Program-made: the position numbers and the translations under genes | Notes under the pieces: model-generated | Databases searched by the model: none | The model's input: only the letters and a program-made list of their open reading frames with translations | What the model was told of the DNA's origin: nothing | Shown: in pieces, positions 1-64,000 of the stretch | Layout of the letters: each line of letters opens with the position of its first letter | Numbering within the stretch: position 1 is the first letter of the stretch | NCBI GenBank assembly: GCA_015061905.1 | Contig: SUVQ01000008.1 | Location: forward strand, 25,867-89,866 | Length of the DNA stretch: 64,000 bases | Reading direction: 5' to 3' | DNA from: Verrucomicrobiota bacterium | Lineage (GTDB): Bacteria > Verrucomicrobiota > Verrucomicrobiia > Opitutales > UBA953

Positions 1-2
1 CC

Positions 3-479
3 GTGCGGGAGCTTTACGCCTACGGTGAAGCGAACGCGTGGAAACCGGAGGTGATTTTTCATGCGTCGGGAACGGGTTCGACGCAGGCGGGAATTTTGGT
101 CGGCTTGGAAAAAGTCGGCTGGGGCGATGTCAAGGTCGTCGGCGTCTCCGTGGCACGCCAGCGTGAACGCGGTGCGCAGGTCGTTGCCGAATTTACGAAA
201 AAGCTCGCTGTTGCGCATGGAATTTCTCCGAAAATTTTTGACGATCGTATTCACTTTTGCGCGGATTTTCTCTGCGGCGGATACGAGAAATTTTCCGGGG
301 AGATGAAAACTTTTTTGGAGAAAACGATACGCGAAACGGGAATCGTTTTCGATACGACGTATTCCGGAAAAGCACTCTTCGGCATGAGCAAGATTCTCGA
401 AGGAAACACCCGCTACGGGAACGTGCTTTTCTGGCACACCGGCGGAATTATGAACTTTTTAGCGAGCGGGGAAAAATAA
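3..479 (+). CDS. PLP-dependent D-cysteine desulfhydrase/ACC deaminase family protein (5' partial)
   Basis: Family motifs ASGTGSTQAG, DTTYSGKA and LFWHTGG; ORF runs off the window start. Confidence 0.85.
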   Translation: MRELYAYGEANAWKPEVIFHASGTGSTQAGILVGLEKVGWGDVKVVGVSVARQRERGAQVVAEFTKKLAVAHGISPKIFDDRIHFCADFLCGGYEKFSGEMKTFLEKTIRETGIVFDTTYSGKALFGMSKILEGNTRYGNVLFWHTGGIMNFLASGEK

Positions 480-480
480 A

Positions 481-1503
481 ATGAACCTACTTTTTTCATG
501 TGCGGGAAGGCGCGCGTATTTATTGAAATATTTTAGAGATGCGCTTGACGAAGTCGGCGGCGGAAAAATTTTTGCGACGGATATGTCGCTTGCCGCACCC
601 GCGCTTGCGTTTGCGGATGTGCCGTTGCGCGTTCCCGCCGTTTATGCGGAAAATTATTTGGATGTGGTCGAAACGATTTGCCGTGAAAACAAAATTGATG
701 CGCTGATTTCTTTGAACGACTTGGAGTTGCCGATTTTGTCGGCGGCGCGGGAACGTTTTGAAAAAATCGGAACTCGGCTTATCGTGTCATCGCCGGAAGT
801 GATTGACGTTTGTTTCGATAAATTAAAAACGGCGCGTTTTGTTGAATCGCTCGGGTTGAATACTCCGAAAACTTTTGTGGTGTTGAGTGATGCGCTTTTA
901 GCACTTGAATGCGGAGAACTTGCGTTCCCGCTCATTTTGAAGCCGCGGTGGGGCTCCGGCTCCATTGGGATTGAGCTCGTGCGCGATAGGGAAGAACTTC
1001 TTGAAACTTATGAAATCGTCCGCCGAAAAGTGGCGCGCTCGATTTTGGCAAAGGCTTCGGCTCCGAAAGAAGAAATCTTGATTCAGGAGGCAATCACCGA
1101 TGCCGAATACGGTTTGGACGTGATGAACGATTTGGGCGGGAACACGATCGCCGTTTCCGTAAAACGAAAACTCGCCATGCGTGCGGGAGAAACGGACAAA
1201 GCGGTTACGGTCGATAAACCGGAAATTCGCGAAATCGGCTTCGCAATCGGACGCGCGTTGCGTCATGTTGCCAACTTGGATTGCGACGTGCTTGAGCGCG
1301 CTGGAAAATATTACGTTTTGGAGCTTAATCCGCGCTTCGGTGGCGGCTATCCGTTTTCGCAGGAAGCAGGTGTGAATCTTCCGTTGGCGATTTTGAAATG
1401 GCTACGCAACGAAAGCGTTCCCGCCGAGTTGCTTGTAGCCAAACCGAATGTCGCTTCGGCAAAATGTGATATTTTAGTTTCTACCCCCCCCCCCCGATCG
1501 TAG
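481..1503 (+). CDS. ATP-grasp protein (carbamoyl-phosphate synthase-like, polysaccharide locus type)
   Basis: N-terminal LFSCAGRR, CFDKLKT, LKPRWGSGS, ELNPRFGGGY. Confidence 0.85.
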   Translation: MNLLFSCAGRRAYLLKYFRDALDEVGGGKIFATDMSLAAPALAFADVPLRVPAVYAENYLDVVETICRENKIDALISLNDLELPILSAARERFEKIGTRLIVSSPEVIDVCFDKLKTARFVESLGLNTPKTFVVLSDALLALECGELAFPLILKPRWGSGSIGIELVRDREELLETYEIVRRKVARSILAKASAPKEEILIQEAITDAEYGLDVMNDLGGNTIAVSVKRKLAMRAGETDKAVTVDKPEIREIGFAIGRALRHVANLDCDVLERAGKYYVLELNPRFGGGYPFSQEAGVNLPLAILKWLRNESVPAELLVAKPNVASAKCDILVSTPPPRS

Positions 1504-1579
1504 GTTAGGGCGAAGCGTTGCGTTCCCGGCGGGTTTTTGTCGCGGGAAAGCGTATTTAAATTTCGGGATACAAAATTGC

Positions 1580-1849
1580 TCAGCGAAAAAGGTCGCTGTG
1601 CGTTCCCGTGCGGTAGAGAAGCAAGGTGCCAGCTTCCGCTTTGTAAATCAAAAGCCAGTCGGGGCGAATGTGGCATTCGCGAAATCCTCGCCAATTTCCG
1701 GCGAGTGCGTGGTCGTGAAATTTTTCGGGAAGCGGAACTTCCCGGGCAAGAAGCGCAATGGCTTCTTGAAGGAGCCCAATTTCAAGCCCTCGTTTTTGAA
1801 TGAGTTTGAAGTCGCGCTTAAAGCGAGTTGCGTATTCGAGAGACAACAT
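1580..1849 (-). CDS. yafQ: Type II toxin, YafQ family mRNA interferase
   Basis: 89 aa; FKRDFK, DHALAGNWRGFRECHIRPDWLLIY, RTGTHSDLF. Confidence 0.92.
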   Translation of the reverse strand: MLSLEYATRFKRDFKLIQKRGLEIGLLQEAIALLAREVPLPEKFHDHALAGNWRGFRECHIRPDWLLIYKAEAGTLLLYRTGTHSDLFR

Positions 1850-1852
1850 ATT

Positions 1853-2149
1853 TTAGGTTTCCAAATCTGCAAAAAGCTCTTCAACGGTGTTGAAGCGCGG
1901 GATGCGTTTTCCGGTTTTGATTTCTTCAAGGAGCCTGTCTCCTTCCGCCATTGCGGCGAGTGTTTCGTCGTTGGGGATTTCCGGGCGCCCGAGGTGCGGC
2001 CGAAAAGGAAGCGCGCGGTCGTTGACGCACTGATGCAGAAACAGGCTCATCGCTTCGGACATCGAGATGCCGAGATGCGCGAAAAGCTTTTCCGCCTGCG
2101 ATTTGATTTTGGGTTCAATGCGAATACTGAGGGTTGCGGTTTTTGCCAT
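1853..2149 (-). CDS. dinJ: Type II antitoxin, RelB/DinJ family
   Basis: LSIRIEPKIK...GISMSEAMSLFL...LPF, PNDETLAAM; 3 nt upstream of the toxin. Confidence 0.9.
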   Translation of the reverse strand: MAKTATLSIRIEPKIKSQAEKLFAHLGISMSEAMSLFLHQCVNDRALPFRPHLGRPEIPNDETLAAMAEGDRLLEEIKTGKRIPRFNTVEELFADLET

Positions 2150-2238
2150 GATAATGTTCTCCGATTTGATTTTTTCGAATTGTCATACAATAAAAAGGCA
2201 ATCGCAACACGTTTTTCATCCAAAGAAAGGCTTTCCGC

Positions 2239-3864
2239 ATGAGCACGAGAACGCGAAATAACATTCTGATTTCTTCGGCGGGAAAGCGCGTTTCGCTGGT
2301 GCGCGAATTTCGGTCCGAGCTCAAAAAAGTTTTTCCGGACGGGAACGTTTTTACCACGGAAATGAATCCGGCAATGTCGCCGGCGGCGCAGGTTTCCGAC
2401 GCTTGTTTTCGCGTGCCGCGCGTGACGGAGCCCGGATACATCGACGCGCTTTTTGAAATCTGCAAGGAAAACGGCGTTCGCATGGTTGTTCCGACGATTG
2501 ATACGGAACTGCTTGTGTTGGCGCGGGCGAAAAAACGCTTCTCCGATGCCGGGATTTTCCTGCTTGTTGCGGATGAAGATTTCATCGCAACGTGCCGTGA
2601 CAAGCGCAATACAGGTGCGTTTTTTGAATCGCGAGGGATTCGCGTTCCCGCGGCGATTGACAAATCTGATCCGACGTTTCCGCTTTTTGCGAAGCCTTAC
2701 GACGGCTCGTTGAGCAAGGATTTGTTTGTCGTGCGTTCCCGTGAAGAGCTGACGCCGGAAATTCTCAATCACCCGAAGCTTATGTTCATGGAATACATCG
2801 ATAAATGTATTTATAAAGAATATACGGTTGATATGTATTTCGGGCGAGACAACAGGATTAAAGCGGCTGTGCCTCGGGAACGCATTGAAATCCGCGCCGG
2901 AGAAATCAACAAAGGTCGCACACGGAAAAATGTAATTGAAAAAACATTACGTGAAAACTTTTCGGAAATTCCGGGTGTCGTCGGTTGTATTTGTGCGCAG
3001 TTTTTTCTGAATGAAAAAACGGGCGACCTTGTCGGGATCGAAATCAATCCGCGCTTCGGCGGCGGCTATCCGCTGAGCTACGGCGCGGGGGCAAACTTCC
3101 CGCAAAATATTGTCCGGGAATATTTGCTCGGCGAAACTGTCGATTTCTCGGACGCGTGGCGCGATAACACGCTGATGCTACGCTATGATGCGGAAATTAT
3201 CGTTCCCGAAAAGCGCCGCGTCGTCGTTTTTGATTTGGATGATACGCTTTGCAAGGAAACGGATTTTCTGAAATCGGCATTTCGCGAAATTGCGGAATCG
3301 TTGGCGGGAACGCGCGGGGACGTTGCCGCCGAAAACCTTTTCGCGGAAATGCTCGAAATGCGTTCCCGCGGAGAAAATGTTTTTGAAAATCTTTCGCAAA
3401 AATACGGTGTTTCCGTGGCAAATTTGCTCGCGCGCTATCGCTCGCATTTTCCGCTCGGAATGAAATTGCCGGCGAAAACGCGCGCGGTTTTGGAAACGCT
3501 GAAAAATTGCGGCGCGGTTCTCGGAATCATCACGGACGGACGCTCGCTGACGCAACGCAACAAGATACGCGCGCTCGGCTTGAGCGAATTTTTTGAAGAC
3601 GCAAACATCGTTGTTTCCGAGGAATTCGGCTCCGAAAAACCGTCGCCGGAAAATTACGAATTTTTTATGAAAAAATACCCGGATGCGGAATTTTGCTACG
3701 TTGGGGACAATCCGAAAAAAGACTTTATCGCGCCGAACGCGCTGGGCTGGGAAACCGTTTGCCTTCTCGACGACGGCGGGAACGTCCACCCGCAGGATTT
3801 TTCCGCCGTTCCCGCCGCCGCGCTCCCGCGCCGAAAAGTGAAAACTCTTTGTATGCTTATTTAA
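2239..3864 (+). CDS. ATP-grasp + HAD-family hydrolase fusion
   Basis: N-terminal ~320 aa ATP-grasp (ISSAGKR, AKPYDGSLS, EINPRFGGGY); C-terminal HAD motifs VFDLDDTL, ITDG, KP, YVGDN. Confidence 0.85.
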   Translation: MSTRTRNNILISSAGKRVSLVREFRSELKKVFPDGNVFTTEMNPAMSPAAQVSDACFRVPRVTEPGYIDALFEICKENGVRMVVPTIDTELLVLARAKKRFSDAGIFLLVADEDFIATCRDKRNTGAFFESRGIRVPAAIDKSDPTFPLFAKPYDGSLSKDLFVVRSREELTPEILNHPKLMFMEYIDKCIYKEYTVDMYFGRDNRIKAAVPRERIEIRAGEINKGRTRKNVIEKTLRENFSEIPGVVGCICAQFFLNEKTGDLVGIEINPRFGGGYPLSYGAGANFPQNIVREYLLGETVDFSDAWRDNTLMLRYDAEIIVPEKRRVVVFDLDDTLCKETDFLKSAFREIAESLAGTRGDVAAENLFAEMLEMRSRGENVFENLSQKYGVSVANLLARYRSHFPLGMKLPAKTRAVLETLKNCGAVLGIITDGRSLTQRNKIRALGLSEFFEDANIVVSEEFGSEKPSPENYEFFMKKYPDAEFCYVGDNPKKDFIAPNALGWETVCLLDDGGNVHPQDFSAVPAAALPRRKVKTLCMLI

Positions 3865-3865
3865 A

Positions 3866-4603
3866 ATGGATAACGATAATCGATATGGAATATTGCAGGC
3901 TCATAAAGAGCTACTGTCGATGATGAAAATTCTTCATGACTTTTTAGAGCGGGAGAAAATCACGTATTGTCTCGCATATGGTTCTCTGCTGGGGGCGGTT
4001 CGACACCAAGGTTTTATTCCTTGGGACGACGATATGGATATCATGGTTGATCGTGAAAATTATGAGAAAATATTAAAAAAGTATCAGTCGTGTCCTGATT
4101 TAAAATTCAGAAAAATCTTATGGACGCTTCGGGTAGAAAAGGCTGGAGATGAAAAATCCCCGATGATTGATATTTTCGTTTGGGACAGTGTTCCGAAGAG
4201 TTCTTTTGTCCGAAATTTTAAGTTGCTTTTGATTAAGATGTTACAAGGAATGCTAAAAGAGAGGCTTTCTTTATCCGGAAATTCTGCAATTTATAAGTTT
4301 TGCTCGGCAGGAACGTTTGTTTTCGGACGTATATTTTCAACGTCAATCAAACAGAAAATGTATGAGGCTGTATCAAGACTTGGTAAGAAAAGCGGGCTAA
4401 TCTGTTCTTATAACTCGGATTTTAGAGATATTCACACCGTGCTTCCGGAGAGCTTAATGAAAGATTTTGTTAAGAAAAAATTTGAAGATGCCGAGTTTTT
4501 TGTGCCACGGGATTATGATCGTTTTTTAACGGCATTCTACGGCGACTATATGGTTTTGCCTGAAGAAAGAAAAAGAGTCCCTGTGCACGGGAACGGCGAG
4601 TAG
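3866..4603 (+). CDS. LicD family phosphotransferase
   Basis: GSLLGAVRHQGFIPWDDDMD and YDRFLTAFYGDYM motifs. Confidence 0.9.
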   Translation: MDNDNRYGILQAHKELLSMMKILHDFLEREKITYCLAYGSLLGAVRHQGFIPWDDDMDIMVDRENYEKILKKYQSCPDLKFRKILWTLRVEKAGDEKSPMIDIFVWDSVPKSSFVRNFKLLLIKMLQGMLKERLSLSGNSAIYKFCSAGTFVFGRIFSTSIKQKMYEAVSRLGKKSGLICSYNSDFRDIHTVLPESLMKDFVKKKFEDAEFFVPRDYDRFLTAFYGDYMVLPEERKRVPVHGNGE

Positions 4604-4701
4604 CTTCTTTTTTACCGAAAATATTTATGCAGAGAGCTTATGCGTTTTGTTCCGTCTGAGAAATAGAAATTTTGAGTATTGAAACTAAAGGCTAAATTTT
4701 T

Positions 4702-5784
4702 ATGAGAAACTTTACAGTAGGTCCTGTGGCAATGAGCCAAGATATATTAAATATTGGTTCGGAGCAGATTCCGTATTTTCGAACGGCGGAATTTTCAAAA
4801 TTAATGCTTGAAAATGAAGCGATGATTTTGCGCGCGGCAAATGCTCCCGCAGGAAGTCGAGCCGTGTTTTTGACCGGCTCGGGGACGTCCGGAATGGAAG
4901 CGGCGGTTGTGAATTTGTTTGATGAGGACGACAAAGTTCTCGTTGTAAACGGCGGGAGCTTTGGGGCGCGTTTTGCAGAGATTTGCCGTGTTTATGGTAT
5001 TCCGCACGAAGAAGTGAAATTGTCTTTCGGAAAACAAATTACAGCGAATGATCTCGCTCCGTTTGAGAATCAGGGTTTTACGGGCTTGTTGGTGAATATT
5101 CACGAAACGTCGACCGGAGTTCTTTATGATGCCGAGTTATTGTCGGCGTTTTGTCGTCGGAATAATCTTAAATTTGTTGTCGATGCGATAAGCTCTTTTC
5201 TTGCGGATCCGTTTGATATGTCGAAGATAGGAGCGGATGCGGTAATTGTCGGTTCTCAGAAAGCGATTGCGCTTCCTCCGGGGATTTCCGCAGTGTTACT
5301 TTCTTCCCGTGCATGCGAAGTGATTTCTTTGCGGGAACGTATTCGGTGTTTCTATCTGAATTTAAAAGAGGCGTTGAAAAACGGAGAGCGTGGGCAAACA
5401 CCGTTCACTCCGGCTGTCGGAATCTTGCTTCAAATGCACAAACGACTCTCGGGAATTTTGACAAGAGGTGTTGCCGAGGAAATTCGAAAAGCAAAGCGAT
5501 TAGCACAATATTTTCGGGAACGTATCGCCAATTTCCCTTTTGTCGTCGCATCCGAATCTTGTTCGAACGCAGTAACGTCGTTGCGCGTTTTGCCGGAATG
5601 TAAAAGTACTGCGTTTGAAATTTTTGAAATCTTGAAAAACGAATACGGGATTTTTGTTTGTCCGAATGGCGGCGACTTGCGCGATAGCGTTTTTCGCGTG
5701 GGGCATATCGGAGAATTAACGGCAAATGATTACGAGGCATTGTTCTCCGCATTTGAGGATATGAAATCTTCCGGAAAAATTTAG
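4702..5784 (+). CDS. Class V PLP-dependent aminotransferase/decarboxylase
   Basis: FTVGP, TGSGTSGMEAA, HETSTG, VDAISS, GSQKAIALPPG, FRVGHIG. Confidence 0.88.
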   Translation: MRNFTVGPVAMSQDILNIGSEQIPYFRTAEFSKLMLENEAMILRAANAPAGSRAVFLTGSGTSGMEAAVVNLFDEDDKVLVVNGGSFGARFAEICRVYGIPHEEVKLSFGKQITANDLAPFENQGFTGLLVNIHETSTGVLYDAELLSAFCRRNNLKFVVDAISSFLADPFDMSKIGADAVIVGSQKAIALPPGISAVLLSSRACEVISLRERIRCFYLNLKEALKNGERGQTPFTPAVGILLQMHKRLSGILTRGVAEEIRKAKRLAQYFRERIANFPFVVASESCSNAVTSLRVLPECKSTAFEIFEILKNEYGIFVCPNGGDLRDSVFRVGHIGELTANDYEALFSAFEDMKSSGKI

Positions 5785-5798
5785 AGCGAGGGAAACAA

Positions 5799-6275
5799 AT
5801 GATTAACGGGAAAACAGTAGTTTATACGTCGGGGACGTTTGATATGTTACATATCAATCATTTGAAAATGATTGAGTACGCGCGTTCGCTTGGAGACATT
5901 TTAATCGTTGGAGTGAATACGGACGAATTGGTTGAAAGCTACAAATCACAGCCGATTATTCCGTTTGAAGAGAGAATCGGCTTGATGAAGGCAATCAAAG
6001 GTCCGGATATTGTGATTCCTCAGCGGAGCTTGGATCACACGGACAAGGTGAAGAAACTTCATTTTGATGTCTTTGTCGTGGGCGACGATTGGGTCGGGAA
6101 ATATGACTACTTAGAAAAACTTGGCGTTACTGTTATTTATTTTCCATATGGGGCGGGAATTAGTTCTTCGTCGCTGAAAAAACGCATTTACGAAAATTAT
6201 GAGAAGTTGAAGGCGAAGGCGGACGGGCATTTGCCGATGGACGCAGATACGGGCGCGGGAACGCAAGGTGCGTAA
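5799..6275 (+). CDS. Cytidylyltransferase (TagD/glycerol-3-phosphate CTase-like)
   Basis: YTSGTFDMLHINH (HxGH-like), VGVNTD, VVGDDW, ISSSSLK. Confidence 0.88.
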   Translation: MINGKTVVYTSGTFDMLHINHLKMIEYARSLGDILIVGVNTDELVESYKSQPIIPFEERIGLMKAIKGPDIVIPQRSLDHTDKVKKLHFDVFVVGDDWVGKYDYLEKLGVTVIYFPYGAGISSSSLKKRIYENYEKLKAKADGHLPMDADTGAGTQGA

Positions 6276-6900
6276 AATGGACGGGGAGCTTGAAATAAGA
6301 TTTTGCGACGAGGTTTTTCTGCGTGAGCACGCGAAAGAATTTGCGGTACTTTGTCGGGAGGCGTTTTGTTCTCTTTTGCGCGAGAATATACGAGTTGCTG
6401 ACGGTTTCATTACCACCGATGAAATGTGCGCTCGCGTGAGAGGAAAGGAGCTATTGGGTGCTTATCTTGGCACTAAGTTGTGCGGTTTTCTCATTTTCAC
6501 GGAACTTACGAAAGTAAAGATAAAGGGCGGGCATATTGATTTGGTTGCCGTTTCTCCGGCGTGTCAGGGGAGAGGGATTGGCAAGTCGTTGTTAGAGACA
6601 GCAGAAAATTATTTGCGGGAACGCGGAATAGGGAACGTTACGGTCTGCACACCGGAAGTTGCGGCGAAAAATGTCCGGTGGTATTGCCGCTTAGGTTATG
6701 AGCCGCTTTGGCTTGGTCGCGGTAGTGGTAATTATCGGAGTATAGGATTCTATAAGGCACTTTTTCCCGATTTGAAAATGCGAAAATGGAGAGTAAAGAA
6801 AAGTTTTTGGGTTTCATCTTTTGTTTGCCGGTTGAGACTTCGAAGAGACGGCTCGGAGCGCCTTCCGGGAAAAATACTTAAGATTTTGTTGAGGAAATAA
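6268..6900 (+). CDS. GNAT family N-acetyltransferase
   Basis: Motif A VAVSPACQGRGIGKSLL; WYCRLGY. Confidence 0.8.
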   Translation: MRKMDGELEIRFCDEVFLREHAKEFAVLCREAFCSLLRENIRVADGFITTDEMCARVRGKELLGAYLGTKLCGFLIFTELTKVKIKGGHIDLVAVSPACQGRGIGKSLLETAENYLRERGIGNVTVCTPEVAAKNVRWYCRLGYEPLWLGRGSGNYRSIGFYKALFPDLKMRKWRVKKSFWVSSFVCRLRLRRDGSERLPGKILKILLRK

Positions 6901-7040
6901 AGGCAATTTTAACTGTCGGAAAGGGTTTCGCAAATATCGCAGTAGGAAGAGGCGGAGACTCATCTTGTCGTTCTTGCAGATATTGCTCCGTTTGCGTGCA
7001 GGAAATTTTAGGCAAAATCCGGATTTTTGAAGGGGCGTAA

Positions 7041-7140
7041 TTTAGTAGGTTTTAGGAACTTTTAGGTGGTTTTAGTGGGTTTTAGGTGATTTTTGCTAAA
7101 ACCGCCTAAAACTTGCTAAAACTGTCTAAAACTTGTTAAA
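7041..7140. repeat. 10-bp-periodic inverted array (5x TTTAG units then 5x CTAAA-like units), copy 1
   Basis: tttagtaggt tttaggaact tttaggtggt tttagtgggt tttaggtgat / ttttgctaaa accgcctaaa acttgctaaa actgtctaaa acttgttaaa. Confidence 0.95.
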
Positions 7141-7170
7141 TCTCCTGCAGTAACCCTTATTTGTTTAACT

Positions 7171-8367
7171 ATGGATCCTGTACGCAATCCCTTTTCCCCG
7201 GGCGCGGGAACGCCTCCGCCGATGCTTGTCGGGCGGGAAGAAATCTTAATGCAGGGCGATATTTTATTTCGTCGTATTTTAGACGGGCGCTCGGAAAAAA
7301 GCATGATGCTAACGGGATTGAGAGGCGTAGGAAAAACGGTTTTGCTGGGTGTGCTTGAGCGGCAGGCGAAAGAGCTTGGGTTTATGACGATATTTCACGA
7401 GGCGGGTGAGGATAGCCGTGTGGGAGTATTTCTTGCTCAGGGGTTGAGAAAGATTCTTTTGACGTTGGATTCGGCGGCTTCGATGAAGAAACGCGCGAGG
7501 AAGGCGTTGCTTGCGCTTAGAAATTTTGTGGGAACGCTTCGCGTGAATGTCGGGGAGTTCGGGATAAGTGCAGAGCCGCTTTTGGGATATGCGGATAGCG
7601 GGAACTTAGAGGCGGATTTGACGGAACTTCTTGTTTTAGTCGGGGAAGCGGCACAAGAACAGCGAAAGGCTGTAGCAATCTTCATCGATGAAATTCAGTA
7701 TTTTGAGAAAGAGGAGTTCGGCGCACTAATTATGGCGTTTCATCGAATACAGCAACGGAATTTGCCGATGGTATTGGTCGGTGCCGGGCTTCCGATTCTT
7801 CCCGCTCTTGCGGGGGAACTGAAGTCTTATGCAGAGCGTCTTTTTGCGTTCCCGAATGTCGGAACGTTGACACGGGAGGATGCGGTAAAAGCACTTGTTG
7901 TTCCGATTCAAAAAGAATCGGCCGAAATTACGTTTGAGGCGGCAGAGGTTATTTATGAGAAAACGAGCGGGTATCCGTATTTTATTCAAGAATGGGGCTC
8001 TCGCGTTTGGATAATGACTCCGAATGGCGAAAAGATCTCTTCTGATATCGTTGAGCAGGCAACGGAAAGTGTAATTGTTCGGCTGGACGAAAGTTTTTTT
8101 CGAGTCCGTTACGATCGTTTGACGTCCGGCGAAAAGGTATTTTTGAGATATATGGCTGAAATATATCAAGGAGTTCCGATAAAAATGGAAGAGATGGTCA
8201 AAATTGCGGGGAAAAAGTCGGGAACCCTGTCGCAAGTAAAAAGATTGCTGGAAAAAAAAGGTGTAATTTATGCCCCGCGTTACGGCGTGTTTGATTTTAC
8301 TGTGCCGCTTTTTGATGCTTTCATGCGGAGAGTGGTGCCGAAGCTTCCCGAAAATAGGAAGTTTTAG
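7171..8367 (+). CDS. AAA+ ATPase (ATP-binding protein, probable C-terminal winged helix)
   Basis: NPFSPGAG...GRE N-terminus, Walker A GLRGVGKT, Walker B IFIDEIQ, GYPYFIQ, FTVPLF. Confidence 0.85.
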   Translation: MDPVRNPFSPGAGTPPPMLVGREEILMQGDILFRRILDGRSEKSMMLTGLRGVGKTVLLGVLERQAKELGFMTIFHEAGEDSRVGVFLAQGLRKILLTLDSAASMKKRARKALLALRNFVGTLRVNVGEFGISAEPLLGYADSGNLEADLTELLVLVGEAAQEQRKAVAIFIDEIQYFEKEEFGALIMAFHRIQQRNLPMVLVGAGLPILPALAGELKSYAERLFAFPNVGTLTREDAVKALVVPIQKESAEITFEAAEVIYEKTSGYPYFIQEWGSRVWIMTPNGEKISSDIVEQATESVIVRLDESFFRVRYDRLTSGEKVFLRYMAEIYQGVPIKMEEMVKIAGKKSGTLSQVKRLLEKKGVIYAPRYGVFDFTVPLFDAFMRRVVPKLPENRKF

Positions 8368-8441
8368 GGACTTTTAGGTGGTTTTAGTGGGTTTTAGGTG
8401 ATTTTTGCTAAAACCACCTAAAACTTGCTAAAACTGTCTAA
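8361..8441. repeat. 10-bp-periodic inverted array, copy 2 (direct repeat of 7049-7129)
   Basis: 81 bp with 2 mismatches to 7049-7129; contains the ATPase TAG stop (8365-8367). Confidence 0.95.
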
Positions 8442-8544
8442 GCCCTGATAAAAGCGGAAAGTATTTCTCGGTTTGTTCGAGGCGCGATTTTTTTTCGCCG
8501 AGTTTTTAGACAAAAGCGGCGGGGCGTTGCGCTTTCGGGGTGCT

Positions 8545-8727
8545 ATGAAATATCGGTGCAGTGTATGTAAATTTGTTTTTGATGAGGAAAAAGAGGGCGT
8601 GAAGTGGCACGAGCTTCGCGAGGAATGGTGTTGCCCGCGTTGCCGCGCCCGAAAGTGCTCGTGCGTTCCCGTGCGCGCGCCGGCTTCCGATGCGTCTCCT
8701 CCACCGAAATGTTCCGGCGGGAGGTAA
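8545..8727 (+). CDS. Rubredoxin-like protein
   Basis: MKYRCSVCKFVFDE...WCCPRC; two CxxC pairs with rubredoxin spacing; ATG at 8545. Confidence 0.8.
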   Translation: MKYRCSVCKFVFDEEKEGVKWHELREEWCCPRCRARKCSCVPVRAPASDASPPPKCSGGR

Positions 8728-8780
8728 CGCCGCTCCCGCAGGGATTTTAAAGCGGAATAGGGCGGCTCTCCTTTGAAAAC

Positions 8781-10013
8781 TCAAAGTTCTTTCATGATTT
8801 CGGCGGGAGCGCGTCCTTGGTCGAGAAGTGTTTTCATGCGACTCATTGTCGGACCGACGTGCGTGAAAAACTTTTTGTAGGCGGCGCAGAAATAGTTGAG
8901 TCCGGGTTCGCCTTCGGGAGAATACAAAAAGCGGTGTTTCGGGCATTCGCCGTGGCAGGCGAAACGCACGCCGCATTTCCGGCAGACGCGGGGAAGCGAG
9001 GAAGCTTTGAGCTCGCCGAATTTTTTTTGCTGCGGGAGAGAGGCGAGTTTGGCGAGGGAATCCGTTTGCACGTTTCCGAGTTTGTATTTCGGGTAAACAA
9101 AGTGGTCGCAGGAAAAAACGTCGCCGTTGTGTTCGAGCGCGAGCGCGCTTCCGCATTTTTCGCGAAAAACGCAGAGCGGCGCGGGAACGCCCGCCCAGGC
9201 GCAAAGCGCGACATCGAAGAGTTGCACAAAGGTTTGCCCGACATCGCGGCGCACCCACACATCGTAAATTTTACAGAGAAAATCGCCGTAATCGTTCGGT
9301 TTGACGGACCACGGCGTAACGAGCGGATCTCCGAGCGTTCCCGTTTCCAAATCCGGCGGTCCGGCAAAGCGCATCGGAGCGTCGGCGGCAGTCGCCGGGC
9401 GTTCTACCAGCGGGATGAATTGAATAAAACCGGAGCCGCTTTCGCGCAAAAATTCGTAGACTTCGAGCGCGTGGCGGACGTTGTGCTCGCCGACGACGGT
9501 GAGCGTGTTGAACTCGACGCCGAATCTTTTGAGTTGTTGCATACCTGCAAAAACAAGGTCGAAGCTCGGCGTTCCCGCCCGCGTAACGCGGCGTGCGTCG
9601 TGCAGTTCGCGCGGACCGTCGATACTGAGCCCGACGAGGAAGCGGTTGTCGGCAAGAAACGCGGCCCAGTCTTCGTTGATGAGCGTGCCGTTGGTCTGGA
9701 ATGCGTTTTCGATTTTTTTCCCGTCGGCGTATTTTTTTTCGAGTTCGAGGACTTTTTTGAAGAAATCTATTCCGAGTAGCGTGGGTTCGCCGCCTTGCCA
9801 AACGAATTGCACCTCGGGAACGTCTTGCGCTCCGATATAATCGCGGATGAAACGTTCGAGCACTTCGTCGCTCATGCGCGGCATTTTCGTTCCCGCGTAA
9901 AGCCCGTGTTTTTCAAGGTAGTAGCAGTAGGTGCAGTTGAGGTTGCACAGCGCGCCGATGGGCTTGGTCATTACGTTAAATGCGCGCGGAGCTTTTGTTT
10001 TTTCGGGCTTCAT
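8781..10013 (-). CDS. Anaerobic sulfatase maturase (radical SAM/SPASM, AslB/AtsB family)
   Basis: KPIGALCNLNCTYCYY, WQGGEPTL, CDHFVY, CHGECPKHR; start set to MKPEK at 10013. Confidence 0.92.
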   Translation of the reverse strand: MKPEKTKAPRAFNVMTKPIGALCNLNCTYCYYLEKHGLYAGTKMPRMSDEVLERFIRDYIGAQDVPEVQFVWQGGEPTLLGIDFFKKVLELEKKYADGKKIENAFQTNGTLINEDWAAFLADNRFLVGLSIDGPRELHDARRVTRAGTPSFDLVFAGMQQLKRFGVEFNTLTVVGEHNVRHALEVYEFLRESGSGFIQFIPLVERPATAADAPMRFAGPPDLETGTLGDPLVTPWSVKPNDYGDFLCKIYDVWVRRDVGQTFVQLFDVALCAWAGVPAPLCVFREKCGSALALEHNGDVFSCDHFVYPKYKLGNVQTDSLAKLASLPQQKKFGELKASSLPRVCRKCGVRFACHGECPKHRFLYSPEGEPGLNYFCAAYKKFFTHVGPTMSRMKTLLDQGRAPAEIMKEL

Positions 10014-10097
10014 GGTTGAAAAGGGAGCAGGAATTTCCGCATTAGTCTGAAATGCGGATTGCGTTCCCGCAAATTGAAATTTGTATTTTCGGGAGAC

Positions 10098-10134
10098 AAA
10101 AAACACGCGCCCCCTGCGGGAACGCGTGTTTTTG
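10098..10134 (-). terminator. Rho-independent terminator of the 10157-11047 gene
   Basis: aaaaaacacgcg...cgcgtgttttt hairpin containing one CGGGAACG. Confidence 0.65.
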
Positions 10135-10156
10135 TTCGCGATAAAAGCGAAGCGGA

Positions 10157-11047
10157 TTATTGTTTGGCTTCTTCGATAACGGCTTTCGCGTCGGCGGCGA
10201 GGGAAGCGTCTTCCGCGGCTTTTTCAGCTTTGAGGAATTCTTCTTCGTTGACCTGCGTGTAAAGCTTGGATTCTTCGACTTCCATAAGGTAGTCGCGAGC
10301 GAGGGAGAAGCCGTAGCGTTTCGTCATTTCTTCGTTGTTTTTGACGAGCACTTCTTCGGCTTTCTTCATATCTTCTTCGATTTTGGCTTTTTGTTCGCCG
10401 GAGGAAGCTTCAGCCGCCTGTTTCATTTGAACGAGCTGGTTGCGTTGCGCCTGAACGAGCTGGACGTTGCGGCGGAAATCGTTGTTCGCTTCAATCGTCG
10501 GGATGACGGCGATGAGGCGGAACTTGTCGTCGCCCTTAACGAGCAGATCTTCCGGCTTGGTTTCCGGATCGTCTTTCGCTTTTTTGTATTCTTCGTCCGT
10601 GAGTTTGATGAAGACGCGGGTTTTGACGATTGCGTGGATGTATTTGCGGTCGAGAGAGTAGCCGTAGCTCTTCGCCATCGTCGTATTGTTTTCACTCAGC
10701 TTCTTGGCGGCATTTTCGATTTCCTTGGCGAGAGCGTCCTGAGCTTCCTTGGTGGAAACGAGCTTGCGGGCTTCGTCGAGAATCGAGATTTGGCGGCGTT
10801 GCTGGTTCACGAGATTAACGTTCTGCATGAACTGGCGGTTGGCGTCGACCGTTCCGATGGTGGAAACGTGGATGAATTTCTGTCCGTTTTGTTCGATAAA
10901 ATCGAGCTTGGAAGTGGTGTTTGACATAGTGTTGTTATTATCGTTTTGGGAAATTTTTTCCGTTTCGGGAGCCGGTGCTTCGTCCGCGGCGAACGCGGAA
11001 ACGACGAAAGAAGCAACGGCGAGGAATGAAAGTAATTTTTTGCTCAT
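10157..11047 (-). CDS. Secreted hypothetical protein with an internal tandem domain duplication
   Basis: Signal peptide MSKKLLSFLAVASFVVSAFA; two similar ~110 aa units each ending YGY/FSLxRxY. Confidence 0.8.
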   Translation of the reverse strand: MSKKLLSFLAVASFVVSAFAADEAPAPETEKISQNDNNNTMSNTTSKLDFIEQNGQKFIHVSTIGTVDANRQFMQNVNLVNQQRRQISILDEARKLVSTKEAQDALAKEIENAAKKLSENNTTMAKSYGYSLDRKYIHAIVKTRVFIKLTDEEYKKAKDDPETKPEDLLVKGDDKFRLIAVIPTIEANNDFRRNVQLVQAQRNQLVQMKQAAEASSGEQKAKIEEDMKKAEEVLVKNNEEMTKRYGFSLARDYLMEVEESKLYTQVNEEEFLKAEKAAEDASLAADAKAVIEEAKQ

Positions 11048-11223
11048 AAAGGTTTCAGATGTTCGAAAGCAAAAATCATGCGTTCCCGAAGCTCAAAAGA
11101 CAAGAGAAATTAAAGCTTTTTGCCGCGCACCGTGCCGCCGAAAAGCGAGTTCTCCGCCGCCGACTCGATTTTTGAATCGCGAAGCGGGGCGGCGCGCTTC
11201 AAACTCTGCAAAACTTTTTTCCT

Positions 11224-12525
11224 ATGGACGTTTTAAGAATCAGAGGCGGGAACGCTTTGCACGGCGAAGTTACGGTCGGCGGGGCAAAAAATGCATGTTT
11301 GCCGCTTTTGGCGGCGACGCTTTTGACGGACAAACCCTGCGTGTTGCGCAACGTTCCCGATTTGAGCGACTCCCGCTTTATGATTGAGATTTTGCGCCAT
11401 CAGGGCGCAACCGTCGAGCCGCTCGGCGGGAACGCTTGGCGGATTACCGCGACGGAGGTTCAGCCGAAAACGCCTTATGAGCTGGTGCGGAAAATGCGCG
11501 CGTCCATTTGCGTCATGGGCGCGCTGGTCGGTCGGCTCAGCCACGCGGAAATTCCGCTCCCCGGCGGTTGCGTCATCGGGCAGCGTCCGATCGACTTGCA
11601 CATTAAGGGGCTGAAAAAACTCGGCTGTTCCATCGAAAACCACGCGGGCATGATGCGCATTGACGCATCGAAGTTGCGCGGTGCTTACGTTTTTCTCGGC
11701 GGTCGCTACGGAAGCACCGTCACGGGAACGGCGAACATTTTGATGGCGGCGGTGCGCGCTCCCGGAATTACGCATATTGACTGTGCCGCGTGCGAGCCGG
11801 AAGTGCAGGACCTTTGCCGAATGCTCGTTAAAATGGGCGCAAAAATTTCCGGAATCGGTTCTCCGATGCTCGAAATCGAAGGTGTGGAAAAACTTCACGG
11901 ATGCGAATATACCGTGATTCCGGACCGCATCGAAGCGGGAACGCATTTGCTTTGCGGCGCGATTACGCGCGGCGATGTTACCGTGCACGGAGCCGTCGCC
12001 GCGCACCTCGGCGCATTTTTGGACAAAATGGACGAAGCGGGAATCCCCTTCGAAACGCTTTCCCCGAGCGATATCCGCGTGCGCGGAGATATGATTAAAA
12101 CCCTTCGCCCGATTGACATTGTTACGCTCCCGCATCCGGGCTTCCCGACGGATTTGCAGGCGCAATTCTCCGCCGTGCTCGCGTTGACGCCGGGGCTCAG
12201 TATTATCACGGAGCGCATTTATCCGAACCGCTTCATGCACGTTCCCGAGCTTTTGCGCATGGGCGCGGATATCGCAATCGAAGGTCCGAGCGCAATCATC
12301 AAAGGCGTTCCCGCGCTGTCGGGTGCGCCGGTAATGGCTTCGGACTTGCGTGCTTCGGCGGCGCTCGTGCTCGCCGGGCTCGCCGCAGAGGGCGAAACGT
12401 GGGTGCAACGCATTTACCACCTCGATCGCGGCTACGAAAAATTCGAAGTGCAGCTCGCGCACTTGGGCGCAGACATCGTGCGACTCAAGCACACCGACAT
12501 GCCTTCGGAGTTTTTGGGCGAATAA
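11224..12525 (+). CDS. murA: UDP-N-acetylglucosamine 1-carboxyvinyltransferase
   Basis: [52 protein letters not shown]. Confidence 0.98.
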
Positions 12526-12564
12526 AATTTGCCGCACATCGTTCGAAGTGTTAGCGTTCCCGCC

Positions 12565-13233
12565 ATGGTTTTTTCAAAATTTTTCAAAAAACTTTTCGCG
12601 GGAACGCTGTTCGGATGCGTCGCTGTTTTAGCGGCTTGCCATTTCCTCGGAAGCACGAACGACGTTTCCGATGCAGAAAAAAATATTCGCAAAGAAAATC
12701 AACCAACAATGAACAAAAATATGACGGAAGTTGCAGTAATCAACACAACGGAAGGCGCGATGACGGTCGAATTTTGGCCGGATGTCGCCCCCAAAACGGT
12801 CGAAAACTTCAAAAAACTTGCCCAAAGCGGTTTTTATAACGGCACCTGCTTTCACCGCATTATCAGCGGCTTTATGATTCAGGGCGGCGACCCGAAAACC
12901 AAGGACAAGGCTCTCGAAGCCGAATGGGGAACGGGCGGTCCCGGCTATACGATTAAGGCGGAATTTAACAAAAAACAGCATGTGCGCGGCGTGCTCTCGA
13001 TGGCGCGCGCCATGCATCCGGACAGCGCGGGAAGCCAGTTCTTTATTTGCCACGGCGACGCACGCTTCCTCGACGGGCAATACACGGCGTTCGGAAAAGT
13101 AATCAAGGGCGACGATGTTTTGGAAAAAATCGCCACGACGCCTTGCGTTTCCTCCGGACGCGAAAAAAGCAAGCCGGTCAAACGCATCGAAGTTTTGAGC
13201 GTCGAAATCGTCCCCGCCGATTCCGCAAAATAA
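12565..13233 (+). CDS. Cyclophilin-type peptidyl-prolyl cis-trans isomerase, possibly exported
   Basis: APKTVENF, FHRIISGFMIQGGDP, SMARA, SAGSQFFI, LDGQYTAFG; start uncertain (12565 with lipoprotein-like LAAC, or a later ATG). Confidence 0.92.
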   Translation: MVFSKFFKKLFAGTLFGCVAVLAACHFLGSTNDVSDAEKNIRKENQPTMNKNMTEVAVINTTEGAMTVEFWPDVAPKTVENFKKLAQSGFYNGTCFHRIISGFMIQGGDPKTKDKALEAEWGTGGPGYTIKAEFNKKQHVRGVLSMARAMHPDSAGSQFFICHGDARFLDGQYTAFGKVIKGDDVLEKIATTPCVSSGREKSKPVKRIEVLSVEIVPADSAK

Positions 13234-13341
13234 TCACGCATCTTTCGGGGAAGCCCGCCGCGCTCGGCGTTGCGCCGTTGCTTCCCTTAAAAGTTCTCCG
13301 GTGCTCTTCTGTTCGGAAGAGCACTTTTTTTGCGGCAATCT

Positions 13342-13378
13342 AAAACCGGATTCCCGGCTTTCCGGGTTTTCCGGTTTT
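13342..13378. terminator. Bidirectional terminator-like hairpin between convergent PPIase and mnmA
   Basis: aaaaccgga-tt-cccgg-cttt-ccggg-tt-tccggtttt. Confidence 0.6.
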
Positions 13379-13379
13379 C

Positions 13380-14456
13380 TCACAAATATACGCCGCCGCC
13401 GAGAAGCACGTTCCCGTCGTAGAGCGCGAGAATTTGCCCCGAGGCGATTGCGCGTTGCGTGTGTTTGTAAGCAACATGCGCGCCGCCGTTCCCGTCGGGC
13501 GTGAAAACAATCGGCGTGGAGGCATCGCGGTAGCGCACGCGGGCGAGCAATTCGCATTTTTCCGTAACGGGCTTGTTTACCCACGAAAGATTGTTCACGA
13601 AAGATTCGTCCGTATAAAGCCCGGGAACGCCGGGGTGATCAAACGCGACGACGAGTTCGTTTTCCTCAAAACGTTTCGCAACAACGACGTAGTATTCATT
13701 GTCGGTGTTCGACGGAATGTTGATGCCGCGCCGTTGCCCGATCGTGTAGCGGTGCAAGCCTTTGTGCTCGCCGAGAATTTTTCCTGCGGTGTTGACGATT
13801 TTTCCCGGCTTTTCGGGAATGTATTGTTCGAGAAATTCGTTGATGCGGATTTTTCCGATAAAGCAAATCCCTTGGCTGTCTTTGCGCTTGGCGTTGGGAA
13901 GCCCGGCTTCTTCGGCGATTTTGCGCAATTCCGGTTTCAGCAGATGCCCGACGGGAAAAAGCGCGCGCCGGACTTGCTCCTGTTTGAGCAGGGCAAGAAA
14001 ATAGCTTTGGTCCTTGTTCGGGTCGTTCCCGCAAAGAATATCCGCCGAGCCGTCGGCGTTCCCGCGCCGTTGCGCGTAATGCCCGGTGGCGACAAATTCA
14101 AACCCGTCGGCAAAAGCTTTTCGCGCGAATACGCCGAATTTCATTTCGCGGTTGCAGAGCACGTCCGGATTCGGTGTTACGCCGTTTTTGTATCCGTCCA
14201 CAAGATACGAAACGATGTGTTCGCGGTAATCGTTGATTAAATCGACGACTTTGAACGGAATCTCCAGTTTTTCGGCAACGGCGCGCGCGTTAGCGACATC
14301 GTCTTCCCAGGGACATTCGCCGTAAAATTTTCCGCCTTCTTCGTTCATCCACGTGCGCATGTAGGCGGCGTGAACGTCGTGCCCTTCGCGCTTGAGAAGA
14401 AGTGCGGCGACGGCGCTGTCCACACCTCCGGAAAGAGCTACCAAAACTTTTGCCAT
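13380..14456 (-). CDS. mnmA: tRNA 2-thiouridylase MnmA
   Basis: [45 protein letters not shown]. Confidence 0.97.
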
Positions 14457-14463
14457 AGCGGGA

Positions 14464-14512
14464 AAGATTAAATGCGAACGGTTAAAGGTGAAAGATTAAA
14501 GAACGAAGAACG
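14464..14512. repeat. Degenerate 7-bp tandem repeat (GATTAAA-type)
   Basis: gattaaa...ggttaaa ggtgaaa gattaaa gaacgaa gaacg. Confidence 0.55.
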
Positions 14513-14534
14513 CCGGGCGTTTGTTTCGCTTTTT

Positions 14535-15878
14535 TTAGCCCAGGAAGATTTTCGGGCGCGGCAGAATCGCGTAGAGCGCGCGCACGGCAAGGTAGGCGGC
14601 GGCAAACGCGAACACGGCGGAAACGGGAATTTGCAACTCGAGCGGCACGCCGATTTTAACGGCAAGCACATAGCCCGGACCTACAAAAAAGTAGTGCGCG
14701 AGGTAAACGCCGAAGCCGAGTTTTCCGAGCGTAGCGAGAAAGCCGGAAAAACGCCCGGGCGTAATTTTGATTTTGGAAATCAGCAAAAACAGAGCCGCGC
14801 TCGAGAGCACGACATTAAGAGAGCAATACGTCCAGAAAAGTTCCACCATCGGTTCGGCTTGAAACATTTTGGCGGTGGCGGAAATTTGTTCCGGAGACGT
14901 TCCCGCGAGGGCACGCGCGGCATCGGCGAGAAGGGCGGCGAGGCTTCCGCCGTTTGCAAGCGCGTCAAAAACCGCCGGAGAATCGAGGCTTCCCATGAGG
15001 CGCACCCAGAAAAAGCCGAGATAAGTCAAAAGCGTTCCCGCGGCGAGTAGCGGAAGCCCGACGGCGAGCGCTTTTTTCAGGCTGATGGCGGGAGCCGCCT
15101 GCGCGAGAACGTGCCCGAGGAGCAGGTAGCCGTTAAATCCCGCAAAAGCGTAGAATGTGCCGAAGGCGTTCCACGAGCAGGTGCCGAAAAGGTAGCCGCT
15201 TCCGAAAGGCAGGTGCGGCGTGAGGAAAACATCCGCGTAAGGAATGAGTAGCGTTCCCGCCCAAATGCCGAGAAAAGCCCACTTGGTTTTCATTGAAACT
15301 TTTTCCACCCAAGCGGAGAAAATAGGCAGATAAAGATACAGCCCGATCAGCATGTAAACATACCACATGTGAACGGTAAAATAGTTGAACGAAAACGGCA
15401 CGGTCGCCAGCGTTTCAAGCGCGGCGGAAAGTGTGGTTTCCGGACCGTTCCCGCCGTTCATAAATCCCGCGTAGGGAAAAAACGTAAGGACGAGTTCCTT
15501 CGCCGCTTCGGGTGTTGACGAAATCAATCCCGCAAACCACGGGAACAGCGTATAAACAACGGACCAAATCAGAAACGGAAACAGCACGCGCGGAATGCGT
15601 TTTTTGTAAAAACCTCCGAGAGAAGTTTCGCGAATCGGCAACAAAAGCGCGCCCGTAATCATTACGAAAAGCGGAACGCTCGGACGTAGCATGGAGCCCC
15701 AAAACGCGCCCCAGCGCAGAAATTCCGGATTGCTCGTCGACTCCGGACTGCAGTTGAACGGATCGCAGGCGTGGCAGGCGATGACAAGAAACATCGCAAT
15801 CCAGCGGGCACAATCAATCCACGCCAAGCGGGAACGGCTTTCCGCGAGCGGAAAAAGTTTATCGGTTTCTGAAAGCAT
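14535..15878 (-). CDS. Acyltransferase family 3 membrane protein
   Basis: WIDCARWIAMFLVIACH, VPLFVMITG, HMWYVYMLIGLY, FGVYLAH; many TM segments. Confidence 0.88.
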   Translation of the reverse strand: MLSETDKLFPLAESRSRLAWIDCARWIAMFLVIACHACDPFNCSPESTSNPEFLRWGAFWGSMLRPSVPLFVMITGALLLPIRETSLGGFYKKRIPRVLFPFLIWSVVYTLFPWFAGLISSTPEAAKELVLTFFPYAGFMNGGNGPETTLSAALETLATVPFSFNYFTVHMWYVYMLIGLYLYLPIFSAWVEKVSMKTKWAFLGIWAGTLLIPYADVFLTPHLPFGSGYLFGTCSWNAFGTFYAFAGFNGYLLLGHVLAQAAPAISLKKALAVGLPLLAAGTLLTYLGFFWVRLMGSLDSPAVFDALANGGSLAALLADAARALAGTSPEQISATAKMFQAEPMVELFWTYCSLNVVLSSAALFLLISKIKITPGRFSGFLATLGKLGFGVYLAHYFFVGPGYVLAVKIGVPLELQIPVSAVFAFAAAYLAVRALYAILPRPKIFLG

Positions 15879-15881
15879 GTT

Positions 15882-16718
15882 TTAGTCCAGAGTTTCGGCT
15901 TGTTGCAAGGCTTCGGCGGACATTCCGAGGCGCGTGTAACAAAAGTTTCTCATGTCGTCGGGAAGAGGGGCGAAAAAAGTGCGTTGGAATTCCGGGCTTT
16001 TAAAAATGAGGCGCGCGGCATGCAAGGCTTGGCGCGGGAGCGCGAGTTCGGCATCGTGGCGCGCGGTCCAGCCTTTTTCGCAAAAATCCAGGTAAAGGCG
16101 TTCGTTGTGCCCGTAAAGTTTGTCTCCGACAACGCAGTGCCCGATGTGCTGCGCGTGGGCGCGGATTTGATGTTTTCTTCCCGTGTGAAGCTCTACGCGC
16201 GCGAGTGTGTATCCGTTTCCGCGATACAGCGGTTCGAAAAATGTAACGGCGGTTTGTGCGTCCGGACCTTCGCCCACGCATTGTTTGACGAGAACGGGGC
16301 TTGCGGTGTCCGGGCGCAGCGGCGCATCGACGAGTTGCGGCTCGCTCATTTCTCCTTCAAGAATGGCGAGATAGGTTTTGGAAACCCAGCGTCGTTCGAC
16401 GGCTTTTTGGCTTTTGCTTGCGGCTTCGCGGTTGAGCGCGATGAGAATGATTCCGCTGGTCTCGCGATCAAGGCGCGAAACAAGGTGCATGGTTTCTCCG
16501 CCGCGCCACTCGCGCACGGCTCCGACGAGGCTCGACCACGGTCCGTTTTTTGACGGATGGCAAACGACCCAGCCCGGTTTGTTAAACGCGAGGAAATCCG
16601 CGTCTTCCTCAATAATCCATGTCGGCAATTCTTCCGGCTTTATCAGCGGCGCGTTTTTTGCCTGCGCTCCCGGCGGCGGGAACGCGCAACAATCGGGATT
16701 GCGTTTCGGAGAAAACAT
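15882..16718 (-). CDS. RluA family RNA pseudouridine synthase
   Basis: NKPGW, VSRLDRETSG, TGRKHQIR, VGDKLYG, QALHA. Confidence 0.93.
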   Translation of the reverse strand: MFSPKRNPDCCAFPPPGAQAKNAPLIKPEELPTWIIEEDADFLAFNKPGWVVCHPSKNGPWSSLVGAVREWRGGETMHLVSRLDRETSGIILIALNREAASKSQKAVERRWVSKTYLAILEGEMSEPQLVDAPLRPDTASPVLVKQCVGEGPDAQTAVTFFEPLYRGNGYTLARVELHTGRKHQIRAHAQHIGHCVVGDKLYGHNERLYLDFCEKGWTARHDAELALPRQALHAARLIFKSPEFQRTFFAPLPDDMRNFCYTRLGMSAEALQQAETLD

Positions 16719-16804
16719 TTTGAGAAAAAGAAACCGGAAAAGATGAATCGGAAAACGGTGTTCCCGGGTTTCTTTTTTCCGGCTTTCGGCTTAACGCCGG
16801 CGGG

Positions 16805-17914
16805 TTAATTCACCTTGCGGCAAAGATAAATCGCGTAGGCGAACATGAGCAAATTCGGAGCCCAAGCGGCGACAACCGGCGGCAACCATTGGCTCGCTCC
16901 GAGCATGTTAAAAATATTGGTCAGCAAATAATACGCGGCAAAAAGTCCGATGGATTTGGAAACCCCGACCATCGGATTGACGCGCACTCCGGCGACGGCA
17001 AACGGGATCGCAATCCCGACGACGATAAGGCAACAAAACGGGCTCGCCAAAACCGAGTTGTAGTAAACTTCGTATTCGGAAATGCGCGGATTGCTTTGCG
17101 CGTCGGTTTCGTTGAGAATTTGGCGGATTTCGGGAAGCGAAAGGTCGCTCGTCTTGCGTCCGATGAGTGCCATGAGCGAAGGATTTTCCGAAAATTCGGA
17201 TTCTTTGCGCTCGGAAAACTTCGGTTGACGCAGGAGTTGCCCGTTTTCGTAAAAAAGTTCCTTGCCGTTTTTCAGCGTCCACGTGCGTGTGGCTTCGTCA
17301 AACGAGGCGGTTTCGGAAACGAGCGCGTGAGAGATGCGCCCGCGCTCGTCGTAAGTGTAAACATTCATCCCGTAGGCTTTGTGCGTGTAGGGATTGTAGT
17401 TGGCGATATACCAGTTGCGGCGCGCGGAAGCGTTGTTGAAAAAAAGCGTTTCCCCGCGAACGCTGGCGCGGTTGAAGTCGCCTTTGCTTTCGCGGTATTT
17501 GAGTTCGCCTTCGGAAAGAATCGTCGCGGCGCGTTCCGTGGCGTAGGGCACGAGAGAGGCGTTTAGCGCAAGCATCAGAAAGGAGAGCGCGGCACCGGCA
17601 ATCCAAAGGGCGCGCGTGATGCGGAAAATCCCGAGCCCGGCGGCGCGCATCGCCGTCAGTTCCTGGTTTTTGTGTAAATGCCCGAGGGCAAACAAAAGGG
17701 AAACGAGAAGCGAAACCGGAATGACGATCGGCAGGAAGCCCATCGCAATCATCGCGAAAAACTCGACGGATTCCGCCGTGGACACGCCCCAAGTCAACAA
17801 ATCCTCAAGGTTGTTGTAAATTGCGGAAATGAGCAACATGCCAATCATCGCAATGAGTGCCATTGCAAAAATTTTCAGCCACTCCCAAAGAATATGTCGG
17901 TCGATTAGAGGCAT
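16805..17914 (-). CDS. LptF/LptG family LPS export permease
   Basis: Three N-terminal TMs, ELTAMRAAGLG, periplasmic beta domain, C-terminal AAWAPN. Confidence 0.9.
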   Translation of the reverse strand: MPLIDRHILWEWLKIFAMALIAMIGMLLISAIYNNLEDLLTWGVSTAESVEFFAMIAMGFLPIVIPVSLLVSLLFALGHLHKNQELTAMRAAGLGIFRITRALWIAGAALSFLMLALNASLVPYATERAATILSEGELKYRESKGDFNRASVRGETLFFNNASARRNWYIANYNPYTHKAYGMNVYTYDERGRISHALVSETASFDEATRTWTLKNGKELFYENGQLLRQPKFSERKESEFSENPSLMALIGRKTSDLSLPEIRQILNETDAQSNPRISEYEVYYNSVLASPFCCLIVVGIAIPFAVAGVRVNPMVGVSKSIGLFAAYYLLTNIFNMLGASQWLPPVVAAWAPNLLMFAYAIYLCRKVN

Positions 17915-18083
17915 TCCGAAATGATGAATAACACCGGCATATTTAGAAAGATTTTTTTTGCGGAAAAATTCACGCGCGGCGCGAAAAGCATTAAAAAATG
18001 CGTTCCCGCCGGAAATTTTCCGCGTTCCCGAACGTCTGTGCCAAAACGGGCGAACGGCTCGAACTTTTTTGCTCGCGCCGCAA

Positions 18084-19433
18084 TCAGAACGGAAACTTGC
18101 CGCCCATGCCGGGAAGTTTGCCGCCGAGACCGCGCATGAGCGCCTTCATTTTGCCGCCTTTGAGCATTTTCATCATCTGGCGCATTTGTGAAAATTGCTT
18201 AAGAAGCGCGTTCACGTCCGAAACCTTCGTTCCCGAGCCTTTCGCGATGCGCGCGCGGCGGGAGCCGTTCAGGATTTCCGGACGGGCGCGTTCTTTTTTC
18301 GTCATGGACTGAATTATCGCTTCGGTGCGTTTCAGCTTCTTTTCTTCTTTTTCTCCGACTTGGAGCCCGCTCATGCCCGGCATCATTTTCATGATGCTGC
18401 CGAGCGGCCCCATTTTTTTCATTTGCTGAAGTTGGGCGAGAAAATCTTCGAGGTCGAAATCCGCCTTCTTCATTTTCTCGGCAAGGCGCTCGGCTTCTTT
18501 TTGGTCGATGGTTTCCTGGGCTTTTTCGACGAGTGAAACGACGTCGCCCATGCCGAGAATGCGTTGCGCCATGCGGTCCGGATGGAAAGGCGAAAAATCT
18601 TCGAGCTTTTCGCCCGTGCCCATGAACTTAATCGGCACGCCCGTAATCGTTTTCATCGAGAGCGCCGCGCCGCCGCGCGCGTCGCCGTCGAGCTTCGTGA
18701 GCACGATGCCGGTGAGGTTGACGGCTTCATGAAAATGCTTGGCGACATTCACGGCTTCTTGCCCGAGCGCAGAGTCGGCAACGAGCAAAACTTCGTCCGG
18801 CTGAATGCGTTCCCGCAGGCGTTTGATTTCCTCGATTAAATTTTCGTCGATTTGGAGCCGCCCGGCGGTATCGAAAATAATCAGGTCGGCGGAGTTGTTG
18901 ACGGCTTCGCGTAAAAATTTTTCGCCGATGGCGGGAACGTCTTTCGAATCGCGGTCGCAGTAAAACGGCGTTCCCGTGGCGGCGGCGAGCGTTTCAAGCT
19001 GGTCGATGGCGGCAGGGCGGTAAACGTCGCAGGCAACGAGCGCGGGGCGGTAGTTGCCGTGAGAGCGCAGGTAGCGCGCAAGCTTTCCGGCGGAAGTCGT
19101 TTTCCCGCTCCCGTGAAGCCCGACGAGCATGACTTTGAGCGGGCGAACCTGTGAAAACTGCGTGGAATTTTCGCCGAGAAGCTTGACCAATTCGTCGTGA
19201 ATGATTTTCACCGCCATTTGCCCCGGCGCGACTCCGGCGAGAACGTTTTGCCCGAGGCAGGTTTCTTTGACGCGGTCGCAAAATTCGCGCGCAACGCGGA
19301 AATGCACATCGGCGGAGAGAAGCGCGGTGCGCACGTCGGCGAGAGCATCGGCGATATTCGATTCGGAAATTTTGCCGAGTCCGCGCAGATTGCGCAGGGC
19401 GTTAGTCATGCGATCGGTCAGATTTTCAAACAT
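18084..19433 (-). CDS. ffh: Signal recognition particle protein Ffh
   Basis: MFENLTDRM start at 19433; [31 protein letters not shown]. Confidence 0.98.
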
Positions 19434-19594
19434 GAGCGCAAATAAAACAGATTTCCGCCTCTTCCCGCAACTCACTATTGGCGAGTATTTTTCGCGTCGC
19501 GTCTCCGCGTTCCCGCGAAACAAATCTCATCTGTGTCGCTCTCAAAAAAAATCGTGGCGTTTTGCGGAATTTTTTTTGTATCGTAGCGGCGTTT

Positions 19595-20467
19595 ATGAGG
19601 AAATTTCTGGTGCGACTGGTGGTTGTCGGCGGGTTCGCTGTGCTTTGCGCTCTCGCGCTTCTTGCATGGGCGCGTTTTGTCGAACCGGCGATGCTGACGG
19701 TTACGGAGATTGAGGTTCCCGTCAGGCAGTGGGCGGGAACGCAGATGAATATACGCGCCGTGGCACTTTCGGATTTGCATTTGGGGCGCGGAAAAGGAGA
19801 GGAAAAACGCCTTGCCCGCATTGTGAAAAAGGTGCTTTCGCTGAATCCGGACGTTGTCTTTTTGCTTGGAGATTACGTTAAGGGAACGAAAAAAGAGGAA
19901 ATGATGTCGCCGGAGGAAATCGCGCGCGGCTTGCGTCCGCTTTCCGCGTGCGTTCCCGTATTGGGCTGCTTGGGCAACCACGATGCGTTTGGCGGAAATC
20001 ATGCGTTAATGAAAGCTTTCAGGGCGCAGGATATTCACGTATTTCGAAAAAAAGTGATTTCTTTCGGAGCACCGCGCACGGGAGCGCAAATGCAGGTGGC
20101 GGTAACCTTGGATCCGGATTCTTTCGGTGCCGTTCCCGATATTTTCCCGGAGTTCGAAGCGCAGGAGAAAATGCCGACGGTCGTGCTTACGCATTCGCCG
20201 GATGTTTATCCCGTGCTCTCCGGGAAAAGTGCGGTGGATTTCACGCTGTGCGGGCATACGCACGGCGGGCAGATTTGCTTGCCGGGCGGGTTCGCTCTGG
20301 TCAGCTCCACGCGCCGCGTCGGAACGGATTTCGCCTACGGGCTCAAAGACGTTCCCGGGAGCGGGCGCATGTTTGTTTCCCGCGGCTTGGGAACGAGCAT
20401 TCTGCCGATGCGCCTGTTTTGTCCGCCGGAAATTCTCGTCGTAGACTTCGTCGCCTCGAAGCCGTGA
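19595..20467 (+). CDS. Membrane-anchored metallophosphoesterase (YkuE-like)
   Basis: SDLH, GDY, GNHD, HSP, GHTHGGQ, SRGLG. Confidence 0.9.
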   Translation: MRKFLVRLVVVGGFAVLCALALLAWARFVEPAMLTVTEIEVPVRQWAGTQMNIRAVALSDLHLGRGKGEEKRLARIVKKVLSLNPDVVFLLGDYVKGTKKEEMMSPEEIARGLRPLSACVPVLGCLGNHDAFGGNHALMKAFRAQDIHVFRKKVISFGAPRTGAQMQVAVTLDPDSFGAVPDIFPEFEAQEKMPTVVLTHSPDVYPVLSGKSAVDFTLCGHTHGGQICLPGGFALVSSTRRVGTDFAYGLKDVPGSGRMFVSRGLGTSILPMRLFCPPEILVVDFVASKP

Positions 20468-20540
20468 GACCAAATTTCAATTTGCGGGAACGCAAAGCGG
20501 ACTTTATCTTCTTCGAAATTTTTTATCGTATTTTTTATTC

Positions 20541-23045
20541 ATGAACGCCCGCTACGTTTCTTTCGCTTTTTTTTGCGCCGCCGCATGGCTGTCGGCAACG
20601 CCGGCTTTTGCCGTTACGGAAATTTCGATAAATAATCTCGGCGGGAACGGGCTTCGGGAAGTGAAGTCCGACGAGCGGCTTGTCGTCGACCAGCAAATAA
20701 ACGATACGTTTTCCGGAGATTTGACGGGCGGCGGCTCTCTTGTTAAAACCGGAAGTGCCGGGCTGACACTCGACGGCGGCATTGAGCTCTCCCGAATCGA
20801 GGTGCTCGACGGCACGCTTACGCTCGGAAGCAACATCACGTTTTCCGGAACCGCAAACCCGACGATTTCCAATAAAGCGACGGTCGCGCTCGGTTTTTCC
20901 TCTGCGGATTCGAACCTGACAATTGAGGACTCGGAGCGCGTCGGCACGGTCGTTTCGACGGGAACGCTGACGGCGACGCGGCTCGCCGGGAATCTCTTAA
21001 ACGTGAACGCGGGAACGCTGACCGTGGAGATGGACGCGGCATTTAAGCAAATAAACGTGCTTTCCGGCGCGGCTTTGCAAATCGGCACCGGCGAAACCGG
21101 CTCGCTTGCGACGCTTGCCGGGAACGTGAATCTCGAAGATTCCGCGAAATTGATTTTCAACAGAAAAGCAACTTCCGGCGCGGATAAAATTGATTATTCC
21201 GGAAAAATTTCCGGCAACGGAGAACTCGTTTTTAACGGCTCGGCAATCACGTATTTTAAAAAAGGTATAGACCAAACGTATACGGGAAAAACCACCGTCA
21301 ATGCGGGCGGAATGCTCTTTGTCCGCGATACGGTAACCGGTTCTGACGGGCGGGAATACTACAATCCCGAGGCAAAGGCCGCCGAGCTCGCCTCTCCGGA
21401 AATACAGGTTAATCCCGGCGCGCATTTCGGCGGGCACACCACTGTCGCCGGGAACGTGAACGTTGCCGGAACCGCGTTTTCTTCCGTGGCGGATTGGAAC
21501 GCAAAAGTCGGGCAAAATACTTTCGGCGCATGGCAACTCGGCGCGGGAACGCTTTACGCGACAAGCGGGGACACGCTCACCGTCAACGGAAATCTCAAAA
21601 TTGCGAAAACCGAATACGGCGTCTATTTCCCGACGGAAACAAGTTTTGATTACGCCGGTAATTCCGGCGGCGCGCTCCGCGTCGATGTCGATGTCGTTGC
21701 CGGAGCCGTGCGTGCGGGAAATGTCGTCGCCAACGGGAACGTTGAGCTGGGCGGAACGCTGATTCTCGCCGGCGGGCAAAATCTTCCCGCCGGGCATCGT
21801 TTCGTTATTTTTGAATCCGATCCGGAAAAGACGACGGGTGCTTTTGAGCAAGTCGCTTACTACTCGGATAACGTTACGCTGTTGTTGCCGGGCGTGGGCG
21901 GAATCGCCGAAGGGCAATACGGCGCGGCGACCGTCGAAAACCGGAATGTGCGCAAGCGCGCTTCGTTTGACGAACACGACGGAATTTCGAGTTTCGTCGA
22001 TTATCTCGTCGGGCAATCGAACGAAATGAACAAAATTGCGCAAGCCGTTGCGCTTTCCGATGCGGCTTCCGTGTCGGATACGGTAAATAATTTTTCCGCG
22101 CTCCCGTATTGTTCCCTCGCCGAAATGGCGATTCGGCAGTCCGGCGCGGAACTCGATATGGTTTTGCTCGAAATCTCCCGCGCGCGCCGAACGCCGCCTC
22201 CGTCCTCGGACGGCGTCCGCGTTCCCGCAAATTTCACGTTTTTTTCCGGGCTGATTACGGATTTTGTCGACCACGAAAAAAAGAACGACAATCCGGTTTA
22301 TGATTTTGATAATCTCGGTGCGTATTTGGGCGGGCACAGTTGGTTGGATGACGAGCGCATCGCGGGTTTTTCCGTCGGGCTTCATCACGGTTCCGCAAAT
22401 CCGCACGGGAACGGCGGCACGCTTGAAGATATTGCGGCTCGCGCCAAAATTTTTGCGGTGTTCACTCCGAAGTTTTCCAATTGGTTTTTGACGGTCGGCG
22501 CTTCCGTCGGCGTGCATCATTACGATATTAATCGAAAAACTGCGCTCGGAGAAAATTTCGGAAATACCGACGGCGTCGACGCCGGGCTTTTTGTCGCCTA
22601 CAACTATCGCGCGGAGATTGAAAAGGATTTGTATTTCACGCCGTATTTGCGTTTTGAATACAATTTTTCCTATGCCGGCGGATTGACGGAATCCGGCTCC
22701 GCGAGCCGCTTGGATTTGAGCCGTCTGATTTATAACAATTACCGCTTGCGTGTCGGTTCCGGTTTTGAATATTTCGCGGGCGAGGGAAAAGTTTTCGGAA
22801 TTGATTTCGGCTTTGTCGGCTCGTTCGGGGAACGCCCGGAAATTACTTCGGAATTTGTGGAATATCGGGGCTCCCGCAATAAAATCCGCGGAACGGTCGA
22901 TGAGCCGATGTCTTTTGAAATCGCTCCGCGCGTCGGTTTGATGCTCGGCGACGATTGGACGGCGGACGCCGTTTACCGCGTTCAGACTTCGTTTTCCGGA
23001 AGCCTCAGCCACATGTTCGGAATCGGCTTAAGTAAGGAATTTTAA
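20541..23045 (+). CDS. Autotransporter outer-membrane protein
   Basis: Signal peptide, autotransporter-associated beta-strand repeats (LVKTGSAGLTL; YTGKTTVNAG), C-terminal beta-barrel ending IGLSKEF. Confidence 0.88.
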   Translation: MNARYVSFAFFCAAAWLSATPAFAVTEISINNLGGNGLREVKSDERLVVDQQINDTFSGDLTGGGSLVKTGSAGLTLDGGIELSRIEVLDGTLTLGSNITFSGTANPTISNKATVALGFSSADSNLTIEDSERVGTVVSTGTLTATRLAGNLLNVNAGTLTVEMDAAFKQINVLSGAALQIGTGETGSLATLAGNVNLEDSAKLIFNRKATSGADKIDYSGKISGNGELVFNGSAITYFKKGIDQTYTGKTTVNAGGMLFVRDTVTGSDGREYYNPEAKAAELASPEIQVNPGAHFGGHTTVAGNVNVAGTAFSSVADWNAKVGQNTFGAWQLGAGTLYATSGDTLTVNGNLKIAKTEYGVYFPTETSFDYAGNSGGALRVDVDVVAGAVRAGNVVANGNVELGGTLILAGGQNLPAGHRFVIFESDPEKTTGAFEQVAYYSDNVTLLLPGVGGIAEGQYGAATVENRNVRKRASFDEHDGISSFVDYLVGQSNEMNKIAQAVALSDAASVSDTVNNFSALPYCSLAEMAIRQSGAELDMVLLEISRARRTPPPSSDGVRVPANFTFFSGLITDFVDHEKKNDNPVYDFDNLGAYLGGHSWLDDERIAGFSVGLHHGSANPHGNGGTLEDIAARAKIFAVFTPKFSNWFLTVGASVGVHHYDINRKTALGENFGNTDGVDAGLFVAYNYRAEIEKDLYFTPYLRFEYNFSYAGGLTESGSASRLDLSRLIYNNYRLRVGSGFEYFAGEGKVFGIDFGFVGSFGERPEITSEFVEYRGSRNKIRGTVDEPMSFEIAPRVGLMLGDDWTADAVYRVQTSFSGSLSHMFGIGLSKEF

Positions 23046-23047
23046 CG

Positions 23048-23266
23048 ATGGATTATTCGGAATCCACGCGGGAACGCTTGCGGGAGCTTGAAATTAAGCT
23101 GACGTATCTCGACGATTACGTTTCCAAGCAAAACCAAACACTGGTCGAGCTTTCGCGTGAAGTGGACAGGTTGCGCCGCGCGCTACGCTCCCTCGCGGAA
23201 AAAACGGAAACGCTCGGCGGCGACGGGAACGTCCCGCCCGCCAACGAGAAGCCGCCCCACTGGTAG
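23048..23266 (+). CDS. slyX: SlyX family protein
   Basis: RLRELEIKLTY...QNQTL...EKPPHW. Confidence 0.9.
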   Translation: MDYSESTRERLRELEIKLTYLDDYVSKQNQTLVELSREVDRLRRALRSLAEKTETLGGDGNVPPANEKPPHW

Positions 23267-23306
23267 GCTTCCCGTTTTGCGGAAAGAAAAGCGCTTTCGC
23301 AATCGC

Positions 23307-24815
23307 TTACGCGATGCGGTGCGTTTGCAGGGCGAGCAATTTTTGAACGACGGCTTTGTCGTCGAACGGGAGCGTAATGTCCGCAAATTCCTGATACGTT
23401 TCGTGTCCTTTTCCGGCGATGAGCACGCAGTCGCCTTCGCGTGCGGCGTCCAGCGCGAGCCCGATGGCGCGGCGGCGATCCGGCTCGAATGCGATTTTTT
23501 CGGGAAAAATAACGCCGCGCTTCATGTCGTCAAAAATTTGCTCGACGGGCTCTTTTCTGGGATTGTCGGAAGTTGCCCAAGCGAAATCCGCAAAATTTTG
23601 AACGGCGCGCACCATTTTCGGGCGTTTTTCGCGATCCCGGTTTCCGCCGCATCCGAAAACGGCGAGCACGCGTCCGCGCGTGATTTTTTTCAGCATGCCG
23701 AGCGCGTTTGAGAGCGCGTCGTCCGTGTGCGCATAATCTACAAAAACATCGAAGGGGAACGGGTTTTCGGGAACGCGTTCCATGCGCCCGGGAACGCCGG
23801 GAAATGCGGCAATGTTCGCCGCCGCCTGCCGCACGTCGCCGCCGACGGCGCCGACTAACGCGAGCGCGCACAGCACGTTGCTGACGTTGTAATCTCCGGG
23901 AAGTTGTGTTTTCACCGCGAGCTTTCCCGCCGGGCAATTCAGCGTAAACTCGCTTCCGTTAGAAGAGAGCGAAATTTTTTCCGCCCAAAAACCGTCGCCC
24001 GCTTCTGTGTTTTTTTCGTTTAAGCCGAACGGGAACGCGCGCGTTTGCGGAGGCAGTTTTTTCAAAAGTTCCCGCCCGCGGGCATCGTCGGCATTGATGA
24101 CGGCGGCGCGCGGGAACGCGCCTTGCGAGCCGTCGAAGAGGCGGCTTTTTACGGCGAAATAATTTTCCATGTCGCCGTGGTAATCGATGTGATCCTGAGT
24201 GAGATTCGTGAACGCGACGACGGAGAAGGGCAGGGCGAAAACGCGTTTTTGGTCAATCGCGTGGGAGCTGACTTCCATTGCCGCACCGGCGCAATTCGCG
24301 TCGCGCATTTCCGCAAAAAGAGCCATCAGATCGAGCGATTCCGGCGTGGTTTTGTAGGAAGGAATGCTTCGCCGCCCGAGTTCGTAGCGCACGGTGCCGA
24401 TGAGCCCCCACGGCGCGCGGGTTTGCTTTGCCATCAGAAAGCGCACAATCGAAGTAACGCTCGTTTTCCCGTTCGTGCCCGTTACGCCGATCAGCGGGAA
24501 CGCATTGACGGGATCATCGAAAAATTCCCTTGCGGCGACGGCGACGGCTTCGGCAACGCTCGGCACAATAATTTGCGCGACACTTTTCGGGAGCGGCAGG
24601 CGTTCCCTTGTCGCTACGGCGATTGCTCCGCGCCGGACGGCATCTTCCGCGAAGTCCCGCCCGTTTGTCCGCAAGCCGTCCATCGCAAAAAAAAGTGCTC
24701 CCGGAACAACGCGCCGCGAATCCGTAATCAGCGTTTCCGGGCGGCAGGTTTCCGGAGCCGTTCCCGCAAACTGCGCGTTCGGGATTTTTGCAAAAAGTTC
24801 TCTGAGCGTTTTCAT
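23307..24815 (-). CDS. murE: UDP-MurNAc-tripeptide synthetase MurE
   Basis: GVTGTNGKTS, MEVSSHA, FTNLTQDHIDYH, DYAHT, SDNPR, AGKGHE; start MKTLREL at 24815. Confidence 0.97.
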   Translation of the reverse strand: MKTLRELFAKIPNAQFAGTAPETCRPETLITDSRRVVPGALFFAMDGLRTNGRDFAEDAVRRGAIAVATRERLPLPKSVAQIIVPSVAEAVAVAAREFFDDPVNAFPLIGVTGTNGKTSVTSIVRFLMAKQTRAPWGLIGTVRYELGRRSIPSYKTTPESLDLMALFAEMRDANCAGAAMEVSSHAIDQKRVFALPFSVVAFTNLTQDHIDYHGDMENYFAVKSRLFDGSQGAFPRAAVINADDARGRELLKKLPPQTRAFPFGLNEKNTEAGDGFWAEKISLSSNGSEFTLNCPAGKLAVKTQLPGDYNVSNVLCALALVGAVGGDVRQAAANIAAFPGVPGRMERVPENPFPFDVFVDYAHTDDALSNALGMLKKITRGRVLAVFGCGGNRDREKRPKMVRAVQNFADFAWATSDNPRKEPVEQIFDDMKRGVIFPEKIAFEPDRRRAIGLALDAAREGDCVLIAGKGHETYQEFADITLPFDDKAVVQKLLALQTHRIA

Positions 24816-24897
24816 TTTTTTTTTGATGCGATTGCGAAAAAAGGAGACGACGCGTGCTTTGCGCGTTCTCCTTTTCTCGGCGGATATTGCGCTTCGG

Positions 24898-26463
24898 TTA
24901 TTTTTGCTCCGGCGCGAAAGCGGAATCCGCGTCGAACGCGATATCGGAAATCTCGGCGTCGACGGCGTAAGCGTTCCCGATGTCGCCGATGAGGAAACTG
25001 TTTTTATACGCATCGACAACGGCGGGATTCGTCGTTCCCGACAAAGCTTCTCCGACGAGCTGGTCTCCGAGCCAAACGTAAAATCCGCCGGCGGTTTCGC
25101 CTTTCGGTTTCCATACGATGCGGATTTCCGCCGGGTTTTTTACAAAAATTTTCTTTTCCCGCACACCCGGTTTTGAGCCGTAGAGAAGCGTGTTTGTATC
25201 GTTCCAGTAAATACCGCTTTCGCTGACGAAAAGTTGCCCGACTTCGTTCGCGCCGTTCCCGCAGAAAACGCCGAGCACGTTGTCCGGGCGACCGGTTTCC
25301 TTCATTTTAAATTTAAACGAGAACGTAAACGGATGCGCGTTCCCGTTTTTCGCGTCGGACCAAGTTTGGCGAAAATCGCTTCCGCCCGGAAGTTGCGTGG
25401 CAAGAACGAGGCGTTTCCGGTTGTCGAGCTTCCAGCCGGCGGGCTTTTTTACGGAAGCGAGATCCTGCTGCGTTTCAAGTTTTTCGGCGTCGAGCCGTTT
25501 TAATCCGGCGTTGCGTTGCCCGACGCCGAGCACGCGCGCGATATTGCCGCCGACGATGAGCTCTCCCTGCGCGTTCGGGTGCGCCCCGCGCGCGGTGTCG
25601 ACCATCGAGCCGTCTTCCGCGAAAAATCCCTGCGCAATATTGTCGCAGGAAACAACGGATTTACCTTTGCTCCATTGGGCGGCGACGCTTCGCAAATGCG
25701 CGTTGTAAGCATCGTAATTGTTTTTCCCGTGTGTTCCCGTGCCGTTGTGTCCCGCCGTCGGGAGAAGTTCAAAAACGTGAACGCGCACCGCCGGATTGTG
25801 CTTCTGGTAGGCGAGAACGATGTTTTTGACGTGTCCGGCGATTTTTTCGTCGGATTCCCACGCGTCGTAAAGGTCGTTGATACCGATGAGAATGCAGAGC
25901 GTGTCGACTTTCTTGTTGCCGTAGAGCGATTTGTAGGTATCGCCGGTGTATTTTTTTAATTTCGTGCCGTCAAAAAAAGAATCGCGGGCGGCTTTTTTAT
26001 CTTTGATAAACGGGTTCGGTTGACCGAGTTTGAGCGTGACGGGACCGCGGTTTCGGGGCGGGTGCGCGGTGCCGGGATCAGCTTTGTAATCGCGTCCGCT
26101 TTCCGTTTTTTCGTTGCCGTGTCCGGCATATTGATAGGCGCGCCCGCTGGCGGCGGCTTCCGAAACGTTTTCGAATTTTTTTCCGCGATAATCCGGCGTG
26201 AGCGCGGAAACGTCGGTTTTCCACGCCGCGCCGCGTGTCATTCCCATGGGGGAAAATTTGACGTCGTTGTCGACAAAGGCTTTGAAAAGCTGATAGCGGT
26301 AGCTCGGCACGGGTCCGGCGAGATATTTTCCGCCGTTGGTGATGGAATCTCCGATGAAAACGATGTTCCCGGGATCGGATTTTTCGGGAGCGGCAAAAAT
26401 CGGCGCGGCACACGCACAAAGGGAACCGAGAAGAAGGGGGATTTTTTTCTGCAGGAGTTTCAT
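24898..26463 (-). CDS. Secreted SGNH/GDSL hydrolase with C-terminal beta-rich domain
   Basis: Signal peptide; VFIGDSIT, LIGINDL, GAHPNAQG; start MKLLQKK at 26463. Confidence 0.75.
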   Translation of the reverse strand: MKLLQKKIPLLLGSLCACAAPIFAAPEKSDPGNIVFIGDSITNGGKYLAGPVPSYRYQLFKAFVDNDVKFSPMGMTRGAAWKTDVSALTPDYRGKKFENVSEAAASGRAYQYAGHGNEKTESGRDYKADPGTAHPPRNRGPVTLKLGQPNPFIKDKKAARDSFFDGTKLKKYTGDTYKSLYGNKKVDTLCILIGINDLYDAWESDEKIAGHVKNIVLAYQKHNPAVRVHVFELLPTAGHNGTGTHGKNNYDAYNAHLRSVAAQWSKGKSVVSCDNIAQGFFAEDGSMVDTARGAHPNAQGELIVGGNIARVLGVGQRNAGLKRLDAEKLETQQDLASVKKPAGWKLDNRKRLVLATQLPGGSDFRQTWSDAKNGNAHPFTFSFKFKMKETGRPDNVLGVFCGNGANEVGQLFVSESGIYWNDTNTLLYGSKPGVREKKIFVKNPAEIRIVWKPKGETAGGFYVWLGDQLVGEALSGTTNPAVVDAYKNSFLIGDIGNAYAVDAEISDIAFDADSAFAPEQK

Positions 26464-26513
26464 GAGCGCAGATTTTTTTATAAAAATACGAAGAACGCAA
26501 CGCGGGAAAAATA

Positions 26514-26762
26514 AAGAACCACGGAAGAACGCGGATTTTTTACAGCAAAGAATTTCGCGCCAAGCCGCCAAGCCGCGAAATTAAAAAAAAGAAACCACGA
26601 ATAACCACGAATTTTCACGAATGATTTTAACGCAAAGAAGAAATCAGGGCATCTGCGGAAATCTATTTTATCCGTGGGAAAAATAAACCGCAAAAAACTT
26701 TTGCGTCTTCGCGTCTTTGCGTTTTCGCGCGAGAGCCTTTTGTGTAATTGGTGAAATTTGCG
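26514..26762. repeat. Mosaic of 8/9-bp periodic repeat elements upstream of PEP-CTERM gene
   Basis: ccacggaagaacgcgga; cgccaagccgccaagccgcgaa; ccacgaataaccacgaattttcacgaa; gcgtcttcgcgtctttgcg. Confidence 0.75.
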
Positions 26763-26787
26763 GTTTTTTTTTTCAAAAAAAAAATGC

Positions 26788-26818
26788 TTGACGGAGACGT
26801 TTTTTTTTTTGCGACAAT
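26788..26818 (+). promoter_or_regulatory. Putative sigma70 promoter with T11 tract in the spacer
   Basis: TTGACG (26788) - gagacg T11 gc - GACAAT (26813); same layout as 32641-32668. Confidence 0.45.
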
Positions 26819-26918
26819 CCGCAACAAGAATTGGGACAAATCGGCGGGAACGCCGCATGTGTCTCGGTTTTTACCCGCAAAATACTTTTTAACACTCACA
26901 ATTAAACTTAATCATTAT

Positions 26919-27557
26919 ATGAAAAAATATATAACACTCGCGGCTCTCCTCGCCGCCGGAACCGCCTGCGCTAACGCGGCAAAAGAAGAACTCACGCTGA
27001 CCTCGCCGACAGACGGCTCGCTCACGAGCAGCAATGCCGCTATTGCATGGGAAGACGCAGAAGTCACAGGAGCCCTTCAAAGCTGGGAAGTTACGTTTAC
27101 TGTGGCTTCGCAACGGTCGACACTTGCCGATACAGATCTTGTTTCAATCTGCGGCAAGTGGAAATTTGCTTTCAATGCTGATGGTTCTATTGAATTTTAT
27201 TCTGGTGTCGGTCAAAGCAACTATAGCGACGCCGGGTGGGTTTCTGTAGAGCCTGTTACCATTACCGTTTCGTTTGTCGGCGACTATGATATGAATGGAG
27301 TTTTCCAAGACAAAGGGGAGCTTTCCGCAACAATCGGTGAAAATACATATGCTTTGAAGGTAACTGACAATCTTGCAATTACTAGCGGTAACGTCGATAC
27401 CGGATTTCGTCTTTGGACTAATAATAAAAACGAACATTACTCGGGCATTTCGGTCGCGAAGTTAGACAACCATATCGTTCCCGAGCCGTCGGCGTTCGGA
27501 ATGCTTGCGGGACTTGGTGCGCTTGCGCTCGTGGCATCGCGTCGCCGCCGCAAATAA
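26919..27557 (+). CDS. PEP-CTERM sorting domain protein (212 aa)
   Basis: Signal peptide MKKYITLAALLAAGTACANA; C-terminal IVPEPSAFGMLAGLGALALVASRRRRK. Confidence 0.93.
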   Translation: MKKYITLAALLAAGTACANAAKEELTLTSPTDGSLTSSNAAIAWEDAEVTGALQSWEVTFTVASQRSTLADTDLVSICGKWKFAFNADGSIEFYSGVGQSNYSDAGWVSVEPVTITVSFVGDYDMNGVFQDKGELSATIGENTYALKVTDNLAITSGNVDTGFRLWTNNKNEHYSGISVAKLDNHIVPEPSAFGMLAGLGALALVASRRRRK

Positions 27558-27594
27558 TTTTTTGATGTATTAATTCATACGTTATTAAGTGTGG

Positions 27595-27630
27595 CGTTCC
27601 CGCGGCTTCGGTCGCGGGAACGTTTTTTTT
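27595..27630 (+). terminator. Rho-independent terminator whose stem is an inverted CGTTCCCG/CGGGAACG pair
   Basis: cgttcccgcg-gc-ttcg-gt-cgcgggaacg followed by a T-run. Confidence 0.85.
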
Positions 27631-27732
27631 TCGCGCAAAGCCGCAAAGTCTTTTAAGAAGTTCTCACGGATTCGCAGAGACACAGAGCTTTTTTTGAGTG
27701 CTTAGCGTCTTCGCGTCTTTGCGCGAGAATCT

Positions 27733-28953
27733 TTACTCTGCCAGCGAAAGAAGATTTTGCTTCGCGCGCAAAACGTTTTGCGGCAAGAGTTTTCCGTCGA
27801 GGCGGAAATGCCCGGCGTTCCCGAGCGGCGAGAGCGTTCCCGCGAGTGCGGCGAGGTCTCCGCGCTCCCATTCTGCGGCGATTTTTTTGACTTCGCTTTT
27901 GGAAAGCCCGCGTGTCGGGATTTCGACGGATTTTTTTTCTCCGGCGGGATTTATTCCGGTAAAGCGCAGGCAGGTTTTAGTTGCTTCCAAAGGCGAGACC
28001 AAGCGCAAAAGCTCTGTGGCTCCGGCGGGAATGTCGAAACGTTTTCCCGGTTTTTTCCCGAATGCGCTCCATGCAAATTTCAGGCAGGAAATATCGCGGA
28101 AAAGCGTGCGGTTGAGAAATTCCAGCGTTTCCGGCGGAGACCATTTGCGCACTTCGTGTTCCCAAAAAATGCCTTCGCGAAGGAGCGGGCAGGCGTGGTT
28201 TCCGAGTTCCGGCGCAAGGCGGAAAAACGGGGTTCCGGGGTTTTGTGCGACAGTGTCGCTTGCCCGGCGCAGGCGTTCTGCCGTGAGCTTCAGCGCGGGC
28301 TCGAGAACGACAATCGCACCGTTTTTCGAGAGGAGCGGCGCGAGGTTTTTTAAAAACGGGAACGCGTCTTCGCTTGCGGGAACGGCTTCGTTCAAGCTCC
28401 AGCCGAGCAGAATTAGATCCTGGGGCGGAAGCCCGAGCTTTGCGGGAACGAGTTTTTTCAAATCGCCGACAAGCGTTTCGACGGAAACTTGCGGGCTCTT
28501 CCCGCTTCCGGCGTTCTGCGCGATTTCTCGGGCTGCTTGGACGGCGGCGCGGGAACGGTCAAAAGCGGTAATGACGATTTTTCTTTCGGGGAATTTTTCC
28601 CGGAAAATTTCGGCGGCGGCAAAACCGCAGGGCGAGGCTCCGCTTCCGAGGTCGAGAATGCGAAGCGGCTCCGCGTCGCTTCCGAGCGGATTCCACGCGT
28701 AAATGTCAAGAAGCCGGCGAACGGCGAAACTTGCGCGCGCGAAACTTTGCGGAAAAAAGAAAAGCCCGTAGGCGGCAAGCAGTTTCGGGGCGCTCATATA
28801 ATCGCGGAATTTTCCGTTGACCGGGCGCTCTGTGGTAAAAAGGTCGCTCAAAGCTTCGACGGCGGGTCGCACTTTTTCGAGCAAAGTTCTGTCCGGAGTT
28901 TCGGCGGGAACGCTCCATGCTTCGCGTGCTTTTTTCAGCCAAAATTTTTCCAT
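27733..28953 (-). CDS. Class I SAM methyltransferase, Rsm22-like
   Basis: YGLFFFPQS, ILDLGSGASP, VVLEPAL. Confidence 0.65.
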   Translation of the reverse strand: MEKFWLKKAREAWSVPAETPDRTLLEKVRPAVEALSDLFTTERPVNGKFRDYMSAPKLLAAYGLFFFPQSFARASFAVRRLLDIYAWNPLGSDAEPLRILDLGSGASPCGFAAAEIFREKFPERKIVITAFDRSRAAVQAAREIAQNAGSGKSPQVSVETLVGDLKKLVPAKLGLPPQDLILLGWSLNEAVPASEDAFPFLKNLAPLLSKNGAIVVLEPALKLTAERLRRASDTVAQNPGTPFFRLAPELGNHACPLLREGIFWEHEVRKWSPPETLEFLNRTLFRDISCLKFAWSAFGKKPGKRFDIPAGATELLRLVSPLEATKTCLRFTGINPAGEKKSVEIPTRGLSKSEVKKIAAEWERGDLAALAGTLSPLGNAGHFRLDGKLLPQNVLRAKQNLLSLAE

Positions 28954-28973
28954 GATTCGGGGGTTTTGCCGGG

Positions 28974-29645
28974 TTATGCGTAGACGGTCGGGTCGGGAAG
29001 CCCGGCTTCGCGAAATGCGGCGGCGCGCTCAATGCAGGTTGCGCATTTTCCGCAATGCGCGTTCCCGCCGTTGTAGCAGGACCAAGTGAGATGAAGCGGC
29101 GCGCCGAGCTTTGCACCGAGAGCTACGATTTCGCCTTTGTTCATACCGACAAACGGGCGTTCAAGGCACACGGGATGCCAATCCGAAATGCGGACGACGG
29201 CATCGAGTTTTTCCGCAAATTCCTCGCGGCAATCCGGATAAATCGCGTGATCTCCGCCGTGCGCGGCGTAGGCGATCGTGTCGCATTTTTCGGAAATCGC
29301 CCAAGCCGTGGCGAGCGAGATGAGTAAAAGATTGCGGGCGGGAACGACGGTGTTTTTCATGCCGTCTTCGTTGTAGGCGCCTTCGTAAACGGGAACGTCG
29401 CCGTCGGTGAGGCTGTTTTTTCCGAAAAAAGCGGAAACGGCGCGTAAATCGGCGAGGCGGTATTCTACGCCGTAGTGAGCGCAAACGGCGCGCGCCGCGT
29501 CAATTTCCCGGGCGTGTCGCTGTCCGTAGTGGATGCCCAAGGCGAGCACGCGGCGCTTTTCTGCAACGAGTTTTGCCAAAAGCACCGTCGAGTCCAAACC
29601 TCCGGACAAAAGAACGATGCTGCTTTGCGGATTTTCCAAACTCAT
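28974..29645 (-). CDS. queC: 7-cyano-7-deazaguanine synthase
   Basis: SGGLDST, YGQRH, VPARN, YPDCR, TWSCY, CGKCATC. Confidence 0.97.
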   Translation of the reverse strand: MSLENPQSSIVLLSGGLDSTVLLAKLVAEKRRVLALGIHYGQRHAREIDAARAVCAHYGVEYRLADLRAVSAFFGKNSLTDGDVPVYEGAYNEDGMKNTVVPARNLLLISLATAWAISEKCDTIAYAAHGGDHAIYPDCREEFAEKLDAVVRISDWHPVCLERPFVGMNKGEIVALGAKLGAPLHLTWSCYNGGNAHCGKCATCIERAAAFREAGLPDPTVYA

Positions 29646-29683
29646 AATTGTATCAATTTATTTTTTACACGCCGTTTCGGCAA

Positions 29684-29819
29684 GAGTGGAGGTGTGGAAA
29701 AGTGGAAGAGTGGAAGAGTGGAGGAGTGGAAGAGTGGAGGAGTGGAAGAGTGGAGGAGTGGAAGAGTGGAAGAGTGGAAGAGTGGAGGTGTGGAAAAGCT
29801 TAAGAGCTTAAAAGTTTAG
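29684..29819. repeat. 8-bp tandem repeat (GAGTGGAR x14) followed by 3 AAGCTTAA-like units
   Basis: 14 in-phase units 29684-29795 in the divergent queC/plsY spacer. Confidence 0.97.
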
Positions 29820-29993
29820 TTGTTTCGCAAAGGAAACAAGGAAAAGAATCCTTTTTTTTATTTTATAAAAGTAAAACCCTCGGCTCCGTCGATTAAACAT
29901 TTCAGCTTCTCAGCTCTTAAACATTTGCCGAAGCGTGCTTCGGCAAATTTCAATTTGCGGAAACGCGGGCGGCTCGCGTAGAATTTGCCCGTT

Positions 29994-30656
29994 ATGACAG
30001 AAGTTTTCTTTTCGGCGGCAGCTCTGATTATCGGATATTTTCTCGGCGCGATCCCGTTTGCGGTCATCGTCGCAAAACGCTACGGCGTAAATATTTTGAC
30101 GGCGGGAAGCGGTAATCCCGGCGCGACCAACGTGAAGCGCACTTGCGGGAAATTTGCCGGCAATCTCGTTTTCATTCTCGATATGCTCAAAGGCTTTGTC
30201 GCGGCGTTTTGGCCGTGGTTGCTGATGGGCGCGCTGGAGCCGACCGATCCCGCCGCCGCGCAAAACTGGCCGCACGCGATCGCCGTCGCGCAGCTCTGCG
30301 GCTTTGCGGGAGCGCTTCTCGGGCATTGCTTCTCGATTTTCCTGAAATTTAAAGGCGGGAAGGGCGTTTCGACGACTATCGGCGGGCTTCTCGGCGCGAT
30401 GCCGATTGCCGTGCTCGTCGGCATTGTCGTTTGGCTTGCGGTTTATTTCCCGACGCGCATCGTCGCTGTCGCTTCAATGGTTTTCGGGCTTTCTCTGCCA
30501 CTGACATCGATGATTTTGGCGAAATTTTTCCCGTCGCTCGGCTATACGACGATTCATGTCGGCTTCTGCCTCGTGATTGCGGTTTTCATCATCATCATGC
30601 ATCGTTCGAACATTGTTCGTTTGATGCGCGGCGAAGAAAATTCGTTTAAGAAATAG
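29994..30656 (+). CDS. plsY: Glycerol-3-phosphate acyltransferase PlsY
   Basis: GYFLGAIP, GSGNPGATN, DMLKG, GHCFS, FKGGKGVST, HRSNIVRL. Confidence 0.96.
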   Translation: MTEVFFSAAALIIGYFLGAIPFAVIVAKRYGVNILTAGSGNPGATNVKRTCGKFAGNLVFILDMLKGFVAAFWPWLLMGALEPTDPAAAQNWPHAIAVAQLCGFAGALLGHCFSIFLKFKGGKGVSTTIGGLLGAMPIAVLVGIVVWLAVYFPTRIVAVASMVFGLSLPLTSMILAKFFPSLGYTTIHVGFCLVIAVFIIIMHRSNIVRLMRGEENSFKK

Positions 30657-30691
30657 GATTAAAGTTTAAAGATTAAAGCTTAAAGATTAAA
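30657..30691. repeat. 7-bp tandem repeat (GATTAAA-type x5)
   Basis: gattaaa gtttaaa gattaaa gcttaaa gattaaa directly after the plsY stop. Confidence 0.85.
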
Positions 30692-30797
30692 GAATAGGCG
30701 AAAGATAAGAGCTTAGGAGTGATAGGAATTTGCTGATTTATTTCCCGAAAATACCTGTAAGCACTCATCTATCCTCCATTACCTAAAATAATTAGCT

Positions 30798-32129
30798 ATG
30801 AATAAAACAAAAATCGGTATCGGATTTATCGGCTTCGGCACGGTCGGGCAGGGCGTTTGGAAGCACCTGCAATCACAACGCGAAGAACTCGAAGAACGCC
30901 TTGGCGTTTCGATCGCGTTCCCGAAAATCGCCGTGCGCGATCTCAAGCGCGAACGCGGCGTGAGCGTTCCCGCGGAAGTTTTGACGCTTGACCCGACGGA
31001 AGTCGTCAACCACCCGGATGTGAACATCGTTTGCGAACTCATGGGCGGCACGACGAAGGCGAAAGATTACACGCTCGCCGCACTCAAGCTCGGCAAAGTC
31101 GTCGTTTCCGCGAACAAAGCGCTTATTTACGAATTCGGGCGCGAAGTTTTCGACGCAGTCAAGGCGCACGGCGGGCATTACTACTTTGAAGCATCCGTTG
31201 CCGGCGGGATCCCGATTATCAAAACCCTGCGCGAAGGCTTAGTCGCCAACCGCTTTGAATCCATCGCGGGTATCATCAACGGCACCTGCAATTACATTCT
31301 TTCCCGCATGGAAGCGGAGGGAAAATCCTACGAGGAAATTTTGCAGGACGCGAAAAAACTCGGCTACGTCGAAGCGGACGACCGCCTTGACCTCGACGGC
31401 TGGGACGCGTTTCACAAAGCCGTCATTCTCGCGTTCCTCGCTCACGGGAAATGGGTTTCCGAGCGCGACGCACTCGTCGAAGGCATTCGCAACGTTACGC
31501 TCGAAGACATGCACCGCGCGCGCGACTTCGGCTATCGCATCAAGCTGCTCGGCATGATTCGCCGCAATTTCAAAACCGGCGCGCTCTCGCTCGGCGTTTA
31601 TCCCGCGCTCATTCCGCTCGACAAGACACTCGCACGCGTCGACGGCGTTTACAACGCGATTAAACTTTCCGGCGACGTCGCGGGAACGACAATTCTCATC
31701 GGGCGCGGCGCCGGGCAGGACGCCACTTCCTCCGCCGTCATCAGCGACATCGTCGACGCGATGATCGGCATTCGCGACGACGCGCACAAATTCCTCACAC
31801 CCAGCGACATCGACGCCTGCTACCGCCTCGGCGAAAGCGCGCGCATGGCAACGATGGACGAAATCCGCTCGAAGTTTTACCTGCGCATTTCGATTTTGGA
31901 CGAGCCGGGAACGCTCGTCGGATTCTATTCCGTGCTCGCCAAACACGGCGTTTCCGTCGCCCGCGTCGTTACTTACGAACATCCGGGCGAACGCCGCGGC
32001 ACGATTACGCTCGCGACGTATCCGACCTCGGAAGCCGTCATGGAACGCGTTGTCGACGAGCTTAAAACGCTCCCGCAAATTCTCACCGCGCCGCTTCTGC
32101 TCCGCATCTACGAGCCGACCCGCGAGTAA
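30798..32129 (+). CDS. hom: Homoserine dehydrogenase with ACT domain
   Basis: GFGTVGQG, VVSANK, FEASVAGGIPII, GIINGTCNYIL, GRGAG; C-terminal ACT. Confidence 0.96.
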   Translation: MNKTKIGIGFIGFGTVGQGVWKHLQSQREELEERLGVSIAFPKIAVRDLKRERGVSVPAEVLTLDPTEVVNHPDVNIVCELMGGTTKAKDYTLAALKLGKVVVSANKALIYEFGREVFDAVKAHGGHYYFEASVAGGIPIIKTLREGLVANRFESIAGIINGTCNYILSRMEAEGKSYEEILQDAKKLGYVEADDRLDLDGWDAFHKAVILAFLAHGKWVSERDALVEGIRNVTLEDMHRARDFGYRIKLLGMIRRNFKTGALSLGVYPALIPLDKTLARVDGVYNAIKLSGDVAGTTILIGRGAGQDATSSAVISDIVDAMIGIRDDAHKFLTPSDIDACYRLGESARMATMDEIRSKFYLRISILDEPGTLVGFYSVLAKHGVSVARVVTYEHPGERRGTITLATYPTSEAVMERVVDELKTLPQILTAPLLLRIYEPTRE

Positions 32130-32180
32130 GACACTTTTTTACGGAAGCGACACAGAAACAGGAAGCCGCTTTTTCATAGG

Positions 32181-32212
32181 AGAACAGCCGTCCCCGGCTG
32201 TTCTTTTTTTTT
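32181..32212 (+). terminator. Rho-independent terminator after hom
   Basis: agaacagccg-tccc-cggctgttct + T-run. Confidence 0.85.
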
Positions 32213-32235
32213 GTCTAAAATACCTGCGGAGTCAT

Positions 32236-32389
32236 CGTTCCATTGCGCCGCGGGAACCTCGGGGCGCGAATGCGTTCCCGTCGCGGCGCGCTTCTATATT
32301 CCTTTTACCCGGGGCGGCGACTCGCTTCGCTCGCCTGCCCCGGGTTGATTTCTTACGCCCCGTTGGGGCTTGTTTTTACCTTAAAAAAA
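32236..32389. repeat. ~154-bp REP-like multi-hairpin element, copy 1
   Basis: Direct repeat of 35764-35917; hairpins gcgccgcgggaac..gttcccgtcgcggcgc and cccggggc..gccccggg. Confidence 0.9.
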
Positions 32390-32395
32390 TAAAAA

Positions 32396-32448
32396 AGCTC
32401 CTCCCCTTGATAAGGGGAGGGGGCGCCGCAGGCGTGGCGGAGGAGTCA
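32396..32448. repeat. CTCCCCTT..AAGGGGAG hairpin repeat element
   Basis: Near-identical to 35542-35598. Confidence 0.85.
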
Positions 32449-32640
32449 AAAATTAACTTCGCGACCTTGCGTGAAATGTTTTTTTGAAATCTCGCGCCAA
32501 GCCGCCAAGCGTTTGGAAGATTTTTAATAAAAACTCTGTGGCTCTGTGTCTCCGTGAGAACTTCTTAAAAAAACTTCGCGACCTTGCGTCTTTGCGCGAA
32601 CTTCTCCTCAAAAAAAACACGTTCCCGCCGCAAATTTCCC

Positions 32641-32668
32641 TTGCGTCCGTTTTTTTTTTTCATAAAAT
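32641..32668 (+). promoter_or_regulatory. Putative sigma70 promoter with T11 tract in the spacer
   Basis: TTGCGT (32641) - ccg T11 ca - TAAAAT (32663). Confidence 0.55.
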
Positions 32669-32748
32669 CCAAAAAATAAAAGGGACAAATATGCCATGTC
32701 CCTTTTCCCAATTTAACAATACTACACACCACTTAATCATTACAAGCT

Positions 32749-35394
32749 ATGAAGACCTCAAAATTCTTCTTTTCTACCCTCATTGCAGCCTCCGCAATGA
32801 CCGCCACCGCGTATGCGGGATATGTATGGAATGGAGGCGAAACAATCACGCAGGATCTCTGGCAAGCTCAAGATAGTTGGTCTTTGACTGATAGCTCTAC
32901 TTGGACCGGTTCAGGGACCGGTCCGGGAACACCAGACTCTAACATGTGGGAACTGATTAGCATTTCTAACTCCAAGGGTGAAATTAGCGTGTTGGAGGGC
33001 TGGAATCTTCGACTTTCTCTTGTCGGGAGTGAGCTTACGGTTGATTCGTTGAAAAAATTCCAAGGCGGCTCCTGTTCCGTTAGTTTGGATGCGGACTCCG
33101 TCCTTACAATCAGCAATTTTAATGGAGGAAATGACGGCGGTTCAATTACCTTAGATAACGAAGGCATTTTTAATCTTGCTTACGGCAAAAGCCAAGGGGG
33201 AGAAGGATTTGTTGCAGATCTTGGAGAGACGGGGATTATGAAACTCACGTCTGTGAGTGGTTCGTACACGGCGAAGATTAAGAGCCTTTCTGCGGTGTTG
33301 GGGACAACAGAAGAAACTGAAACTAAAGGGGGAGTTGTTCTTTCGAATTATCGTAATTTGATTACGCTTGGCTCAGGAATGTCGTTTGATAACACCGTAA
33401 CAACATTTTCTTTCACAAATGCCGATGGCGCAGATATTACGGTGAGGGATTTATCGGAGATTTTTGAAGCCGGAATTTCTAAAAACGACGACGGAACCTA
33501 CGGAATGAAGGTCGAAGAAGGATGGTTTCTACTAAAAGACACCTCTGGCTATTCCGTGGGGTATACAGCAGGCGATTCGGTACTCGCTTTGATTTGGAAC
33601 GGTGTAGATGGATCTACATGGAATACGACGGATGCTAATTGGACAGAATCCGAAGGAGGGGAATCTAAGGTTTTTGCTAATGGCGGGAACGTTGTCTTTG
33701 ATAAAGATGCAAATGTTGTGGTAGATTCCGCAGGTGTATCTACTACTTGTGTCGGCGTGTTTGGCGGTACGGTAACGTTGTCTGGCGGTAAAGTAACGAC
33801 TCAATATATTTCTATCGAAGAAGGTGCTACATTAAAACTTGGTGGTGAAGAAGTCGTTTCCGGAACGATTGTTGTGAAAACCGGAGGAACGTTTGACTTG
33901 AATGGTTCCTCTAACGGATTTTCGTATGCAGGAGGATCTGTTGTTCTTGACGGAGGATTTTTGACAAATACGGGAGACTCTGTTGGAATCGGGGACAGGC
34001 AATTGTATACGCTTGTTTTGACGGCTGATTCGACGATTGGCGGTGGAAACGAGTTTGGTATTGTCGGGAGTGGTCATGGGGTAACGACTGCAAGCCTCGG
34101 AGGTTTCACACTGACAAAAGTCGGTTCAGGAACGGTATTATTTGCGAACAATACACTTTCAAACGGCGTTTTGGATGTCGCAGAAGGTGTCATCTCCGAT
34201 GGAGGAAAAGGGCTGACGATTGCGAACGATGCGACGTTGAAAGTGTCTGGTGGCTCCCTGAATATTACCGGTGGTTTCACGAATAACGGAACGTTGGAGT
34301 TTGCTGCGGATTATACCTATTCAGGATCAACACTTTCCGGTGGAACCCTTAAGGTTACTGGTGGAACGGCAGAGATTGCCGGAACAGCAAGTGTCAAAGT
34401 TGTGAATATCTCCGGCGGAACATTGAATGTCGGAGACGGTGGTATTCTAACGGTTAATGATAACACTAGCCTGTCCGGTGGGGATGCCGTAATCGGAACG
34501 ATTAATGTTCTGGCAGGCGGTACTGCCAAATTTTCTGGGCACGACCTCATGGGTTGGAGCCGACGAGACAATGTGATTGCTAGCTTGACTGGTTCTGAAG
34601 CGAAGACAGCGACGCTCATGCTCAACGATACGGGAAATCTTACGTTCACTTCTGATATTGAGCTGAACGGGAATGCGCGCGTTACGACAGATCGAGCCGA
34701 AGGTTCGATGTTGAATACCTTGGGCGGTCGGTTTATTGCAACCGGAACAAACAATGAAATTTCATCTATTGAGATTCAATTAAGAAATGCAGACCTCGAA
34801 GTGAAGGTTACTGACCGAGGTGATGAATTGAAAATCTCCAGCGCGATTGTAAATCACGCCGAAGGTTCTTCCGGCTTGAAAAAGACTGGCAGCGGGACAT
34901 TGGTTTTGTCCGGAGAAAATACATATACGCGTGCAACGGTCGTTGAAGCGGGAACGTTGGTTGCGGCAAGCACAAGTGCGCTTGGTAGCGGAACCGTTTC
35001 TGTGGCGAATGGTGCTAAGTTGCAGATTTCGGTTGAAAACGTTGATGCGGGAACAATCAATTTGGCTTCCGGCGCAACGCTTGTTGTCGACTTGGCTGAT
35101 TTTGCGGATGTGCTTGATGCAGACAATGAAATGCTGACGATTCTGACGGGAACGACTTTGTCCTTTGGAGATGTCGCTGCGGCATCGGACACGCTGACGA
35201 CGGAGCAATTGGGTTATTTGTCGGTTACGGACAGCTCCGGGGCATTTTCCAAATATGTAAATAAGGAATGGTCGTATGCCGGAAATACGCTTTCGCTCAC
35301 ACTTACGATTCCCGAGCCGTCGGCGTTCGGATTGTTGGCGGGCGTGGGCGCGTTGGCGTTGGTGGCGTCGCGTCGTCGGCGTTCCCGTCGCTAA
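32749..35394 (+). CDS. Large PEP-CTERM protein with autotransporter-associated beta-strand repeats
   Basis: Signal peptide; LTKVGSGT and LKKTGSGTLVLSGENTYTRATVVEAGTL; C-terminal IPEPSAFGLLAGVGALALVASRRRRSRR. Confidence 0.93.
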   Translation: MKTSKFFFSTLIAASAMTATAYAGYVWNGGETITQDLWQAQDSWSLTDSSTWTGSGTGPGTPDSNMWELISISNSKGEISVLEGWNLRLSLVGSELTVDSLKKFQGGSCSVSLDADSVLTISNFNGGNDGGSITLDNEGIFNLAYGKSQGGEGFVADLGETGIMKLTSVSGSYTAKIKSLSAVLGTTEETETKGGVVLSNYRNLITLGSGMSFDNTVTTFSFTNADGADITVRDLSEIFEAGISKNDDGTYGMKVEEGWFLLKDTSGYSVGYTAGDSVLALIWNGVDGSTWNTTDANWTESEGGESKVFANGGNVVFDKDANVVVDSAGVSTTCVGVFGGTVTLSGGKVTTQYISIEEGATLKLGGEEVVSGTIVVKTGGTFDLNGSSNGFSYAGGSVVLDGGFLTNTGDSVGIGDRQLYTLVLTADSTIGGGNEFGIVGSGHGVTTASLGGFTLTKVGSGTVLFANNTLSNGVLDVAEGVISDGGKGLTIANDATLKVSGGSLNITGGFTNNGTLEFAADYTYSGSTLSGGTLKVTGGTAEIAGTASVKVVNISGGTLNVGDGGILTVNDNTSLSGGDAVIGTINVLAGGTAKFSGHDLMGWSRRDNVIASLTGSEAKTATLMLNDTGNLTFTSDIELNGNARVTTDRAEGSMLNTLGGRFIATGTNNEISSIEIQLRNADLEVKVTDRGDELKISSAIVNHAEGSSGLKKTGSGTLVLSGENTYTRATVVEAGTLVAASTSALGSGTVSVANGAKLQISVENVDAGTINLASGATLVVDLADFADVLDADNEMLTILTGTTLSFGDVAAASDTLTTEQLGYLSVTDSSGAFSKYVNKEWSYAGNTLSLTLTIPEPSAFGLLAGVGALALVASRRRRSRR

Positions 35395-35395
35395 A

Positions 35396-35598
35396 GAACG
35401 CCCTCACCATGCTTCGCATGGACCCCTCCCTCTTAGCAAAAGGGAGAGCTTCTGATAATCCTTAAAAATAAAACAAAAAACTAAAGCTTCTCCCTTGGTA
35501 AGAGGGAGTGCTTTTTAAAAAATCTAAAAAAGGAAATCAGAAGCTCCTCCCCTTGGTAAGGGGAGGGGGACCGCGCCGAAGGCGTGGTGGAGGAGTCA
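35396..35598. repeat. Cluster of CCCTCACC..CCCTC..GAGGGAG hairpin repeats (3 copies, mixed orientation)
   Basis: 35396-35451, ~35484-35512 and 35542-35598; related copies at 36078-36138 and 32396-32448. Confidence 0.8.
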
Positions 35599-35763
35599 GA
35601 AAGACTTTTCGGAGCGGGGCTTAGCCTTGCTTCGGATACATAGATTAATGAAGTTAGTTGTGGCGTTCCCGTCTGTTTGGCGGGAGCGCTTTTTTTTTTA
35701 TCCACAAATTTTCACAAAGTTCACGAATTTTTTTTTGTGGTTTTATCGGGAGAAAAAACTCGC

Positions 35764-35917
35764 CGTTCTATTGCGCCGCGGGAGCGTCGGGGAGCGAATG
35801 CGTTCCCGTCGCGGCGCGGTTTTTTTTATTCTGTTACCCGGGGCGGCGACTCGCTACGCTCGCTTGCCCCGGGCTATTTTCTTTCGCCCCGTTTCGGCTT
35901 GTTTTTACCTTAAAAAA
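35764..35917. repeat. ~154-bp REP-like multi-hairpin element, copy 2
   Basis: Aligns end to end with 32236-32389, both ending cttgtttttaccttaaaaaaa. Confidence 0.9.
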
Positions 35918-36329
35918 ACAGGCGGGACGCCTGTTCTCCTTTAAATAGCGGGTTGCTCCTCCGGTGAAAAAATCAAAAGAAAAACAAATTTCCGTGCGGG
36001 TCCGTGTTTTCCGTGGTTCATAAAAAAAACTCTGCGTTTCTCTACGTGTTCTGCGAGAGATTTTTTGTTTTTCTTCCGAACGCCCTCACCGCTGCGCTAC
36101 GCTTGCGGTCCCCTCCCTCTTACTAAGAGGGAGAGCTTTTTTTTTTGTCCGAAATGTAATTTATTTTTATATACACATTTCCGCGGCTGATTTTTTTTTC
36201 AAAAAAATACGTTCCGGCATAAAGTCTCTTGCGTTCTCTTCGTTTTACGTTTTAATCAATGCGGTAGCCCGAGGATGCGCATTGCTCCGACGGTGAAAAT
36301 TTTCTATTTCAATCGATTTACCAAAATAT

Positions 36330-39300
36330 ATGGCAAAAAAAGCTCCGGCCGAAAAAAGCACGAAATTCGTTTACGAATTCGGCAAAAAGACTGACGGGAA
36401 CGCGCAAATGCGCAATTTACTTGGCGGGAAAGGCGCCAACCTCGCTGAAATGGCGCGCATCGGCTTGCCGGTGCCTCCGGGTTTCACAATCAGCACGGAA
36501 GTCTGCACGTATTATTACGAAAACAAAAAGACTTATCCGAAAACGCTCATGGCGGACGTGCGCGATGCCGTTGCCAACATTGAAAAGCAGCTCGGCAAAA
36601 AATTCGGCGATGCTACCGGGTTCCCGCTGCTTGTTGCCGTGCGTTCCGGTGCCCGCGAGTCGATGCCGGGCATGATGGACACGATTTTGAACCTCGGTTT
36701 GAACGACGAAACCGTTGAGGCTCTTGCCCGCGTTACGAACAACGAGCGTTTTGCTTGGGACTGCTACCGTCGCTTCGTCCAGATGTATGGCGACGTCGTT
36801 CTCGGTGTGCAAAAACTTCCGAACGAAGATCACGAACCGTTTGAAAGCGTTATCGAAGCCGTTAAAACGGAAATGCTCGAAAACCCGAACGCGAGCGATA
36901 CGGAACTCGGCGTTGTCGAACTCCGCGAACTCGTTTTCCGCTTCAAAAAATTAATCAAAGACCGCACGGGAAGTGATTTCCCGACGGATCCGTGGAAGCA
37001 ACTTGAAGGCGCAATCGGTGCGGTTTTCGGCTCGTGGATGAATGAGCGTGCGATTATTTACCGCCAGAAATATCACATTCCGTCCAGCTGGGGCACGGCG
37101 GTCAATGTTCAGTCCATGGTTTTTGGGAACACGGGCGACAAGTCCGGCTCCGGCGTGGCGTTCACGCGCGACCCGGCGAGCGGAGAAAAAGTTTTCTACG
37201 GAGAATTTTTGATGAATGCGCAGGGCGAAGACGTGGTTGCCGGCGTGCGCACGCCCGATCCCGTCGCGCATCTTGCGAGTGTAATGCCTTCCGCGCACAA
37301 GCAGTTGCTCGGCATTTGCAAAACGCTGGAAAATCACTTCCGCGACATGCAGGACTTTGAATTTACGATTGAAGATTCCAAGGTTTTCATGCTTCAAACC
37401 CGCAACGGCAAGCGCACGGGCGTGGCAGCGATTCGTATTGCCTGCGAAATGGTTCGCGAAAAGCTTATTGACTGGAAAACGGCAGTGCGCCGCGTTCCCG
37501 CCGATCAGCTCGACCAGGTTTTGGCTCCCGTGTTTGACCGCAAGGCACTCAAGGGCGCAACGTCTATCGCGCACGGGCTTCCCGCCGGACCGGGTGCTGC
37601 CTCCGGAAAAGTTTATTTCAATGCGGAGCGCGCGGAAGCGGCTGCCGCCAACGGCGAAAAAGTTTTGCTCGTTCGCCTCGAAACCTCGCCGGAAGATTTG
37701 CGCGGCATGATCGCGGCGGAAGGGATTTTGACGGCGCGCGGAGGCGTTTCCTCGCACGCGGCACTTGTTGCCCGCCAAATGGGTAAGGTTTGCGTCAGCG
37801 GCGCGTCTGCAATCGATATCGACTACGCGAACCGCGCGCTTTCCGTCGGCGACGTTTCCGTCAAGGAAGGCGAATGGATGAGTATCGACGGCACGACCGG
37901 AGATGTTTATCTCGGGCAAATCGCCACGGCTCCGAGCGACGTTATTCTCGGTGTCGTTCGCGGGAACGAAGAGGCGAAAAAATCCGCCACTTACAAAAAT
38001 TTCGCTCAGTTGATGGCGTGGTGTAAAAAGGTAACGCGCCTCGGTGTCCGCACGAACGCGGACGCACCGTCGCAAACGGCTGTCGCGGTTGCTTTCGGCG
38101 CGCAGGGGATCGGTCTTACCCGCACGGAACACATGTTCTTCGAGGGCGATCGTATCGACTCCGTGCGCGAGATGATTCTCGCGACGGATTTGGAAGGGCG
38201 TCGCACCGCCGTCAACAAGTTGCTTCCGTATCAGCGCGGCGACTTTGAAGGCATTTTCCGTGAACTGAAAGGCTTGCCGGCAACGATTCGCCTGCTCGAC
38301 CCGCCGTTGCACGAATTCCTTCCGCAAACGAAAGAGCAGCAGCTTGACCTTGCGAAAAAGCTCGGCGTTCCCGTCGAACACATTCAGCGTCGCGTAGCCG
38401 AGCTTCATGAATTCAATCCGATGCTCGGGCATCGCGGTTGCCGCCTCGGAATTTCCTATCCGGAAATTACGGAAATGCAGGCGCGCGCGATTTTTGAAGC
38501 GGCGGCAAATTGCATTAAGGAAAAAATTCGCGTTGCTCCGGAAGTGATGATCCCGCTCGTCGGTTTTGCGGCGGAATTTAAAAATCAGGCGGCAGTCGTT
38601 CGCCGCGTCGCCGCCGAAGTCATGGCGGAAAAGAAGGTGAAAATTTCTTACAAGGTCGGCACGATGATTGAAATTCCGCGCGCTTGCGCGACGGCGGACA
38701 AGATTGCCGAAGATGCGGAATTTTTCTCCTTCGGAACGAACGACCTGACGCAAACCTCGCTCGGTATGAGCCGCGACGACTCCGGCTCGTTCCTCGGTGA
38801 TTACACGCGCTTGGAAATCGTGAAGCGCAATCCGTTTGCGTCTATCGACCAGGAAGGCGTCGGCGCGATGATGAAGCTCGGCGTTTCGCTCGGGCGCCAA
38901 TCGCGTCCGGACATCAAGCTTGGTATTTGCGGCGAACACGGCGGCGATCCCGAATCCGTGAAATTCTGCCATCGCATCGGTTTAACCTATGTCAGTTGCT
39001 CTCCTTACCGTGTGCCGACGGCTCGCCTCGCGGCGGCTCAGGCGGCGATTGAGGAGGAAATTTCGTTAACCCAACCCCAAACTAATACTATGGCTACAGC
39101 AAAAACCACGAAGAAACCGGCTGCCAAAGCGGCTCCGGCGAAAAAAGCTCCGGCTAAGAAGGCGGCTCCCGCCAAGAAACCGGCAGCGAAGAAGGCGGCT
39201 CCGGCGAAGAAACCGGCTCCTGCCAAAAAACCGGTTGCCAAAAAGGCTCCTGCCAAAGCGGCTCCGGCGAAGAAAGCTCCGGCTAAGAAAGCGGCTCCCG

Positions 39301-39440
39301 CCAAGAAGCCGGTAGCGAAGAAAGCGGCGCCTGCGAAAAAAGCTCCGGCTAAAAAAGCAGTGGCTGTAAAGAAAGCTCCCGCTAAGGCGGCTCCGGCGAA
39401 AAAGGCTTGCTGCAAAAAATCCTGCGCAAAGAAAAAATAA
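36330..39440 (+). CDS. ppdK: Pyruvate phosphate dikinase with in-frame C-terminal Lys/Ala/Pro-rich histone H1-like extension
   Basis: [53 protein letters not shown]; then ~116 aa of PAKKA repeats from an in-frame ATG at 39090. Confidence 0.93.
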
Positions 39441-39455
39441 CTCTTCGCGCTGAAT

Positions 39456-39493
39456 AAAAAACGGCTTCGGGAACGTTCCCGGAGCCGTTTTTT
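39456..39493. terminator. Bidirectional terminator centred on the palindrome CGGGAACGTTCCCG
   Basis: aaaaaacggcttcgggaac|gttcccggagccgtttttt. Confidence 0.85.
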
Positions 39494-39525
39494 ATTTGAG
39501 AGATAAGAGGCGTTCCCGACCACCG

Positions 39526-39581
39526 GCTCCCAGCTCCCAGCTCCCAGTTACCAGTTCCCAGTTCCCAGTTCCCAGTTCCCG
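39526..39581. repeat. 7-bp tandem repeat (GYTCCCA x8)
   Basis: gctccca x3, gttacca, gttccca x3, gttcccg. Confidence 0.95.
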
Positions 39582-39604
39582 GAACCTCTATTGCAGGGCT
39601 TGCT

Positions 39605-41041
39605 TCAGGCTTTTTTCTTATCCCAAGGAAGTTTTACGTTTACGGGAACGCAATCCCAAACATTGAAGGGGAAAAACATTTTTCCGCGACCGAGAATATT
39701 GTTCGGGTCGAGGGCTTTTTTTACGGCAAGCATCGCGGAAATCTCGCCGGGAGAATGCTGGATTTCGAGAAACGGAGATTTTGCCAAGCCGATTCCGTGT
39801 TCGCCCGTGATGACGCCGTCGAGTGAGACGACGGTTTCCATCACGCGCCTTATTGCCGTTTGCGCGGCTTCGCGTTCCCGTGTCTCGTTGCGGTTAAACA
39901 TCACGTGAACATGCAAATTTCCGTCGGCGGCGTGACCGAAAACCGGAGTCGCCAAGCCGGTTTCTTCGGTGATTCTTCGCAATGTTTTCAAAAGCGGCAC
40001 AAAATTTTTGGCGGGAACGGCGATGTCTTCGTTTAATTTTGAATCCGCAATCAGGAACATGGATTGTGAGCAAATGCGCCGCACTTCCCACAGCGATTCC
40101 GCTTCTTCCGCCTCAGCCGTTTCCCGGAAATCCGTTGCGCGGGAACGCGCCCAGTTGCGCACGCGCTCCGCCTGCGCGGGAACGCTGAGGGCGTCGCCGT
40201 CGACTTCGACCAGCAAGACCGCCGATTTTTTTTCGAAAAAACATTTTCCGCTGTAGCGTTGTGCGCACGAAACGGAAAGTGTATCCAAAAATTCACATAC
40301 AGAGGGAACGATGCGAGCCTTTATCAGCTCCTGCGCCGCGAGCAGGGCCGCTTCGTCGTCGGAAAACGCACACAAAAACGTGTGTTTCGCTTCGGGCTTC
40401 GGAACGAGGCGGAGCGTCGCTTGAGTGATCACGCCGAGCATACCTTCCGAGCCGACCCACAAATCGCGCAGGTTGTAACCGCTCACATACTTTTTTACGG
40501 GAGCTCCCCAGCGCACTTTTTCCCCGGTCGGCAAAAATCCTTCGAGTGCGAGCACATAATCGCGCGTAACGCCGTATTTTGCCGCGTGCAAGCCTCCTGC
40601 GTTCGTCGCGATATTGCCTCCGATTGTGCAGTGTTTCACGCTCGCGGGATCCGGCGGATAAAAAAGCCCGCATTTAGCCGCTTCGTCGTTAATTTTTTGA
40701 GTAATCACGCCCGGCTGGGCGATGGCGATTCCGGCATCGGCGTCGATTTTAAGCTCCGTCCAATGAGCGAGTGAAATCACCCAGCCGCCGCAAACGGGCG
40801 CCGCCGCCCCGGTCGTTCCCGTTCCCGCGCCGCGCACCGTCACGGGAACGTCGTTTTTGTTGGCGAGGCGAAGGGCGGATGCGAGGTCCGATTCATCTTT
40901 CGGGAAAATCACGGCTTCCGGCAAAAAGGAAAGCTTCGTGTTGTCGAACGAGGCGGCGAAGCAGGCTTCGGTGTCCGTGCGCACTGCGTTGTCTCCAAGT
41001 TCTTTTTTTAATATAGCCGTTGCCTCCGTGAATTTCCGCAT
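39605..41041 (-). CDS. FAD-linked oxidase (GlcD/D-lactate dehydrogenase family)
   Basis: RGAGTGTTG, YPPDPAS, GGNIATNAGG, GSEGMLG, GHAADGNLH, TGEHGIG; start MRKF at 41041. Confidence 0.93.
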   Translation of the reverse strand: MRKFTEATAILKKELGDNAVRTDTEACFAASFDNTKLSFLPEAVIFPKDESDLASALRLANKNDVPVTVRGAGTGTTGAAAPVCGGWVISLAHWTELKIDADAGIAIAQPGVITQKINDEAAKCGLFYPPDPASVKHCTIGGNIATNAGGLHAAKYGVTRDYVLALEGFLPTGEKVRWGAPVKKYVSGYNLRDLWVGSEGMLGVITQATLRLVPKPEAKHTFLCAFSDDEAALLAAQELIKARIVPSVCEFLDTLSVSCAQRYSGKCFFEKKSAVLLVEVDGDALSVPAQAERVRNWARSRATDFRETAEAEEAESLWEVRRICSQSMFLIADSKLNEDIAVPAKNFVPLLKTLRRITEETGLATPVFGHAADGNLHVHVMFNRNETREREAAQTAIRRVMETVVSLDGVITGEHGIGLAKSPFLEIQHSPGEISAMLAVKKALDPNNILGRGKMFFPFNVWDCVPVNVKLPWDKKKA

Positions 41042-41151
41042 AGCCGAAAAAATGCGATTCGTTGCGGAAAACGTCAATCGTATGTTGCGGCAGATTCCCG
41101 GGTTTTTCTCATTGCGGGATGATGCGGGAACGCTCATCTTGTGCGTCGCGT

Positions 41152-42057
41152 ATGGAATCCGAAAAAATCAGTGCCCGGCAAGCCGATATGCGTTTGGCGA
41201 AGAGCGAGGGGCACGTTGCCATTTGGGGCAACGTTGTTCTTGCCGCGTTCAAGTTTGCCGTCGGTTTTTTCACGGGATCGCTCGCCGTGATTGCCGACGC
41301 TTGGCACACGCTTTCCGACAGCCTTTCGTCCGTCATTATGATTATCGGGTTGAAGATTTCGGAGAAACCGGCGGATGCGGAACATCCGTTCGGCCACGGC
41401 AGGGCGGAGCTCATTACTTCCGTTGTCATCGGGATGATGCTCGCCGGGGTCGGCGTTGAGTTTACACGTAGCGGAATCGAAAAAATCATCGATCACAAAA
41501 CCGCCGCGTTCGGTTGGCTCGGCTACTCGGCAATGATACTAACCATCGTCGTCAAGGAAGCCATGGCGCAATACGCGTTTTATACGTCAAGAAAAACCGG
41601 AATGATTTCCCTGCGGGCGGACGGCTATCATCACCGAAGCGACGCGCTCAGCTCCGTCGTTATTCTCGCCGGAATGATTTTGACGGACGTTTTCGGGGCG
41701 GACGCTTTTTGGTGGATGGACGGCGCGCTCGGTGCTCTCGTCGGGCTTATGCTACTACACATTGCATGGACCGTGCTTCGCGATGCGGGAAACAAGTTGC
41801 TCGGCGAAGCCGCTCCTGCGGAAATGAAAGCGCAAATTCGCGAAATCGCCCGCCGGGTTAGCGGGAACGATGATTTGCGCCTGCACCACATTCACCTGCA
41901 CGCCTACGGTGCGCACAGGGAAGTTACATTTCACATTCGCCTTGCGCCGGAAACCACTTTGCTTGAGGCGCATCGCTGCGGCACGCGCATTGAAAAAGCC
42001 ATTCTCGAAGAACTCGGCATCGATGCGACAATTCACATTGAGCCGAAAAAGGCTTGA
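41152..42057 (+). CDS. Cation diffusion facilitator family transporter
   Basis: ADAWHTLSD, HPFGHGRAE, ADGYHHRSD; C-terminal IHIEP. Confidence 0.93.
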   Translation: MESEKISARQADMRLAKSEGHVAIWGNVVLAAFKFAVGFFTGSLAVIADAWHTLSDSLSSVIMIIGLKISEKPADAEHPFGHGRAELITSVVIGMMLAGVGVEFTRSGIEKIIDHKTAAFGWLGYSAMILTIVVKEAMAQYAFYTSRKTGMISLRADGYHHRSDALSSVVILAGMILTDVFGADAFWWMDGALGALVGLMLLHIAWTVLRDAGNKLLGEAAPAEMKAQIREIARRVSGNDDLRLHHIHLHAYGAHREVTFHIRLAPETTLLEAHRCGTRIEKAILEELGIDATIHIEPKKA

Positions 42058-42112
42058 AAACTTCCTTGCGCGCGTAGCTTTTCCCGAAAAGCGGGGCGCG
42101 TTCGCGAAAGCA

Positions 42113-42883
42113 CTATTTAACGCAGGAAAATCCGGCGGCGGAAAAAATCGCCTTTGCGTGAGCAACCGCTTCGGATGTCGGCTCCGGCGTTCCCGCCAAA
42201 GGATCTTTTAAGCCGAGTTCCTTCCACTTGTAGGCACCGATTTTATGGAACGGCAGAACATCCACACGCTCGATATTTCCGAGCGCGGACGCAAATTCGG
42301 CAACGCGCTTCACGTTTTCCTCGCTGTCTGTCAGCGCGGGAACGAGCACATAGCGCAACCAAACTTTTTTGTTTAGTTTTGCGAGCCGCTGCGAAAATTC
42401 CAAGGTCGGATCAAGGTCTCCGCCCGTCGTTGCGCGATATGTCGCGGGAACGCCGGCTTTAATGTCGAGCAAAACCAAATCAACGAGAGACAAATACGCA
42501 TCGTCCGCGTCCGCGCCCAGCGCGCCGGACGTATCGAGTGCCGTGTGTAAGCCGAGTTTTTTGCAACCGTCCAAAATCGCCCTTGAAAATTCGATTTGAA
42601 AAAGCGGATCTCCGCCCGAAAGGGTTACGCCGCCGCCGCTTCCTTTTAAAAATCCGGCGTAGCGCTCAATGTCGGCAAGCACTTCCTCCGCCGTCATCTC
42701 CTTGCCGCGCCGCACAAACGACGTGTCCGGATTATGACAATATTTGCATCGCAAACTGCACCCGGAGAGAAAAACGATGTAGCGGATTCCGGGTCCGTCC
42801 ACCGTTCCGCAGGTTTCCACGGAATGAACGAGCCCCTTGGCGGGAACGCCGATTTCAAGCGAATTTAACGACATAAAATCCAT
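42113..42883 (-). CDS. pflA: Pyruvate formate-lyase activating enzyme
   Basis: CGTVDGPGIR, GCSLRCKYCHNPDT, SGGDPL, LPFHKIG. Confidence 0.93.
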   Translation of the reverse strand: MDFMSLNSLEIGVPAKGLVHSVETCGTVDGPGIRYIVFLSGCSLRCKYCHNPDTSFVRRGKEMTAEEVLADIERYAGFLKGSGGGVTLSGGDPLFQIEFSRAILDGCKKLGLHTALDTSGALGADADDAYLSLVDLVLLDIKAGVPATYRATTGGDLDPTLEFSQRLAKLNKKVWLRYVLVPALTDSEENVKRVAEFASALGNIERVDVLPFHKIGAYKWKELGLKDPLAGTPEPTSEAVAHAKAIFSAAGFSCVK

Positions 42884-42984
42884 TACACGCAGAAAAAAAA
42901 ATATTGCGAATAAAAAAAAAAAAAAAACGCTTGCGCTCGACGCAATAAAAATTTTTATTGGACTCTCTTTAAATTAATTCGGAA

Positions 42985-43416
42985 ATGAAAACAACTTTAG
43001 CGAAGACATCCAACGCCGCCGATAAGACTTGGTTCGTAGTGGACGCAACCGACCAGCCGGTCGGTCGCCTTGCCGTCAAAATCGCAACGATCCTGCGCGG
43101 ACGTCATAAGCCGACTTACACGCCCCACGTTGACACGGGCGATTTCGTCGTCGTCATCAACGCCGACAAAGCGAAATTCACGGGCAACAAAGAAACCGAC
43201 AAGACCTATATGTTCTACACGGGCTGGGTCGGAACCGCTTATCGCCGCACGGCTGAATTTATGCGCGGACACAAACCGGCGTTCATTATTGAACACGCGG
43301 TAAAAGGTATGCTCCCGAAAAACCGCCTCGCTAATGCGATGATGAAGAAACTCAAAGTTTATGCCGGAGCCGAGCACCCGCACGCCGCGCAAAATCCGGT
43401 TGAGTATAAAATCTAA
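42985..43416 (+). CDS. rplM: 50S ribosomal protein L13
   Basis: WFVVDA, GRLA, HKPTYTPHVDTGD, KGMLPKN. Confidence 0.99.
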   Translation: MKTTLAKTSNAADKTWFVVDATDQPVGRLAVKIATILRGRHKPTYTPHVDTGDFVVVINADKAKFTGNKETDKTYMFYTGWVGTAYRRTAEFMRGHKPAFIIEHAVKGMLPKNRLANAMMKKLKVYAGAEHPHAAQNPVEYKI

Positions 43417-43434
43417 TCTCAGTTTTTTCAGAAT

Positions 43435-43833
43435 ATGAATAAAGACGTTCCTGTTTTTGTCGCCGTCGGGCGCCGTAAAACTTCCACCGCACGCGTTCGC
43501 GTTGCCAGCGGCTCCGGCAAGATTCTGGTTAACGACAAGCCGGTTGAAGAATACTGCTTCACGGAAGCACTCGCCAAAACGGCGACGCTTCCGGTTTCGG
43601 TTGCCGGGCTCGAAGGCTCTCTCGATATTGAAGTTCGCGTGAACGGCGGCGGTTGCAACAGCCAAGCGGGTGCTATCTCCCACGGCGTTGCTCGCGCGAT
43701 TGAAAAATACAATCCGGAGCTTCGCACGGTTTTGAAAAAAGCCGGGTTGCTCACACGCGACGGTCGTTCCAAAGAACGTAAGAAAAGCGGTCAGCCGGGC
43801 GCGCGCAAGCGCTTCCAGTTCTCGAAACGTTAA
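43435..43833 (+). CDS. rpsI: 30S ribosomal protein S9
   Basis: GRRKTS, GGGxxxQAGAI, ERKKSGQPGARKRFQFSKR. Confidence 0.99.
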   Translation: MNKDVPVFVAVGRRKTSTARVRVASGSGKILVNDKPVEEYCFTEALAKTATLPVSVAGLEGSLDIEVRVNGGGCNSQAGAISHGVARAIEKYNPELRTVLKKAGLLTRDGRSKERKKSGQPGARKRFQFSKR

Positions 43834-43853
43834 TCGCGTTTCGCGCTTTTATC

Positions 43854-43892
43854 AAAAAAACCGCGTTCCCGCACGGAGCGCGGTTTTTTTTT
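43854..43892 (+). terminator. Terminator after rpsI containing one CGTTCCCG
   Basis: aaaaaaaccgcgttcc-cgcac-ggagcgcggttttttt. Confidence 0.8.
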
Positions 43893-43943
43893 GTGTATTA
43901 ATTTTGTTTCGCCGGGTTCCGTTTCTCTTTAGTCTCTTTATTT

Positions 43944-44729
43944 ATGTTTTCCGAGGATTTTTGTTCCCGCTTTGCCGGCGTTGCCCGGCTTTACGGAGAG
44001 GAAGCTTTTGAAAAAATTGTGCGTTCCCGCGTGTGTCTTGTCGGGCTCGGCGGAGTGGGTTCGTGGACTTGTGAAGCACTCGCCCGTAGCGGTGTTTGTG
44101 ATTTGACGCTTGTCGATATGGACGATGTTTGTGCGACAAATACCAATCGTCAACTTCATGCGCTAAGCGGAAATTACGGGCGCTCCAAGGCAAAAGTTCT
44201 TTCCGAGCGCGTGCGCGCCATCAATCCGGAGTGCGGCGTTTCCGTTCATCAAATATTTGTTACCCGGGAAAGCGCGGCATTATTTTTTGAAGAAAATAAA
44301 GGGCGTTTTGATTTTGTTGTCGACGCAATCGACGGCGCGATGAACAAGGCGGCTCTTATTGCCGCTTGCGTTGCGGCGGGACTTCCGATTATTTCCTCCG
44401 GCGGTTGTGCGGGCAAGCGCGACGGCACGCGCGTCGAATACGGAGATCTTTCGAATGTTGAAGGCGATTCGCTCTTGAAGTTTGTCCGCAAAGAATTGCG
44501 TTCCCGATACGGATTTCCTAAAGGAAATTCCGGAAAAGAAATGGGCGTTCCCGTTGTTTTTTCACGGGAAATTTCGAGCCCGCCGGAAGCACTCGGCGAT
44601 GCGTTCCCGCAAATGATTTCACCCGCAGGCGGAAAGCCTCGTCCGGGAACGGTCGCGTTTACGACGGGCGCATTCGGGCTCGCTCTTGCGCAACTTGCGA
44701 TCGAGCAGATAATCCGGAGTCGAAGTTGA
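43944..44729 (+). CDS. tcdA: tRNA threonylcarbamoyladenosine dehydratase (ThiF family)
   Basis: GLGGVGSW, EALARSG, TNTNRQ, VVDAID, VVFSRE. Confidence 0.88.
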   Translation: MFSEDFCSRFAGVARLYGEEAFEKIVRSRVCLVGLGGVGSWTCEALARSGVCDLTLVDMDDVCATNTNRQLHALSGNYGRSKAKVLSERVRAINPECGVSVHQIFVTRESAALFFEENKGRFDFVVDAIDGAMNKAALIAACVAAGLPIISSGGCAGKRDGTRVEYGDLSNVEGDSLLKFVRKELRSRYGFPKGNSGKEMGVPVVFSREISSPPEALGDAFPQMISPAGGKPRPGTVAFTTGAFGLALAQLAIEQIIRSRS

Positions 44730-44792
44730 AAAAACAAAGCGGGCGACTCCGTAAAACACGAAATCGCCCGATATTGAAAAAAGAATCTTTTT

Positions 44793-45695
44793 CTACGCGT
44801 TTTTCAAATACGCGTCCATTGCCGCGCCGAGAATTTCTCCGTTTGTCGCAGAAATTTCAACGAGTGGCAACCGCACTTCGGGCGACTCGATGATGCCGGC
44901 ACGCGCAAGAGCGAATTTTGCGGGAACGGGATTCGGCTCAATAAAGAATTTTTTGAATAAATCCGCCATCGCGTTGTGAAGTTTTTGCGCTCCCGCTAAA
45001 TCTCCGCTCCGCATTTTCGCAACCATTTCCGTTACTTGCGCCGGAAGCCAGTTTGATGCGACGGAAATCACGCCTTTCGCGCCAAGCGCGATAAACGGAA
45101 GTGTCAGTGAATCATCTCCGCTCGTTACGATAAATTCCGGATCGAGCGCACGGACGAGCTTTGAAACCTTATCGCAGGAGCCGCCCGCTTCCTTAATCCC
45201 GACAATATTCGGGAACGCGTTTCGGAGCCGCACCACGGTTTCGACGGCAATTTCAATGCCGCAACGTCCGGGAATAGAGTAGAGCATAATCGGTTTATCC
45301 GTCGCGGATGCGATTTCGGCGTAGTGGCGATAAACGCCTTCCTGATTCGGCTTGTTGTAATACGGAGCGACGTGCAGAAACGCCTGTGCGCCGAGCTTTT
45401 CGGCCTCTTTGGTGAGCGAAACCGCTTCATGCGTAGAATTTGCACCCGTTCCCGCGATGACGGGAACGCGCCCGGCAGAAAATTCGATTGTTTTCGCAAT
45501 CACTTCGAGGTGCTCGCTATGCGTCAGCGTCGGCGATTCTCCGGAGGTGCCGACGGAAAGGATTCCGTCAATTCCGCCTGCAACTTGGTATTCCACCAGT
45601 TTTTTTAAATCGGAATAATTGACTTCGCCGTTTTTCATCGGCGTAACCAGTGCCGTCCACGCACCCGCATAAATGGAAGAGTCTGCAATGCTCAT
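44793..45695 (-). CDS. dapA: 4-hydroxy-tetrahydrodipicolinate synthase
   Basis: GTSGES, PYYNKP, LYSIPGR, GIKEA, SGDD, PNPVPAK. Confidence 0.97.
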   Translation of the reverse strand: MSIADSSIYAGAWTALVTPMKNGEVNYSDLKKLVEYQVAGGIDGILSVGTSGESPTLTHSEHLEVIAKTIEFSAGRVPVIAGTGANSTHEAVSLTKEAEKLGAQAFLHVAPYYNKPNQEGVYRHYAEIASATDKPIMLYSIPGRCGIEIAVETVVRLRNAFPNIVGIKEAGGSCDKVSKLVRALDPEFIVTSGDDSLTLPFIALGAKGVISVASNWLPAQVTEMVAKMRSGDLAGAQKLHNAMADLFKKFFIEPNPVPAKFALARAGIIESPEVRLPLVEISATNGEILGAAMDAYLKNA

Positions 45696-45814
45696 AATCA
45701 GCTTCCAATCAAACGCTTTTTTGCTCCGAAACGCAAAATAGAAATTCAGGAAATGTTTTTTTTGAAAGCTCCTTGAACAAAAAAACAGGGCATCAGTCGT
45801 TGGCTTCGGCGGCG

Positions 45815-45857
45815 AAAAAAAAACGTTCCCGCGACTCTCGCCACGGGAACGCTTTTG
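45815..45857 (-). terminator. Terminator after gap built from an inverted motif pair
   Basis: A-run-cgttcccg (45824)...cgggaacg (45844). Confidence 0.75.
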
Positions 45858-45876
45858 TATAACGATTAATTACCGC

Positions 45877-47082
<1,206 letters not shown>

Positions 47083-47113
47083 TTATCGCCGATAAATTAA
47101 TCCTACGAAAACG

Positions 47114-48010
47114 ATGAAAAATAAAAATACACTCCTGAGCAGTCTCTTCGCCGCATTCGTTCTCGCGGCAACGCCCGCTTGTGCGGCGACGGAAATTCCG
47201 GTTAACGGACATCCGGAAAGCGTAGCGGAAGACGATGATATCTTCTACATCACCTGTATCGGACAGGAAATGAAGCCGACGGAAAAAGACGGGGACGGTT
47301 TTATCGTTTCTGTCAGCCCGCGCGGGCGTATTATTTCCGCCAACGCGTTCCCGGGCGTCAAGCTTGATGCGCCGAAAGGTATTCTTGTCGAGGACGACAC
47401 GCTTTACGTAGCCGACGTGGATCGCATTGTCGGAATTAATCCCCAAGCCGGCATCGTAACCCAAATTTTTGATCTTTCGAAAGAGGGCACGAAATATCTC
47501 AACGACATCGTTGAAAGCAACGGATTTCTTTATGTTTCCGCCACGGATATTAACAAGATTTTCCGCATCAATTTGCGAAACGGCACCTACGAAGAAATTC
47601 TGACTGCCGAACCGTTGAATGCTCCCAACGGGCTTGATATCGAGGACGGCATTCTCTATGTCGCCGAATATGCAACGGATGCGCAGGGCAATCCTTCGGG
47701 AAAAATAAAAGCAATTCCGGTCAACGGCACCAGCCCGCGCCCGGTTTCCGTTATTTACAACGTTCCCGGGCTTTATGACGGGATTTTGGTCAAAGAAGAA
47801 GAGGATCTTTTCGATAACGAAACCACCTATTTGTATTTCTCTGATTGGGCGGCAAACGGAAAACCGGGTGTCATTAAAAAATTAAACCTGCGCACCCGGG
47901 AAGTGGAAAATGCTACGCGCGTTCCCGCCAACGGACCTGCGGATTTTTTCATCGAAGACGGTGATATTTGGATTCCCGCGATGATTGACCGAAAAGTTTA
48001 CATCGATTAA
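47114..48010 (+). CDS. Secreted beta-propeller protein (SMP-30/gluconolactonase-like)
   Basis: Signal peptide; HPESV, APKGI..LYVAD, LNDI, APNGL, GPADF blade repeats. Confidence 0.7.
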   Translation: MKNKNTLLSSLFAAFVLAATPACAATEIPVNGHPESVAEDDDIFYITCIGQEMKPTEKDGDGFIVSVSPRGRIISANAFPGVKLDAPKGILVEDDTLYVADVDRIVGINPQAGIVTQIFDLSKEGTKYLNDIVESNGFLYVSATDINKIFRINLRNGTYEEILTAEPLNAPNGLDIEDGILYVAEYATDAQGNPSGKIKAIPVNGTSPRPVSVIYNVPGLYDGILVKEEEDLFDNETTYLYFSDWAANGKPGVIKKLNLRTREVENATRVPANGPADFFIEDGDIWIPAMIDRKVYID

Positions 48011-48030
48011 AACGCGTTTTTAGAAAAACA

Positions 48031-48066
48031 AAAAAGCGTTCCGGGATTTCGGAACGCTTTTTTTTT
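48031..48066. terminator. Bidirectional terminator with degenerate motif arms
   Basis: aaaaagcgttccg-ggattt-cggaacgctttttt. Confidence 0.8.
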
Positions 48067-48084
48067 GCTTTGGGTGAAACTCAA

Positions 48085-48336
48085 TTATGCTTCAACCGGA
48101 GCAATCGAGACTTTGCGATGTGCTTTGTCCCAGACAACCGTGCCGTCCTTGAGTGCGAACAGCGTGTAGTCGCGACCCATTCCGACGTTTTGACCCGGAT
48201 GCATTTTTGTGCCGCATTGACGGATCAGGATGCTACCGGCGCGAGCAAACTGCCCGCCGTAAAGTTTAACACCGCGGCGCTGTGCATTCGAGTCGCGCCC
48301 GTTGGAAGAAGTTCCTCCGCCCTTATGATGTGCCAT
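48085..48336 (-). CDS. rpmA: 50S ribosomal protein L27
   Basis: [24 protein letters not shown]. Confidence 0.99.
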
Positions 48337-48366
48337 TTTTTATCCTTCTGTTAAATTTTAAATCGC

Positions 48367-48681
48367 TTACGCGTTGATGGATTCGATCTTGATAACCGAG
48401 AGTTCCTGGCGATGACCGCGCGTGCGGCGATAGCCTTTGCGGCGCTTCATTTTGAAGATGATAATCTTGTTCCCGCGCTTGTTTTCAAGAATTTTAGCCG
48501 TAACGCTTGCGCCCGGAATCGTCGGCGTGCCGACCTTGGCGTTTTCGCCTTCGCCTGCGAAGATGACCTGATCAATCGTGACGGTGTCTCCCGCTTGTGT
48601 TTCGGGATAGCGGTTGACGGAAAGAATATCGCCTTCCTTAACGGTGAATTGGCGTCCTTGCGTGATGATTGTCGCTTTCAT
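48367..48681 (-). CDS. rplU: 50S ribosomal protein L21
   Basis: [24 protein letters not shown]. Confidence 0.98.
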
Positions 48682-48808
48682 TGTTGCTGAAAAATGTGAA
48701 TAGCAAAAAAACAGTTTTCGTTGCCGCTTGGCAAGCGTTTTTTTGAAAAATGAGAAAAACGCTTTGATTTATCGGCAGAGGTGATCGGGCGATTCCCGGA
48801 AACTCTGT

Positions 48809-49648
48809 TTACGGAGATTCCTTCAATTCGTAGACGACGGGAACGACGAAGGCGGCGGGAAGCGCGGAGCGCAGCTCGGCGGGAACGCAAAAATCGGCGG
48901 CGACGCGACGAAGCGTTTCCTCCGCTCCGGAAACAAGCGATCGGTGCGCTCCGGATTTTTCAGTCTCGATACTTTTGATTTTCCCGCAAATACCGATTGA
49001 AACGCGAAGAAAAACCGTTCCCGAGCGTCCGTTGCGTCGTGCCGCCTTCGGATAGAATTTTTTGCGGGAGACGGCTTCGGCAAGTGCGCCGTAAATGGTT
49101 TGCTCGGCGGCGGCACGTGCGGCTTCGTCAACTGCGGGAACGCTTTCGGGCGGCGGCTGACAAGCCTGCTTTGTTTGCGGTTGCGGCGCCGGCGGCGGGA
49201 TTTTTTCCTCCGGGCTTTCCGTCTCTTCCGGCATTTCTTCTGCCGTTTTTTCCTGTTGGATTTCCGCTTTCGGCACTTCTTCCGCAACAGTTTCGCGCAA
49301 GGCGGATTCGTCAATTTTTTCAAATCCAGCTTCCGGCGGCTCCGGTTTTTGCGAAACTTCCGGTTCGGGCTTCGCAGGTGAAGATTCCGCTTCGACGGGA
49401 GGCTCTTCCGGCGCGGTTTCGATTTCTTCGGCAACAGGCGTGGGAACGTAATTTTGAAAACGCACGGCGATGCGCGCGGGAACGTATTGCGCCGTTTCTG
49501 CGGCTTCATTTTCCGCTTCCGCGCTTTTTTCGGCAACCAAAGCGAGCGTTCCCGCAAACAAAAGCGTGCAGACGGCAACGGAGCCCAGAGAACTCAGGCG
49601 CTCCGCGTCTTCAGTCGTTTTTTTCAACCATGAAAAGCAGATTTTCAT
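48809..49648 (-). CDS. tonB: TonB family energy transducer
   Basis: N-terminal TM, Pro/Glu-rich linker, C-terminal YPKAARRNGRSGTVFL. Confidence 0.85.
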   Translation of the reverse strand: MKICFSWLKKTTEDAERLSSLGSVAVCTLLFAGTLALVAEKSAEAENEAAETAQYVPARIAVRFQNYVPTPVAEEIETAPEEPPVEAESSPAKPEPEVSQKPEPPEAGFEKIDESALRETVAEEVPKAEIQQEKTAEEMPEETESPEEKIPPPAPQPQTKQACQPPPESVPAVDEAARAAAEQTIYGALAEAVSRKKFYPKAARRNGRSGTVFLRVSIGICGKIKSIETEKSGAHRSLVSGAEETLRRVAADFCVPAELRSALPAAFVVPVVYELKESP

Positions 49649-50021
49649 TTCCCTGTTTTTTAGCTTCGTCCATCAGGTTCATCACGGAGCCGAACGGCGC
49701 GGTTTTATCGGAAAAAACTTCAAAAATTTTTCCGGCGTTTTCCCGAAGGGCAGTTTCCAAGTCGACGGGCGGCGTTTCGACTCCGTCGAAAAAAATCGTT
49801 CCCGCGGCATCAATCGTAATCGTGCAAACGGGTGTTTTTTCTTTTTCGTCAACGTGCTTGGCACTTTCGGCGTCGGGCAAAAGCACGTCAAATGCGGGCT
49901 TGGCGAAAGTCGTTGCGACGATGAAAAAAATTAAAAGCATGAAAATGACGTCGATGAGCGGCGTCAGCTCGATGCTGATTTCGTCGTCGATTTCAAAATC
50001 GTTTATTTCGTGGCAATGCAT
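49611..50021 (-). CDS. exbD: Biopolymer transport protein ExbD
   Basis: LTPLIDVIFMLLIFFIV; start MHCHE at 50021. Confidence 0.92.
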   Translation of the reverse strand: MHCHEINDFEIDDEISIELTPLIDVIFMLLIFFIVATTFAKPAFDVLLPDAESAKHVDEKEKTPVCTITIDAAGTIFFDGVETPPVDLETALRENAGKIFEVFSDKTAPFGSVMNLMDEAKKQGNENLLFMVEKND

Positions 50022-50031
50022 CTTTTTATAA

Positions 50032-50179
50032 GTGATAGGGGATGGTTGATAACGGATAGGTAAAAACTGATAACTGATAGCTGATAAGTAATACCGAAAG
50101 CTCATCAAAATGATTACGACTTTTCACCTGCCGGTTATCAGCTTTCCCCTATCCGTTATCAGTTTTTACTTATCAGTTG
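50032..50179. repeat. 7-bp-periodic inverted element (TGATAAC-type) at exbB/exbD junction
   Basis: tgataacggatagg (50047) pairs with cctatccgttatca (50148); supplies the exbB stop. Confidence 0.85.
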
Positions 50180-50803
50180 TTCCTTATCATTTTTCTTATT
50201 TTTCGCGATGGCGGCGGCGCGGTAAGAAAATTCGACGGCGACAATCATGTAGCCGAACAATTTGTTGCGCAGGTAAAACAAAACGGCGAGCGTGGGCACG
50301 GCGATAACGATGCCGAGCACGGTCGTCCAAAGTGCTTGCCCGATACCGAGCGCGAGGCGCGCGCTGTCCGTAGCGGCGTTCCCGCCGGAGCCGAGCACTT
50401 CGAAAACTTGGATAATTCCGAGCACCGTTCCCAGCAAGCCGAGCAGCGGAGCCGTTGCCGTAATCAGGCGCAAGGTTGTGAAGCTCCGTTTGGTTTTGTA
50501 AAAGTATCGATGAAAAAGATACGCGGATTCGGCGCGCAAATCGTCGGAATGGTGACGGTGTTTCGTTGCAATGTCTCGCACAACGCACACGAGCGGATTG
50601 TTCGGCAAAACGGACTCGTCAAAAAGCAAATCGGCGTTCCCGTCTTCGACGTTTTTGAAAAATCGGCGAAACTGAAAATCGACGAGGCAAAGTTGCAGAT
50701 AAATTTTTACCGAAAGAAAAACGGCAAGCAAAAGCGCAGCGGCAAGCGGGATTCCCACAGGACCGAGCTTTTCGTAATATTCGGCGCAGTAGTGTTGTAT
50801 CAT
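50159..50803 (-). CDS. exbB: MotA/TolQ/ExbB proton channel protein
   Basis: APLLGLLGTVLGII..F, GIGQALWTTVLGIVIAVP. Confidence 0.92.
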   Translation of the reverse strand: MIQHYCAEYYEKLGPVGIPLAAALLLAVFLSVKIYLQLCLVDFQFRRFFKNVEDGNADLLFDESVLPNNPLVCVVRDIATKHRHHSDDLRAESAYLFHRYFYKTKRSFTTLRLITATAPLLGLLGTVLGIIQVFEVLGSGGNAATDSARLALGIGQALWTTVLGIVIAVPTLAVLFYLRNKLFGYMIVAVEFSYRAAAIAKNKKNDKEQLISKN

Positions 50804-50833
50804 TGGGTTTTGTAAGTTGAAGATCGGTTTATG

Positions 50834-50911
50834 GAACCACGGAATACACGGAATTCACGGAAAGATTTTTTTTGTTCGGAGTTTCCGTGTTTTCCGTGCA
50901 TTCCGTGGTTC
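50834..50911. repeat. 9-bp-periodic inverted element (CACGGAA-type)
   Basis: gaaccacggaatacacggaattcacggaaa ... tttccgtgttttccgtgcattccgtggttc. Confidence 0.9.
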
Positions 50912-50920
50912 TTTTTTTCA

Positions 50921-52330
50921 TTAAATTTCAATTTTGTAGGTGGCAAGTAACGACAAAAATTCGAGGTCGTGCGTGATGAGTAGCACTGTGTTCCCGCGTT
51001 CGGCGTAGGTGTGAAGCATGCGCGCGATGATGCGCATATTGCGCCCGTCGAGCCCGCTGGTCGGTTCGTCGAGCACGAGCAGCGACGGTTTTTTCATCAA
51101 AACAGAGGCGATGACGAGGCGTTGTTTTTCGCCGCCGGAAAGCGATTGCGGGTGGCGTTCCCGTTTGTCGTCGAGCCCGATTTCGCGGAGCAAATCAAGA
51201 GCCTCGCGCTCGGCTTCCTTTTCCGGAAGCGGCGAAGCGGAAACGAGCTCCTCAAGCACGTTGCGCATGTAAAGCTGAATGTCGGTGTTTTGCATAACGA
51301 AGCCGCCGTCGTCGAGCAGGCTCGCGGCTTTCGCGGGAACGCCGTTTCGGAGAATCGTGCCGCCGTTTTTGCGCGGAAGCTTCAGAAGCCCCGTAATGAT
51401 TTTTGCAAAAGTCGTTTTCCCTGCACCGTTTTTTCCGACAACGGCGGTAATCGCGCCGTGCGGAATCCGAAAATCCCGCGTGCCGTCAAAAATCGCTTTT
51501 TCCGTGTTCGGGTATTTGAAAAAAAGATTTTTGCAAACCAACGCGGCGGGAACGCTTTCCGGAATTTCTTTGAGCGGCGGATTGGCGGAAACGCGCACGT
51601 CGCGCAAACCCAAGGACGCATCGCCGTTGTTTTCAAGCTCGTCGAGTGCGTTCCCGCCGGGTGCTTCGAGGCGGCGCACGATTTTCCCTTCGTTCAAAAT
51701 CAGAATTTTGTCCGGCACGCCGCGAAGCCAGTAAATGCGGTGATCGACAACGACGATGGTGAATCCTTCGCGCTTAAGTTCGCGGCAGAGCGCGGCGAGC
51801 TCTTCCGTCGCTTCGGGCGAAAGATTCGCCGTCGGCTCATCAAAAACAAGCACGCACGGGCGCATCGCGATAGCCGTAGCGATGACGGTTTTTTGCTTTT
51901 CGCCGGACGAAAGCCCGAAAAGGCTGCGGGAACGCAAATGCTTGAGCCCGAGGCGCTCAATCGCTGCGTCCGTGCGGCGCAAAATTTCTTCGCGGGAAGC
52001 AAGCCGCCATTCGAGGCTTCCGGCAACTTCGCTTTCGACGGTCATCGACAGAAACTGGCTATCCGGATTTTGAAAAACGGAACCGACGATGCCGGAAACT
52101 TCTTCGAGCGAAGCGGGCGCGTTCCCGCCGATTTTGACGGTCCCGCGGAGCTCGCCGCGAAAATGAAACGGAATCAGCCCGTTGAGCACGCGCAACAGCG
52201 TGGATTTTCCGCAACCGGACGGACCGGAAATCAGCAACACTTCGCCCGCGCCGAGCGAAAAGGAAATGTCCGTCAGCGCGTCTTTTTTCGCGAACGGATA
52301 ACGGTAAGAAAGGTTTTCAATCAAAAGCAT
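50921..52330 (-). CDS. ECF-type transporter ATPase with two ABC domains (A-A' fusion)
   Basis: GPSGCGKST / LSSGEKQK / DEPT and GKNGAGKT / LSGGEKQR / LDEPTSGLD; start MLLIE at 52330. Confidence 0.92.
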   Translation of the reverse strand: MLLIENLSYRYPFAKKDALTDISFSLGAGEVLLISGPSGCGKSTLLRVLNGLIPFHFRGELRGTVKIGGNAPASLEEVSGIVGSVFQNPDSQFLSMTVESEVAGSLEWRLASREEILRRTDAAIERLGLKHLRSRSLFGLSSGEKQKTVIATAIAMRPCVLVFDEPTANLSPEATEELAALCRELKREGFTIVVVDHRIYWLRGVPDKILILNEGKIVRRLEAPGGNALDELENNGDASLGLRDVRVSANPPLKEIPESVPAALVCKNLFFKYPNTEKAIFDGTRDFRIPHGAITAVVGKNGAGKTTFAKIITGLLKLPRKNGGTILRNGVPAKAASLLDDGGFVMQNTDIQLYMRNVLEELVSASPLPEKEAEREALDLLREIGLDDKRERHPQSLSGGEKQRLVIASVLMKKPSLLVLDEPTSGLDGRNMRIIARMLHTYAERGNTVLLITHDLEFLSLLATYKIEI

Positions 52331-52344
52331 GGGAAAAAAGTCGG

Positions 52345-52436
52345 AACCGCGAATGAACACGAATTTTCACAAATTGTTTTTGAAGTATGTATTTTCAAAG
52401 ATGTTTCATTTAAAAACTTCGCGTTCATTCGCGGTT
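52345..52436. repeat. 9-bp-periodic inverted element (CGCGAATGAA-type)
   Basis: aaccgcgaatgaacacgaa ... ttcgcgttcattcgcggtt. Confidence 0.85.
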
Positions 52437-52441
52437 TCTTT

Positions 52442-53281
52442 TTAGTGAAGAAAAGTCGTTGCGGGAACGGGCAGCATGAATTTTAAGGTTAAAACGGCTA
52501 CAGCGGCGGAAGTCGCGAACGCGAGCACGCACCAATCGCGGGAACGCATCCGGTGCTCTGCCGCACAAATACAACGCTCGCTGCAACCGACGCGCCGCAC
52601 TTCGCACATCAGCACAAGATTGTCCGCGATGCGCAAAGTGCGCACGCATACGGGAACGACAACATAACGCAAAAAGCTCAGCGGCGACGCGACGAGCGAG
52701 AAGAAATTCATCTTCCGCCGCCGCACGCGCAGGCTTTCGTAAAGTTGGCGAATGTCGTCGACAAAGCTCGGCACAAAACGGCAACACACCGTCAGCGGAA
52801 TAAAAATGATGCGCGGCAGGCGCATTTTCCGCATTACGGAAATAAATTCCTGATTGTCAAACGTCAACCCGAGCGCGAGAAAAACATTCATGCTTACCGA
52901 AATCCGCAGAAACGGAAGAAGCACGGTCGCGAAACCTTGGTCGCCGAGCACAGAAGCTAAGCGCAGAAAGCTTTCCCGCGTGCTTTCCTCCGGCAAAAGC
53001 GGCGCGCATTCCCGCAAAATCCAAACAAAAGCGGGAATGAAACAATACGCCATTCCGAGCATGAGAAACGTTGCCGCATACATCGCGAAAACGGGCTTGA
53101 AGCGACGCAAATTCAGCACGTAAACAAAGGTCAGAAAATTGACGGCAACAAGCAGACGCCAATCATTCAGCGCGACCGAGCAACACGACGCAAGCAGGGA
53201 AACGACAAGCTTAGTGCGCATGTCGAGCGTCGCGACAAAAGGCTTTTTTGTATTTTCGGAATCAATACGTTTGGGCTTCAT
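52442..53281 (-). CDS. ECF transporter transmembrane component T
   Basis: LDMRTKL, hydrophobic segments, RFVP..DDIRQLYESLRVR; start MKPKR at 53281. Confidence 0.82.
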   Translation of the reverse strand: MKPKRIDSENTKKPFVATLDMRTKLVVSLLASCCSVALNDWRLLVAVNFLTFVYVLNLRRFKPVFAMYAATFLMLGMAYCFIPAFVWILRECAPLLPEESTRESFLRLASVLGDQGFATVLLPFLRISVSMNVFLALGLTFDNQEFISVMRKMRLPRIIFIPLTVCCRFVPSFVDDIRQLYESLRVRRRKMNFFSLVASPLSFLRYVVVPVCVRTLRIADNLVLMCEVRRVGCSERCICAAEHRMRSRDWCVLAFATSAAVAVLTLKFMLPVPATTFLH

Positions 53282-53334
53282 CTGATTTTTTGAAAGAAAA
53301 ATTAACGAACAGTGAATAACGCATTCTTCAAAAT

Positions 53335-53913
53335 TCATCGTTCCCGGATGAGCCCGGCATGACGAAGTTCCTTCACGAATTTGTAGCCGGCGGGAAGCCC
53401 GACGAGCACGCTCCCGCAATAGCCGAGCGCAATCATGAACGCTCCCGCCGCAAAAAGTTGCGCATTTTCCCGCAGGAAAACAAAGCTCATGCCGAGCGCG
53501 ATCCCGCGGGAAAACAAATCATACATCGCCACGCCGACCAAGACACTCAAGGTGTTTTTGTAGCCGCCCGTCGCCGCAATGATCCAATCACTTAAAATCG
53601 CCGCGAGCAAATTCGCGGGAGCGAGAACAATCATCAGCGAACCCGACATAAAAAACGAAATCACGACGTTGATCAGGCAATACAGGCAAAGCACGCCGAA
53701 TTTGCGCACGCGGCAAACCAGCACGACGAGTAGCGCCGTCGTCAACCCGTTGCGGATAAAAAGCGCAATCGGATTCGGACCGCCGCCGACGAGGCTGACG
53801 GCAAGCCCGGAAATGCGAATGAGCGCGGAAAAAATCCCGACGAGCACGAGATGCTCCGTCGTCCAATAAAATTTTTTCAACGCGGGAACCGTTTTGGCGG
53901 GAACGTCGCTCAT
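53335..53913 (-). CDS. MptD-family putative ECF S component
   Basis: WTTEHLVLVGIFSA, RVRKFG, FVKELRHAG; ~6 TMs. Confidence 0.78.
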   Translation of the reverse strand: MSDVPAKTVPALKKFYWTTEHLVLVGIFSALIRISGLAVSLVGGGPNPIALFIRNGLTTALLVVLVCRVRKFGVLCLYCLINVVISFFMSGSLMIVLAPANLLAAILSDWIIAATGGYKNTLSVLVGVAMYDLFSRGIALGMSFVFLRENAQLFAAGAFMIALGYCGSVLVGLPAGYKFVKELRHAGLIRER

Positions 53914-55349
53914 GCGTTTGCCGCCTCCGCCGGAAGCATTCGCGGGCGATTATGCCCGCCGTGCGAGCCGCGCCCGAGCGGATTTGCGTTCCCGTGCGGC
54001 GGCGTTGCGCTTCCGGTCGCGTTCCCGCATTTTCCGAAAAGGATTTTTGCGATCATTCCCATGACGAGCGAAATCAGCGTCACGTGCCAGTATTCGCCGA
54101 GCGGAGAAAGCTTGTAGCGGTTTTCTCCGTCGGGAACGAGAATACCGGCGCGTATCCAGTTTTTCCATACAGCTTGCGCTTCTCCGGAAAGCAGTTCCGC
54201 CGAAATTTTCCCGGGCTCGAGAAATCCGAGTTCGAGCTGATGCGTAACAACGTTTTTGAAACGGATTCCCGGATTGTCGGGAACGGCGACCATCAGACCT
54301 TTTTTCCCTGCGGCGACGGTTTCCGTATATTTTTTCAAATCCGGAATCTGCATAAAACTGTAGCCGCCGAGGAAGCCGCCCGCGCGCGAGCCGAACGGCA
54401 CGAGCTCCATGCCGGTTTTCGTCCCGTGGTTATACCAATTGCGTTCGAGCGGCGTGCGTCCCCAGTGCGTCATCGAAAGGCGCTTCCAACCGAGGCGCGT
54501 CAGGCGTTCCCGCGCCGTCATAAAAAGCGCGTAGCGTTCGTCATAGCTCAAATCTTTTCCCGCGCGCGCAAGGCTCGTTCCCGGGAGCAGTTTTAGCTGG
54601 TAAAGGTCTGCGCCGTCCACGGGAACGACTTCCGTAATCATGCGCAAATCCTCGTCCCAAAGTGCCGGCGTTTGTCCGGGAAGCCCGTAAATAAAATCGA
54701 GCATGAGCGCAATTTTTTCTCCGCCGATTTTTTTGACGAGCGAAAGGCGATCGACGAGTTCTTCCTTCGACATGATTCTGCCGAGCTTGCGGCGCAGCTC
54801 CGTGTCGAAAGTTTGCACGCCGAAGGAAAAGCGGTTCACGCCGTTGTCGACGCAGGCGCGGATTTTTTCTTCGCCGAAATCGCTCGTGCGCCCTTCGACG
54901 GTAAACTCGTAATCCGGCGCGATGCGGAAATTTTTATGAATAAACGAAACGAGCGCGGCGAGGTTTTTGGCGGAAAGATCGGTCGGCGTTCCTCCGCCGA
55001 AATAAACGACGTCGATCGTTTCTTCGGCAAGCTGCGGCGTTCCCGCGAGCGCGTTTTTCATTTCCGCAAGCACGCTTGTCGTGTAGCCGTCGAGATCGGA
55101 AGTGCGCGTTGCGTTGGAATAAAAACTGCAAAACGAGCAGCGATGCAGGCAAAACGGCACGTGCAGATAAATCGCGCGGCGTACGGTGCGTTTGGGTGAC
55201 GCGGCGGCTTGCGCCCACGCTTCCTGCGGGTCCGGCGGCGGCGCGTTCCCGTGGCGGCGGAAATTCTCCGTGTGATTGAAATGCTTTTTTTCTTCAAGCC
55301 GCGCAATCACGTCTGCCGGAGCTTCGGGAAAAAGAAAATCTTCAAACAT
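53910..55349 (-). CDS. HemN-like radical SAM protein, HutW/ChuW-like (heme processing)
   Basis: YLHVPFCLHRCSFC, YFGGGTPT, GVNRFSFGVQTF, YGLPGQT; operon context with TonB receptor and flavodoxin. Confidence 0.8.
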   Translation of the reverse strand: MFEDFLFPEAPADVIARLEEKKHFNHTENFRRHGNAPPPDPQEAWAQAAASPKRTVRRAIYLHVPFCLHRCSFCSFYSNATRTSDLDGYTTSVLAEMKNALAGTPQLAEETIDVVYFGGGTPTDLSAKNLAALVSFIHKNFRIAPDYEFTVEGRTSDFGEEKIRACVDNGVNRFSFGVQTFDTELRRKLGRIMSKEELVDRLSLVKKIGGEKIALMLDFIYGLPGQTPALWDEDLRMITEVVPVDGADLYQLKLLPGTSLARAGKDLSYDERYALFMTARERLTRLGWKRLSMTHWGRTPLERNWYNHGTKTGMELVPFGSRAGGFLGGYSFMQIPDLKKYTETVAAGKKGLMVAVPDNPGIRFKNVVTHQLELGFLEPGKISAELLSGEAQAVWKNWIRAGILVPDGENRYKLSPLGEYWHVTLISLVMGMIAKILFGKCGNATGSATPPHGNANPLGRGSHGGHNRPRMLPAEAANA

Positions 55350-55370
55350 AAGAAGCTTGGTCGAGGGATG

Positions 55371-55477
55371 GTGAATAATGAATAACGAATTGAATTCGGC
55401 TTCCGCCGAAAAAAGTTCTAAAAGTTTTCGCGAAGCGAACGCACTGCGTTATTCGTTATTCACTATTCATTATTCAC
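55371..55477. repeat. 7-bp-periodic inverted element (TGAATAA-type)
   Basis: gtgaataatgaataacgaa ... ttattcgttattcactattcattattcac. Confidence 0.9.
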
Positions 55478-55974
55478 TAAAAAAGATTTCTGAAAGCGGA
55501 CTGAGCGGCTTCAAGATCGGCGGCATCGGGATGCTTCGCGGCTTCTTCCCAGCGGCGTAAGCGTTCCGGGTTCGGCGAATGCGGATGCTCGGCGGGAAGT
55601 TTCGACATCCACGAAGTCAGCTTCGGATCAATCGCGCCCTGACACCAGAATTTGGCGACGACTTCGCAGCCTTCGCCGAGCAATTTCGTTCCCGCCTCGA
55701 ACGAATCCGTCGCATGTTGCGAATGCGGATACGCTCCGAGCGTGAAGAAAATGCCGACTTTTTTTCCTCGAATTTTCGGCATGTAAGCCGCCATTTCCGT
55801 GTTCGCCGTGCCGCGATCCACCCAGTAGCCGACGACGACGAAATCGTAGGCGTCGGGCTCCGGTGCTTCGCTCACGGGAAAAATGTCCGTTCCCGCGGGA
55901 AGGACGGCGTGAATGGCTTCCGCGATTTTGCGCGTGTTGCCCGTTTTTGAAGAATAAACGATGAGGGTTTTCAT
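55477..55974 (-). CDS. Flavodoxin family protein
   Basis: IVYSSKTGNTRKIAEAI, GYWVDRG, FFTLGA. Confidence 0.9.
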   Translation of the reverse strand: MKTLIVYSSKTGNTRKIAEAIHAVLPAGTDIFPVSEAPEPDAYDFVVVGYWVDRGTANTEMAAYMPKIRGKKVGIFFTLGAYPHSQHATDSFEAGTKLLGEGCEVVAKFWCQGAIDPKLTSWMSKLPAEHPHSPNPERLRRWEEAAKHPDAADLEAAQSAFRNLF

Positions 55975-55980
55975 GTTTTT

Positions 55981-56020
55981 TGGGTAACTGGGAACTGGTA
56001 ATTAGTGGTTGGGAATTGGG
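55981..56020. repeat. 7-bp repeat (reverse complement of GTTCCCA/GTTACCA family)
   Basis: tgggtaactgggaactggtaattagtggttgggaattggg. Confidence 0.7.
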
Positions 56021-58231
56021 TTAAAATTCATATTTGAGCGACGCCCAAAAGCTGCGCCCGGGCTGAAGGTAATCGAGGTGCGGGAGCTCGTAGCGTTTGT
56101 CCAAAATATTGTCGATGCCGACTGCGAGCGTAAGCTTTTCAAAAAATGCGCTGTCGCTTTTGTCAAAAACATCGAGCCCGATTGCAAAATTAAGCGTTGC
56201 CCAGCCGGGCTTGCGCTGAGTTTTTGAGCCGCCGGGCGCACTGACATCGGAGATTTTCTCTTCGGCGGCGGCGTTCCCGCGCAGATTAAAATCCGCCCAC
56301 CAGTTGCGATTGCTTTCGGTGTAAGTCGCAAGCACGCCGGCTTTTCCGAAAATTTCCGGCTGCCCGGTGTCGTAAGTCGAGCCGGAAGCGTTGTCGAAGC
56401 GGCGGCGCAAAAACGTGGCAACGGCGTAGGGTTTTATCGCGGCATCTTTCCCGAGTTCGAAAAGATAAGCCGTCGAAAGTTCCGCACCGAAGCTTTTTGC
56501 GGAATCGTAATTGACGAACCAAACGGACGTTGCGCCCGTTCCCGCGACGGCTCTGGTTTCCGTGCCGATGTAATCGTCGGAATCCGTGTAAAAAACGGTC
56601 GCGTCGAGGCTGAAGTTTCCGTTGTCGTAGCGTGTTCCGAGTTCGTAGCTGATGCTTTTTTCCGGCTCGAGATTCGGGTTCGCGTGTGTTTCCGTGCTTG
56701 CCATCGCGGAGCCGATATAAAGCTCATTAATCGAAGCGTAGCGATAGCCTTGCGAGACGGTTCCGCGAAACGTCCAATTCTCGATTTGCGAGTTTACGAG
56801 CGAGAGCGAAAATGTCGCGTCCGCGTCTTCCTTGCTTTGTTGCGGGAGCGTTTCAACGGTCGTTCCCGCGTTTGTTCCCGCGCGGCGGACGACGTGCGAC
56901 GTGCCTTCGTCGAACTCGTTTTTGACGTAAGTGCCGCGCGCACCGAGAACAAGATTCCAGCCTTCGGCAAAATTCCATTCGTCCTGCGCAAAAAGCGCGG
57001 CGGTCAAAATGTCCGCGTCGTAATCATTCGTGCGCGTCATATCGACGACGTAACGCGTTCCCATCGGGAGCGTCATCCAATTTTGGGTGGTCGTTTCTTC
57101 GTGCGAATCTAATTTTACGTAATCAATTTGCGCGCCGACGATGAGATAGTGCGTGTCCGCAATCGAAAAATCCGCCTGTATTTCCGCTCCGTAGGCGTCG
57201 TGGAGGTTGCGGCGATCTGCGTTCACGTTAATCGTCATCGGCGCGACCGTCTGCGTAATGTCTTGGACAAAATGTTTGTCCGTTTTTTGAAAATAAGCGT
57301 CTGCGCGGAATTTCACGAAAGTTTCGGAAATATCTTTTACTTCAAGAAAAAGTCCGATTTTTTCGCGGTCCCAGCGCGGGAGCTCCATGAATAGTAAGTC
57401 GTCGCCGGAAGCGACTTCCGAGCGACCGGCGAAAGATTCGATTTTTAATCCGAAGCTCGCATTTTCCGAAATGTCGTAGGCGAGATAAGCACTTGTGTTT
57501 TGAAAACGATAGGACGTGCGGTCCACGCGCCCGTCGGGCGATTCGATGTCGCCGTGGTCTTCGTCGGAAAACGAAACGCGCGCGGAGAAATCGCCGTAGC
57601 GCGCATTCAAATCGTAGTATTGATCAAGCCCGCGCGTTCCCGTGTCGCCGCGCACGCTCGCGCTCCCGTGAACGCCTTCTTTCCCGGATTTCTTCGTGAT
57701 AATATTAACAACGCCGCCGATCGCCTCCGAGCCGTAAAGCACCGATGCCGGACCTTTGATGACTTCGACGCGCTCAACGTCCTGAACCGACATTAAAAGC
57801 GGCGCGCCGTTCATGCCTTTGGTTTCCGAAATTCTTTGCCCGTCGACAAGAATCAGCACGCGCTGATTGCTTTCGCCGCGAATATTCACCTGCTTAAAAC
57901 CGGGCGTTCCATTGGCTTCGACCTGCACGCCGGGGACGTCGTCGAGCAAATCTGCGACCGTCGCGGCGGAACTTTTCGTGATTTCATCTCCGCTGACAAC
58001 GGCAACGCTCATTGGCACGTCCGCCATTTCCATTTCGTGCTTGGCGGCAGTAACGCGCACCGCTTTTCCGGTGATTGCTTTTTGCGCGGGAACGTTTTCC
58101 GCCTCCGCTGCTTCGACGCTTTCATTCGCCGAATTTTCCGGCGGCGTTCCTGCCGATTCCTGCGCCCAAAGCGCAACGCAGGGTAGCCACGCTACGCCCG
58201 CGAAGATTAAAAAAGAAGGGTTGATTTTCAT
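56021..58231 (-). CDS. TonB-dependent receptor, probably heme
   Basis: Signal peptide, plug LILVDG..VERVEVIKGPASVLYGSEAIGGVVNIIT, HANPNLEPEKS, C-terminal PGRSFWASLKYEF. Confidence 0.92.
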   Translation of the reverse strand: MKINPSFLIFAGVAWLPCVALWAQESAGTPPENSANESVEAAEAENVPAQKAITGKAVRVTAAKHEMEMADVPMSVAVVSGDEITKSSAATVADLLDDVPGVQVEANGTPGFKQVNIRGESNQRVLILVDGQRISETKGMNGAPLLMSVQDVERVEVIKGPASVLYGSEAIGGVVNIITKKSGKEGVHGSASVRGDTGTRGLDQYYDLNARYGDFSARVSFSDEDHGDIESPDGRVDRTSYRFQNTSAYLAYDISENASFGLKIESFAGRSEVASGDDLLFMELPRWDREKIGLFLEVKDISETFVKFRADAYFQKTDKHFVQDITQTVAPMTINVNADRRNLHDAYGAEIQADFSIADTHYLIVGAQIDYVKLDSHEETTTQNWMTLPMGTRYVVDMTRTNDYDADILTAALFAQDEWNFAEGWNLVLGARGTYVKNEFDEGTSHVVRRAGTNAGTTVETLPQQSKEDADATFSLSLVNSQIENWTFRGTVSQGYRYASINELYIGSAMASTETHANPNLEPEKSISYELGTRYDNGNFSLDATVFYTDSDDYIGTETRAVAGTGATSVWFVNYDSAKSFGAELSTAYLFELGKDAAIKPYAVATFLRRRFDNASGSTYDTGQPEIFGKAGVLATYTESNRNWWADFNLRGNAAAEEKISDVSAPGGSKTQRKPGWATLNFAIGLDVFDKSDSAFFEKLTLAVGIDNILDKRYELPHLDYLQPGRSFWASLKYEF

Positions 58232-58315
58232 GTTTTTCTCGTCGTGTCGCGCACTCCGGTCTGTCCGGTCGCGGGCGAGAAAGTTGTTTTTGAGTCGCTC
58301 CGTGTTTCGGTCGCG

Positions 58316-58456
58316 TTATTGAGTGAGTCGGATTTTTTCCTTCACTTCGATTTGAACGACCTTCCCGTCGTGAACCACCACGGTCAGTTCGCCGAACTTC
58401 AGCGAAGCGAGCTGATCCGCAATTTTTTTCATAACTTCCTGCGAAAGCGTTTTCAT
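58316..58456 (-). CDS. YezD/DUF2292 family small protein (46 aa, absent from ORF track)
   Basis: Hand translation MKTLSQEVMKKIADQLASLKFGELTVVVHDGKVVQIEVKEKIRLTQ. Confidence 0.85.
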   Translation of the reverse strand: MKTLSQEVMKKIADQLASLKFGELTVVVHDGKVVQIEVKEKIRLTQ

Positions 58457-58479
58457 CGTAAAGAGCTTTCTATTAATAA

Positions 58480-58494
58480 TGAGACTAAGTCTCA
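58480..58494. promoter_or_regulatory. Putative Fur-like 7-1-7 operator upstream of heme operon
   Basis: Perfect inverted repeat TGAGACT-A-AGTCTCA abutting a minus-strand TTGACG (58500-58495). Confidence 0.6.
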
Positions 58495-58702
58495 CGTCAA
58501 GATGTAAATCGCAACCGTTTTGGTTTGTTTTTTTGTCGCTCTACGGTTCTCGCGGGAAAAATTTTCATTTTTTCTTTCGGAAATCTCTATCCCTCCTCAA
58601 TTTTTACGCTAAAAAAAACGCGCTCCGCTACAAAGACGCGAAGCGGAAAAACTTAGCGAATTTGCGGCGGGAGCGCGCCGGGGAAAAGGAATGATTTCCC
58701 GT

Positions 58703-60376
58703 TTATTGCTCCAGAATTTCGAGGATTTGCGGGAGCGATTTTTTGCCGAAGGCGATAATTTTGCCGTTTACGGCGATCGCGGGAACGCTCATGACGTTGT
58801 AGCGTTCGCGGATTGCGGGGAAATGCGCGATGTCGAGAACATCGGTCGAAATTTCCGGATTTTCCAGCGCGATGCGTTGCGTCGCGACGACGACTTCCGG
58901 GCATTGCGTGCAGGAAAGCGAAACGAGCACTTCGATTTTGCGCGGCGCGAGCGCGCGGATGCGTTCCCGCGTGGCGTCGTCGAGTGCTTGCCCCGGTCCG
59001 GCGGCGTTATAAAGAGCGATGATGAAGGAGTTGATTTCGTGTCCGCCGGGAACGCCGTGGAAACTTGCTCCGAGCGATTTTCCGTCGGCATCGCAAATCG
59101 TGACGCAAGGGCGAAGCGCAGTCGCGTCCGTTCCCGCGGGAGTGCCGAAGCGTAATTCGATTTTGTCGGAAAGTTCGGTGATTTCTTCGAGGAAATTTTT
59201 CAGCTCGTCGGAAACGGCGTTGTTGTCGTCGAGTTCCGCCGCGAGGACGATTTTATTTTCGAAGCGGGCGAAAACACCTTGAAGTTGGGCGCGTGCGGCT
59301 TCGTCGAAGAATTTTCCGTCGCTGTCGGCGTTTTCGGAATCTTTTGCGGGAACATTTTCCGTTACAGTCTGCTTTTCGTCGGCGGCGGGCTTGCGGATTT
59401 CGCGGGAAGCGCGAGTCGTAATGCCGGCAAGTTTGCGTGCGTCGGACAAATATTTTTCGAGCGCGGTGGCGGAAGTCGCACCGTCGGCAACGGCGGTAAC
59501 GACTTGGCGCAAGCGTTTGCGGCGCAAATCGCCTGCGACGTAAACGCCGTCGATTCCGGTTTTTCCTTCTTCGTCGCAAATCGCGAATCCGTCCTTGTCG
59601 ATTCCGATTTTATCTTTGATTAAGTCGCTCGCGGGAGCGTAGCCGACGAAGACGAAAACGCCGAAAGAGTCGCCGTTTTCCGCGCGGTATTCCTCCGTTT
59701 GCCCGGTTTTGTTATTTTTCAAAATCGCGCTTTCGGGAGCGGCGTTCCCGCGAATTTCCAAGAGTTCCGTGTTGAAGCGCACCGAAATTTTCGGATTTGC
59801 CAAAACTTCCTCCGCGACGCTTTGCGCGCAGGAAAATTCGTCGCGACGCACGAGCATCGTAATTTTTTTCGCGTAGCGCGTGAGGAATATTGCTTCTTCG
59901 CACGCGGAAAATCCGCCGCCGATGACGAAGAGCTCTTTTCCCGCGAAAAATTCTCCGTCGCAGGTCGCGCAGTAGGCGACACCGCGCCCGCGAAATTCAG
60001 CTTCCCCTTTGAAACCGACCGCGCGCGGACGCGCTCCCGCCGCGATTACAACGCCGAGCGCGCGAATGTCTCCGCGCGTCGTTTTGACGGTTTTGACCGT
60101 TCCCGTGAAATCGAGTTCCCGCGCTTCGGCGGCGAGAAATTCCGCGCCGAAATTTTCCGCCTGCTGCCGCATCGTTTCCGTGAGCGCCTTGCCGGAAGTG
60201 CGCAAAACGCCGGGATAATTGACGACCTCGTCGGTGATGGTGATTTGCCCGCCGATGTTTTCGCGCTCGAGCACGAGCACGCTAAAACGCGCGCGGGAAA
60301 GGTAAATTGCGGCGGAGAGCCCGGCGGGACCGGCGCCGATAATGACGGCATCGTAGATGGAATCGGAAAAATTCAT
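58703..60376 (-). CDS. Thioredoxin reductase fused to C-terminal thioredoxin-like domains (AhpF homolog, TIGR03143-type architecture)
   Basis: GAGPAGLSA, YCATCDG, GVYVAGD; C-terminal SCTQCP; downstream of ahpC. Confidence 0.88.
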   Translation of the reverse strand: MNFSDSIYDAVIIGAGPAGLSAAIYLSRARFSVLVLERENIGGQITITDEVVNYPGVLRTSGKALTETMRQQAENFGAEFLAAEARELDFTGTVKTVKTTRGDIRALGVVIAAGARPRAVGFKGEAEFRGRGVAYCATCDGEFFAGKELFVIGGGFSACEEAIFLTRYAKKITMLVRRDEFSCAQSVAEEVLANPKISVRFNTELLEIRGNAAPESAILKNNKTGQTEEYRAENGDSFGVFVFVGYAPASDLIKDKIGIDKDGFAICDEEGKTGIDGVYVAGDLRRKRLRQVVTAVADGATSATALEKYLSDARKLAGITTRASREIRKPAADEKQTVTENVPAKDSENADSDGKFFDEAARAQLQGVFARFENKIVLAAELDDNNAVSDELKNFLEEITELSDKIELRFGTPAGTDATALRPCVTICDADGKSLGASFHGVPGGHEINSFIIALYNAAGPGQALDDATRERIRALAPRKIEVLVSLSCTQCPEVVVATQRIALENPEISTDVLDIAHFPAIRERYNVMSVPAIAVNGKIIAFGKKSLPQILEILEQ

Positions 60377-60407
60377 CACGTTTTTCGGAGAGAAAATTGA
60401 GAGAGGT

Positions 60408-60526
60408 ATAACGAACAGTGAATAATGAATAGTGAATAATGAACAACGCGGTGCTTAAAATTTTTGCCCTCGAAAGGGCAAAAATCTTCGCAATAAACTA
60501 TTCGTTATTCATTACTCACTATTCGT
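60408..60526. repeat. 7-bp-periodic inverted element (TGAATAA-type) at ahpC/ahpF-like junction
   Basis: gtgaataatgaatagtgaataatgaa ... ttcgttattcattactcactattcg; central hairpin tttttgccc-tcgaaa-gggcaaaaa. Confidence 0.88.
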
Positions 60527-60531
60527 TGATT

Positions 60532-61095
60532 TTACAAAGCACCGACGAGGTCGAGGCTCGGCTTCAGCGTTTTGGCGCCGGGTTGCCATTTCGCCGGGCA
60601 AACTTCATCGCCGTGTTCGGCAACGAATTGCAAGGCCTGCACGCGGCGGAAAAGTTCGTCCGCATTGCGCCCGATATTGCCGGCAACGACTTCGTAGGAA
60701 ACGATTTTGCCTTCCGGATTGACGATGAAGGTTCCGCGTTCGGCGAGCCCGACGCTTTCAATCATCACGTCGAAATCGCGGGCGAGCGCGGCGGTCGGAT
60801 CCGCGAGCATCGGATACTGGATTTTTTTGATGATTTTGGAAGCATCGTGCCACGCTTTGTGAACGAAGTGCGTGTCGCAGGAAACGGAGTAAATTTCGCA
60901 ACCGATTTTCTTAAATTCTTCGTATTTGTTTGCGAGGTCTTCGAGCTCGGTCGGGCAGACGAAAGTGAAGTCCGCCGGATAGAAGAAAAACACGCTCCAT
61001 TTGCCGAGAACGTCTTTCTTGGAGACGGGAACGAACTTGTTGTTCTGGTAGGATTGGACGGTGAAGTCCGCGATTTCTTTATTAATCAATGACAT
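60532..61095 (-). CDS. ahpC: Alkyl hydroperoxide reductase C (peroxiredoxin)
   Basis: FYPADFTFVCPTE, HKAWH, GEVCPAKW. Confidence 0.98.
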   Translation of the reverse strand: MSLINKEIADFTVQSYQNNKFVPVSKKDVLGKWSVFFFYPADFTFVCPTELEDLANKYEEFKKIGCEIYSVSCDTHFVHKAWHDASKIIKKIQYPMLADPTAALARDFDVMIESVGLAERGTFIVNPEGKIVSYEVVAGNIGRNADELFRRVQALQFVAEHGDEVCPAKWQPGAKTLKPSLDLVGAL

Positions 61096-61155
61096 GATTT
61101 TATGACTTTCTATTTATTTTTTGCTGGTTGTAATGAAATTTAAGATGTTTGAAAT

Positions 61156-61170
61156 TTGTAATAACTACAA
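61156..61170. promoter_or_regulatory. Putative PerR-like box 1
   Basis: TTGTAAT-A-ACTACAA, next to a minus-strand TTGACA (61181-61176). Confidence 0.55.
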
Positions 61171-61189
61171 AATAATGTCAACGAGAAAT

Positions 61190-61204
61190 TTGTAATTATT
61201 ACAA
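61190..61204. promoter_or_regulatory. Putative PerR-like box 2
   Basis: Perfect 7-1-7 palindrome TTGTAAT-T-ATTACAA. Confidence 0.6.
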
Positions 61205-61333
61205 TTTTTCTTGCAAAGTCTTAAATTTTGTCAAAAATAAAGCGGCATCGGCGGGAACGCTTTTACGTTCCCGTGCATTTTTAAACAAAAAACGATTACG
61301 AAACGCTTAAACTAAACAGAAAGAAATAAAGTT

Positions 61334-62038
61334 ATGAAAAAATACGAACAAAAACCCCTGAACTACGCCTTGGACGCGCTCGAGCCGAACATGCAGAAGT
61401 GCACGCTCGAATTTCACTACGGAAAGCACCACGCGGCGTATGTTGCGAACCTGAATGCCGCGCTGGAAAAAGCACCGGAGTTTGAAGCACCGGAGTGTCC
61501 GGCACGCTTGATTCACCACTTGCACCACGTTCCCGAAGCGATTCGCACGGCGGTGCGCAACAACGGCGGTGGGCACGTCAACCACGCGTTTTTCTGGAAA
61601 AGCCTTACGCCGAACGGGCAGGGCGCGCCGGTCGGCGAACTCGCAAAGGCGATAGAAAAAGATTTCGGCTCGTTCGATGCTTTCCGCGAACAGTTTGAAG
61701 CGAAAGCGATGTCGCATTTCGGCGCGGGCTGGGCGTGGCTCATTCTGAAAAAAGACGGTTCGCTCGCCGTTTGTTCGACGCCGAATCAGGATAATCCGCT
61801 CATGCCGGAAAGCGTCGTTCCCGGAATTGAGCGCGGACGCCCGATTCTCGCGCTCGACCTTTGGGAGCATTCCTACTATCTGCAGTATCAGAACCGCAAG
61901 GCGGAATACGTTAAATCGTATTGGAATATTGTGGATTGGGAACAAGCGGAAAAGGTTTATCAAAAGGCACTTGAGCACCGCCGCGCGAAGGCGGAGGGCG
62001 GCTCCTGCGGATGCTCCGGAAAAAGCTGCATGATTTAA
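61334..62038 (+). CDS. sodA: Superoxide dismutase, Mn-type signature
   Basis: HYGKHHAAY, NNGGGHVNH, TPNQDNP, DLWEHSYY; Cys-rich tail. Confidence 0.93.
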   Translation: MKKYEQKPLNYALDALEPNMQKCTLEFHYGKHHAAYVANLNAALEKAPEFEAPECPARLIHHLHHVPEAIRTAVRNNGGGHVNHAFFWKSLTPNGQGAPVGELAKAIEKDFGSFDAFREQFEAKAMSHFGAGWAWLILKKDGSLAVCSTPNQDNPLMPESVVPGIERGRPILALDLWEHSYYLQYQNRKAEYVKSYWNIVDWEQAEKVYQKALEHRRAKAEGGSCGCSGKSCMI

Positions 62039-62068
62039 ACCCGAAATTTCTTAAAAATAAACGCATGG

Positions 62069-62108
62069 CGTTCCCGCGGGGAGATTCCTCGCGGGAACGT
62101 TTTTTTTT
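62069..62108 (+). terminator. Terminator after sodA built from an inverted motif pair
   Basis: cgttcccgcg-gggagattcct-cgcgggaacg + T-run. Confidence 0.85.
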
Positions 62109-62120
62109 ATGTGAATTTCG

Positions 62121-62291
62121 CGCGAGAAAATAAAAACTTTCCTCCTCGCGCAAAGACGCAAAACTGCAAAGCCCTTTGTTTTAACCAAAACAAACCAACC
62201 TAATCTTAAAAAATCTTCGCGCCTTCGCGTCTTCGCGGCTTCGCGCGAAAACAAAAACTTCTCCTCGCGCAAAGACGCAAAAATCGCAAAG
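62121..62291. repeat. Left tandem repeat flank of GxxExxY gene
   Basis: 62142-62221 nearly identical to 62864-62942; 62243-62282 matches 62846-62885. Confidence 0.92.
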
Positions 62292-62292
62292 T

Positions 62293-62682
62293 TCATTCCT
62301 CCAATTCGTTCACAAGGCGAGAAACCGCCTCTTTAAAATACCCTTCACCGAAATTGATTAGAAAACCAAGCTTTAAGCCTGTTAGTTTCAAATAAGTTTG
62401 AAGCTGTTTTTTGTGAGAACGATTTATTTTTTCCACCGATTTAAGTTCGACGATTACACGATTCTCAACAATCAAATCCGCGCGAAACGCATTTTCAAAG
62501 CGCAATTCTTCAAATTCAATTGCAACAGGAACTTGCCGCTCCACCTGAAGCCCTTGTGCTTTAAGGCGTTCATACAAAACCGCTTCATAAACGTTTTCCA
62601 AAAGCCCGACTCCCAATCCCCGGTGGATATCAAATGCCGTATTTACGATTATTTTTCCGATTTCGTTTTCTGTTTTATTCAT
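62293..62682 (-). CDS. GxxExxY family protein (PD-(D/E)XK-like fold)
   Basis: GLLENVY motif, RADLIVE..ELKSVE, QLQTYLK, GFLINFG. Confidence 0.93.
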   Translation of the reverse strand: MNKTENEIGKIIVNTAFDIHRGLGVGLLENVYEAVLYERLKAQGLQVERQVPVAIEFEELRFENAFRADLIVENRVIVELKSVEKINRSHKKQLQTYLKLTGLKLGFLINFGEGYFKEAVSRLVNELEE

Positions 62683-62754
62683 AGCGTAAAGATGAGACGA
62701 AAAGGAGTAGACACGTTCCCGTATCCTTTCGCGAGTCCTTTTTTAAGTTTTCAC

Positions 62755-62955
62755 ATCGCGCAAAGACGCTAAAACGCAAAGCATTTTATTTTAACCAAAA
62801 CAAACTAACCCAACCTCAAAAAAAACTTCGCGACTTCGCGGCTTAGCGCGAAAACAAAAACTTCTCCTCGCGCAAAGACGCAAAACTGCAAAGCCCTTTG
62901 TTTTAACCAAAACAAACCAACCAATCTCAAAAAATCTTCGCGGCTTTGCGCGAGA
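62755..62955. repeat. Right tandem repeat flank of GxxExxY gene (~2 units of ~110 bp)
   Basis: Each unit: tcgcgcaaagacgc...ttaaccaaaacaaac...aaaaaa(t/c)cttcgcg. Confidence 0.92.
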
Positions 62956-63074
62956 TTTTTCGGAACGTTCTCCCTTCGCGCGCAAGAGGGTGCACCTTTA
63001 AGAATCCGTGTTTATCCGTGAAAATCCGTGGTTTTTGTTGCGGATAAATTTCCGCAGAAGTAAAATGTTTCGCG

Positions 63075-64000
63075 ATGGAAGAAATTCTCGTTATTAAACC
63101 CTCTTCACTCGGCGATATTATCCACGCGCTTGTCGTGGTGGAAACTCTGCGTCGCCGGCGCGGGAACGCAGTGCGTGTAACCTGGCTTGTCCGTGATATT
63201 TTTGCGCAGGTTTTGGAAGTTTGTCCGACGGTGGACCGCGTTATTACTTACAATCGAGGCGGAGGCGTGAAGGAGATTTTTCGCGTGGGAAAACAGCTCC
63301 GGCGGGAACGCTTTGATTTGGTGTTGGACTTGCAGGGACTGGCGCGCTCGGCGTTTTGGTCACTTTGCGCTCGCGCGCCCCGGAAAATCGGGCGCGGCGA
63401 CGGACGGGAATTTTCCCGATTCGCATTCCGGGAACTTGCGCCCGCTCCGGCTAAAGGTTTTAAAAAGGCGCACGCCATCGACATTCTTTTGCAGTTCTTA
63501 AAACCGCTCGGGCTTGAGCCGGAAGTTTGCGGGAACGTGGAATTTTCACGTGCGCAGCTTTCGCCGAAAATTCGTGAAATCCTCGCCCCGGACGGCGGGG
63601 AATTTGCGGCTCCGATTTTGCTTTTCCCGGATTCCCGCCGCGCGGAAAAGGAGTGGAAGGGTTTTAAGGCGTTGACGGCGTTGCTGTTGGCAAAATCTCA
63701 GGGCACGCCGATTGTTTGGGTCGGCGGCGGGGATCTCGCTCCCGACGCTTCTTGGGACGCCGTTTACACGGATTTTTATTCGCTGATGGGAAAAACTTCC
63801 CTCATTGACGTGCTGGCATTGATTTCGCGCGCAAAATTTTGCGTAACGAACGACAGCGGACCGATGCACATTGCGGCGGCGATGGGCGTTCCCGTGCTCG
63901 GCGTGTTTGGTCCGACTTCGCCGGAACTCTACGGACCGTTCCCGCCGTCTTCCCCGAAAAACCAAGTGATTTGCGCTCCCGGCGGCGATCTTTCCAAGTT
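63075..64000 (+). CDS. Glycosyltransferase family 9 (heptosyltransferase-like), 3' partial
   Basis: Hand translation MEEILVIKPSSLGDIIH, FDLVLDLQGLARSA, TNDSGPMHIAAAMG..FGPT; no stop before the window end. Confidence 0.92.
   Translation, partial: MEEILVIKPSSLGDIIHALVVVETLRRRRGNAVRVTWLVRDIFAQVLEVCPTVDRVITYNRGGGVKEIFRVGKQLRRERFDLVLDLQGLARSAFWSLCARAPRKIGRGDGREFSRFAFRELAPAPAKGFKKAHAIDILLQFLKPLGLEPEVCGNVEFSRAQLSPKIREILAPDGGEFAAPILLFPDSRRAEKEWKGFKALTALLLAKSQGTPIVWVGGGDLAPDASWDAVYTDFYSLMGKTSLIDVLALISRAKFCVTNDSGPMHIAAAMGVPVLGVFGPTSPELYGPFPPSSPKNQVICAPGGDLSK

What the first reader, a model, noticed from the sequence alone, without database searches (positions are those of the whole stretch)
1..64000. 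Hyper-abundant octamer CGGGAACG/CGTTCCCG: candidate DNA uptake sequence or HIP1-like signal
Seen: a hand scan finds about 200 exact copies in 64 kb, about 3 per kb (examples 67, 923, 9182, 28443, 39468). Both orientations occur at similar frequency, mostly inside CDSs, and the context is often GCGGGAACGC. Rough expectation at an eyeballed ~53% GC is 2-3 copies, so enrichment is about 80-fold. Known: Neisseria DUS and Pasteurellaceae USS, and cyanobacterial HIP1, show this genome-wide, two-strand, in-gene pattern. Chi sites are instead strand-polarised. Inference: this could be a self-DNA uptake tag for natural transformation, or a methylation/recombination signal. I know of no such signal described in Verrucomicrobiota.
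Basis: partly seen in the sequence, partly recalled or inferred. Interest (0 to 1): 0.93.

Follow-up and report, generated by a model that had tools for sequence, protein, structure and literature searches.

The report
Genome-wide CGGGAACG word in Spyradosoma
An uncultured gut bacterium (Candidatus Spyradosoma, Verrucomicrobiota) and most of its genus carry the 8-letter DNA word CGGGAACG about 3-4.5 times per kilobase. It looks like the self-DNA uptake tags of Neisseria and Haemophilus, but it is denser than any I found reported, and none of the reader proteins I searched for (ComP, Vsr, a shared methyltransferase) goes with it.

Summary
CGGGAACG/CGTTCCCG occurs 204 times in the window and 6,550 times in the 2.08-Mb genome (3.15 per kb), where it is the commonest 8-mer. 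The two strands carry it equally, it lies in all six reading frames, and it is slightly denser between genes.

Codon-aware nulls do not remove the excess: 5,582 copies in genes against 583 after synonymous shuffling. Of all peptide contexts that could encode the word, 79% do, and those peptides are themselves 1.7-3.9 times over-represented. The force therefore acts on DNA and has reshaped proteins.

The signal is a sharp 8-mer, is not polarised by replication, and shows no helical phasing. Inverted pairs form about 100 or more bidirectional terminator hairpins.

The word is restricted to one genus: 15 of 19 species have 2.6-4.5 per kb, and 12 other families of the order are at background. Two separate lineages have fallen to 0.3-0.7 per kb. 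In the one lineage where sites could be compared, they drift at the background rate, whereas high-count species conserve them 2-3 times better.

The type IV pilus, PilT, ComEC and DprA are present, but they are also intact in the low-count species. No methyltransferase, Vsr or ComP homologue tracks the word.

Best reading, at about 45% confidence: a DNA-uptake-sequence-like self tag with an unknown reader. Biased repair or a per-site function remain open.

The parts
1..64000 (.). Field of 204 exact copies of CGGGAACG (97 on the + strand, 107 on the - strand). This is part of a genome-wide set of 6,550 copies.
27595..27622 (.). Inverted pair CGTTCCCG-CGGCTTCGGTCG-CGGGAACG followed by a T-run. 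It is an intrinsic-terminator-like hairpin and a member of a repeated hairpin family.
   Evidence: (C14:53460).
45824..45851 (.). Inverted pair CGTTCCCG-N12-CGGGAACG with an A-run upstream and a T-rich stretch downstream. It looks like a bidirectional terminator hairpin.
   Evidence: (C14:71689).
62069..62099 (.). Inverted pair (- then +) with 15 nt between the arms.
   Evidence: positions 62069- and 62092+.
39468..39481 (.). Two overlapping copies forming the palindrome CGGGAACGTTCCCG.
   Evidence: 39468+ and 39474-.
36330..39440 (+). Pyruvate phosphate dikinase gene. All 4 of its 4 permissive peptide sites carry the motif. It was used as the marker for the genus tree and for site conservation.
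32749..35394 (+). Large motif-poor gene: only 4 of 16 permissive sites are occupied. It is probably younger or foreign DNA.
42985..43833 (+). Their proteins offer only 0 and 1 permissive peptides, so there is almost no place to write the word.

Best explanation
CGGGAACG is a lineage-specific 'self' word of the genus Candidatus Spyradosoma. A DNA-level directional force, not coding or RNA function, keeps it at near-saturating density. The most likely force is the one known for DNA uptake sequences (Neisseria DUS, Pasteurellaceae USS). In that model a component of the type IV pilus and ComEC uptake route binds this 8-mer preferentially. Fragments of conspecific DNA that carry more copies are then taken up and recombined more often, and new copies that arise by point mutation spread by molecular drive. 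Copies settle wherever they are tolerated: at synonymous sites, in loosely constrained peptides, between genes, and as paired arms of terminator hairpins. Two lineages (G001/G002/G013, and G014) lost the sequence-specific reader but kept general competence genes. In the one lineage tested (G001/G002/G013) the copies now change at the background rate. Shown here: the abundance, the DNA-level nature, the sharp specificity, the lack of polarity, the restriction to one genus, active maintenance in high-count species, its loss in the tested lineage, and the presence of uptake machinery. Inferred: that uptake bias is the force, and that a dedicated reader exists.
For: - **Abundance.** 6,550 copies make it the top 8-mer, 27-87 times over expectation.
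- **All frames.** All six frames are used, and intergenic density (3.8 per kb) exceeds genic density (3.05 per kb).
- **Saturation.** 79% of synonymously permissive peptide sites are occupied, and the permissive peptides are 1.7-3.9 times over-represented.
- **Sharp word.** The logo is a sharp 8-mer.
- **Mismatch profile.** (O-E)/E is 86, 2.7, 0.66, 0.27 and 0.06 for 0-4 mismatches. Published values are 183, 2.0, 0.22, 0.07, 0.02 for H. influenzae and 392, 4.8, 0.65, 0.34, 0.19 for N. gonorrhoeae.
- **Mutation types.** Transitions and transversions away from the word are equally rare at positions 1, 2 and 5. This fits a binding specificity, not a deamination repair.
- **Terminators.** There are 141 intergenic inverted pairs, with a peak at N12, flanked by A-runs and T-runs. 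This is the classic habit of DUS and USS.
- **No polarity.** 52:48 and 46:54 by GC-skew sign.
- **Genus restriction.** Only this genus carries it.
- **Maintenance.** Sites are conserved 2-3 times better than background between high-count species, and only at background level within the G001/G002/G013 clade. In trees, each low-count lineage is paired with a high-count sister species.
- **Uptake machinery.** ComEC, DprA, two PilB, PilT, PilC, PilM, a secretin and six prepilins are present.
- **Foreign DNA.** Motif-free stretches are low-GC islands.
- **Recent literature.** HIP1 is now argued to be an uptake or transformation signal (PMC13756078).
Against: - Density (3.15 per kb here, up to about 4.5 per kb in G003) exceeds the maximum reported for HIP1 (2.73 per kb; PMC5861425). 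From my own recollection it is several times the roughly 1 per kb of DUS and USS.
- Spacing is Poisson-like (CV 1.18), not more even than random. A permissive site 8-30 bp from another copy is still 72% occupied. This fits uptake only if uptake rises about linearly with copy number.
- No ComP_DUS domain was found in any of 19 genomes. That search had no positive control. None was found in the six pilins either.
- No canonical ComEA was found.
- Every competence or pilus gene tested is intact in the low-count species. No gene loss explains the loss of the motif.
- The organism is uncultured, and no uptake or transformation data exist.
Confidence: 0.45

Rival explanations
1. Sequence-directed biased repair or gene conversion ('genome writing'). 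An intracellular enzyme recognises near-cognate or heteroduplex sites and resolves them towards CGGGAACG, site by site and independent of DNA uptake. The enzyme was lost in the two low-count lineages.
For: The behaviour is per site: spacing is Poisson-like, and occupancy is 72-84% whatever the distance to the nearest neighbour. 79% of permissive sites are saturated in all six frames. A prophage carries the word at about half the host's saturation. All tested competence genes are retained in the lineages that lost the motif, so the lost factor may have nothing to do with uptake.
Against: No Vsr was found in 18 of 19 genomes, and no methyltransferase co-varies with the motif. One-mismatch variants are not depleted (O/E 0.7-5.3), although substrates of a converting enzyme should be. 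The bias is not specific to one mutation type. I know of no enzyme that writes an asymmetric 8-mer. Xu et al. argued against biased repair for HIP1 because its sites are conserved.
Confidence: 0.2
2. A functional genomic signal selected copy by copy. Examples are the binding word of an abundant nucleoid or chromosome-organising protein, or a 'self' mark read by a defence or recombination system that spares DNA rich in the word.
For: Sites are conserved between species beyond background, which is the argument used for HIP1. My rough estimate of the scaled advantage needed per site is S of about 4. It follows from 79% occupancy against about 8% in the synonymous shuffle (583 of 7,072 sites). Weak selection can supply that in large populations (inference). 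Foreign islands lack the word, and a prophage has acquired it.
Against: Spacing shows no 10-11-bp phasing, only the 3-bp coding period. Two lineages dispensed with the word while keeping the genes tested here. No candidate reader was identified. Periodicity at the 10-90-kb scale could not be tested on 17 contigs.
Confidence: 0.2
3. A Chi-like recombination hotspot read by an AddAB or RecBCD-type enzyme.
For: The word is 8 nt, asymmetric and over-represented. An ORF of about 1,070-1,165 aa with weak PD-(D/E)XK nuclease-domain matches, possibly AddAB/RecB-like, is present in most of the genus.
Against: There is no replichore polarity. The density and the 27-87-fold excess go far beyond any Chi I know of. 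The nuclease-domain ORF is also present in the low-count species.
Confidence: 0.05

Closest known systems
DNA uptake sequences: Neisseriaceae DUS (10-12-mer read by the minor pilin ComP) and Pasteurellaceae USS (9-mer core)
   Same: It is a short asymmetric word shared across a lineage and equal on both strands. It lies in genes in every frame and between genes. Inverted pairs serve as terminator stems. There is a steep drop from 0 to 1 mismatch followed by a gradual decline. It is rare in foreign islands. A type IV pilus with PilT, ComEC and DprA is present.
   Different: It is in another phylum. It is 8 bp with almost no flanking information. It is about 3-4.5 per kb, against roughly 1 per kb for DUS and USS as I recall. 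Spacing is Poisson-like. No ComP_DUS homologue and no canonical ComEA were detected. No 'dialects' were seen: the low-count congeners have no replacement word. Uptake is untested.
HIP1 (GCGATCGC) of cyanobacteria
   Same: It is a sharp octamer at a frequency of the order of 1 per kb with a 16-317-fold excess. Sites are conserved between genomes. Some lineages inside the clade have lost it. The function is unresolved, and HIP1 was recently proposed to be an uptake or transformation signal.
   Different: HIP1 is a palindrome that contains methyltransferase sites (DmtA, DmtC). This word is asymmetric, and no methyltransferase tracks it. Its density exceeds the HIP1 maximum of 2.73 per kb. HIP1 spans a phylum, whereas this word spans one genus.
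Chi and KOPS-type polarised words
   Same: They are 8-mers that are over-represented and read by DNA-processing machines.
   Different: Those words are strongly co-oriented with replication and far less dense. This word is unpolarised.
Other hyper-abundant octamers noted in this scan (GTGATACA, GTATGCCG, GCCTAACG, CGNCATAC)
   Same: The phenomenology is the same: lineage-specific, asymmetric, about 8 nt, in all frames.
   Different: Those are reported at about 0.8-1.6 per kb, and this one is 2-4 times denser. Here two within-genus losses give a natural contrast. These are unchecked AI notes.

Membership tests
DNA uptake sequence (DUS/USS) systems | Genome-wide over-representation of one short word, on both strands, in and between genes | tested here: met
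DNA uptake sequence (DUS/USS) systems | The word is shared by related species and absent from more distant relatives | tested here: met
   15 of 19 congeners have 2.6-4.5 per kb. 12 other families of the order are at background.
DNA uptake sequence (DUS/USS) systems | Frequent inverted pairs acting as transcription terminators | tested here: met
   141 intergenic pairs with A-run and T-run flanks.
DNA uptake sequence (DUS/USS) systems | Competence machinery: type IV pilus with PilT and secretin, ComEC, DprA and ComEA | tested here: inconclusive
   PilB (two copies), PilT, PilC, PilM, a secretin, prepilins, ComEC and DprA were found. ComEA was not found with HHH_3.
DNA uptake sequence (DUS/USS) systems | Preferential uptake or transformation by DNA that carries the word | not testable with these tools
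   The genus is uncultured, and this needs wet-lab assays.
Neisseria-type DUS (ComP-read) | A minor pilin with the ComP_DUS domain | tested here: not met
   PF16732 was absent from all 19 genomes, in a search that had no positive control. The six prepilins match only N_methyl. PDB searches of two prepilins (pil137, pil235) match only the N-terminal helix of major pilins.
HIP1-type motif | A palindromic octamer | tested here: not met
   CGGGAACG is not its own reverse complement.
HIP1-type motif | Cognate orphan methyltransferases that co-occur with the motif | tested here: not met
   C5, N6_N4 and N6 methyltransferases are sporadic. G018 (7,023 copies) has none of those tested. Dam-type (PF02086) was not tested.
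VSP-type biased repair | A Vsr endonuclease together with a C5 methyltransferase | tested here: not met
   Vsr occurs only in G010, and C5 methyltransferases are absent from 8 high-count genomes.
Chi/KOPS | Strong co-orientation with replication | tested here: not met
   52:48 and 46:54 by GC-skew sign. The correlation is explained by gene orientation.

The most novel reading that the evidence does not exclude
The word is not an uptake tag at all. Instead it is the footprint of an unknown intracellular system that recognises an asymmetric 8-mer and writes or preserves it site by site (sequence-directed gene conversion or repair). The system is encoded by a gene present in 15 Spyradosoma species and lost twice. 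That would be a new class of genome-shaping machinery. It might also explain HIP1 and the other lineage-specific octamers seen in this scan.
Probability: 0.2. Interest if true: 0.9.

Novelty: new variant of a known kind. Interest (0 to 1): 0.72.

Why it matters
As far as I know, sequence-specific 'self-DNA' words are mechanistically understood only in two proteobacterial families, and HIP1 remains unresolved after 30 years.

This is a third kind of case. It lies in Verrucomicrobiota, in an animal-gut genus. Its density is the highest I found reported, and the word has visibly rewritten both codon choice and protein sequence.

Its special value is a built-in natural experiment. Two lineages inside the genus have fallen to low density, and the one tested no longer maintains the word, while each has a sister species that still does. 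Comparing the complete gene sets of the 15 high-count and 4 low-count species should therefore point directly to the protein that reads the word. That would make the question of what drives such words directly testable.

It also matters in practice:
- The word marks native against foreign DNA in these MAGs.
- It could improve binning and detection of horizontal transfer.
- It would be the first thing to add to DNA intended to transform these bacteria.

Tried and rejected
1. **Coding or codon artefact: rejected.** All six frames are used, the word is denser between genes, and it survives synonymous and codon-order shuffles.
2. **Repeat or mobile element: rejected.** Only 8 bp are conserved, with weak preferences at the two adjacent positions (-1 and +1).
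3. **Chi/KOPS: rejected** for lack of polarity.
4. **Helical phasing: none.** No 10-11-bp periodicity was found.
5. **Dialect switch in low-count congeners: rejected.** G001, G013 and G014 have no replacement word.
6. **Loss of competence genes in low-count species: rejected** for PilC, PilT, DprA, ComEC, the secretin and seven prepilin queries. I tested these with concatenated-protein searches.
7. **Cognate methyltransferase, Vsr or an AddAB-like nuclease: no co-variation**.
8. **McrBC-like pair** deleted at the syntenic site in G013: sporadic in the genus, so not the driver.
9. **G007-specific ORFs** near the pilus locus: absent from G000, so not the driver.
11. **Polarised gain and loss counts between G000 and G016: too few events.** I found 4 losses and 1 gain.
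12. **Viral-contig scan.** Most hits were chance hairpins, and one real prophage was found.
14. **Literature.** No paper mentions this word or any uptake sequence in Verrucomicrobia.


Full report
**Observation.** The octamer CGGGAACG (reverse complement CGTTCCCG) occurs 204 times in the 64-kb window. Dinucleotide-preserving shuffles give 6.4 +/- 2.4, with a maximum of 13. The window is C14:25867-89866 of a 2.08-Mb, 17-contig, 52%-GC assembly.

Genome-wide there are 6,550 copies, 3,233 forward and 3,317 reverse. That is 3.15 per kb on every contig (2.4-3.8 per kb), and it is the most frequent 8-mer of the genome. Expected numbers are 75 from base composition, 210-640 from Markov orders 1-3, and 239 from order 3 with the motif masked.

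**The signal is in the DNA, not in coding.** I used my own crude gene calls (1,606 genes, 88% coding).
- The word is slightly denser between genes (3.8 per kb) than within them (3.05 per kb), and it uses all six frames.
- Shuffling synonymous codons within each gene leaves 583 copies, and shuffling codon order leaves 174. The observed number in genes is 5,582.
- Of 7,072 peptide contexts that could encode the word without changing the protein (RER, [SPTA]GT, xGN[VADEG], RSR, [SPTA]FP, xVP[VADEG]), 5,582 (79%) do so. The range is 72-85% in each frame.
- Those peptides are themselves 1.7-3.9 times more common than amino-acid composition predicts.

The force therefore overrides codon choice and has changed protein sequences. 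The conserved genes in the window that lack the word (for example 10157-11047 and 42985-43416, with 43435-43833 offering a single site) have no, or almost no, permissive peptide.

**Anatomy.**
- The logo is a sharp 8-mer. The only flanking information is G at -1 (60%) and C at +1 (53%).
- One-mismatch variants sit at 0.7-5.3 times a masked Markov expectation. They are closest to background at positions 1, 2 and 5, for transitions and transversions alike, and most enriched at positions 3, 4, 6 and 8.
- By mismatch load, (O-E)/E is 86, 2.7, 0.66, 0.27, 0.06 and -0.06. This is nearly the profile published for the uptake sequences of H. influenzae (183, 2.0, 0.22, 0.07, 0.02) and N. gonorrhoeae (392, 4.8, 0.65, 0.34, 0.19) (PMC1939737).
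- Spacing is close to Poisson: mean 317, median 222 against 220 expected, CV 1.18. The only period is 3 bp for same-strand pairs, and there is no helical phasing.
- Strand bias is 52:48 and 46:54 in bins of positive and negative GC skew, and it follows gene orientation. The word is therefore not Chi-like or KOPS-like.
- Occupancy of permissive sites is 72% even when another copy lies 8-30 bp away, and 84% at 200-400 bp. Copies therefore behave almost independently.

**Terminators.** The orientation CGTTCCCG...CGGGAACG is twice as common at short range as the opposite one. It has a sharp peak at 12 nt between the arms. I found 197 such pairs, 141 of them intergenic, typically with an A-run upstream and a T-run downstream. 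These look like bidirectional intrinsic terminators. A sub-family shares the loop CGGCTTCGGTCG (a UUCG tetraloop) and shares flanks. Window examples are 27595-27622 and 45824-45851.

**Where it is missing.** Fourteen motif-free stretches of 3 kb or more (63 kb in total) are nearly all 39-47% GC, which marks likely foreign islands. The gene at 32749-35394 has 4 of 16 permissive sites occupied.

**Who has it.** PPDK places the genome in Candidatus Spyradosoma (class Opitutia, Verrucomicrobiota), a genus of uncultured animal-gut bacteria.
- Of 19 species genomes, 15 carry 5,100-7,800 copies (2.6-4.5 per kb).
- G001, G002 and G013 carry about 1,350 (0.65 per kb).
- G014 carries 552 (0.29 per kb).
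- Twelve other families of the same order are at the level of the reversed-word control.
- The low-count genomes have no replacement word. CGGGAACG is still the top 8-mer in G001 and in 1.44 Mb of G013.

**Two reductions, and the force behind the word.** A PPDK tree and a concatenated PilB/PilT/PilC tree place G001/G002/G013 as sister to high-count G007, inside a clade with high-count G004 and G018. They place G014 with high-count G008. Both roots are midpoint roots, and the G014-G008 pairing has only moderate support (90/92). On that basis the low state arose twice from a high state.

Site conservation in alignable DNA:

| Comparison | Motif sites conserved | Expected for an average 8-mer |
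|---|---|---|
| G000 to G016 (both high) | 77% | 57% |
| G000 to G010 (both high) | 64% | 29% |
| G000 to G011 (both high) | 53% | 21% |
| G010 to G011 (both high) | 83% | 40% |
| G007 to G004/G018 (all high) | 56-67% | 18% |
| Within the low clade | 50-62% | 45-51% |
| G007 sites in G013 (high to low) | 17% | 21% |
| Residual G013 sites in G007 (low to high) | 78% | 21% |

One high-count pair went the other way in one direction: G018 sites were conserved in G004 at 62% against 68% expected (10 of 16), while G004 sites in G018 gave 91% against 69% (10 of 11). The numbers in both directions are small.

An active force therefore maintains the word in most of the genus. It has been switched off in the G001/G002/G013 lineage, where copies change at about the background rate. 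G014 was not tested in this way.

G000 has ComEC, DprA, two PilB, PilT, PilC, a pilM-?-?-secretin operon just left of the window, and six prepilins.
- All of those tested are intact, and about as divergent from G000, in the low-count species as in their high-count sisters.
- No ComP_DUS domain was found in any genome, although that search had no positive control.
- No canonical ComEA was found.
- G000's seven DNA methyltransferases are sporadic in the genus. G018, with 7,023 copies, has no C5 methyltransferase and no homologue of the six others that were used as queries.
- Vsr occurs only in G010.
- A large ORF with weak PD-(D/E)XK nuclease-domain matches, possibly AddAB/RecB-like, is present in both high-count and low-count species.
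Syntenic deletions found in the held part (a McrBC-like pair and a CBS-DHH pyrophosphatase) are not plausible drivers, and the McrBC-like pair, the only one checked, is sporadic in the genus.

**Phage.** One IMG/VR contig (L290) is a prophage next to a Spyradosoma gene. Its terminase, portal and tail genes carry the word at 1.6 per kb, and 13 of 24 permissive sites are occupied. G000's own prophage-like region has 2.4 per kb. Because these elements are integrated, they do not separate uptake from intracellular processes.

**Interpretation.**
- The only mechanistically established precedent for an unpolarised, asymmetric word that lies in all frames and is reused in terminators is the DNA uptake sequence. 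The mismatch profile and the presence of a retractile type IV pilus with ComEC and DprA fit it. I rate it the best explanation, at about 0.45.
- The extreme density and the near-independence of neighbouring copies fit uptake only if uptake probability rises roughly linearly with copy number per fragment (inference).
- They fit a per-site conversion process or copy-by-copy selection just as well. I give each of those about 0.2.
- A rough calculation uses 79% occupancy against about 8% under synonymous shuffling. It gives a scaled advantage of about 4 per copy. Drive, biased conversion or very weak selection could each supply that (inference).
- Methylation-linked (HIP1-style) and VSP-style mechanisms are not supported.
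- Chi-like function is essentially excluded.

**Comparison and novelty.**
- I found no paper that mentions this word or an uptake sequence in Verrucomicrobia.
- HIP1 reaches at most 2.73 per kb, and this word reaches 3.15 per kb here and about 4.5 per kb in G003.
- Earlier AI notes of this scan report other lineage-specific octamers at about 1 per kb in several phyla. The phenomenon may therefore be widespread, and the mechanism is unknown everywhere.

**Limits.**
- Gene calls are my own heuristic.
- The conservation and gain/loss samples are small: tens of sites, from two loci.
- All genomes are MAGs.
- Uptake, binding and methylation were not testable.

Noticed in passing
whole genome G000 (window included): Four-base palindromes are strongly avoided: GGCC O/E 0.07, GTAC 0.09, CTAG 0.15 and GATC 0.45. 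This suggests long-standing restriction pressure. It also explains why the variant CGGGTACG occurs only 5 times.
   Followed up: partly
window 27595-27622 and about 15 other places in G000: A family of near-identical terminator hairpins, CGTTCCCG-CGGCTTCGGTCG-CGGGAACG (UUCG tetraloop), shares flanks (TATTAAGTGTGG upstream, a T-run plus CGCGC downstream). It looks like a small repeated element built on the motif.
   Followed up: partly
G000 C10:128525-131105 (outside the window): A McrB-like GTPase and a McrC-like nuclease form a pair, judged from sequence motifs by eye. The pair is missing at the syntenic place in G013 and sporadic in the genus, being present in G000, G011, G017, G004, G008 and G015.
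   Followed up: partly
L290 (IMGVR_UViG_3300019820_000004) 2000-12294: This is a prophage with terminase, portal, baseplate and tail genes, next to a gene 92% identical to G000 C3:117798-119504. The phage genes carry the motif at about 1.6 per kb.
   Followed up: yes
L315 (IMG/VR contig, 33% GC) 6272-8881: Twelve copies of CGGGAACG, eleven of them on one strand, cluster within 2.6 kb of an AT-rich viral contig where 0.01 are expected. It is probably a local repeat unrelated to Spyradosoma.
   Followed up: no
G000 C14:103683-135105 (right of the window): Four of the 14 motif-free stretches lie in this part of the contig, including the two longest (8.9 and 7.1 kb). They total about 24 kb at 44-47% GC. 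The 8.9-kb stretch overlaps the start of an 856-aa HsdM-like type I methyltransferase gene, so this is probably a foreign island.
   Followed up: partly
window 36330-39440 and its orthologues: The PPDK reading frame runs on to 1,028-1,208 aa in every species that has the gene, about 130-300 aa beyond the usual end. G008, G009 and G014 lack PPDK.
   Followed up: no
G000 C14:14136-21025 (just left of the window): A PilM (580 aa, with a long C-terminal extension beyond the PilM_2 domain), two proteins without Pfam matches, and a 963-aa secretin form a pilMNOPQ-like operon. A second secretin of about 790 aa exists in 7 of 19 species, including all four low-count ones.
   Followed up: partly
G013 (1.44 Mb held): AT-rich words CTTTAATCTTT and AAGCTTAAAG are among the top 10-12-mers of this low-motif species. 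They are probably tandem or dispersed repeats.
   Followed up: no

Follow-up and report, generated by a model that had tools for sequence, protein, structure and literature searches.

Organization of the locus

We analyzed a 64,000-nucleotide stretch of DNA (the window) from a Verrucomicrobiota bacterium of the order Opitutales, in which a gene for an AAA ATPase lies between two direct repeats (Table 1). The repeats, at 7049-7129 and 8361-8441, recur with a period of 1,312 bp and differ at 2 of 81 positions (A/G at 7057 and G/A at 7104), as the first-pass annotation of this DNA had stated. Their similarity reaches about 98 nt at 92% (7043-7140 versus 8355-8452). Each copy is an array of TTTTAG units followed by CTAAAA units, with a step of exactly 10 bp, in keeping with the annotated spacing of one helical turn. 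The forward arm of copy 1 has TTTTAG at 7050, 7060, 7070, and 7080 and the degenerate units ATTTAG at 7040 and TTTTTG at 7090, and its reverse arm has CTAAAA at 7096, 7106, 7116, and 7126, followed by TTAAAT at 7136. In copy 2, the forward arm has TTTTAG at 8362, 8372, 8382, and 8392 and TTTTTG at 8402, and the reverse arm has CTAAAA at 8408, 8418, and 8428 and CTAAG at 8438. The upstream array ends 30 nt before the ATG of the ATPase gene, and the reading frame terminates at the TAG in the first TTTTAG of copy 2, so the second repeat does provide the stop codon, as first described. Since the ATPase is the only credible open reading frame (ORF) inside the 1,312-bp unit, the unit carries neither a transposase nor an integrase, again as annotated.

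Table 1. Features of the ATPase locus, in window coordinates
Feature	Position	Strand	Description
Left junction block, conserved	6995..7048		Adjoins array; common to the occupied locus of G010 and the empty locus of G016
Upstream array	7039..7141	+	4 perfect and 2 degenerate TTTTAG, then 4 CTAAAA and 1 degenerate
ATPase gene, 398 aa	7171..8367	+	AAA_16 match; Orc1/Cdc6-like fold; C-terminal winged helix
Downstream array copy	8352..8442	+	4 TTTTAG, TTTTTG, 3 CTAAAA, CTAAG
Terminator-like hairpin with T run, 3' of cassette	8466..8492	+	Kept in empty site of G016

We counted 12 occurrences of the phased pattern in the window and 0 in 100 dinucleotide-preserving shuffles. A search of the whole genome for palindromic arrays of any hexamer, phased and with 3+3 units, returned these two arrays and a single degenerate copy on contig C9, where an array lies within a polyvalent-protein gene; the same search of a shuffled genome returned none. 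We rejected the idea that phased arrays are a generic property of this genome, as a scan at 10 and 11 bp gave TTTTAG arrays only. The window also holds other periodic inverted repeats, at about 50040-50190 and at 50834-50911, 52345-52436, and 55371-55477, with 9-bp or irregular periods. On the left, homology of the junction block begins at about 7014 with the related genome G010 and at about 6990 with G016; beyond it lies a strain-variable block of glycan genes that is replaced in G010.

The ATPase

The protein has a Walker A motif at residues 49-56 (GLRGVGKT), a Walker B motif at D173-E174, and a winged helix-turn-helix (wHTH) at about 334-380. The profile search proposed in the first-pass annotation placed it in AAA_16 at 46.5 bits, above the cut-off of 32.6. 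A set of 61 sequences shows no variation at residues G49-T56, D173-E174, and R223, a candidate arginine finger, and a dN/dS of 0.07 indicates purifying selection on the gene.

The predicted structure (pLDDT 89) has the fold and domain order of the initiator/ORC-Cdc6 clade: an AAA+ base, a lid, and a C-terminal winged helix. The best Foldseek matches, 2v1u, 5uj7, 1fnn, and 2qby, have a probability of 1.00 and E values of 1e-9 to 1e-10 over about 400 columns. DNA-bound Orc1/Cdc6, ORC4/5, RuvB, and Arch_ATPase are the best structural matches, and they cover the full length including the wHTH. TM-scores are only 0.45 to 0.57, which we would put down to inter-domain angles. By position alone, the model has helices at 84-101 and 107-122 and a disordered loop at 126-141 between strands 71-77 and 167-173, a layout into which the initiator-specific helical insertion after strand 2 could fit.

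At the level of sequence profiles, the family matches ORC4 with E = 5e-5. The protein misses the threshold of the Orc1/Cdc6 profile TIGR02928 (23.3 versus 181.3 bits, with a match limited to residues 16-67) and the gathering threshold of PF01637 (Arch_ATPase/ATPase_2; 25.3 versus 33.2 bits). In structure, it resembles 2fna and 2qen well. PADLOC v2 gave no significant match, the best being mad8 (E = 0.0013, 16 bits). A paralogue of the Arch_ATPase type on contig C5 of the same genome is 27% identical to the ATPase, and no array was found with it.

Gain and loss within the genus

Gene and repeats are not invariant among relatives, contrary to the condition that would have refuted the first-pass annotation: only 4 of the 18 other species of the genus have the gene. 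In the sister species G016, the same site consists of the left flank, one array, and the right flank, with no gene. This empty site lies in the middle of a 245-kb contig and is 92% identical to the predicted product of recombination between the repeats. It shows presence and absence and says nothing on the direction or mechanism of the event. G011 has no array at the corresponding site, G002 carries array, gene, and array in a different genomic context, and solo arrays also occur at further places. Both the single-repeat allele and the additional copies that the first-pass annotation suggested looking for are thus found in related genomes, and the empty, array-free, and relocated states support its proposal of a single-gene cassette gained or lost between repeats. 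Within the genus, perfect TTTTAG arrays are found only in the three genomes with this ATPase type, and the solo arrays are degenerate.

By eye or by scan, a downstream copy was found only in loci of this genus, namely, the window locus, L019 of G010, and L020 of G002; all three were recognized by reading the loci, and our automated downstream scan scored L020 only. No second array was found outside the genus in a survey of 80 homologous loci. In G017, a partial downstream array lies just upstream of the ATG of the next gene, and in the window a rubredoxin-like ORF follows the second array. Across the deeper lineages (G002 and L132), upstream and downstream copies resemble each other more than orthologous copies do. 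In the close group G000, G010, and L134, all array copies are 89 to 98% alike and indistinguishable. Homology ends at the array edge between contig C9 of G000 and contig C1 of G007, and the left border of the window locus is also an array-side breakpoint.

The upstream array accompanies the gene across phyla

The surveyed loci come from many phyla, at about 50% protein identity, and were scored as having an array when at least four phased units lay upstream of the ATG. Two opposed, 10-bp-phased hexamer arrays lie just 5' of the ATG in 56 of the 80 loci (70%), against control rates of 4% in shuffles and 9% elsewhere in the same loci. In the other 24, the array is weak or undetectable by this strict criterion. 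The last unit abuts the ATG in many loci. These comparisons identify the upstream array as a probable cis element of the family and only the second copy as special to this Opitutales genus. The initial reading of the repeats as a package around the gene needs correction on this point: the upstream copy is the family-wide element (56 of 80), and the downstream copy is genus specific.

The family ranges from Verrucomicrobiota to a Thermoplasmatota metagenome-assembled genome at about 50% identity, comprises at least 8,000 sequence clusters at E <= 1e-20, and has a mean column identity of 74% across phyla. The ATPase has at least 393 relatives in genomes. Cultured members occur in Legionella and Meiothermus, the latter including the non-pathogenic M. 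cerbereus. In all sources that name it, the family is labeled "ATP-binding protein," "AAA family ATPase," or "hypothetical protein" and nothing more. In the literature covered, with subscription journals outside that coverage, we found nothing on the stand-alone family or its arrays; ATPases of the ORC/Cdc6 clade are described there for BREX, Ssp, and HerA systems.

Hexamer variation and a candidate specificity residue

Different lineages use different hexamers (TTTTAG, TTATAC, TTATAG, TTCTAx, TTATTGG, and TTGTAG), and the two arms of an array change in step. Family-wide, complementarity between the arms is 84% in the units and only 47% in the spacers. Residue 354 lies in the predicted recognition helix, and Ser354 is found only with G at hexamer position 6 (7 of 7 Ser354 loci), compared with 7 of 39 loci with Gly354 (Fisher 6e-5). 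Ser354 arose about four times on the protein tree, at least twice by well-supported branches. The correlation is one-way and independent of phylogeny in part only, and it is the only residue-base link to survive a look at the tree; a mutual information search on hexamer position 3 had protein columns 303, 91, and 351 on top, all confounded by phylogeny. Together, the array as a constant partner of the gene, the conservation of its units, and the residue that tracks a base lend indirect support to binding of the phased sites by the ATPase through its wHTH, as the first-pass annotation had suggested.

Mobility and the question of circular forms

The protein tree is incongruent with taxonomy, and no neighboring gene is conserved, as any one neighbor is shared by 6 of 79 loci at most. 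We found no recurrent recombinase among the neighbors of family loci. Host-derived direct repeats of 19 to 507 bp flank 26 of the 80 loci. An intact or fossil methylase 3' end lies just before the array in 13 of the 80, in some of them fused behind an unrelated host gene, and L075 has tandem family members. For the host repeat at L053 (Sulfuricella), we looked at a candidate empty site and set it aside: in relatives, the match starts at the downstream repeat and the left flank is not conserved, so the comparison is uninformative. With a single ORF, no recurrent recombinase, and variable host-DNA repeats outside the genus, the module does not answer to the description of a transposon, insertion sequence, integron, or integrative island. 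Judged from these comparisons, it appears to move horizontally as a single gene into unrelated contexts, often restriction-modification loci. The module has no recombinase, and therefore insertion presumably relies on host recombination.

Logan contigs of 1342, 1329, and 1331 bp from three public assemblies have terminal overlaps of 30, 29, and 24 nt. We rejected the cycle-like contig L136 as a circle, as its break coincides exactly with the end of the 38 nt that both chromosomal repeats share in the same strain type; a break at that point fits de Bruijn collapse of the chromosomal direct repeat, with a poorly covered variable left flank. The Logan contigs L136, L131, and L133 are not counted as evidence for circles, and the comparison with the chromosomal repeats concerns L136 alone. 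Among plasmid records, 95 of 72,556 have a family gene. No small plasmid is among the best 40 of these 95, the smallest listed being 58 kb, and phage records contain one contig with a family gene, itself putative. We dropped the idea of a mini-plasmid on these records.

Proposed model and alternatives

We propose, with a probability of about 0.6, that the locus is a self-regulated, horizontally mobile one-gene module, in which an Orc-like ATPase binds its array and which can be lost, and perhaps gained, by recombination between the repeats. The 1.3-kb module would consist of an Orc1/Cdc6-like AAA+ ATPase and its own cis element. A single protomer would read each hexamer through its winged helix, and the 10-bp phasing would place the protomers on one face of the DNA, so their AAA+ domains could touch head to tail in an ATP-dependent manner. 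From the two arms, oligomers would converge over the promoter and set the expression level of the gene itself. The upstream array would serve as both operator and oligomerization platform, and the downstream array as its recombination partner. Homologous recombination between the two copies would remove the gene and leave a solo array, and the gene could return by the same exchange in reverse or with DNA taken up from a relative. For the cellular role, a selfish or defense-island function is our most likely guess.

An unlikely alternative is that the array acts as a structure in RNA or single-stranded DNA, with a hairpin in the 5' leader for translational control and the 3' copy as a transcript-end or stability element. 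The arrays in the window do fold well, at -39.3 and -40.4 kcal/mol (z about -6; antisense, -26.9), their spacers pair via G-U with 7 wobbles in the sense strand versus 1 in the antisense strand, and across the family, stability favors the sense strand in 36 loci and the antisense strand in only 16 (p = 0.02). However, identical units at an exact 10-bp phase would be superfluous for a hairpin, and family arrays conserve complementarity in the units far above the spacers, with no difference in wobble pairs between sense (11%) and antisense (9%). Half of the arrays fold no better than shuffles (z > -3), and a last unit that abuts the ATG fits an operator. On the spacer and folding data, we rejected a pure hairpin for the family and keep it as a rival at this locus. 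We likewise doubt that the ATPase is an ordinary local regulator, whose second array would be the operator of the downstream gene or genes and whose presence and absence would reflect accessory turnover beside a glycan locus. The positions of the downstream arrays in G017 and in the window, before the next ATG and the rubredoxin-like ORF, would suit such an operator, and the locus does border the strain-variable glycan block. The family, though, has neither a second array nor a conserved neighbor outside the genus, and a self-only regulon, about 50% identity across phyla, and bracketing duplications are the behavior of a mobile module.

Two further accounts are both very improbable. In one, the module is an integrated minimal replicon, with an Orc-like initiator and a double-array origin, whose 1.3-kb circle excises, replicates, and re-integrates homologously, a cycle that would account for the flanking duplications. 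Its fold and domain order match Orc1/Cdc6, the inverted site clusters around an AT-rich center resemble oriC and ORB layouts, the flanking direct repeats fit Campbell-type integration, and the three Logan contigs with terminal overlaps have the expected look. Yet the AT-rich center is only about 10 bp, bacteria to our knowledge lack MCM, the TIGR02928 score is far below threshold (23 versus 181 bits), the best 40 of the 95 plasmid records include none that is small, and repeat collapse explains L136. In the other, the arrays are attachment sites for a site-specific recombinase of the host or in trans (Xer-like or encoded elsewhere), with the ATPase as cargo or accessory factor. Arrays do lie at homology breakpoints, at the left border in the window and between G000:C9 and G007:C1, and the tandem members at L075 would fit. 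Against this, the array sequence varies by lineage and tracks the ATPase rather than the host, the flanking repeats outside the genus are variable-length host DNA with no fixed core, and no recombinase is linked. We regard as quite unlikely a broader reading in which the whole family is a minimal mobile element, an Orc-like AAA+ protein with an oriC-like double array and no recombinase, riding host recombination as a one-gene episome. There, the protein on its array would fire local replication or pair array copies, and the element would be excised as a circle and re-inserted with long target duplications.

Comparison with known systems

Several known systems share parts of the proposed module. 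Iteron plasmids have repeated, phased sites, direct and inverted, beside the gene of the presumed binder, and iteron Rep proteins repress their own promoter through repeated sites. Iterons, however, are 17 to 22 bp with a spacing of about two helical turns, their Rep proteins fall outside the AAA+ class, and no small plasmid is among the best 40 of the 95 plasmid records with a family gene. Solo LTRs and Campbell-type integrants likewise have a gene between direct repeats, relatives with a single repeat, and repeats that evolve in concert. Here, in contrast, reverse transcriptase, integrase, and transposase are all missing, and the repeats seen in other phyla consist of duplicated host DNA whose length varies. 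Flanking duplications and solo arrays with no recombinase raise the question of how a single gene crosses genomes and phyla.

Among ATPases, the Arch_ATPase/DUF234 type (PF01637; 2fna and 2qen) gives the highest TM-scores (0.53 to 0.57 by query) and shares an N-terminal NPF..G..FvGRE motif, a length of about 350 to 400 aa, and a patchy spread. The ATPase nevertheless falls below the Pfam threshold, and the C5 paralogue of this type, at 27% identity, has no array. ORC/Cdc6-clade ATPases with a wHTH also occur in defense systems (PMC12839542 and PMC10853773). BrxC, BrxD, SspC, and DUF499 resemble the ATPase in AAA+ clade, wHTH, and restriction-modification or defense neighborhoods, but they belong to multigene systems with effectors, whereas the ATPase stands alone and has no effector domain. 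Its frequent restriction-modification neighbors make a role in genome conflict worth testing.

Archaeal Orc1/Cdc6 proteins share the domain order of an AAA+ base, a lid, and a C-terminal winged helix and provide the best structures (2v1u, 1fnn, and 2qby). The array design recalls the layouts of oriC and of ORBs. Like the arrays, ORBs are inverted polar sites with an AT-rich center directly upstream of the initiator's own gene, but they are 13 to 35 bp, compared with 6-bp cores at 10-bp spacing here. Sequence similarity is marginal (TIGR02928), the hosts here are bacteria without MCM, and the array belongs to an accessory gene rather than a chromosomal origin. Each family member gains a predicted cognate DNA site, and the family offers natural specificity variants and a candidate specificity residue.

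A parallel in design is DnaA at oriC, which also belongs to the initiator clade of AAA+ proteins, has its DNA-binding domain at the C terminus, and acts on two opposed, helically phased arrays. PMC5043065, citing Rozgaja et al. 2011, places DnaA of E. coli on two opposed arrays of low-affinity sites, and PMC5043065 and PMC13643167 describe closely spaced, phased sites as guiding ATP-dependent oligomers. DnaA regulates its own gene, as we propose for the ATPase. The two differ in that DnaA binds through domain IV and the ATPase would bind through a wHTH, in the motif read, and in that the module here is mobile and nonessential. By this analogy, the module would be built like DnaA and its two low-affinity arrays at oriC, and it may offer a simple bacterial system for the assembly of initiator-clade AAA+ proteins on phased, opposed sites.

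The phased arrays and the gene between them

The gene for the 398-aa AAA+ ATPase lies between two copies of a phased hexamer array. The first-pass annotation had described 81-bp direct repeats with exact 10-bp periodicity and a self-inverted layout, and all of this was reproduced: the copies differ at 2 positions, unit starts in both are 10 bp apart, and each copy is an imperfect palindrome of TTTTAG units followed by CTAAAA units. Both arms are prolonged by degenerate units, and the phased pattern was recovered in 0 of 100 shuffles of the window. As annotated, the second copy supplies the stop codon of the gene; because three TTTTAG units at 10-nt spacing give TAG in all frames, any reading frame entering the array stops.

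Coordinates of the arrays and associated features (window positions unless a contig or locus is named)
Feature	Location	Details
Upstream array, repeat core	7049-7129	TTTTAG at 7050, 7060, 7070, 7080; CTAAAA at 7096, 7106, 7116, 7126
Downstream array, repeat core	8361-8441	TTTTAG at 8362, 8372, 8382, 8392; CTAAAA at 8408, 8418, 8428
ATPase ORF	7171-8367	Terminates on TAG of first unit of downstream array
Cassette	7041-8441	
Strain-variable block left of cassette	3845-7013	LicD-like, aminotransferase, cytidylyltransferase and GNAT genes; 43% G+C
Other intergenic arrays	50040-50190, 50834-50911, 52345-52436, 55371-55477	
Third array, same genome (G000)	C9:154384-154455 (L012:3884-3961)	
Paralogue, same genome (G000)	C5:24423-25133 (L013:3912-5114)	Minus strand, 400 aa
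Diverged cassette, genome G017	L017 (G017:C81) 1337-1500, 2741-2858	56%-identical orthologue, CTATAA-type units
Tandem family members	L075:2460-5173 (also L089)	28% mutual identity
Flanking repeats, Chlorobium MAG	L032:3906-4026, 5608-5731	

A scan of the whole 2.08-Mb genome revealed one additional, degenerate array, on contig C9, and none in the shuffled genome. This third copy has the same geometry (3 units, a 10-bp centre and 4 inverted units). It forms an in-frame part of a giant ORF (>2,557 aa) for a mobile-element polyvalent protein (ART-PolyVal, ddrB-ParB, LPD3), in which the unit that would yield an in-frame TAG reads TTTGAG. A 238-bp piece that includes this array is matched at 94% identity in another genome of the genus (G007), with homology ending at the array's right edge.

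Four other intergenic arrays in the window also run from direct to inverted units. Their period is 9 bp (CACGGAA units) or irregular, never 10 bp, a 10/11-bp scan gave no match at any of them, and they are apparently elements of another kind. The overused octamer CGGGAACG/CGTTCCCG occurs at 3.2 per kb across the window versus 2 copies in the 1.4-kb cassette, and the cassette gene has 48% G+C versus 52.5% for the window, together a mild sign of foreign origin.

Fold and family of the ATPase

The ATPase scored over the Pfam threshold for AAA_16 and under it for ATPase_2, and its NCBIfam match to Orc1/Cdc6 was short and sub-threshold. A PADLOC search gave no significant match, and the single PHROGs match was to a family of unknown function. 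An alignment of 61 homologues (mean column identity, 74%) contains invariant Walker A and Walker B motifs, one arginine, and a GYPYFIQEWG motif; dN/dS of 0.07 against a 90%-identical relative indicates purifying selection. AlphaFold modelled the protein with high confidence (pLDDT 89, pTM 0.85), and the model's top PDB matches, spanning the full length including the C-terminal winged helix, are archaeal Orc1/Cdc6 (DNA complexes included), human ORC4/5, RuvB, and the Arch_ATPases 2fna and 2qen. A profile search matched ORC4 at E = 5e-5. Its predicted fold places the protein within the initiator/ORC-Cdc6 branch of the AAA+ superfamily, and the model is nearest in shape to Arch_ATPases; its scores stay below the curated cut-offs for both named families (Orc1/Cdc6 and ATPase_2/Arch_ATPase). 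The C5 paralogue, a classical Arch_ATPase/DUF234-type protein, shares 27% identity across the C-terminal half and has no phased array upstream.

Gene and array are paired across phyla

The cassette's host is an uncultured gut Opitutales bacterium. The family comprises at least 8,000 clusters (E <= 1e-20). Its members have generic names only; cultured bacteria such as Legionella and Meiothermus contribute a few. We surveyed the best 80 genomic loci, each about 50% identical to the window protein, from Verrucomicrobiota, Planctomycetota, several proteobacterial classes, Chlorobiota, Chlamydiota, Elusimicrobiota, spirochaetes, Binatota, and one Thermoplasmatota MAG; the protein tree is incongruent with taxonomy. 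At nearly every locus, the 140 nt 5' of the ATG contain 2 to 5 hexamers, a short AT-rich centre, and 2 to 5 inverted hexamers, spaced 10 to 11 bp, with the last unit often 6 to 30 nt from the ATG. Under a strict automatic criterion, 70% of loci had at least 4 units and 56% at least 5, versus 4% and 3% of shuffles and 9% and 2% of other pieces of the same loci. Judged from these sequences, the pairing of gene and array holds generally, across phyla, in a very large family without assigned function; this is our main addition to the first-pass observation.

The hexamer core is TT-N-TA-N, with lineage forms TTTTAG (window), TTATAC (the commonest), and then TTATAG, TTCTAx, TTATTGG, and TTGTAG; both arms of any one array always share the same form. 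At a tandem pair of family members, each gene is preceded by its own TTATAT/ATATAA-type array.

The arrays as proposed protein-binding sites

An inverted layout could also reflect a hairpin in RNA. Sense strands do fold weakly better (36 versus 16 loci), but half of the loci fold no better than shuffles, G-U-type mismatches show no strand bias across the family, and at the best dyad axis arm-to-arm complementarity is 84% at unit positions and 47% at spacer positions, which argues against a hairpin as the feature conserved family-wide. Since phased repeated sites are conserved and a hairpin is not, we argue that the array is protein-binding.

The winged helix of the adjacent ATPase is the obvious candidate binder. 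Ser354, in the predicted recognition helix (consensus VTSLGPVRAKLIKKG), is found only with G at hexamer position 6, a pairing at four places in the tree (the window clade, Chlorobium, a Chlamydiae MAG, and Schlesneria); the link is suggestive, not conclusive, because G6 is also found with glycine at residue 354. Perfect arrays occur only in the three genomes that carry the window's ATPase type, and solo arrays are degenerate in four genomes of the genus (G016, G013, G001, and G007) and on C9, which fits sites that stay intact only as long as the binder persists. Binding of the array by the ATPase, with self-regulation, would be the likeliest mechanism (probability roughly 0.6).

Gain and loss within the genus

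Among the loci examined, the downstream array is confined to the window's genus, where the ATPase has orthologues in 4 of 18 other species. Duplication of the array to the 3' end would have made the gene a deletable and re-insertable cassette. G010 has array-gene-array at the same site (protein 99% identical). The empty site with one repeat copy, which the first-pass annotation had suggested looking for, is present in G016: the gene is absent, and a single array joins the left junction block to the right flank in the interior of a 245-kb contig. This stretch aligns end to end at 92% with the predicted recombination product of the window's two copies. In G011, no array lies upstream of the homologous rubredoxin-like gene. 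Gene and repeats are thus not invariant across relatives, which counters the refuting condition set in the first-pass annotation, and these results support the proposed single-gene cassette gained or lost through repeat recombination.

In G002 (protein 81% identical), homology to the window starts and stops at the arrays of an array-gene-array unit, and the left flank corresponds to another contig of the window's genome. In G017, two contigs end precisely in an array at the homologous site, which is occupied in a metagenome strain; loss of a 1.3-kb contig during binning could explain this, so the G017 site is ambiguous. Copies inside one genome are closer to each other than to copies from deeper lineages (G002 and L132), which points to ongoing exchange; within the close group G000/G010/L134, all copies are 89 to 98% alike and do not discriminate.

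In the diverged G017 cassette, the right arm (36 bp) is repeated directly 5' of the next gene's ATG, and the opening 50 nt of that next gene recur in diverged form on the cassette's upstream side; the two duplicated pieces are therefore not colinear. In G010, 98% identical further left, a single glycosyltransferase gene takes the place of the block that precedes the window's cassette, so the array sits at the edge of a glycan locus that varies between strains.

Mobility across phyla

Host sequence, for instance the 3' end of an adjacent gene or, in one case, the end of a tRNA, flanks the gene as direct repeats (19 to 507 bp, 82 to 100% identity) at 26 of the 80 loci; the upstream copy precedes the array and the downstream copy follows closely behind the gene. 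The 3' end of an N6/N4 DNA methylase (...GDEVMKVFRV-stop) precedes the array at 13 of 80 loci in unrelated taxa. The methylase gene is intact at some of these and reduced to a short fossil at others, two of the fossils apparently forming a fusion with an unrelated host gene ahead of them; such remnants imply that the moving unit takes along a scrap of an earlier site. In the Chlorobium MAG, the flanking repeat comprises the array and the first 25 nt of the ATPase gene; its second copy lies 435 nt past the gene, with no second gene after it.

No neighbour gene is conserved in more than 6 of 79 loci, and no recombinase recurs among the neighbours. Those that recur are restriction-modification and related genes (methylase, HsdR, UvrD-like helicase, Fic, and DUF4143 ATPase). 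The gene is in 95 of 72,556 plasmid records, the best 40 of which are all at least 58 kb, and in one unverified phage contig. As candidate routes of insertion, integration of a circle bearing a host segment by single crossover and, following DNA uptake, homology-facilitated illegitimate recombination each fit parts of these data. Three short public contigs close on themselves; one (L136) was rejected as a circle, since its break position shows collapse of both repeats in the assembly graph.

Comparison with known systems

In the literature searched, outside most subscription journals, we found no description of this stand-alone ATPase family or its arrays. In archaea, Orc1 sites adjoin orc1 genes, and the cassette array resembles them. 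Its design also matches that of DnaA at oriC, where phased sites at close spacing form a pair of arrays in opposite orientation (PMC13643167; reportedly also Rozgaja et al. 2011, cited in PMC5043065). ORC/Cdc6-clade ATPases are also established components of several defence systems, namely BREX, Ssp, and HerA-linked ones (PMC12839542, PMC10853773); those systems are multi-gene and carry effectors, whereas the window's ATPase family is stand-alone.

Follow-up and report, generated by a model that had tools for sequence, protein, structure and literature searches.

Two PEP-CTERM genes and their upstream regions

The window, a stretch of 64,000 nucleotides, is part of an Opitutales MAG of 2.08 Mb, which was recovered from goat or sheep gut and belongs to the Ca. 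Spyradosoma group. It carries two genes, here gene 1 and gene 2, whose products are PEP-CTERM cargo according to TIGR02595 (19.1 and 17.8 bits, cut-off 16) and PF07589 (23.3 and 21.2 bits, cut-off 20.7), in both cases over the curated cut-offs. The genome also encodes an exosortase of the EpsH family (PF09721, 118 bits, G000:C6:42589-43554). A sequence-only reading had proposed that the two genes share a promoter and leader design, and all of its elements, namely TTG(A/C)NN, T11, a -10-like hexamer, the GGGACAAAT hairpin and CTTAATCATTA, lie where that reading placed them in both genes, with spacers of 19 nt (gene 1) and 16 nt (gene 2) as it had counted them. The features are as follows.

26764..26784 (+): UP-element-like T10-C-A10, directly 5' of the gene 1 -35; recurs before cTTGAC in all family-A promoters
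26788..26793 (+): gene 1 -35-like TTGACG; about 30 cassette promoters share a conserved cTTGAC, which matches the -35 of tRNA genes
26800..26810 (+): gene 1 T11 tract, within the 19-nt spacer, 2 nt short of the -10
26811..26818 (+): gene 1 GC plus -10-like GACAAT (hexamer 26813-26818); families A and B both conserve GCGA(C/A/G)AAT
26826..26872 (+): gene 1 5'-proximal leader stem-loop; outer stem AAGAAUUGGGACA with UGUCUCGGUUUUU, inner hairpin CGGCG-GGAA-CGCCG
26907..26917 (+): gene 1 CTTAATCATTA box, just 5' of the ATG in a leader without a Shine-Dalgarno sequence; common to family A and part of family C
26919..27557 (+): gene 1, a 212-aa PEP-CTERM protein of family A (MKKYITLAALLAAGT...), ATG at 26919; profile matches
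27593..27633 (+): gene 1 intrinsic terminator, inverted CGTTCCCG / CGGGAACG arms, then T9; 14-pair stem plus T run
32641..32646 (+): gene 2 -35-like TTGCGT; family C promoters have 15-16-nt spacers
32650..32660 (+): gene 2 T11 tract, within the 16-nt spacer; T11 in 10 of 10 near-identical assemblies
32663..32668 (+): gene 2 -10-like TAAAAT
32678..32706 (+): gene 2 5'-proximal leader hairpin; AAAAGGGACA, 9-nt loop, UGUCCCUUUU
32732..32742 (+): gene 2 CTTAATCATTA box, 5' of the ATG
32749..35394 (+): gene 2, an 881-aa PEP-CTERM protein with PATR / autotransporter-type beta-strand repeat, family C (MKTSKFF...), ATG at 32749; profile matches

In public gene calls the start of gene 1 is wrong, being placed within its promoter.

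Promoter and spacer tract

The module runs in the order A/T-run UP-like element, cTTGAC, T9-T12, GC, GAnAAT, 5'-proximal stem-loop and a leader lacking a Shine-Dalgarno sequence. Upstream of the tRNA genes stand, in this order, an A-run, CTTGMN, a spacer of modally 17 nt and nAnnnT; the -35 and UP grammar of the cassette is the same, suggesting a housekeeping-type, sigma-70-like promoter. We infer the -35 and -10 from conservation and from this tRNA promoter grammar, and the transcription start is likewise a prediction. The sigma-54 -24/-12 motif TGGYAY-N5-TTGC was found in none of the 56 PEP-CTERM upstream regions and its relaxed form in one of the 56; rpoN is present in the genome.

Between the putative -35 and -10 lies an uninterrupted mononucleotide repeat. 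Among promoter-plus-leader matches collected without demanding a T run, a pure run of at least nine T was present in 21 of 21 here and in nine of nine in relatives. The spacer measures 17 nt in one promoter, 18 nt in 10 and 19 nt in 18, and with this modal length of 19 nt most of the promoters would be suboptimal under E. coli rules. In gene 1, the final T of the tract joins GC and the -10 to form TGCGACAAT, an extended -10-like TGn; such a TGn before the -10 may render spacing less critical. The -35 of family C is a different and weaker one, situated at 15-16 nt. Tracts of T9 to T12 are seen among paralogues and orthologues, those of orthologues in G000 and G016 differing by 1-2 nt, and orthologue spacers span 17-20 nt. 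Always 2 nt separate the tract from the -10, as against 3 to 6 nt from the -35, and the T run stays pure while the adjoining spacer bases vary. Elsewhere in the genome, T runs show no link to -10-like motifs, with no difference between sense and antisense orientation.

Leader hairpin

In the predicted minimum-free-energy structures, GGGACA pairs with TGTCTC or TGTCCC (z -3.7 and -3.8). In gene 1, GGGACAAAT at 26833 meets its partner TGTCTC at 26860 (stem-loop dG -23.8 kcal/mol, z -3.74), and in gene 2, GGGACAAAT at 32682 meets TGTCCC at 32697 (dG -12.0 kcal/mol, z -3.84); 0 of 200 shuffles were equally stable in either case. The suggestion of a conserved 5' hairpin is borne out by 15 diverged leaders, which fold alike with z down to -4.7. 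In family A, 91% of the cells are paired, versus 34-47% with the partners slid, and two pairs have changed on both sides. The 5' arm and an unpaired CAAAU are conserved in sequence, and the inner loop is often GGAA, inside the abundant octamer CGGGAACG. A U tract follows the hairpin in families A, C and E and is absent from B and D; an intrinsic-terminator-type leader attenuator in all members was rejected because these two families lack it. The Rfam 15 covariance models gave no match at gathering score anywhere in the window.

Distribution of the module

When the upstream regions of the 56 PEP-CTERM ORFs of the genome were compared, the module was present in 34, with a T9-T11 run 98-119 nt 5' of the ATG in like context; the design first noticed in two genes is thus shared by about 34 genes of a PEP-CTERM family here, and it recurs in sister species. 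The pattern TTGAC-N7-10-T9-GCGANAAT has 26 matches in the genome versus 0 in the reversed control, and half of the T11 runs of the genome (21 of 42) fall inside the module. In a search of 185,579 species genomes, matches to the strict pattern clustered in these Opitutales MAGs and nowhere else. At the scale of the window, the short motifs by themselves provide weak evidence: GGGACAAAT occurs in 2 copies versus 0.54 expected and 12 of 100 shuffles equal that; genome-wide, the module is far beyond chance. Homopolymers are indeed common in the intergenic DNA, as the first reading had cautioned, but that leaves their fixed context unexplained.

The module occurs in protein subfamilies (A, B, C and others) that differ in signal peptide and size, and is retained in several species. 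Among family-A paralogues the flanks are 78-85% identical and the coding middle about 57%: promoter, leader, signal peptide, anchor and terminator, the last conserved 3' of family-A genes, are kept alongside diverged middles. The promoters of some paralogues are identical.

Poly-G at the same site in sister species

In sister species, TTGACAACTTTTA-G7-13-TA(A/G)AAT occupies the same spacer site, with 6-13 matches each in G001, G002, G007 and G013 and 1-2 in G018, G004 and G014; the pattern gave 0 matches in the reversed control and none in other genera of the family. Most of the sampled copies (23 of 30) precede PEP-CTERM genes, mainly of the homologous MKKYI family. The leaders of this poly-G clade are short and without this hairpin, yet the homopolymer spacer is kept. 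Poly-G and poly-T are alike in mutability and differ in DNA structure, and the property kept across the sister species is the homopolymer rather than T-rich DNA. Taken with the 30 pure runs in 30 matches, the poly-G at that site indicates that purity and position of the repeat have been kept by selection across relatives.

Tract length in near-identical assemblies

We compared the consensus sequences of near-identical public assemblies, which differ by 0-1 SNP per kb. Recurrent one-base changes in length were seen at four of the nine spacer tracts, with length ratios of 5:5, 4:2, 7:3 and 8:2, and two tracts 10 kb apart were seen in all four length combinations; neighbouring T12, T9 and A8 runs in the same locus were invariant. 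T10 tracts in terminator tails vary too (in 1/10 and 2/10 assemblies), and counted per tract, 4/9 spacers versus 3/12 controls are polymorphic, a non-significant excess (p = 0.40); counted per observation, p = 0.014 with the relatedness of the samples ignored. The consensus length differences could partly be assembly noise.

Both tracts described above are T11 in every assembly of the clone checked (10 for gene 2). For gene 1 this was read directly in L002, L004, L195, L197 and L198, and it is implied for the 24 contigs read (33 index blocks) with the exact 257-aa product, because the called ORF of that product spans the tract. In the diverged strain L003, the gene 2 tract is T10 and the UP-like site of gene 1 reads T17-C-A5. 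The T tracts cover a narrow range of lengths, mostly 10-11, as would also be expected if purifying selection maintained a fixed element; in those promoters the distal T runs have drifted over lengths of 6 to 23.

Proposed mechanism and alternative explanations

We propose that a sub-clade of Ca. Spyradosoma-like Opitutales expresses a large family of exosortase-sorted PEP-CTERM surface proteins from a modular cassette, of which both sites are copies. Its promoter would consist of A/T-run UP-like DNA, cTTGAC and a pure homopolymer reaching to 2 nt before GAnAAT or TAAAAT, and transcription probably starts about 7 nt past the -10. The transcript would then open with the stable stem-loop, most simply a 5'-end stabiliser, followed by an A/C-rich leader without a Shine-Dalgarno sequence. 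The homopolymer (T9-T12 here, G7-G13 in the sisters) would set the -35/-10 distance at 17-20 nt, versus the modal 17 nt of tRNA promoters. Because such a homopolymer slips by one base in replication, promoter strength could change heritably and reversibly for each gene. The outcome would be a contingency-locus switch or rheostat, by which a clone varies the surface proteins it displays. Phase or rheostat variation through spacer-tract length is the explanation that we lean towards, with modest confidence. It draws indirect support, beyond what the sequence-only reading could draw on, from the poly-G at that spacer site in sister species, the orthologue spacers of 17-20 nt and the recurrent one-base changes among near-identical assemblies; the invariant T11 of the two tracts for which it was first proposed speaks against it. 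Of the sequence-only reading as a whole, the shared design and the conserved 5' hairpin stand, and phase variation is plausible and unproven.

The T tract might instead be a fixed structural element of a strong constitutive promoter, with the one-base differences being neutral or mildly deleterious slippage noise. It could act as a rigid A-tract-type spacer, as a T-rich region at -16 that feeds an extended -10, known from Campylobacter and Helicobacter promoters, or like the T-tract spacer motifs of some ECF promoters. The constant 2 nt to the -10 beside a variable distance to the -35, the TGn made by the last T and GC, the narrow lengths as against the drift of the distal T runs, the consensus T11 at both loci in all assemblies and the variation of the control T10 tracts all agree with such an element. 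It accords poorly with poly-G, a DNA of quite different mechanics, at that position in homologous promoters of the sisters, with a total spacer that is unconserved between orthologues, with T runs that elsewhere show no link to -10-like motifs in sense or antisense orientation, and with the four length combinations of two linked tracts in near-identical genomes; on balance we think a fixed element rather unlikely.

Control could also lie mainly in the leader RNA, the stem-loop and its U4-U10 (in most subfamilies) serving in attenuation or termination, or in binding a protein or sRNA that recognises UUGrGnCAAAU, so that co-regulation would follow initiation and the T tract would be incidental. 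The place and shape of the hairpin are conserved over diverged subfamilies, the CAAAU and 5' arm are kept in sequence, many 3' arms run into the U tract, and the GGAA loop often sits in the abundant octamer. Families B and D, however, lack the U tract, no Rfam family was matched, the covariation in family A is modest with its two doubly changed pairs, and the poly-G clade keeps the homopolymer spacer without any such hairpin. Leader control is moreover compatible with spacer-length variation rather than exclusive of it, and as the principal mechanism we judge it improbable. That the likeness is a mere by-product of recent duplication or gene conversion among paralogues, devoid of regulatory meaning, seems very improbable indeed: the 80-85% identity of family-A flanks and the identical promoters of some paralogues would be expected from it, but the middles, now at about 57% identity, lie next to a conserved promoter, leader, signal peptide, anchor and terminator, the design crosses subfamilies with different signal peptides and sizes and is kept in several species, and the T run is pure although neighbouring spacer bases vary.

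A broader and more tentative reading, to which we give somewhat less than even weight, is a genus-wide contingency system of about 30 exosortase-sorted genes. Each would have its own slippage-prone spacer, poly-T in one lineage and poly-G in another, so that a clone would keep producing combinatorial surface variants, and the conserved promoter, signal-peptide and anchor/terminator flanks would permit exchange of passenger domains.

Relation to known systems and significance

Phase variation by homopolymers in promoter spacers is known for porA (poly-G) and opc (poly-C) of Neisseria meningitidis and for vlp (poly-A) of Mycoplasma hyorhinis. Related cases have been described (PMC6389960, PMC5084427). 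As in these three systems, the length of a pure mononucleotide run sets the distance from -35 to -10 in the surface-protein genes here, and tract length differs among paralogues and strains; as with vlp, the genes form a multigene family whose 5' regions and signal peptides are conserved and whose bodies vary. In contrast to them, the host is a gut Verrucomicrobiota commensal represented by MAGs only, the cargo consists of PEP-CTERM / exosortase substrates, about 30 loci are found per 2-Mb genome, the base is T or G according to sister lineage, and the effect on expression is a predicted one. In Helicobacter pylori, a poly-T tract 5' of the -35 acts as a 'rheostat' of sabA, and the T-rich -16 regions of Campylobacter and Helicobacter are general promoter features rather than pure runs. 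There, T tracts near the core promoter tune its geometry, as is proposed here, and a T run likewise abuts a TG-extended -10; however, the tract here lies between the -35 and -10 and not upstream of the -35 as in sabA, and unlike in the epsilonproteobacterial -16 regions, T runs outside the cassette have no link to a -10 motif.

For Proteobacterial PEP-CTERM genes, a cis region composed of a PrsR-binding motif and a sigma-54 -24/-12 promoter was described, with other motifs predicted outside the Proteobacteria (Haft et al. 2006, PMC1569441). The present genes resemble that system in being mostly single-gene PEP-CTERM units with long upstream regions and a common conserved cis element, and differ in the sigma-70-like promoter with homopolymer spacer and RNA hairpin and in having no sigma-54 motif at the 56 genes. 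The 5' UTR of E. coli ompA carries a 5'-terminal stem-loop that stabilises the mRNA; here as well a stable hairpin lies within a few nt of the predicted start of mRNAs that code for abundant envelope proteins. Unlike in ompA, the sequence of the 5' arm and of the CAAAU bulge is conserved, a hint that the hairpin may serve in recognition too. Invertons control surface structures in gut Bacteroides and Akkermansia (PMC13343947). The ecological logic, heritable and reversible surface heterogeneity in gut commensals including Verrucomicrobiota, would be the same, with repeat slippage proposed here instead of site-specific DNA inversion.

The type of mechanism is thus known from pathogens, and the host and gene family are new, so far unreported in this bacterial group. 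Regulation of PEP-CTERM / exosortase cargo has been only predicted, for Proteobacteria (sigma-54, PrsR), and the cassette offers a testable cis design for Verrucomicrobiota. The exchange of poly-T for poly-G at a single site in the promoter amounts to a natural experiment that sets mutable length against DNA structure as the selected property, and homopolymer consensus differences among MAGs at these sites should not be written off as errors. The cassette, with its strong promoter, 5' hairpin, signal peptide, anchor and terminator, is also a parts list for expression in Opitutales and relatives of Akkermansia. If tract length controls expression, about 1.5% of the genes of a 2-Mb commensal would form a contingency-locus family, and SSR-based surface variation would extend past the classical pathogens and the inverton paradigm of gut bacteria. 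Should the genus-wide contingency system be real, it would mean SSR surface variation at the scale of Neisseria or Mycoplasma in an uncultured commensal, acting on the PEP-CTERM pathway.

Promoter and leader design of the two genes

The products of two genes in the window, gene 1 and gene 2, pass the curated PEP-CTERM models, and that of gene 2 additionally carries a PATR (autotransporter-type) repeat. Both genes follow a shared promoter and leader module, hereafter the cassette, and every element of its T11 design lies exactly where the sequence-only reading had placed it.

Features of the two loci (all on the + strand)
26788: TTGACG, -35-like element of gene 1
26800-26810: T11, then GC
26813-26818: GACAAT, -10-like element, spacer 19 nt
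26833: leader GGGACAAAT, pairing with TGTCTC at 26860
26907: CTTAATCATTA, before the ATG
26919-27557: gene 1 coding sequence, 212 aa, PEP-CTERM
27593-27633: gene 1 terminator, inverted octamer copies CGTTCCCG and CGGGAACG plus T9
32641: TTGCGT, -35-like element of gene 2
32650-32660: T11, then CA
32663-32668: TAAAAT, -10-like element, spacer 16 nt
32682: leader GGGACAAAT, pairing with TGTCCC at 32697
32732: CTTAATCATTA, before the ATG
32749-35394: gene 2 coding sequence, 881 aa, PEP-CTERM

In public assemblies gene 1 is annotated as a 257-aa ORF, which starts at an ATG (26784) inside the promoter and turns the T11 tract into codons (DVFFFA). The true start is most likely that of the MKKYI signal peptide at 26919.

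Gene 1 belongs to family A and gene 2 to family C of the PEP-CTERM subfamilies. From the sequences we infer the following order of cassette elements.

Elements of the cassette, 5' to 3'
1: UP-like DNA; in family A a T run (6-23 nt, very variable), C and an A run; in families B and D a TACC-N5-GGTA dyad and A/T-rich DNA instead
2: -35 element cTTGAC
3: 3-6 variable bases
4: pure T9-T12 tract
5: two bases (mostly GC), then GA(C/A/G)AAT or TAAAAT
6: stem-loop about 7-10 nt further on, with a conserved 5' arm (A-rich)UUGrGnC, then CAAAU
7: A/C-rich leader of 30-50 nt lacking a Shine-Dalgarno sequence
8: ATG and a family-specific signal peptide

The genome's tRNA genes are preceded by an A run and CTTG(A/C)N, with the tRNA about 37-47 nt further on, suggesting that the cassette is built on the organism's ordinary -35 and UP grammar. 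The modal spacer of the tRNA promoters, measured to nAnnnT hexamers, is 17 nt (9 of 20 candidates), and cassette spacers are 17 nt at one promoter, 18 nt at 10 and 19 nt at 18, with 15-16 nt in family C. The UP-like T10-C-A10 of gene 1 (26764-26784) reads T17-C-A5 in the diverged strain L003, and no homopolymers in the genome are longer than the distal UP-like T runs found in paralogues (T18-T21; T20-T23 between assemblies). The TACC-N5-GGTA dyad of families B and D, a candidate site for a dimeric regulator, lies about 10 nt 5' of the -35 element (for example at contigs C5:69761, C12:94243 and C10 minus strand 212357) and also precedes a few promoters that lack a T tract.

Other promoter readings were rejected. 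For a generic promoter element, A.AAT after non-cassette T runs was no commoner in sense than in antisense, hexamer enrichment reflected A/T richness only, TTGAC-Nx-TAnAAT gave no spacer peak genome-wide, and a PWM anchored on the A run and CTTG was too noisy to define the -10. The second conserved box, TTGrGnC, does not qualify as a -35, since inspection found no -10 at 16-19 nt in any family; an ATTTG-N3-CAAAT dyad, considered as an operator, is confined to family B, with no conservation in A, C or D; and TTAACA-N16-18-(A/C)AT(C/T)AT by the ATG was discarded because its TSS would lie within the coding sequence. The only published cis-regulatory model for PEP-CTERM genes is proteobacterial and involves PrsR and sigma-54 (PMC1569441). 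The cassette differs from this model, which was rejected here because no sigma-54 motif occurs in the upstream regions of the 56 PEP-CTERM ORFs of the genome (0/56), although rpoN is present.

Distribution of the cassette

The genome (2.08 Mb, 52% G+C, 17 contigs) encodes an exosortase. When the upstream regions of its 56 PEP-CTERM ORFs were compared, 34 were found to carry a T9-T11 run 98-119 nt 5' of the ATG, with the same conserved sequence context around it, which supports the earlier proposal of a design shared across a co-regulated PEP-CTERM family. The strict pattern TTGAC-N7-10-T9-GCGANAAT has 26 matches in the genome and none when reversed, half of the genomic T11 runs (21/42) fall in the cassette design, and a few copies stand 5' of other secreted-protein genes. 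Of the 41 relatives and 81 members of the family compared, only some species of the genus have the strict pattern, and a scan of 185,579 species genomes showed it clustered in no group but the Opitutales/Ca. Spyradosoma MAGs of goat- and sheep-gut origin. The pattern GCTTGACGG-N12-20-GCGACAATC proved too loose for metagenomes, yielding chance matches and no Spyradosoma promoter among the matches listed.

Median identity among the family-A paralogues (n = 17) is 80% over the 130 nt upstream, 85% in the signal-peptide codons, 57% in the middle, 85% in the anchor codons and 78% over the 100 nt downstream, a layout of conserved flanks and variable middle like that of the Mycoplasma Vlp surface proteins. 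A terminator built from the octamer, which is hyper-abundant in the genome, also lies 3' of most family-A genes, with a T tail that differs among paralogues and among assemblies (T7 to T11). A 327-kb contig, L001 (ERZ27317638 k141_444438), encodes a homoserine dehydrogenase (443 aa) identical to that of the window locus, preceded by the same acyltransferase; its neighbours otherwise differ, with no nearby PEP-CTERM genes and no A/T run of at least 8 in 15 kb.

Leader hairpin

The conserved 5' hairpin that had been proposed holds up: 15 diverged leader types share one predicted fold architecture at a constant distance from the -10, with z-scores of -1.8 to -4.7 in 11 of the 15. In most of them an outer stem is combined with a sequence-variable inner hairpin and an AAAU bulge, whereas the leaders of gene 2 and its paralogue form one simple stem-loop. 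The 3' arm fell out of register in the MAFFT alignment across families, and pair counts were therefore restricted to family A, where 91% of cells are paired versus 34-47% with partners slid and compensatory changes occur at two pairs. By eye, further double changes can be seen between families: two positions go from U-G to A-U and one from A-U to C-G. A search of the window gave no Rfam match. U4-U10 adjoins many 3' arms and is absent in families B and D, making a universal attenuator unlikely; the simplest reading is that the hairpin would act as a 5'-end stabiliser, perhaps with a sequence-specific partner. The inner loop (26842-26856; also family B) has GGAA within the abundant octamer CGGGAACG, in hairpins such as CGGCG-GGAA-CGCCG and CCG-GGAA-CGG, so that this putative uptake- or HIP-like octamer may double as an RNA tetraloop hairpin.

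Tract length and homopolymer identity

The window clone is represented by about 30 public assemblies from one goat-gut sample set (0-1 SNP per kb), in which assembly consensus lengths were compared at nine cassette promoters. Goat-gut enrichment metagenomes containing the clone include JGI 3300018427-3300031555 and ENA ERZ272483xx.

Consensus tract lengths by promoter
Gene 1: T11 in every contig read (33 index blocks in which the mis-called ORF covers the tract)
Gene 2: T11, 10/10 assemblies
C2: T11, 10/10
C3: T10, 3/3
C15: T10, 2/2
C5: T10 and T11, 5 : 5
C10: T9 and T10, 4 : 2
C12a: T11 and T10, 7 : 3
C12b: T12 and T11, 8 : 2

C12a and C12b are on the same contig at a distance of 10 kb, and all four length combinations are present, suggesting recurrent change rather than two lineages; T12, T9 and A8 near C12b are invariant. 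Control tracts vary too (terminator T10 tails in 1/10 and 2/10, and one T21 from 20 to 23). Per observation, spacer tracts differ more often than controls (12/65 vs 4/83, p = 0.014), with samples that are not independent; per tract the difference is not significant (4/9 vs 3/12 variable, p = 0.40). In strain L003 the tract is T10 at gene 2 and T11 at gene 1, and most other long tracts show one-base changes. The start of contig L196, 83 nt 5' of the ATG, was considered as a transcript end and rejected as an assembly break at a repeat.

The main rival to length variation is that the T tract serves as a fixed structural spacer element, which we regard as rather unlikely. The tracts of gene 1 and gene 2 are stable in the sampled populations. 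A pattern demanding only the -35, -10 and leader box found 30 sites in five genomes, each with nine or more T's in an unbroken run, while the six bases adjoining the run vary freely. What chiefly weakens the fixed element is replacement by poly-G: in relatives' genomes (G001, G002, G007, G013, G018, G004 and G014), TTGACAACTTTT(G)A is followed by G7-G13 abutting TA(A/G)AAT. These promoters, in other species of the genus, front homologous MKKYI-type PEP-CTERM genes, G001, G002, G007 and G013 each having 6-13 copies, and a PEP-CTERM gene lies 3' of 23 of 30 sampled copies; the reversed pattern gave no match, and other genera of the family had none. With tracts of G7-G10, paralogues within a single genome show scattered spacer lengths of 14-18 nt, a likely orthologous pair from G002 and G013 is one G apart, and some genomes combine the two tract types (in G010 one promoter has G13). 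The two homopolymers are unlike in DNA mechanics and both slippage-prone, which argues that the conserved feature is a homopolymer setting spacer length. Of the three comparative lines that bear on switching, namely the purity and position of the run, the poly-G version and short-term variation, the second is the most telling. A further alternative, that the tract is the terminator tail of an upstream hairpin, was rejected since no hairpin lies 5' of either T11; the weak stem 5' of the gene 2 tract (32629-32645) has 5 pairs only.

Other homopolymers were noted. At about 315726 (+) of C10, a hybrid remnant (CTTGACGGGCACG, T7, G12 and the terminator-like aagccgccaagccgcgaag) joins the cassette -35 to a mixed T/G tract without leader or gene. 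In the window, a run of twelve C's at 1484-1495 (G12 on the minus strand) is followed by TAGAAACTAAAAT on that strand, and the longest homopolymer, A16 at 42912-42927 (T16 on the minus strand), lies about 28 nt 5' of a minus-strand ORF (MDFMSLNSLEIG...). Genome-wide there are 18 G runs of at least 8, up to G15, some abutting -10-like hexamers; one G9 in C10 lies within, or a short way 5' of, an ORF exceeding 4776 aa, where slippage could switch the translation of a giant adhesin-like gene.

Contingency-locus promoters are known from porA, opc and vlp, and sabA is a rheostat variant of them; the mechanism proposed for the cassette is of the same classical kind. In Verrucomicrobiota, documented phase variation consists of invertons, and SSR slippage has been suggested only, for Akkermansia capsule genes (PMC13343947, PMC3048395); our full-text literature search found no report tying PEP-CTERM genes to promoter repeats. 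Phase or rheostat variation through tract length is the best-supported reading of the comparisons and, though unproven, the one towards which we lean. Slippage of the spacer homopolymer would make the cassette a classical contingency-locus promoter at PEP-CTERM genes; its spread over about 30 loci is unusual, and the T/G dichotomy is informative.

Follow-up and report, generated by a model that had tools for sequence, protein, structure and literature searches.

Does a short word that recurs throughout a bacterial genome also supply the stems of its transcription terminators, and what would this say about why the word is so common? A 64,000-nucleotide stretch of DNA (the window) raises this question for the octamer CGGGAACG. 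The stretch belongs to an uncultured gut bacterium of the Opitutales (Verrucomicrobiota), a lineage known mainly through metagenome assemblies. An original prediction held that inverted pairs of the octamer form Rho-independent terminators in the window, and that this pairing is the most specific support for reading the octamer as a DNA uptake sequence. We consider it quite probable that a genus-wide word, kept abundant by a process acting on DNA, has been co-opted as terminator stems.

A hyper-abundant, strand-symmetric octamer

CGGGAACG is non-palindromic and occurs 6,550 times in the 2.08-Mb genome (1 per 318 bp), versus 85 copies of the reversed word used as a control. The window holds 204 copies, against 6.4 +/- 2.4 expected. 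Genome-wide, the copies are divided equally between the strands (3,231 versus 3,314). Genes hold 3.10 copies per kb and intergenic DNA 3.35, the latter class containing some missed genes since gene calls came from our own crude finder, with 81% coverage. Single, intragenic copies make up 80% of the total; about 5,200 copies lie within genes, where all six reading frames are used. We looked for an A/T-rich extended flank around coding copies and found none. By GC skew, 53% of copies fall on the leading strand, a figure accounted for by gene orientation, and we rejected a polar motif of the Chi/KOPS type on this lack of replication-strand skew.

Octamer hairpins in the window

We denote the arrangement CGTTCCCG-loop-CGGGAACG as RF and the opposite hairpin arrangement, CGGGAACG-CGTTCCCG, as FR. 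Every site named in the original prediction is present and folds stably (dG -16 to -32 kcal/mol, z -4 to -7.6); the terminator-like sites in the window have dG values of -21 to -32 and tails of T6-T10.

Octamer hairpins in the window, with predicted roles:
10100..10136 (-): CGGGAACG at 10117-10124 as the exact arm, paired with a decayed one; T6 tail in the minus direction; dG -24.7, z -5.0; predicted terminator of gene 10157-11047 (-)
27593..27633 (+): exact RF pair, CGTTCCCG at 27595-27602 and CGGGAACG at 27615-27622; stem of 14 pairs closed by a c(UUCG)g tetraloop and followed by T9; dG -29.6, z -5.2; predicted terminator of the PEP-CTERM-type gene 26748-27557 (+)
35662..35700 (+): exact 5' arm (35664-35671) and 3' arm CGGGAGCG, in which an A-to-G change creates a U.G pair; followed by T10; some 270 nt past the end of the large PEP-CTERM gene 32749-35394 (+)
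39456..39494 (+): fused palindrome CGGGAACGTTCCCG (39468-39481), an FR arrangement overlapping by 2 nt, capping an 18-pair hairpin; T6 tail; dG -28.4, z -7.6; predicted terminator of the PPDK gene 36330-39440 (+), beginning about 15 nt past the stop codon
43854..43890 (+): one exact arm CGTTCCCG (43864-43871) and the decayed partner GGAGCG; A7 and T9 flanks; dG -23.4, z -5.3; predicted terminator after the rplM-rpsI genes (42985-43833, +)
45815..45860 (-): exact RF pair, arms 45824-45831 and 45844-45851; A9 on the plus strand, hence T9 on the minus strand; dG -27.4, z -5.5; predicted terminator of the gap gene (45877-47025, -), with a weak tail in the plus direction
48026..48067 (no strand assigned): degenerate pair GCGTTCCG / CGGAACGC with one C/G pair missing; A6 and T9 flanks; dG -21.1, z -4.1; predicted two-way terminator of the convergent genes 47114-48010 (+) and 48085-48336 (-)
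61251..61274 (no strand assigned): FR pair CGGGAACG-6 nt-CGTTCCCG between the divergent genes 60532-61095 (-) and 61334-62038 (+); dG -16.1, z -4.1
62067..62110 (+): exact RF pair, arms 62069-62076 and 62092-62099; 16-pair stem, T9 tail; dG -32.2, z -5.9; predicted terminator of gene 61334-62038 (+)

The three exact pairs with T-runs that had been proposed as terminators (from 27595, 45824 and 62069) are thus found as described, as is the fused palindrome, and the single or degenerate arms noted at 10117, 43864 and 48031-48066 each belong to a hairpin with a T-run. The hairpin at 35662..35700 is additional to the sites proposed. The outward-facing pair, placed at 61252-61273, is also present; it forms a stable hairpin, and by its promoter or leader position and poor T-run it does not look like a terminator. 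Octamer sites were top-ranked within the window by an independent terminator scanner, and Rfam at gathering thresholds gave no matches within the window.

Inverted pairs in predicted terminators genome-wide

Across the genome, adjacent copies separated by 9-14 nt are arranged as RF in 121 cases, with a sharp peak at a 12-nt gap (59 pairs), versus 20-28 cases apiece for the other three arrangements. This enrichment, which bears out the proposed use of inverted pairs beyond the window, is limited to intergenic DNA, where we tallied about 160 RF, 31 FR and 16-23 direct pairs; inside genes there is no RF excess. A gene 3' end lies within 60 nt upstream for 125 of the 169 intergenic RF pairs, most often at 20-40 nt, and the median dG of these hairpins is -17.7. 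Short intergenic regions contain an RF pair in 33% of convergent, 8% of tandem and 6% of divergent cases; FR pairs in such regions show no convergent, tandem or divergent bias. Ten RF pairs fall in regions that appear divergent under our crude gene calls.

An A-run, a T-run or both accompany 139 of the 169 pairs, and these tails track transcription: T-runs exceed A-runs after plus-plus gene pairs and the reverse holds after minus-minus pairs, while convergent genes have high levels of both between them and pairs inside genes have high levels of neither. The inner extensions of RF stems are complementary. The original prediction was to be judged by the share of terminator stems genome-wide that contain the octamer. 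Exact RF pairs account for 131 of 261 strong hairpins with a T-run within 100 nt after a gene (50%), versus an RF share of 1.4% among control hairpins in coding regions; permitting one mismatch per arm raises the share to 56%, and six of the 261 are FR. A point against this reading is that the genome also encodes Rho. Position, tails, gene context and the pattern among relatives described below strongly support RF pairs of CGGGAACG as putative Rho-independent terminators.

Among tailed pairs, 137 have the exact word in both arms, the 24 compensated variants together contribute 3, and 25 carry a single mismatch in one arm; judging from these counts, the exact word, beyond base pairing alone, is maintained in the hairpins. 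RF is favoured 20-fold over the equally stable FR. A general arm asymmetry was rejected as the cause of this preference, since the ordinary terminators of the genome show none that matches it, and so was an extended A/T flank of the DUS/USS style, since no such flank surrounds CGGGAACG.

Distribution among relatives

In one GTDB genus, 15 of the 19 species carry 5,000-7,800 copies of CGGGAACG and the remaining four carry 550-1,400; other genera of the same family have 40-380. The word-bearing genus is monophyletic on a tree of Ffh. RF pairs number 106-213 per genome in the six genus members sampled and at most two in 145 other genomes of the order; the predicted use of RF pairs as terminators extends across this one genus and is found nowhere else in the order. 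For a comparison of orthologous terminators we chose the gap gene, as only L015 is syntenic around ffh. In seven sister species, gap ends in RF pairs with unrelated loops (six exact, one shortened), and in sister genera it ends in ordinary GC hairpins.

Vsr occurs in 1 of the 19 genus members, and m5C methylase is sporadic, being absent from 8 of the 15 high-density species. With neither enzyme conserved and the word non-palindromic, we rejected a drive of the HIP1/short-patch-repair kind.

A model for co-option, and its alternatives

In our model, the octamer would be a word that a single genus carries in its DNA at very high copy number, maintained by a process acting on DNA rather than on RNA or protein. 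With copies on both strands everywhere, CGTTCCCG-loop-CGGGAACG pairs would arise easily just downstream of genes, and an RF pair with a T-run would yield a GC-rich RNA hairpin of 10-16 bp, an intrinsic terminator that is often bidirectional. About half of the genome's strong terminators may have been built in this way, the word having probably spread first and been recruited second. Its abundance would most simply be driven by sequence-biased DNA uptake and recombination, by analogy with DUS and USS. The sequence itself shows the hairpins with their tails, their placement and gene context, the favouring of the exact word, and conservation across the genus; that transcription actually stops at RF sites we infer.

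The hairpins might instead be copies of a mobile or duplicated repeat, REP/BIME- or MITE-like or carried as 3' UTRs with paralogous genes, rather than independently recruited pairs. Flank similarity does place 61 of the 169 intergenic RF hairpins in one cluster. Those with a c(UUCG)g loop, including that at 27595 in the window, which belongs to this shared-flank subfamily located after paralogous genes, follow PEP-CTERM paralogues and precede a shared cgcgaag/cacgaat repeat, and a further subfamily of 16 copies has an identical nested GGC-GAAA-GCC mini-hairpin. About 60 of the 169 have flanking repeats or paralogous PEP-CTERM gene ends in common, so that not all hairpins represent independent events. 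However, 102 of the 169 have unique flanks, 149 different inner sequences occur among them, and the orthologous gap terminators differ from species to species except in their arms. Nor are copies confined to intergenic DNA or similarity beyond the arms general, the subfamily of about 60 aside; no REP or MITE places four-fifths of its words singly inside genes in six frames. We regard copying of a repeat as an improbable account of the whole set.

Equally improbable, in our estimation, is that terminators came first, the word having begun as the preferred stem of the genus ancestor, perhaps read by a factor that binds RNA or DNA, and only later spread into genes. This reading draws on the low-density species of the genus, in which words are 5-10 times fewer, RF terminators per kb are unchanged, 23-35% of words lie in RF pairs and the arms remain exact. 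On the Ffh tree, however, lineages of low density branch from among those of high density: L009 and L012, with 0.4-0.5 copies per kb, are separated from L013, with 3.0 per kb, by 0.02-0.04 substitutions per site. Low density therefore looks like recent loss, and no RNA-level role explains the all-frame copies within genes; the terminators in these species look like survivors, apparently protected by selection on the hairpin. A third reading has the pairs acting on DNA, as two half-sites bound by a protein dimer, as a cruciform, or as an uptake signal in duplicate, with their likeness to terminators incidental. The 12-nt gap peak corresponds to a centre-to-centre spacing of 20 bp, or about two helical turns, and the strong arrangement bias has no reason in RNA folding. 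Yet the same gap also accommodates two to four extra pairs and a tetraloop, the inner extensions of the stems pair, few RF pairs lie in divergent regions, and a tail asymmetry that tracks the direction of the neighbouring gene is sensible only for a signal read during transcription. We give this reading very little credence, and prefer co-option of an abundant DNA word into terminators.

Is the octamer an uptake sequence?

CGGGAACG has several features of DUS/USS-type words: an exact word with at least 1,000 copies on both strands, in genes and intergenic DNA; presence throughout a lineage and absence from its neighbours; and inverted pairs in predicted terminators, with one arrangement favoured. 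The genome encodes uptake machinery, namely ComEC, DprA, a secretin, a PilT-family ATPase (437 bits), two PilB/GspE-type ATPases and PilC/GspF; ComEA was not detected in it. ComEC is intact in every relative compared, and ComEC and secretin are equally present in low-density species and word-free sister genera, so the competence genes do not discriminate uptake from other drives. Relatives have one or two secretins, with no relation to their word density. A limited literature search turned up neither uptake sequences nor transformation reported for Verrucomicrobia or Ca. Spyradosoma, and the exact CGGGAACG appeared in the literature only as unrelated primer matches.

The claim that terminator pairs are the most specific support for an uptake sequence holds insofar as this hallmark of DUS and USS is matched nearly number for number (PMC1852404), but it is overstated. 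Any driven, strand-symmetric, hyper-abundant word would be co-opted likewise, and the uptake reading is for this reason only partly supported: the pairing pattern, by analogy, fits an uptake-signal role without proving one, and pairing alone is no proof of DNA uptake. That CGGGAACG is a true uptake sequence of this uncultured gut Opitutales genus, independent in origin from those of Proteobacteria and of the highest density known, strikes us as a tentative possibility, with the chances somewhat against it. If it is one, half of the terminators would have recruited it in a convergent replay of the Neisseria case, and sister species that have lost 80-90% of copies within about 2-4% Ffh divergence would be natural knock-outs indicating the receptor gene.

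The co-option of an abundant word into terminators would appear to be a repeatable evolutionary outcome, and the finding cautions against taking terminator pairing alone as proof of DNA uptake. For annotation of the genus, it suggests a rule by which an RF pair with a T-run marks an operon end. Since very close high- and low-density species share these terminators, their comparison could identify which gene or process sustains the word's abundance.

Comparison with known systems

The HIP1 word (GCGATCGC) of cyanobacteria reaches densities of up to about 1 per 350 bp. Like CGGGAACG, HIP1 is a lineage-specific octamer of similar density found in genes and between them; it is itself palindromic, whereas CGGGAACG needs two copies per hairpin, and here 18 of 19 genus members lack Vsr and m5C methylases are sporadic. 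REP/BIME elements of enterobacteria likewise form hairpins in the intergenic DNA past gene ends, their arms conserved and their loops variable, but they are intergenic only and spread as elements, whereas most words here are single and intragenic and most hairpins uniquely flanked. To our knowledge, the only documented cases of genome-wide word pairs serving as terminator stems are the uptake sequences of Neisseriaceae and Pasteurellaceae.

In Pasteurellaceae, inverted pairs of the USS (AAGTGCGGT core) downstream of genes act as terminators, and 17-29% of terminators carry the USS (PMC1852404). USS and CGGGAACG are both short, strand-symmetric, lineage-wide words that form inverted pairs downstream of genes. 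The octamer's share of terminators far exceeds that of USS, and its arrangement bias is stronger than the roughly 2:1 of USS; the octamer lacks the AT-rich 3' extended motif of USS, and ComEA is missing from our detections. The DUS of Neisseriaceae (GCCGTCTGAA core) is also paired in terminators (Kingsford et al. 2007, PMC1852404; Treangen et al. 2008, PMC2397512), about 55% of which carry it in Neisseria, with a configuration bias of 226:5 (PMC1852404). It differs from CGGGAACG in phylum, the octamer being from Verrucomicrobiota, and in length (10-12-mer versus 8-mer); the octamer is 3-4 times denser (1 per 318 bp, against about 1 per kb for the DUS), its GC-rich end faces the loop rather than the stem base, and it has no A-rich extended flank that could account for the arrangement bias. 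Each of the two is a hyper-abundant word of a single lineage, equally frequent on both strands and present in genes and intergenic DNA, with enrichment between tail-to-tail genes and tails that track gene direction; the share of strong terminators is about 55% in Neisseria and 50% here, and one hairpin arrangement is favoured in both, by 226:5 and 131:6, respectively.

Distribution and pairing of the word

Across the 64 kb of the window we count 204 copies of the 8-mer CGGGAACG; dinucleotide-preserving shuffles give 6.4 +/- 2.4. In the assembly as a whole (2.08 Mb, 17 contigs, 52% GC; the window is contig C14:25867-89866), it is by far the commonest 8-mer: its 6,550 copies amount to one every 318 bp and divide between the strands as 3,231 and 3,314. 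These copies share a sharp 8-mer core with weak flanks, g-CGGGAACG-c. Our own crude gene finder called 1,405 genes (81% coverage), which define the genic and intergenic classes used here; by these crude calls genes hold 3.10 words per kb and the remaining DNA 3.35, and coding copies occupy all six reading frames. Its presence on both strands, in and outside genes and in six frames makes it a DNA-level word and not a peptide or RNA motif. Separately, three tetranucleotide palindromes are nearly absent genome-wide (GTAC, 292 copies, 0.04 of expected; GGCC, 607, 0.06; CTAG, 140, 0.02), as is the word variant CGGGTACG, with merely 5 copies, which together suggest restriction avoidance.

Adjacent copies 9–14 nt apart favor one arrangement. 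Genome-wide, CGTTCCCG-loop-CGGGAACG pairs (RF) number 121, compared with 28 in the opposite hairpin arrangement (FR), 20 forward-forward and 24 reverse-reverse, and the RF gap distribution peaks at 12 nt (59 pairs). The RF excess is limited to intergenic DNA, where a tally by intergenic class gives ~160 RF pairs versus 31 FR and 16–23 direct pairs; within genes the four arrangements are roughly equal in frequency.

Inverted pairs as putative intrinsic terminators

The original prediction held that inverted pairs of the word form Rho-independent terminators, and every site it named was found in the window sequence.

Word-containing hairpins in the window (window positions)
27595-27622: exact RF pair; c(UUCG)g loop; T9 run on the upstream gene's strand
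45824-45851: exact RF pair; T9 run on the upstream gene's strand
62069-62099: exact RF pair; T9 run on the upstream gene's strand
39468-39481: fused palindrome at the top of a hairpin of 18 pairs; T6 tail; the hairpin starts ~15 nt past the PPDK stop codon
48031-48066, 43864 and 10117: hairpins in which at least one arm is decayed; A and T runs alongside
61252-61273: FR pair; divergent genes on either side
35662-35690: additional site from our scanner; one arm exact, the other with an A-to-G change; T10 tail

The three exact RF pairs have stems of 14–16 pairs, and the eight originally named sites have folding energies of -16 to -32 kcal/mol (z-scores -4.1 to -7.6). Given its divergent-gene setting, the FR pair does not look like a terminator. 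Directly 3' of the putative PPDK terminator lie approximately eight heptamer repeats (CTCCCAG / TTCCCAG; 39521-39585), and PPDK itself (36330-39440; TIGR01828, 1,280 bits) ends in a ~115-aa C-terminal tail that weakly matches histone H1-like DNA-binding proteins (NF038053, NF038052).

Genome-wide, 243 RF pairs have a gap of <=30 nt, 169 of them intergenic (median dG -17.7 kcal/mol). An A-run and/or T-run adjoins 139 of these 169, and a gene ends <=60 nt upstream of 125, most often at 20–40 nt. One third of short convergent intergenic regions contain an RF pair (50/151), compared with 8% where the genes are in tandem and 6% where they diverge, while FR pairs show no bias among these three classes. 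The A/T tails track transcription direction: RF tails average 6.3 T versus 4.0 A between plus-plus genes, 5.2 A versus 4.2 T between minus-minus genes, 5.8 T and 5.5 A between convergent genes, and 2.2 T and 2.6 A inside genes.

The check proposed for the original prediction was the fraction of predicted terminators that carry the octamer. Our scan, which accepted non-overlapping hairpins of dG -14 or lower abutting a T-run and <=100 nt past a same-strand gene, returned 261 sites. Exact RF pairs make up 131 (50%), rising to 56% with one mismatch allowed per arm; 67% contain at least one exact word, and 6 are FR. Of the similar hairpin-plus-T sites located within genes (1,373), RF pairs account for 1.4%. 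At the sequence level this goes against the outcome that was to refute the prediction, namely that candidate terminator stems are no richer in the word than control hairpins. Position, tails, gene context and relatives agree, and on this sequence and comparative evidence RF pairs are probably intrinsic terminators. Rho is also encoded, leaving both termination modes open to the organism. Its two paralogues (C10:161567-163867 and C16:8721-10328) comprise a 766-aa protein whose N-terminus is extended by a long low-complexity stretch rich in Pro, Ala and Lys, and one with a core of ~454 aa (NF006886, 459 bits).

Maintenance of the word within hairpins

Intergenic tailed hairpins with exact arms number 137, versus 3 across all 24 compensated single variants, and 25 tailed pairs have one mismatched arm; the word itself, beyond pairing, is thus maintained. 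The 169 intergenic RF hairpins contain 149 distinct inner sequences, and for 102 the flanks resemble those of no other hairpin. The other ~60, including that at window position 27595, share flanks, in some cases paralogous PEP-CTERM gene ends and in others intergenic repeats, so part of the hairpin family spread through duplication. These repeats lie 3' or 5' of the hairpins (e.g., window 27634-27700 and 62110-62160), with units such as cgcgaag/gccgcaaag, cacgaat, and CTTTAAG/CTCTAAT heptamer runs. In a 16-copy RF subfamily, the loop holds an asymmetric mini-hairpin and T-run, CGGC-GAAA-GCCG-TTTT, in either orientation (e.g., C10:186145, C15:39320, C12:103550); the word pair seems to have been added around a small terminator that was already there.

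In seven species of the genus, including ones at only ~70% GAPDH identity, an RF pair stands at the orthologous 3' end of gap, with wholly different loops. Six are exact, and in the pair of relatives G187/G103 the 3' arm is shortened; sister genera have unrelated, ordinary GC hairpins. In a comparison of the window with a relative at 92% identity (L015), 42 of 52 words are retained, versus 52% expected for an average 8-mer.

Distribution among relatives and origin of the abundance

By its Ffh relatives, the organism belongs with uncultured Opitutales of the gut that bear the label Ca. Spyradosoma or Spyradenecus. Six sampled members of its GTDB genus contain 106–213 RF pairs per genome, and 145 other genomes of the order at most 2. 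Fifteen of 19 genus species, spanning 44–63% GC, carry 5,000–7,800 word copies and four carry 550–1,400; the family's other genera hold a background of 40–380. The word-rich clade is monophyletic in the Ffh tree (support 95/93), and low-density lineages nest within it, separated from a high-density sister by only 0.02–0.04 substitutions per site, a proximity implying that density shifts fast through an active, losable process. Between very close species (L009-L013, G179, G194, G196 and G200 compared) density differs 6–10-fold: L013 has 3.0 words per kb versus 0.4–0.5 in L009 and L012, and G200 has 552 copies despite a GAPDH 96% identical to that of the genome under study. These low-density species look like natural loss-of-drive cases. 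They retain RF terminators at unchanged density per kb, with 23–35% of remaining words in terminators, which fits hairpin selection preserving copies once the drive weakened.

As to that drive, a Chi- or KOPS-type role was rejected for want of replication-strand polarity (the leading strand holds 53% of copies). Against short-patch repair of the HIP1 type stand the lack of Vsr in 18 of the 19 genus members and the sporadic occurrence of m5C methylases. By analogy, the word could be a DNA uptake sequence. The genome encodes ComEC, DprA, a secretin, a PilT-family retraction ATPase, two PilB/GspE ATPases and PilC/GspF, with no ComEA recognized in it; low-density species and word-free sister genera possess ComEC and the secretin to the same extent. 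Most genomes of the family have two secretins, of ~1,000 and ~750 aa, and eleven high-density genus species, this one included, have the long form only.

Comparison with DUS and USS

Uptake words occur in ~55% of high-confidence terminators in Neisseria (DUS) and 17–29% in Pasteurellaceae (USS); their pairs are enriched in tail-to-tail regions, their tails match gene direction, and a single arrangement dominates in N. meningitidis (226:5) (Kingsford et al., PMC1852404). Terminator share, tail-to-tail enrichment, direction-matched tails and a dominant arrangement (131 RF to 6 FR in scanned terminators) all recur here. The arrangement bias of DUS and USS is explained by an A-rich extended flank, whereas the word here, with flanks of merely g...c, has no counterpart; nor did we find arm asymmetry in the genome's ordinary terminators. 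Kingsford et al. concluded that uptake words were co-opted "by evolutionary expediency" (PMC1852404), a logic that fits any abundant, strand-symmetric word. Pairing, originally put forward as the most specific support for an uptake sequence, therefore bears out that claim only in part: it supports a word that behaves like a DUS or USS, not one that is taken up. Co-option of a genome-wide word as terminator stems is of a kind already known; what is new here is the phylum and the record density.
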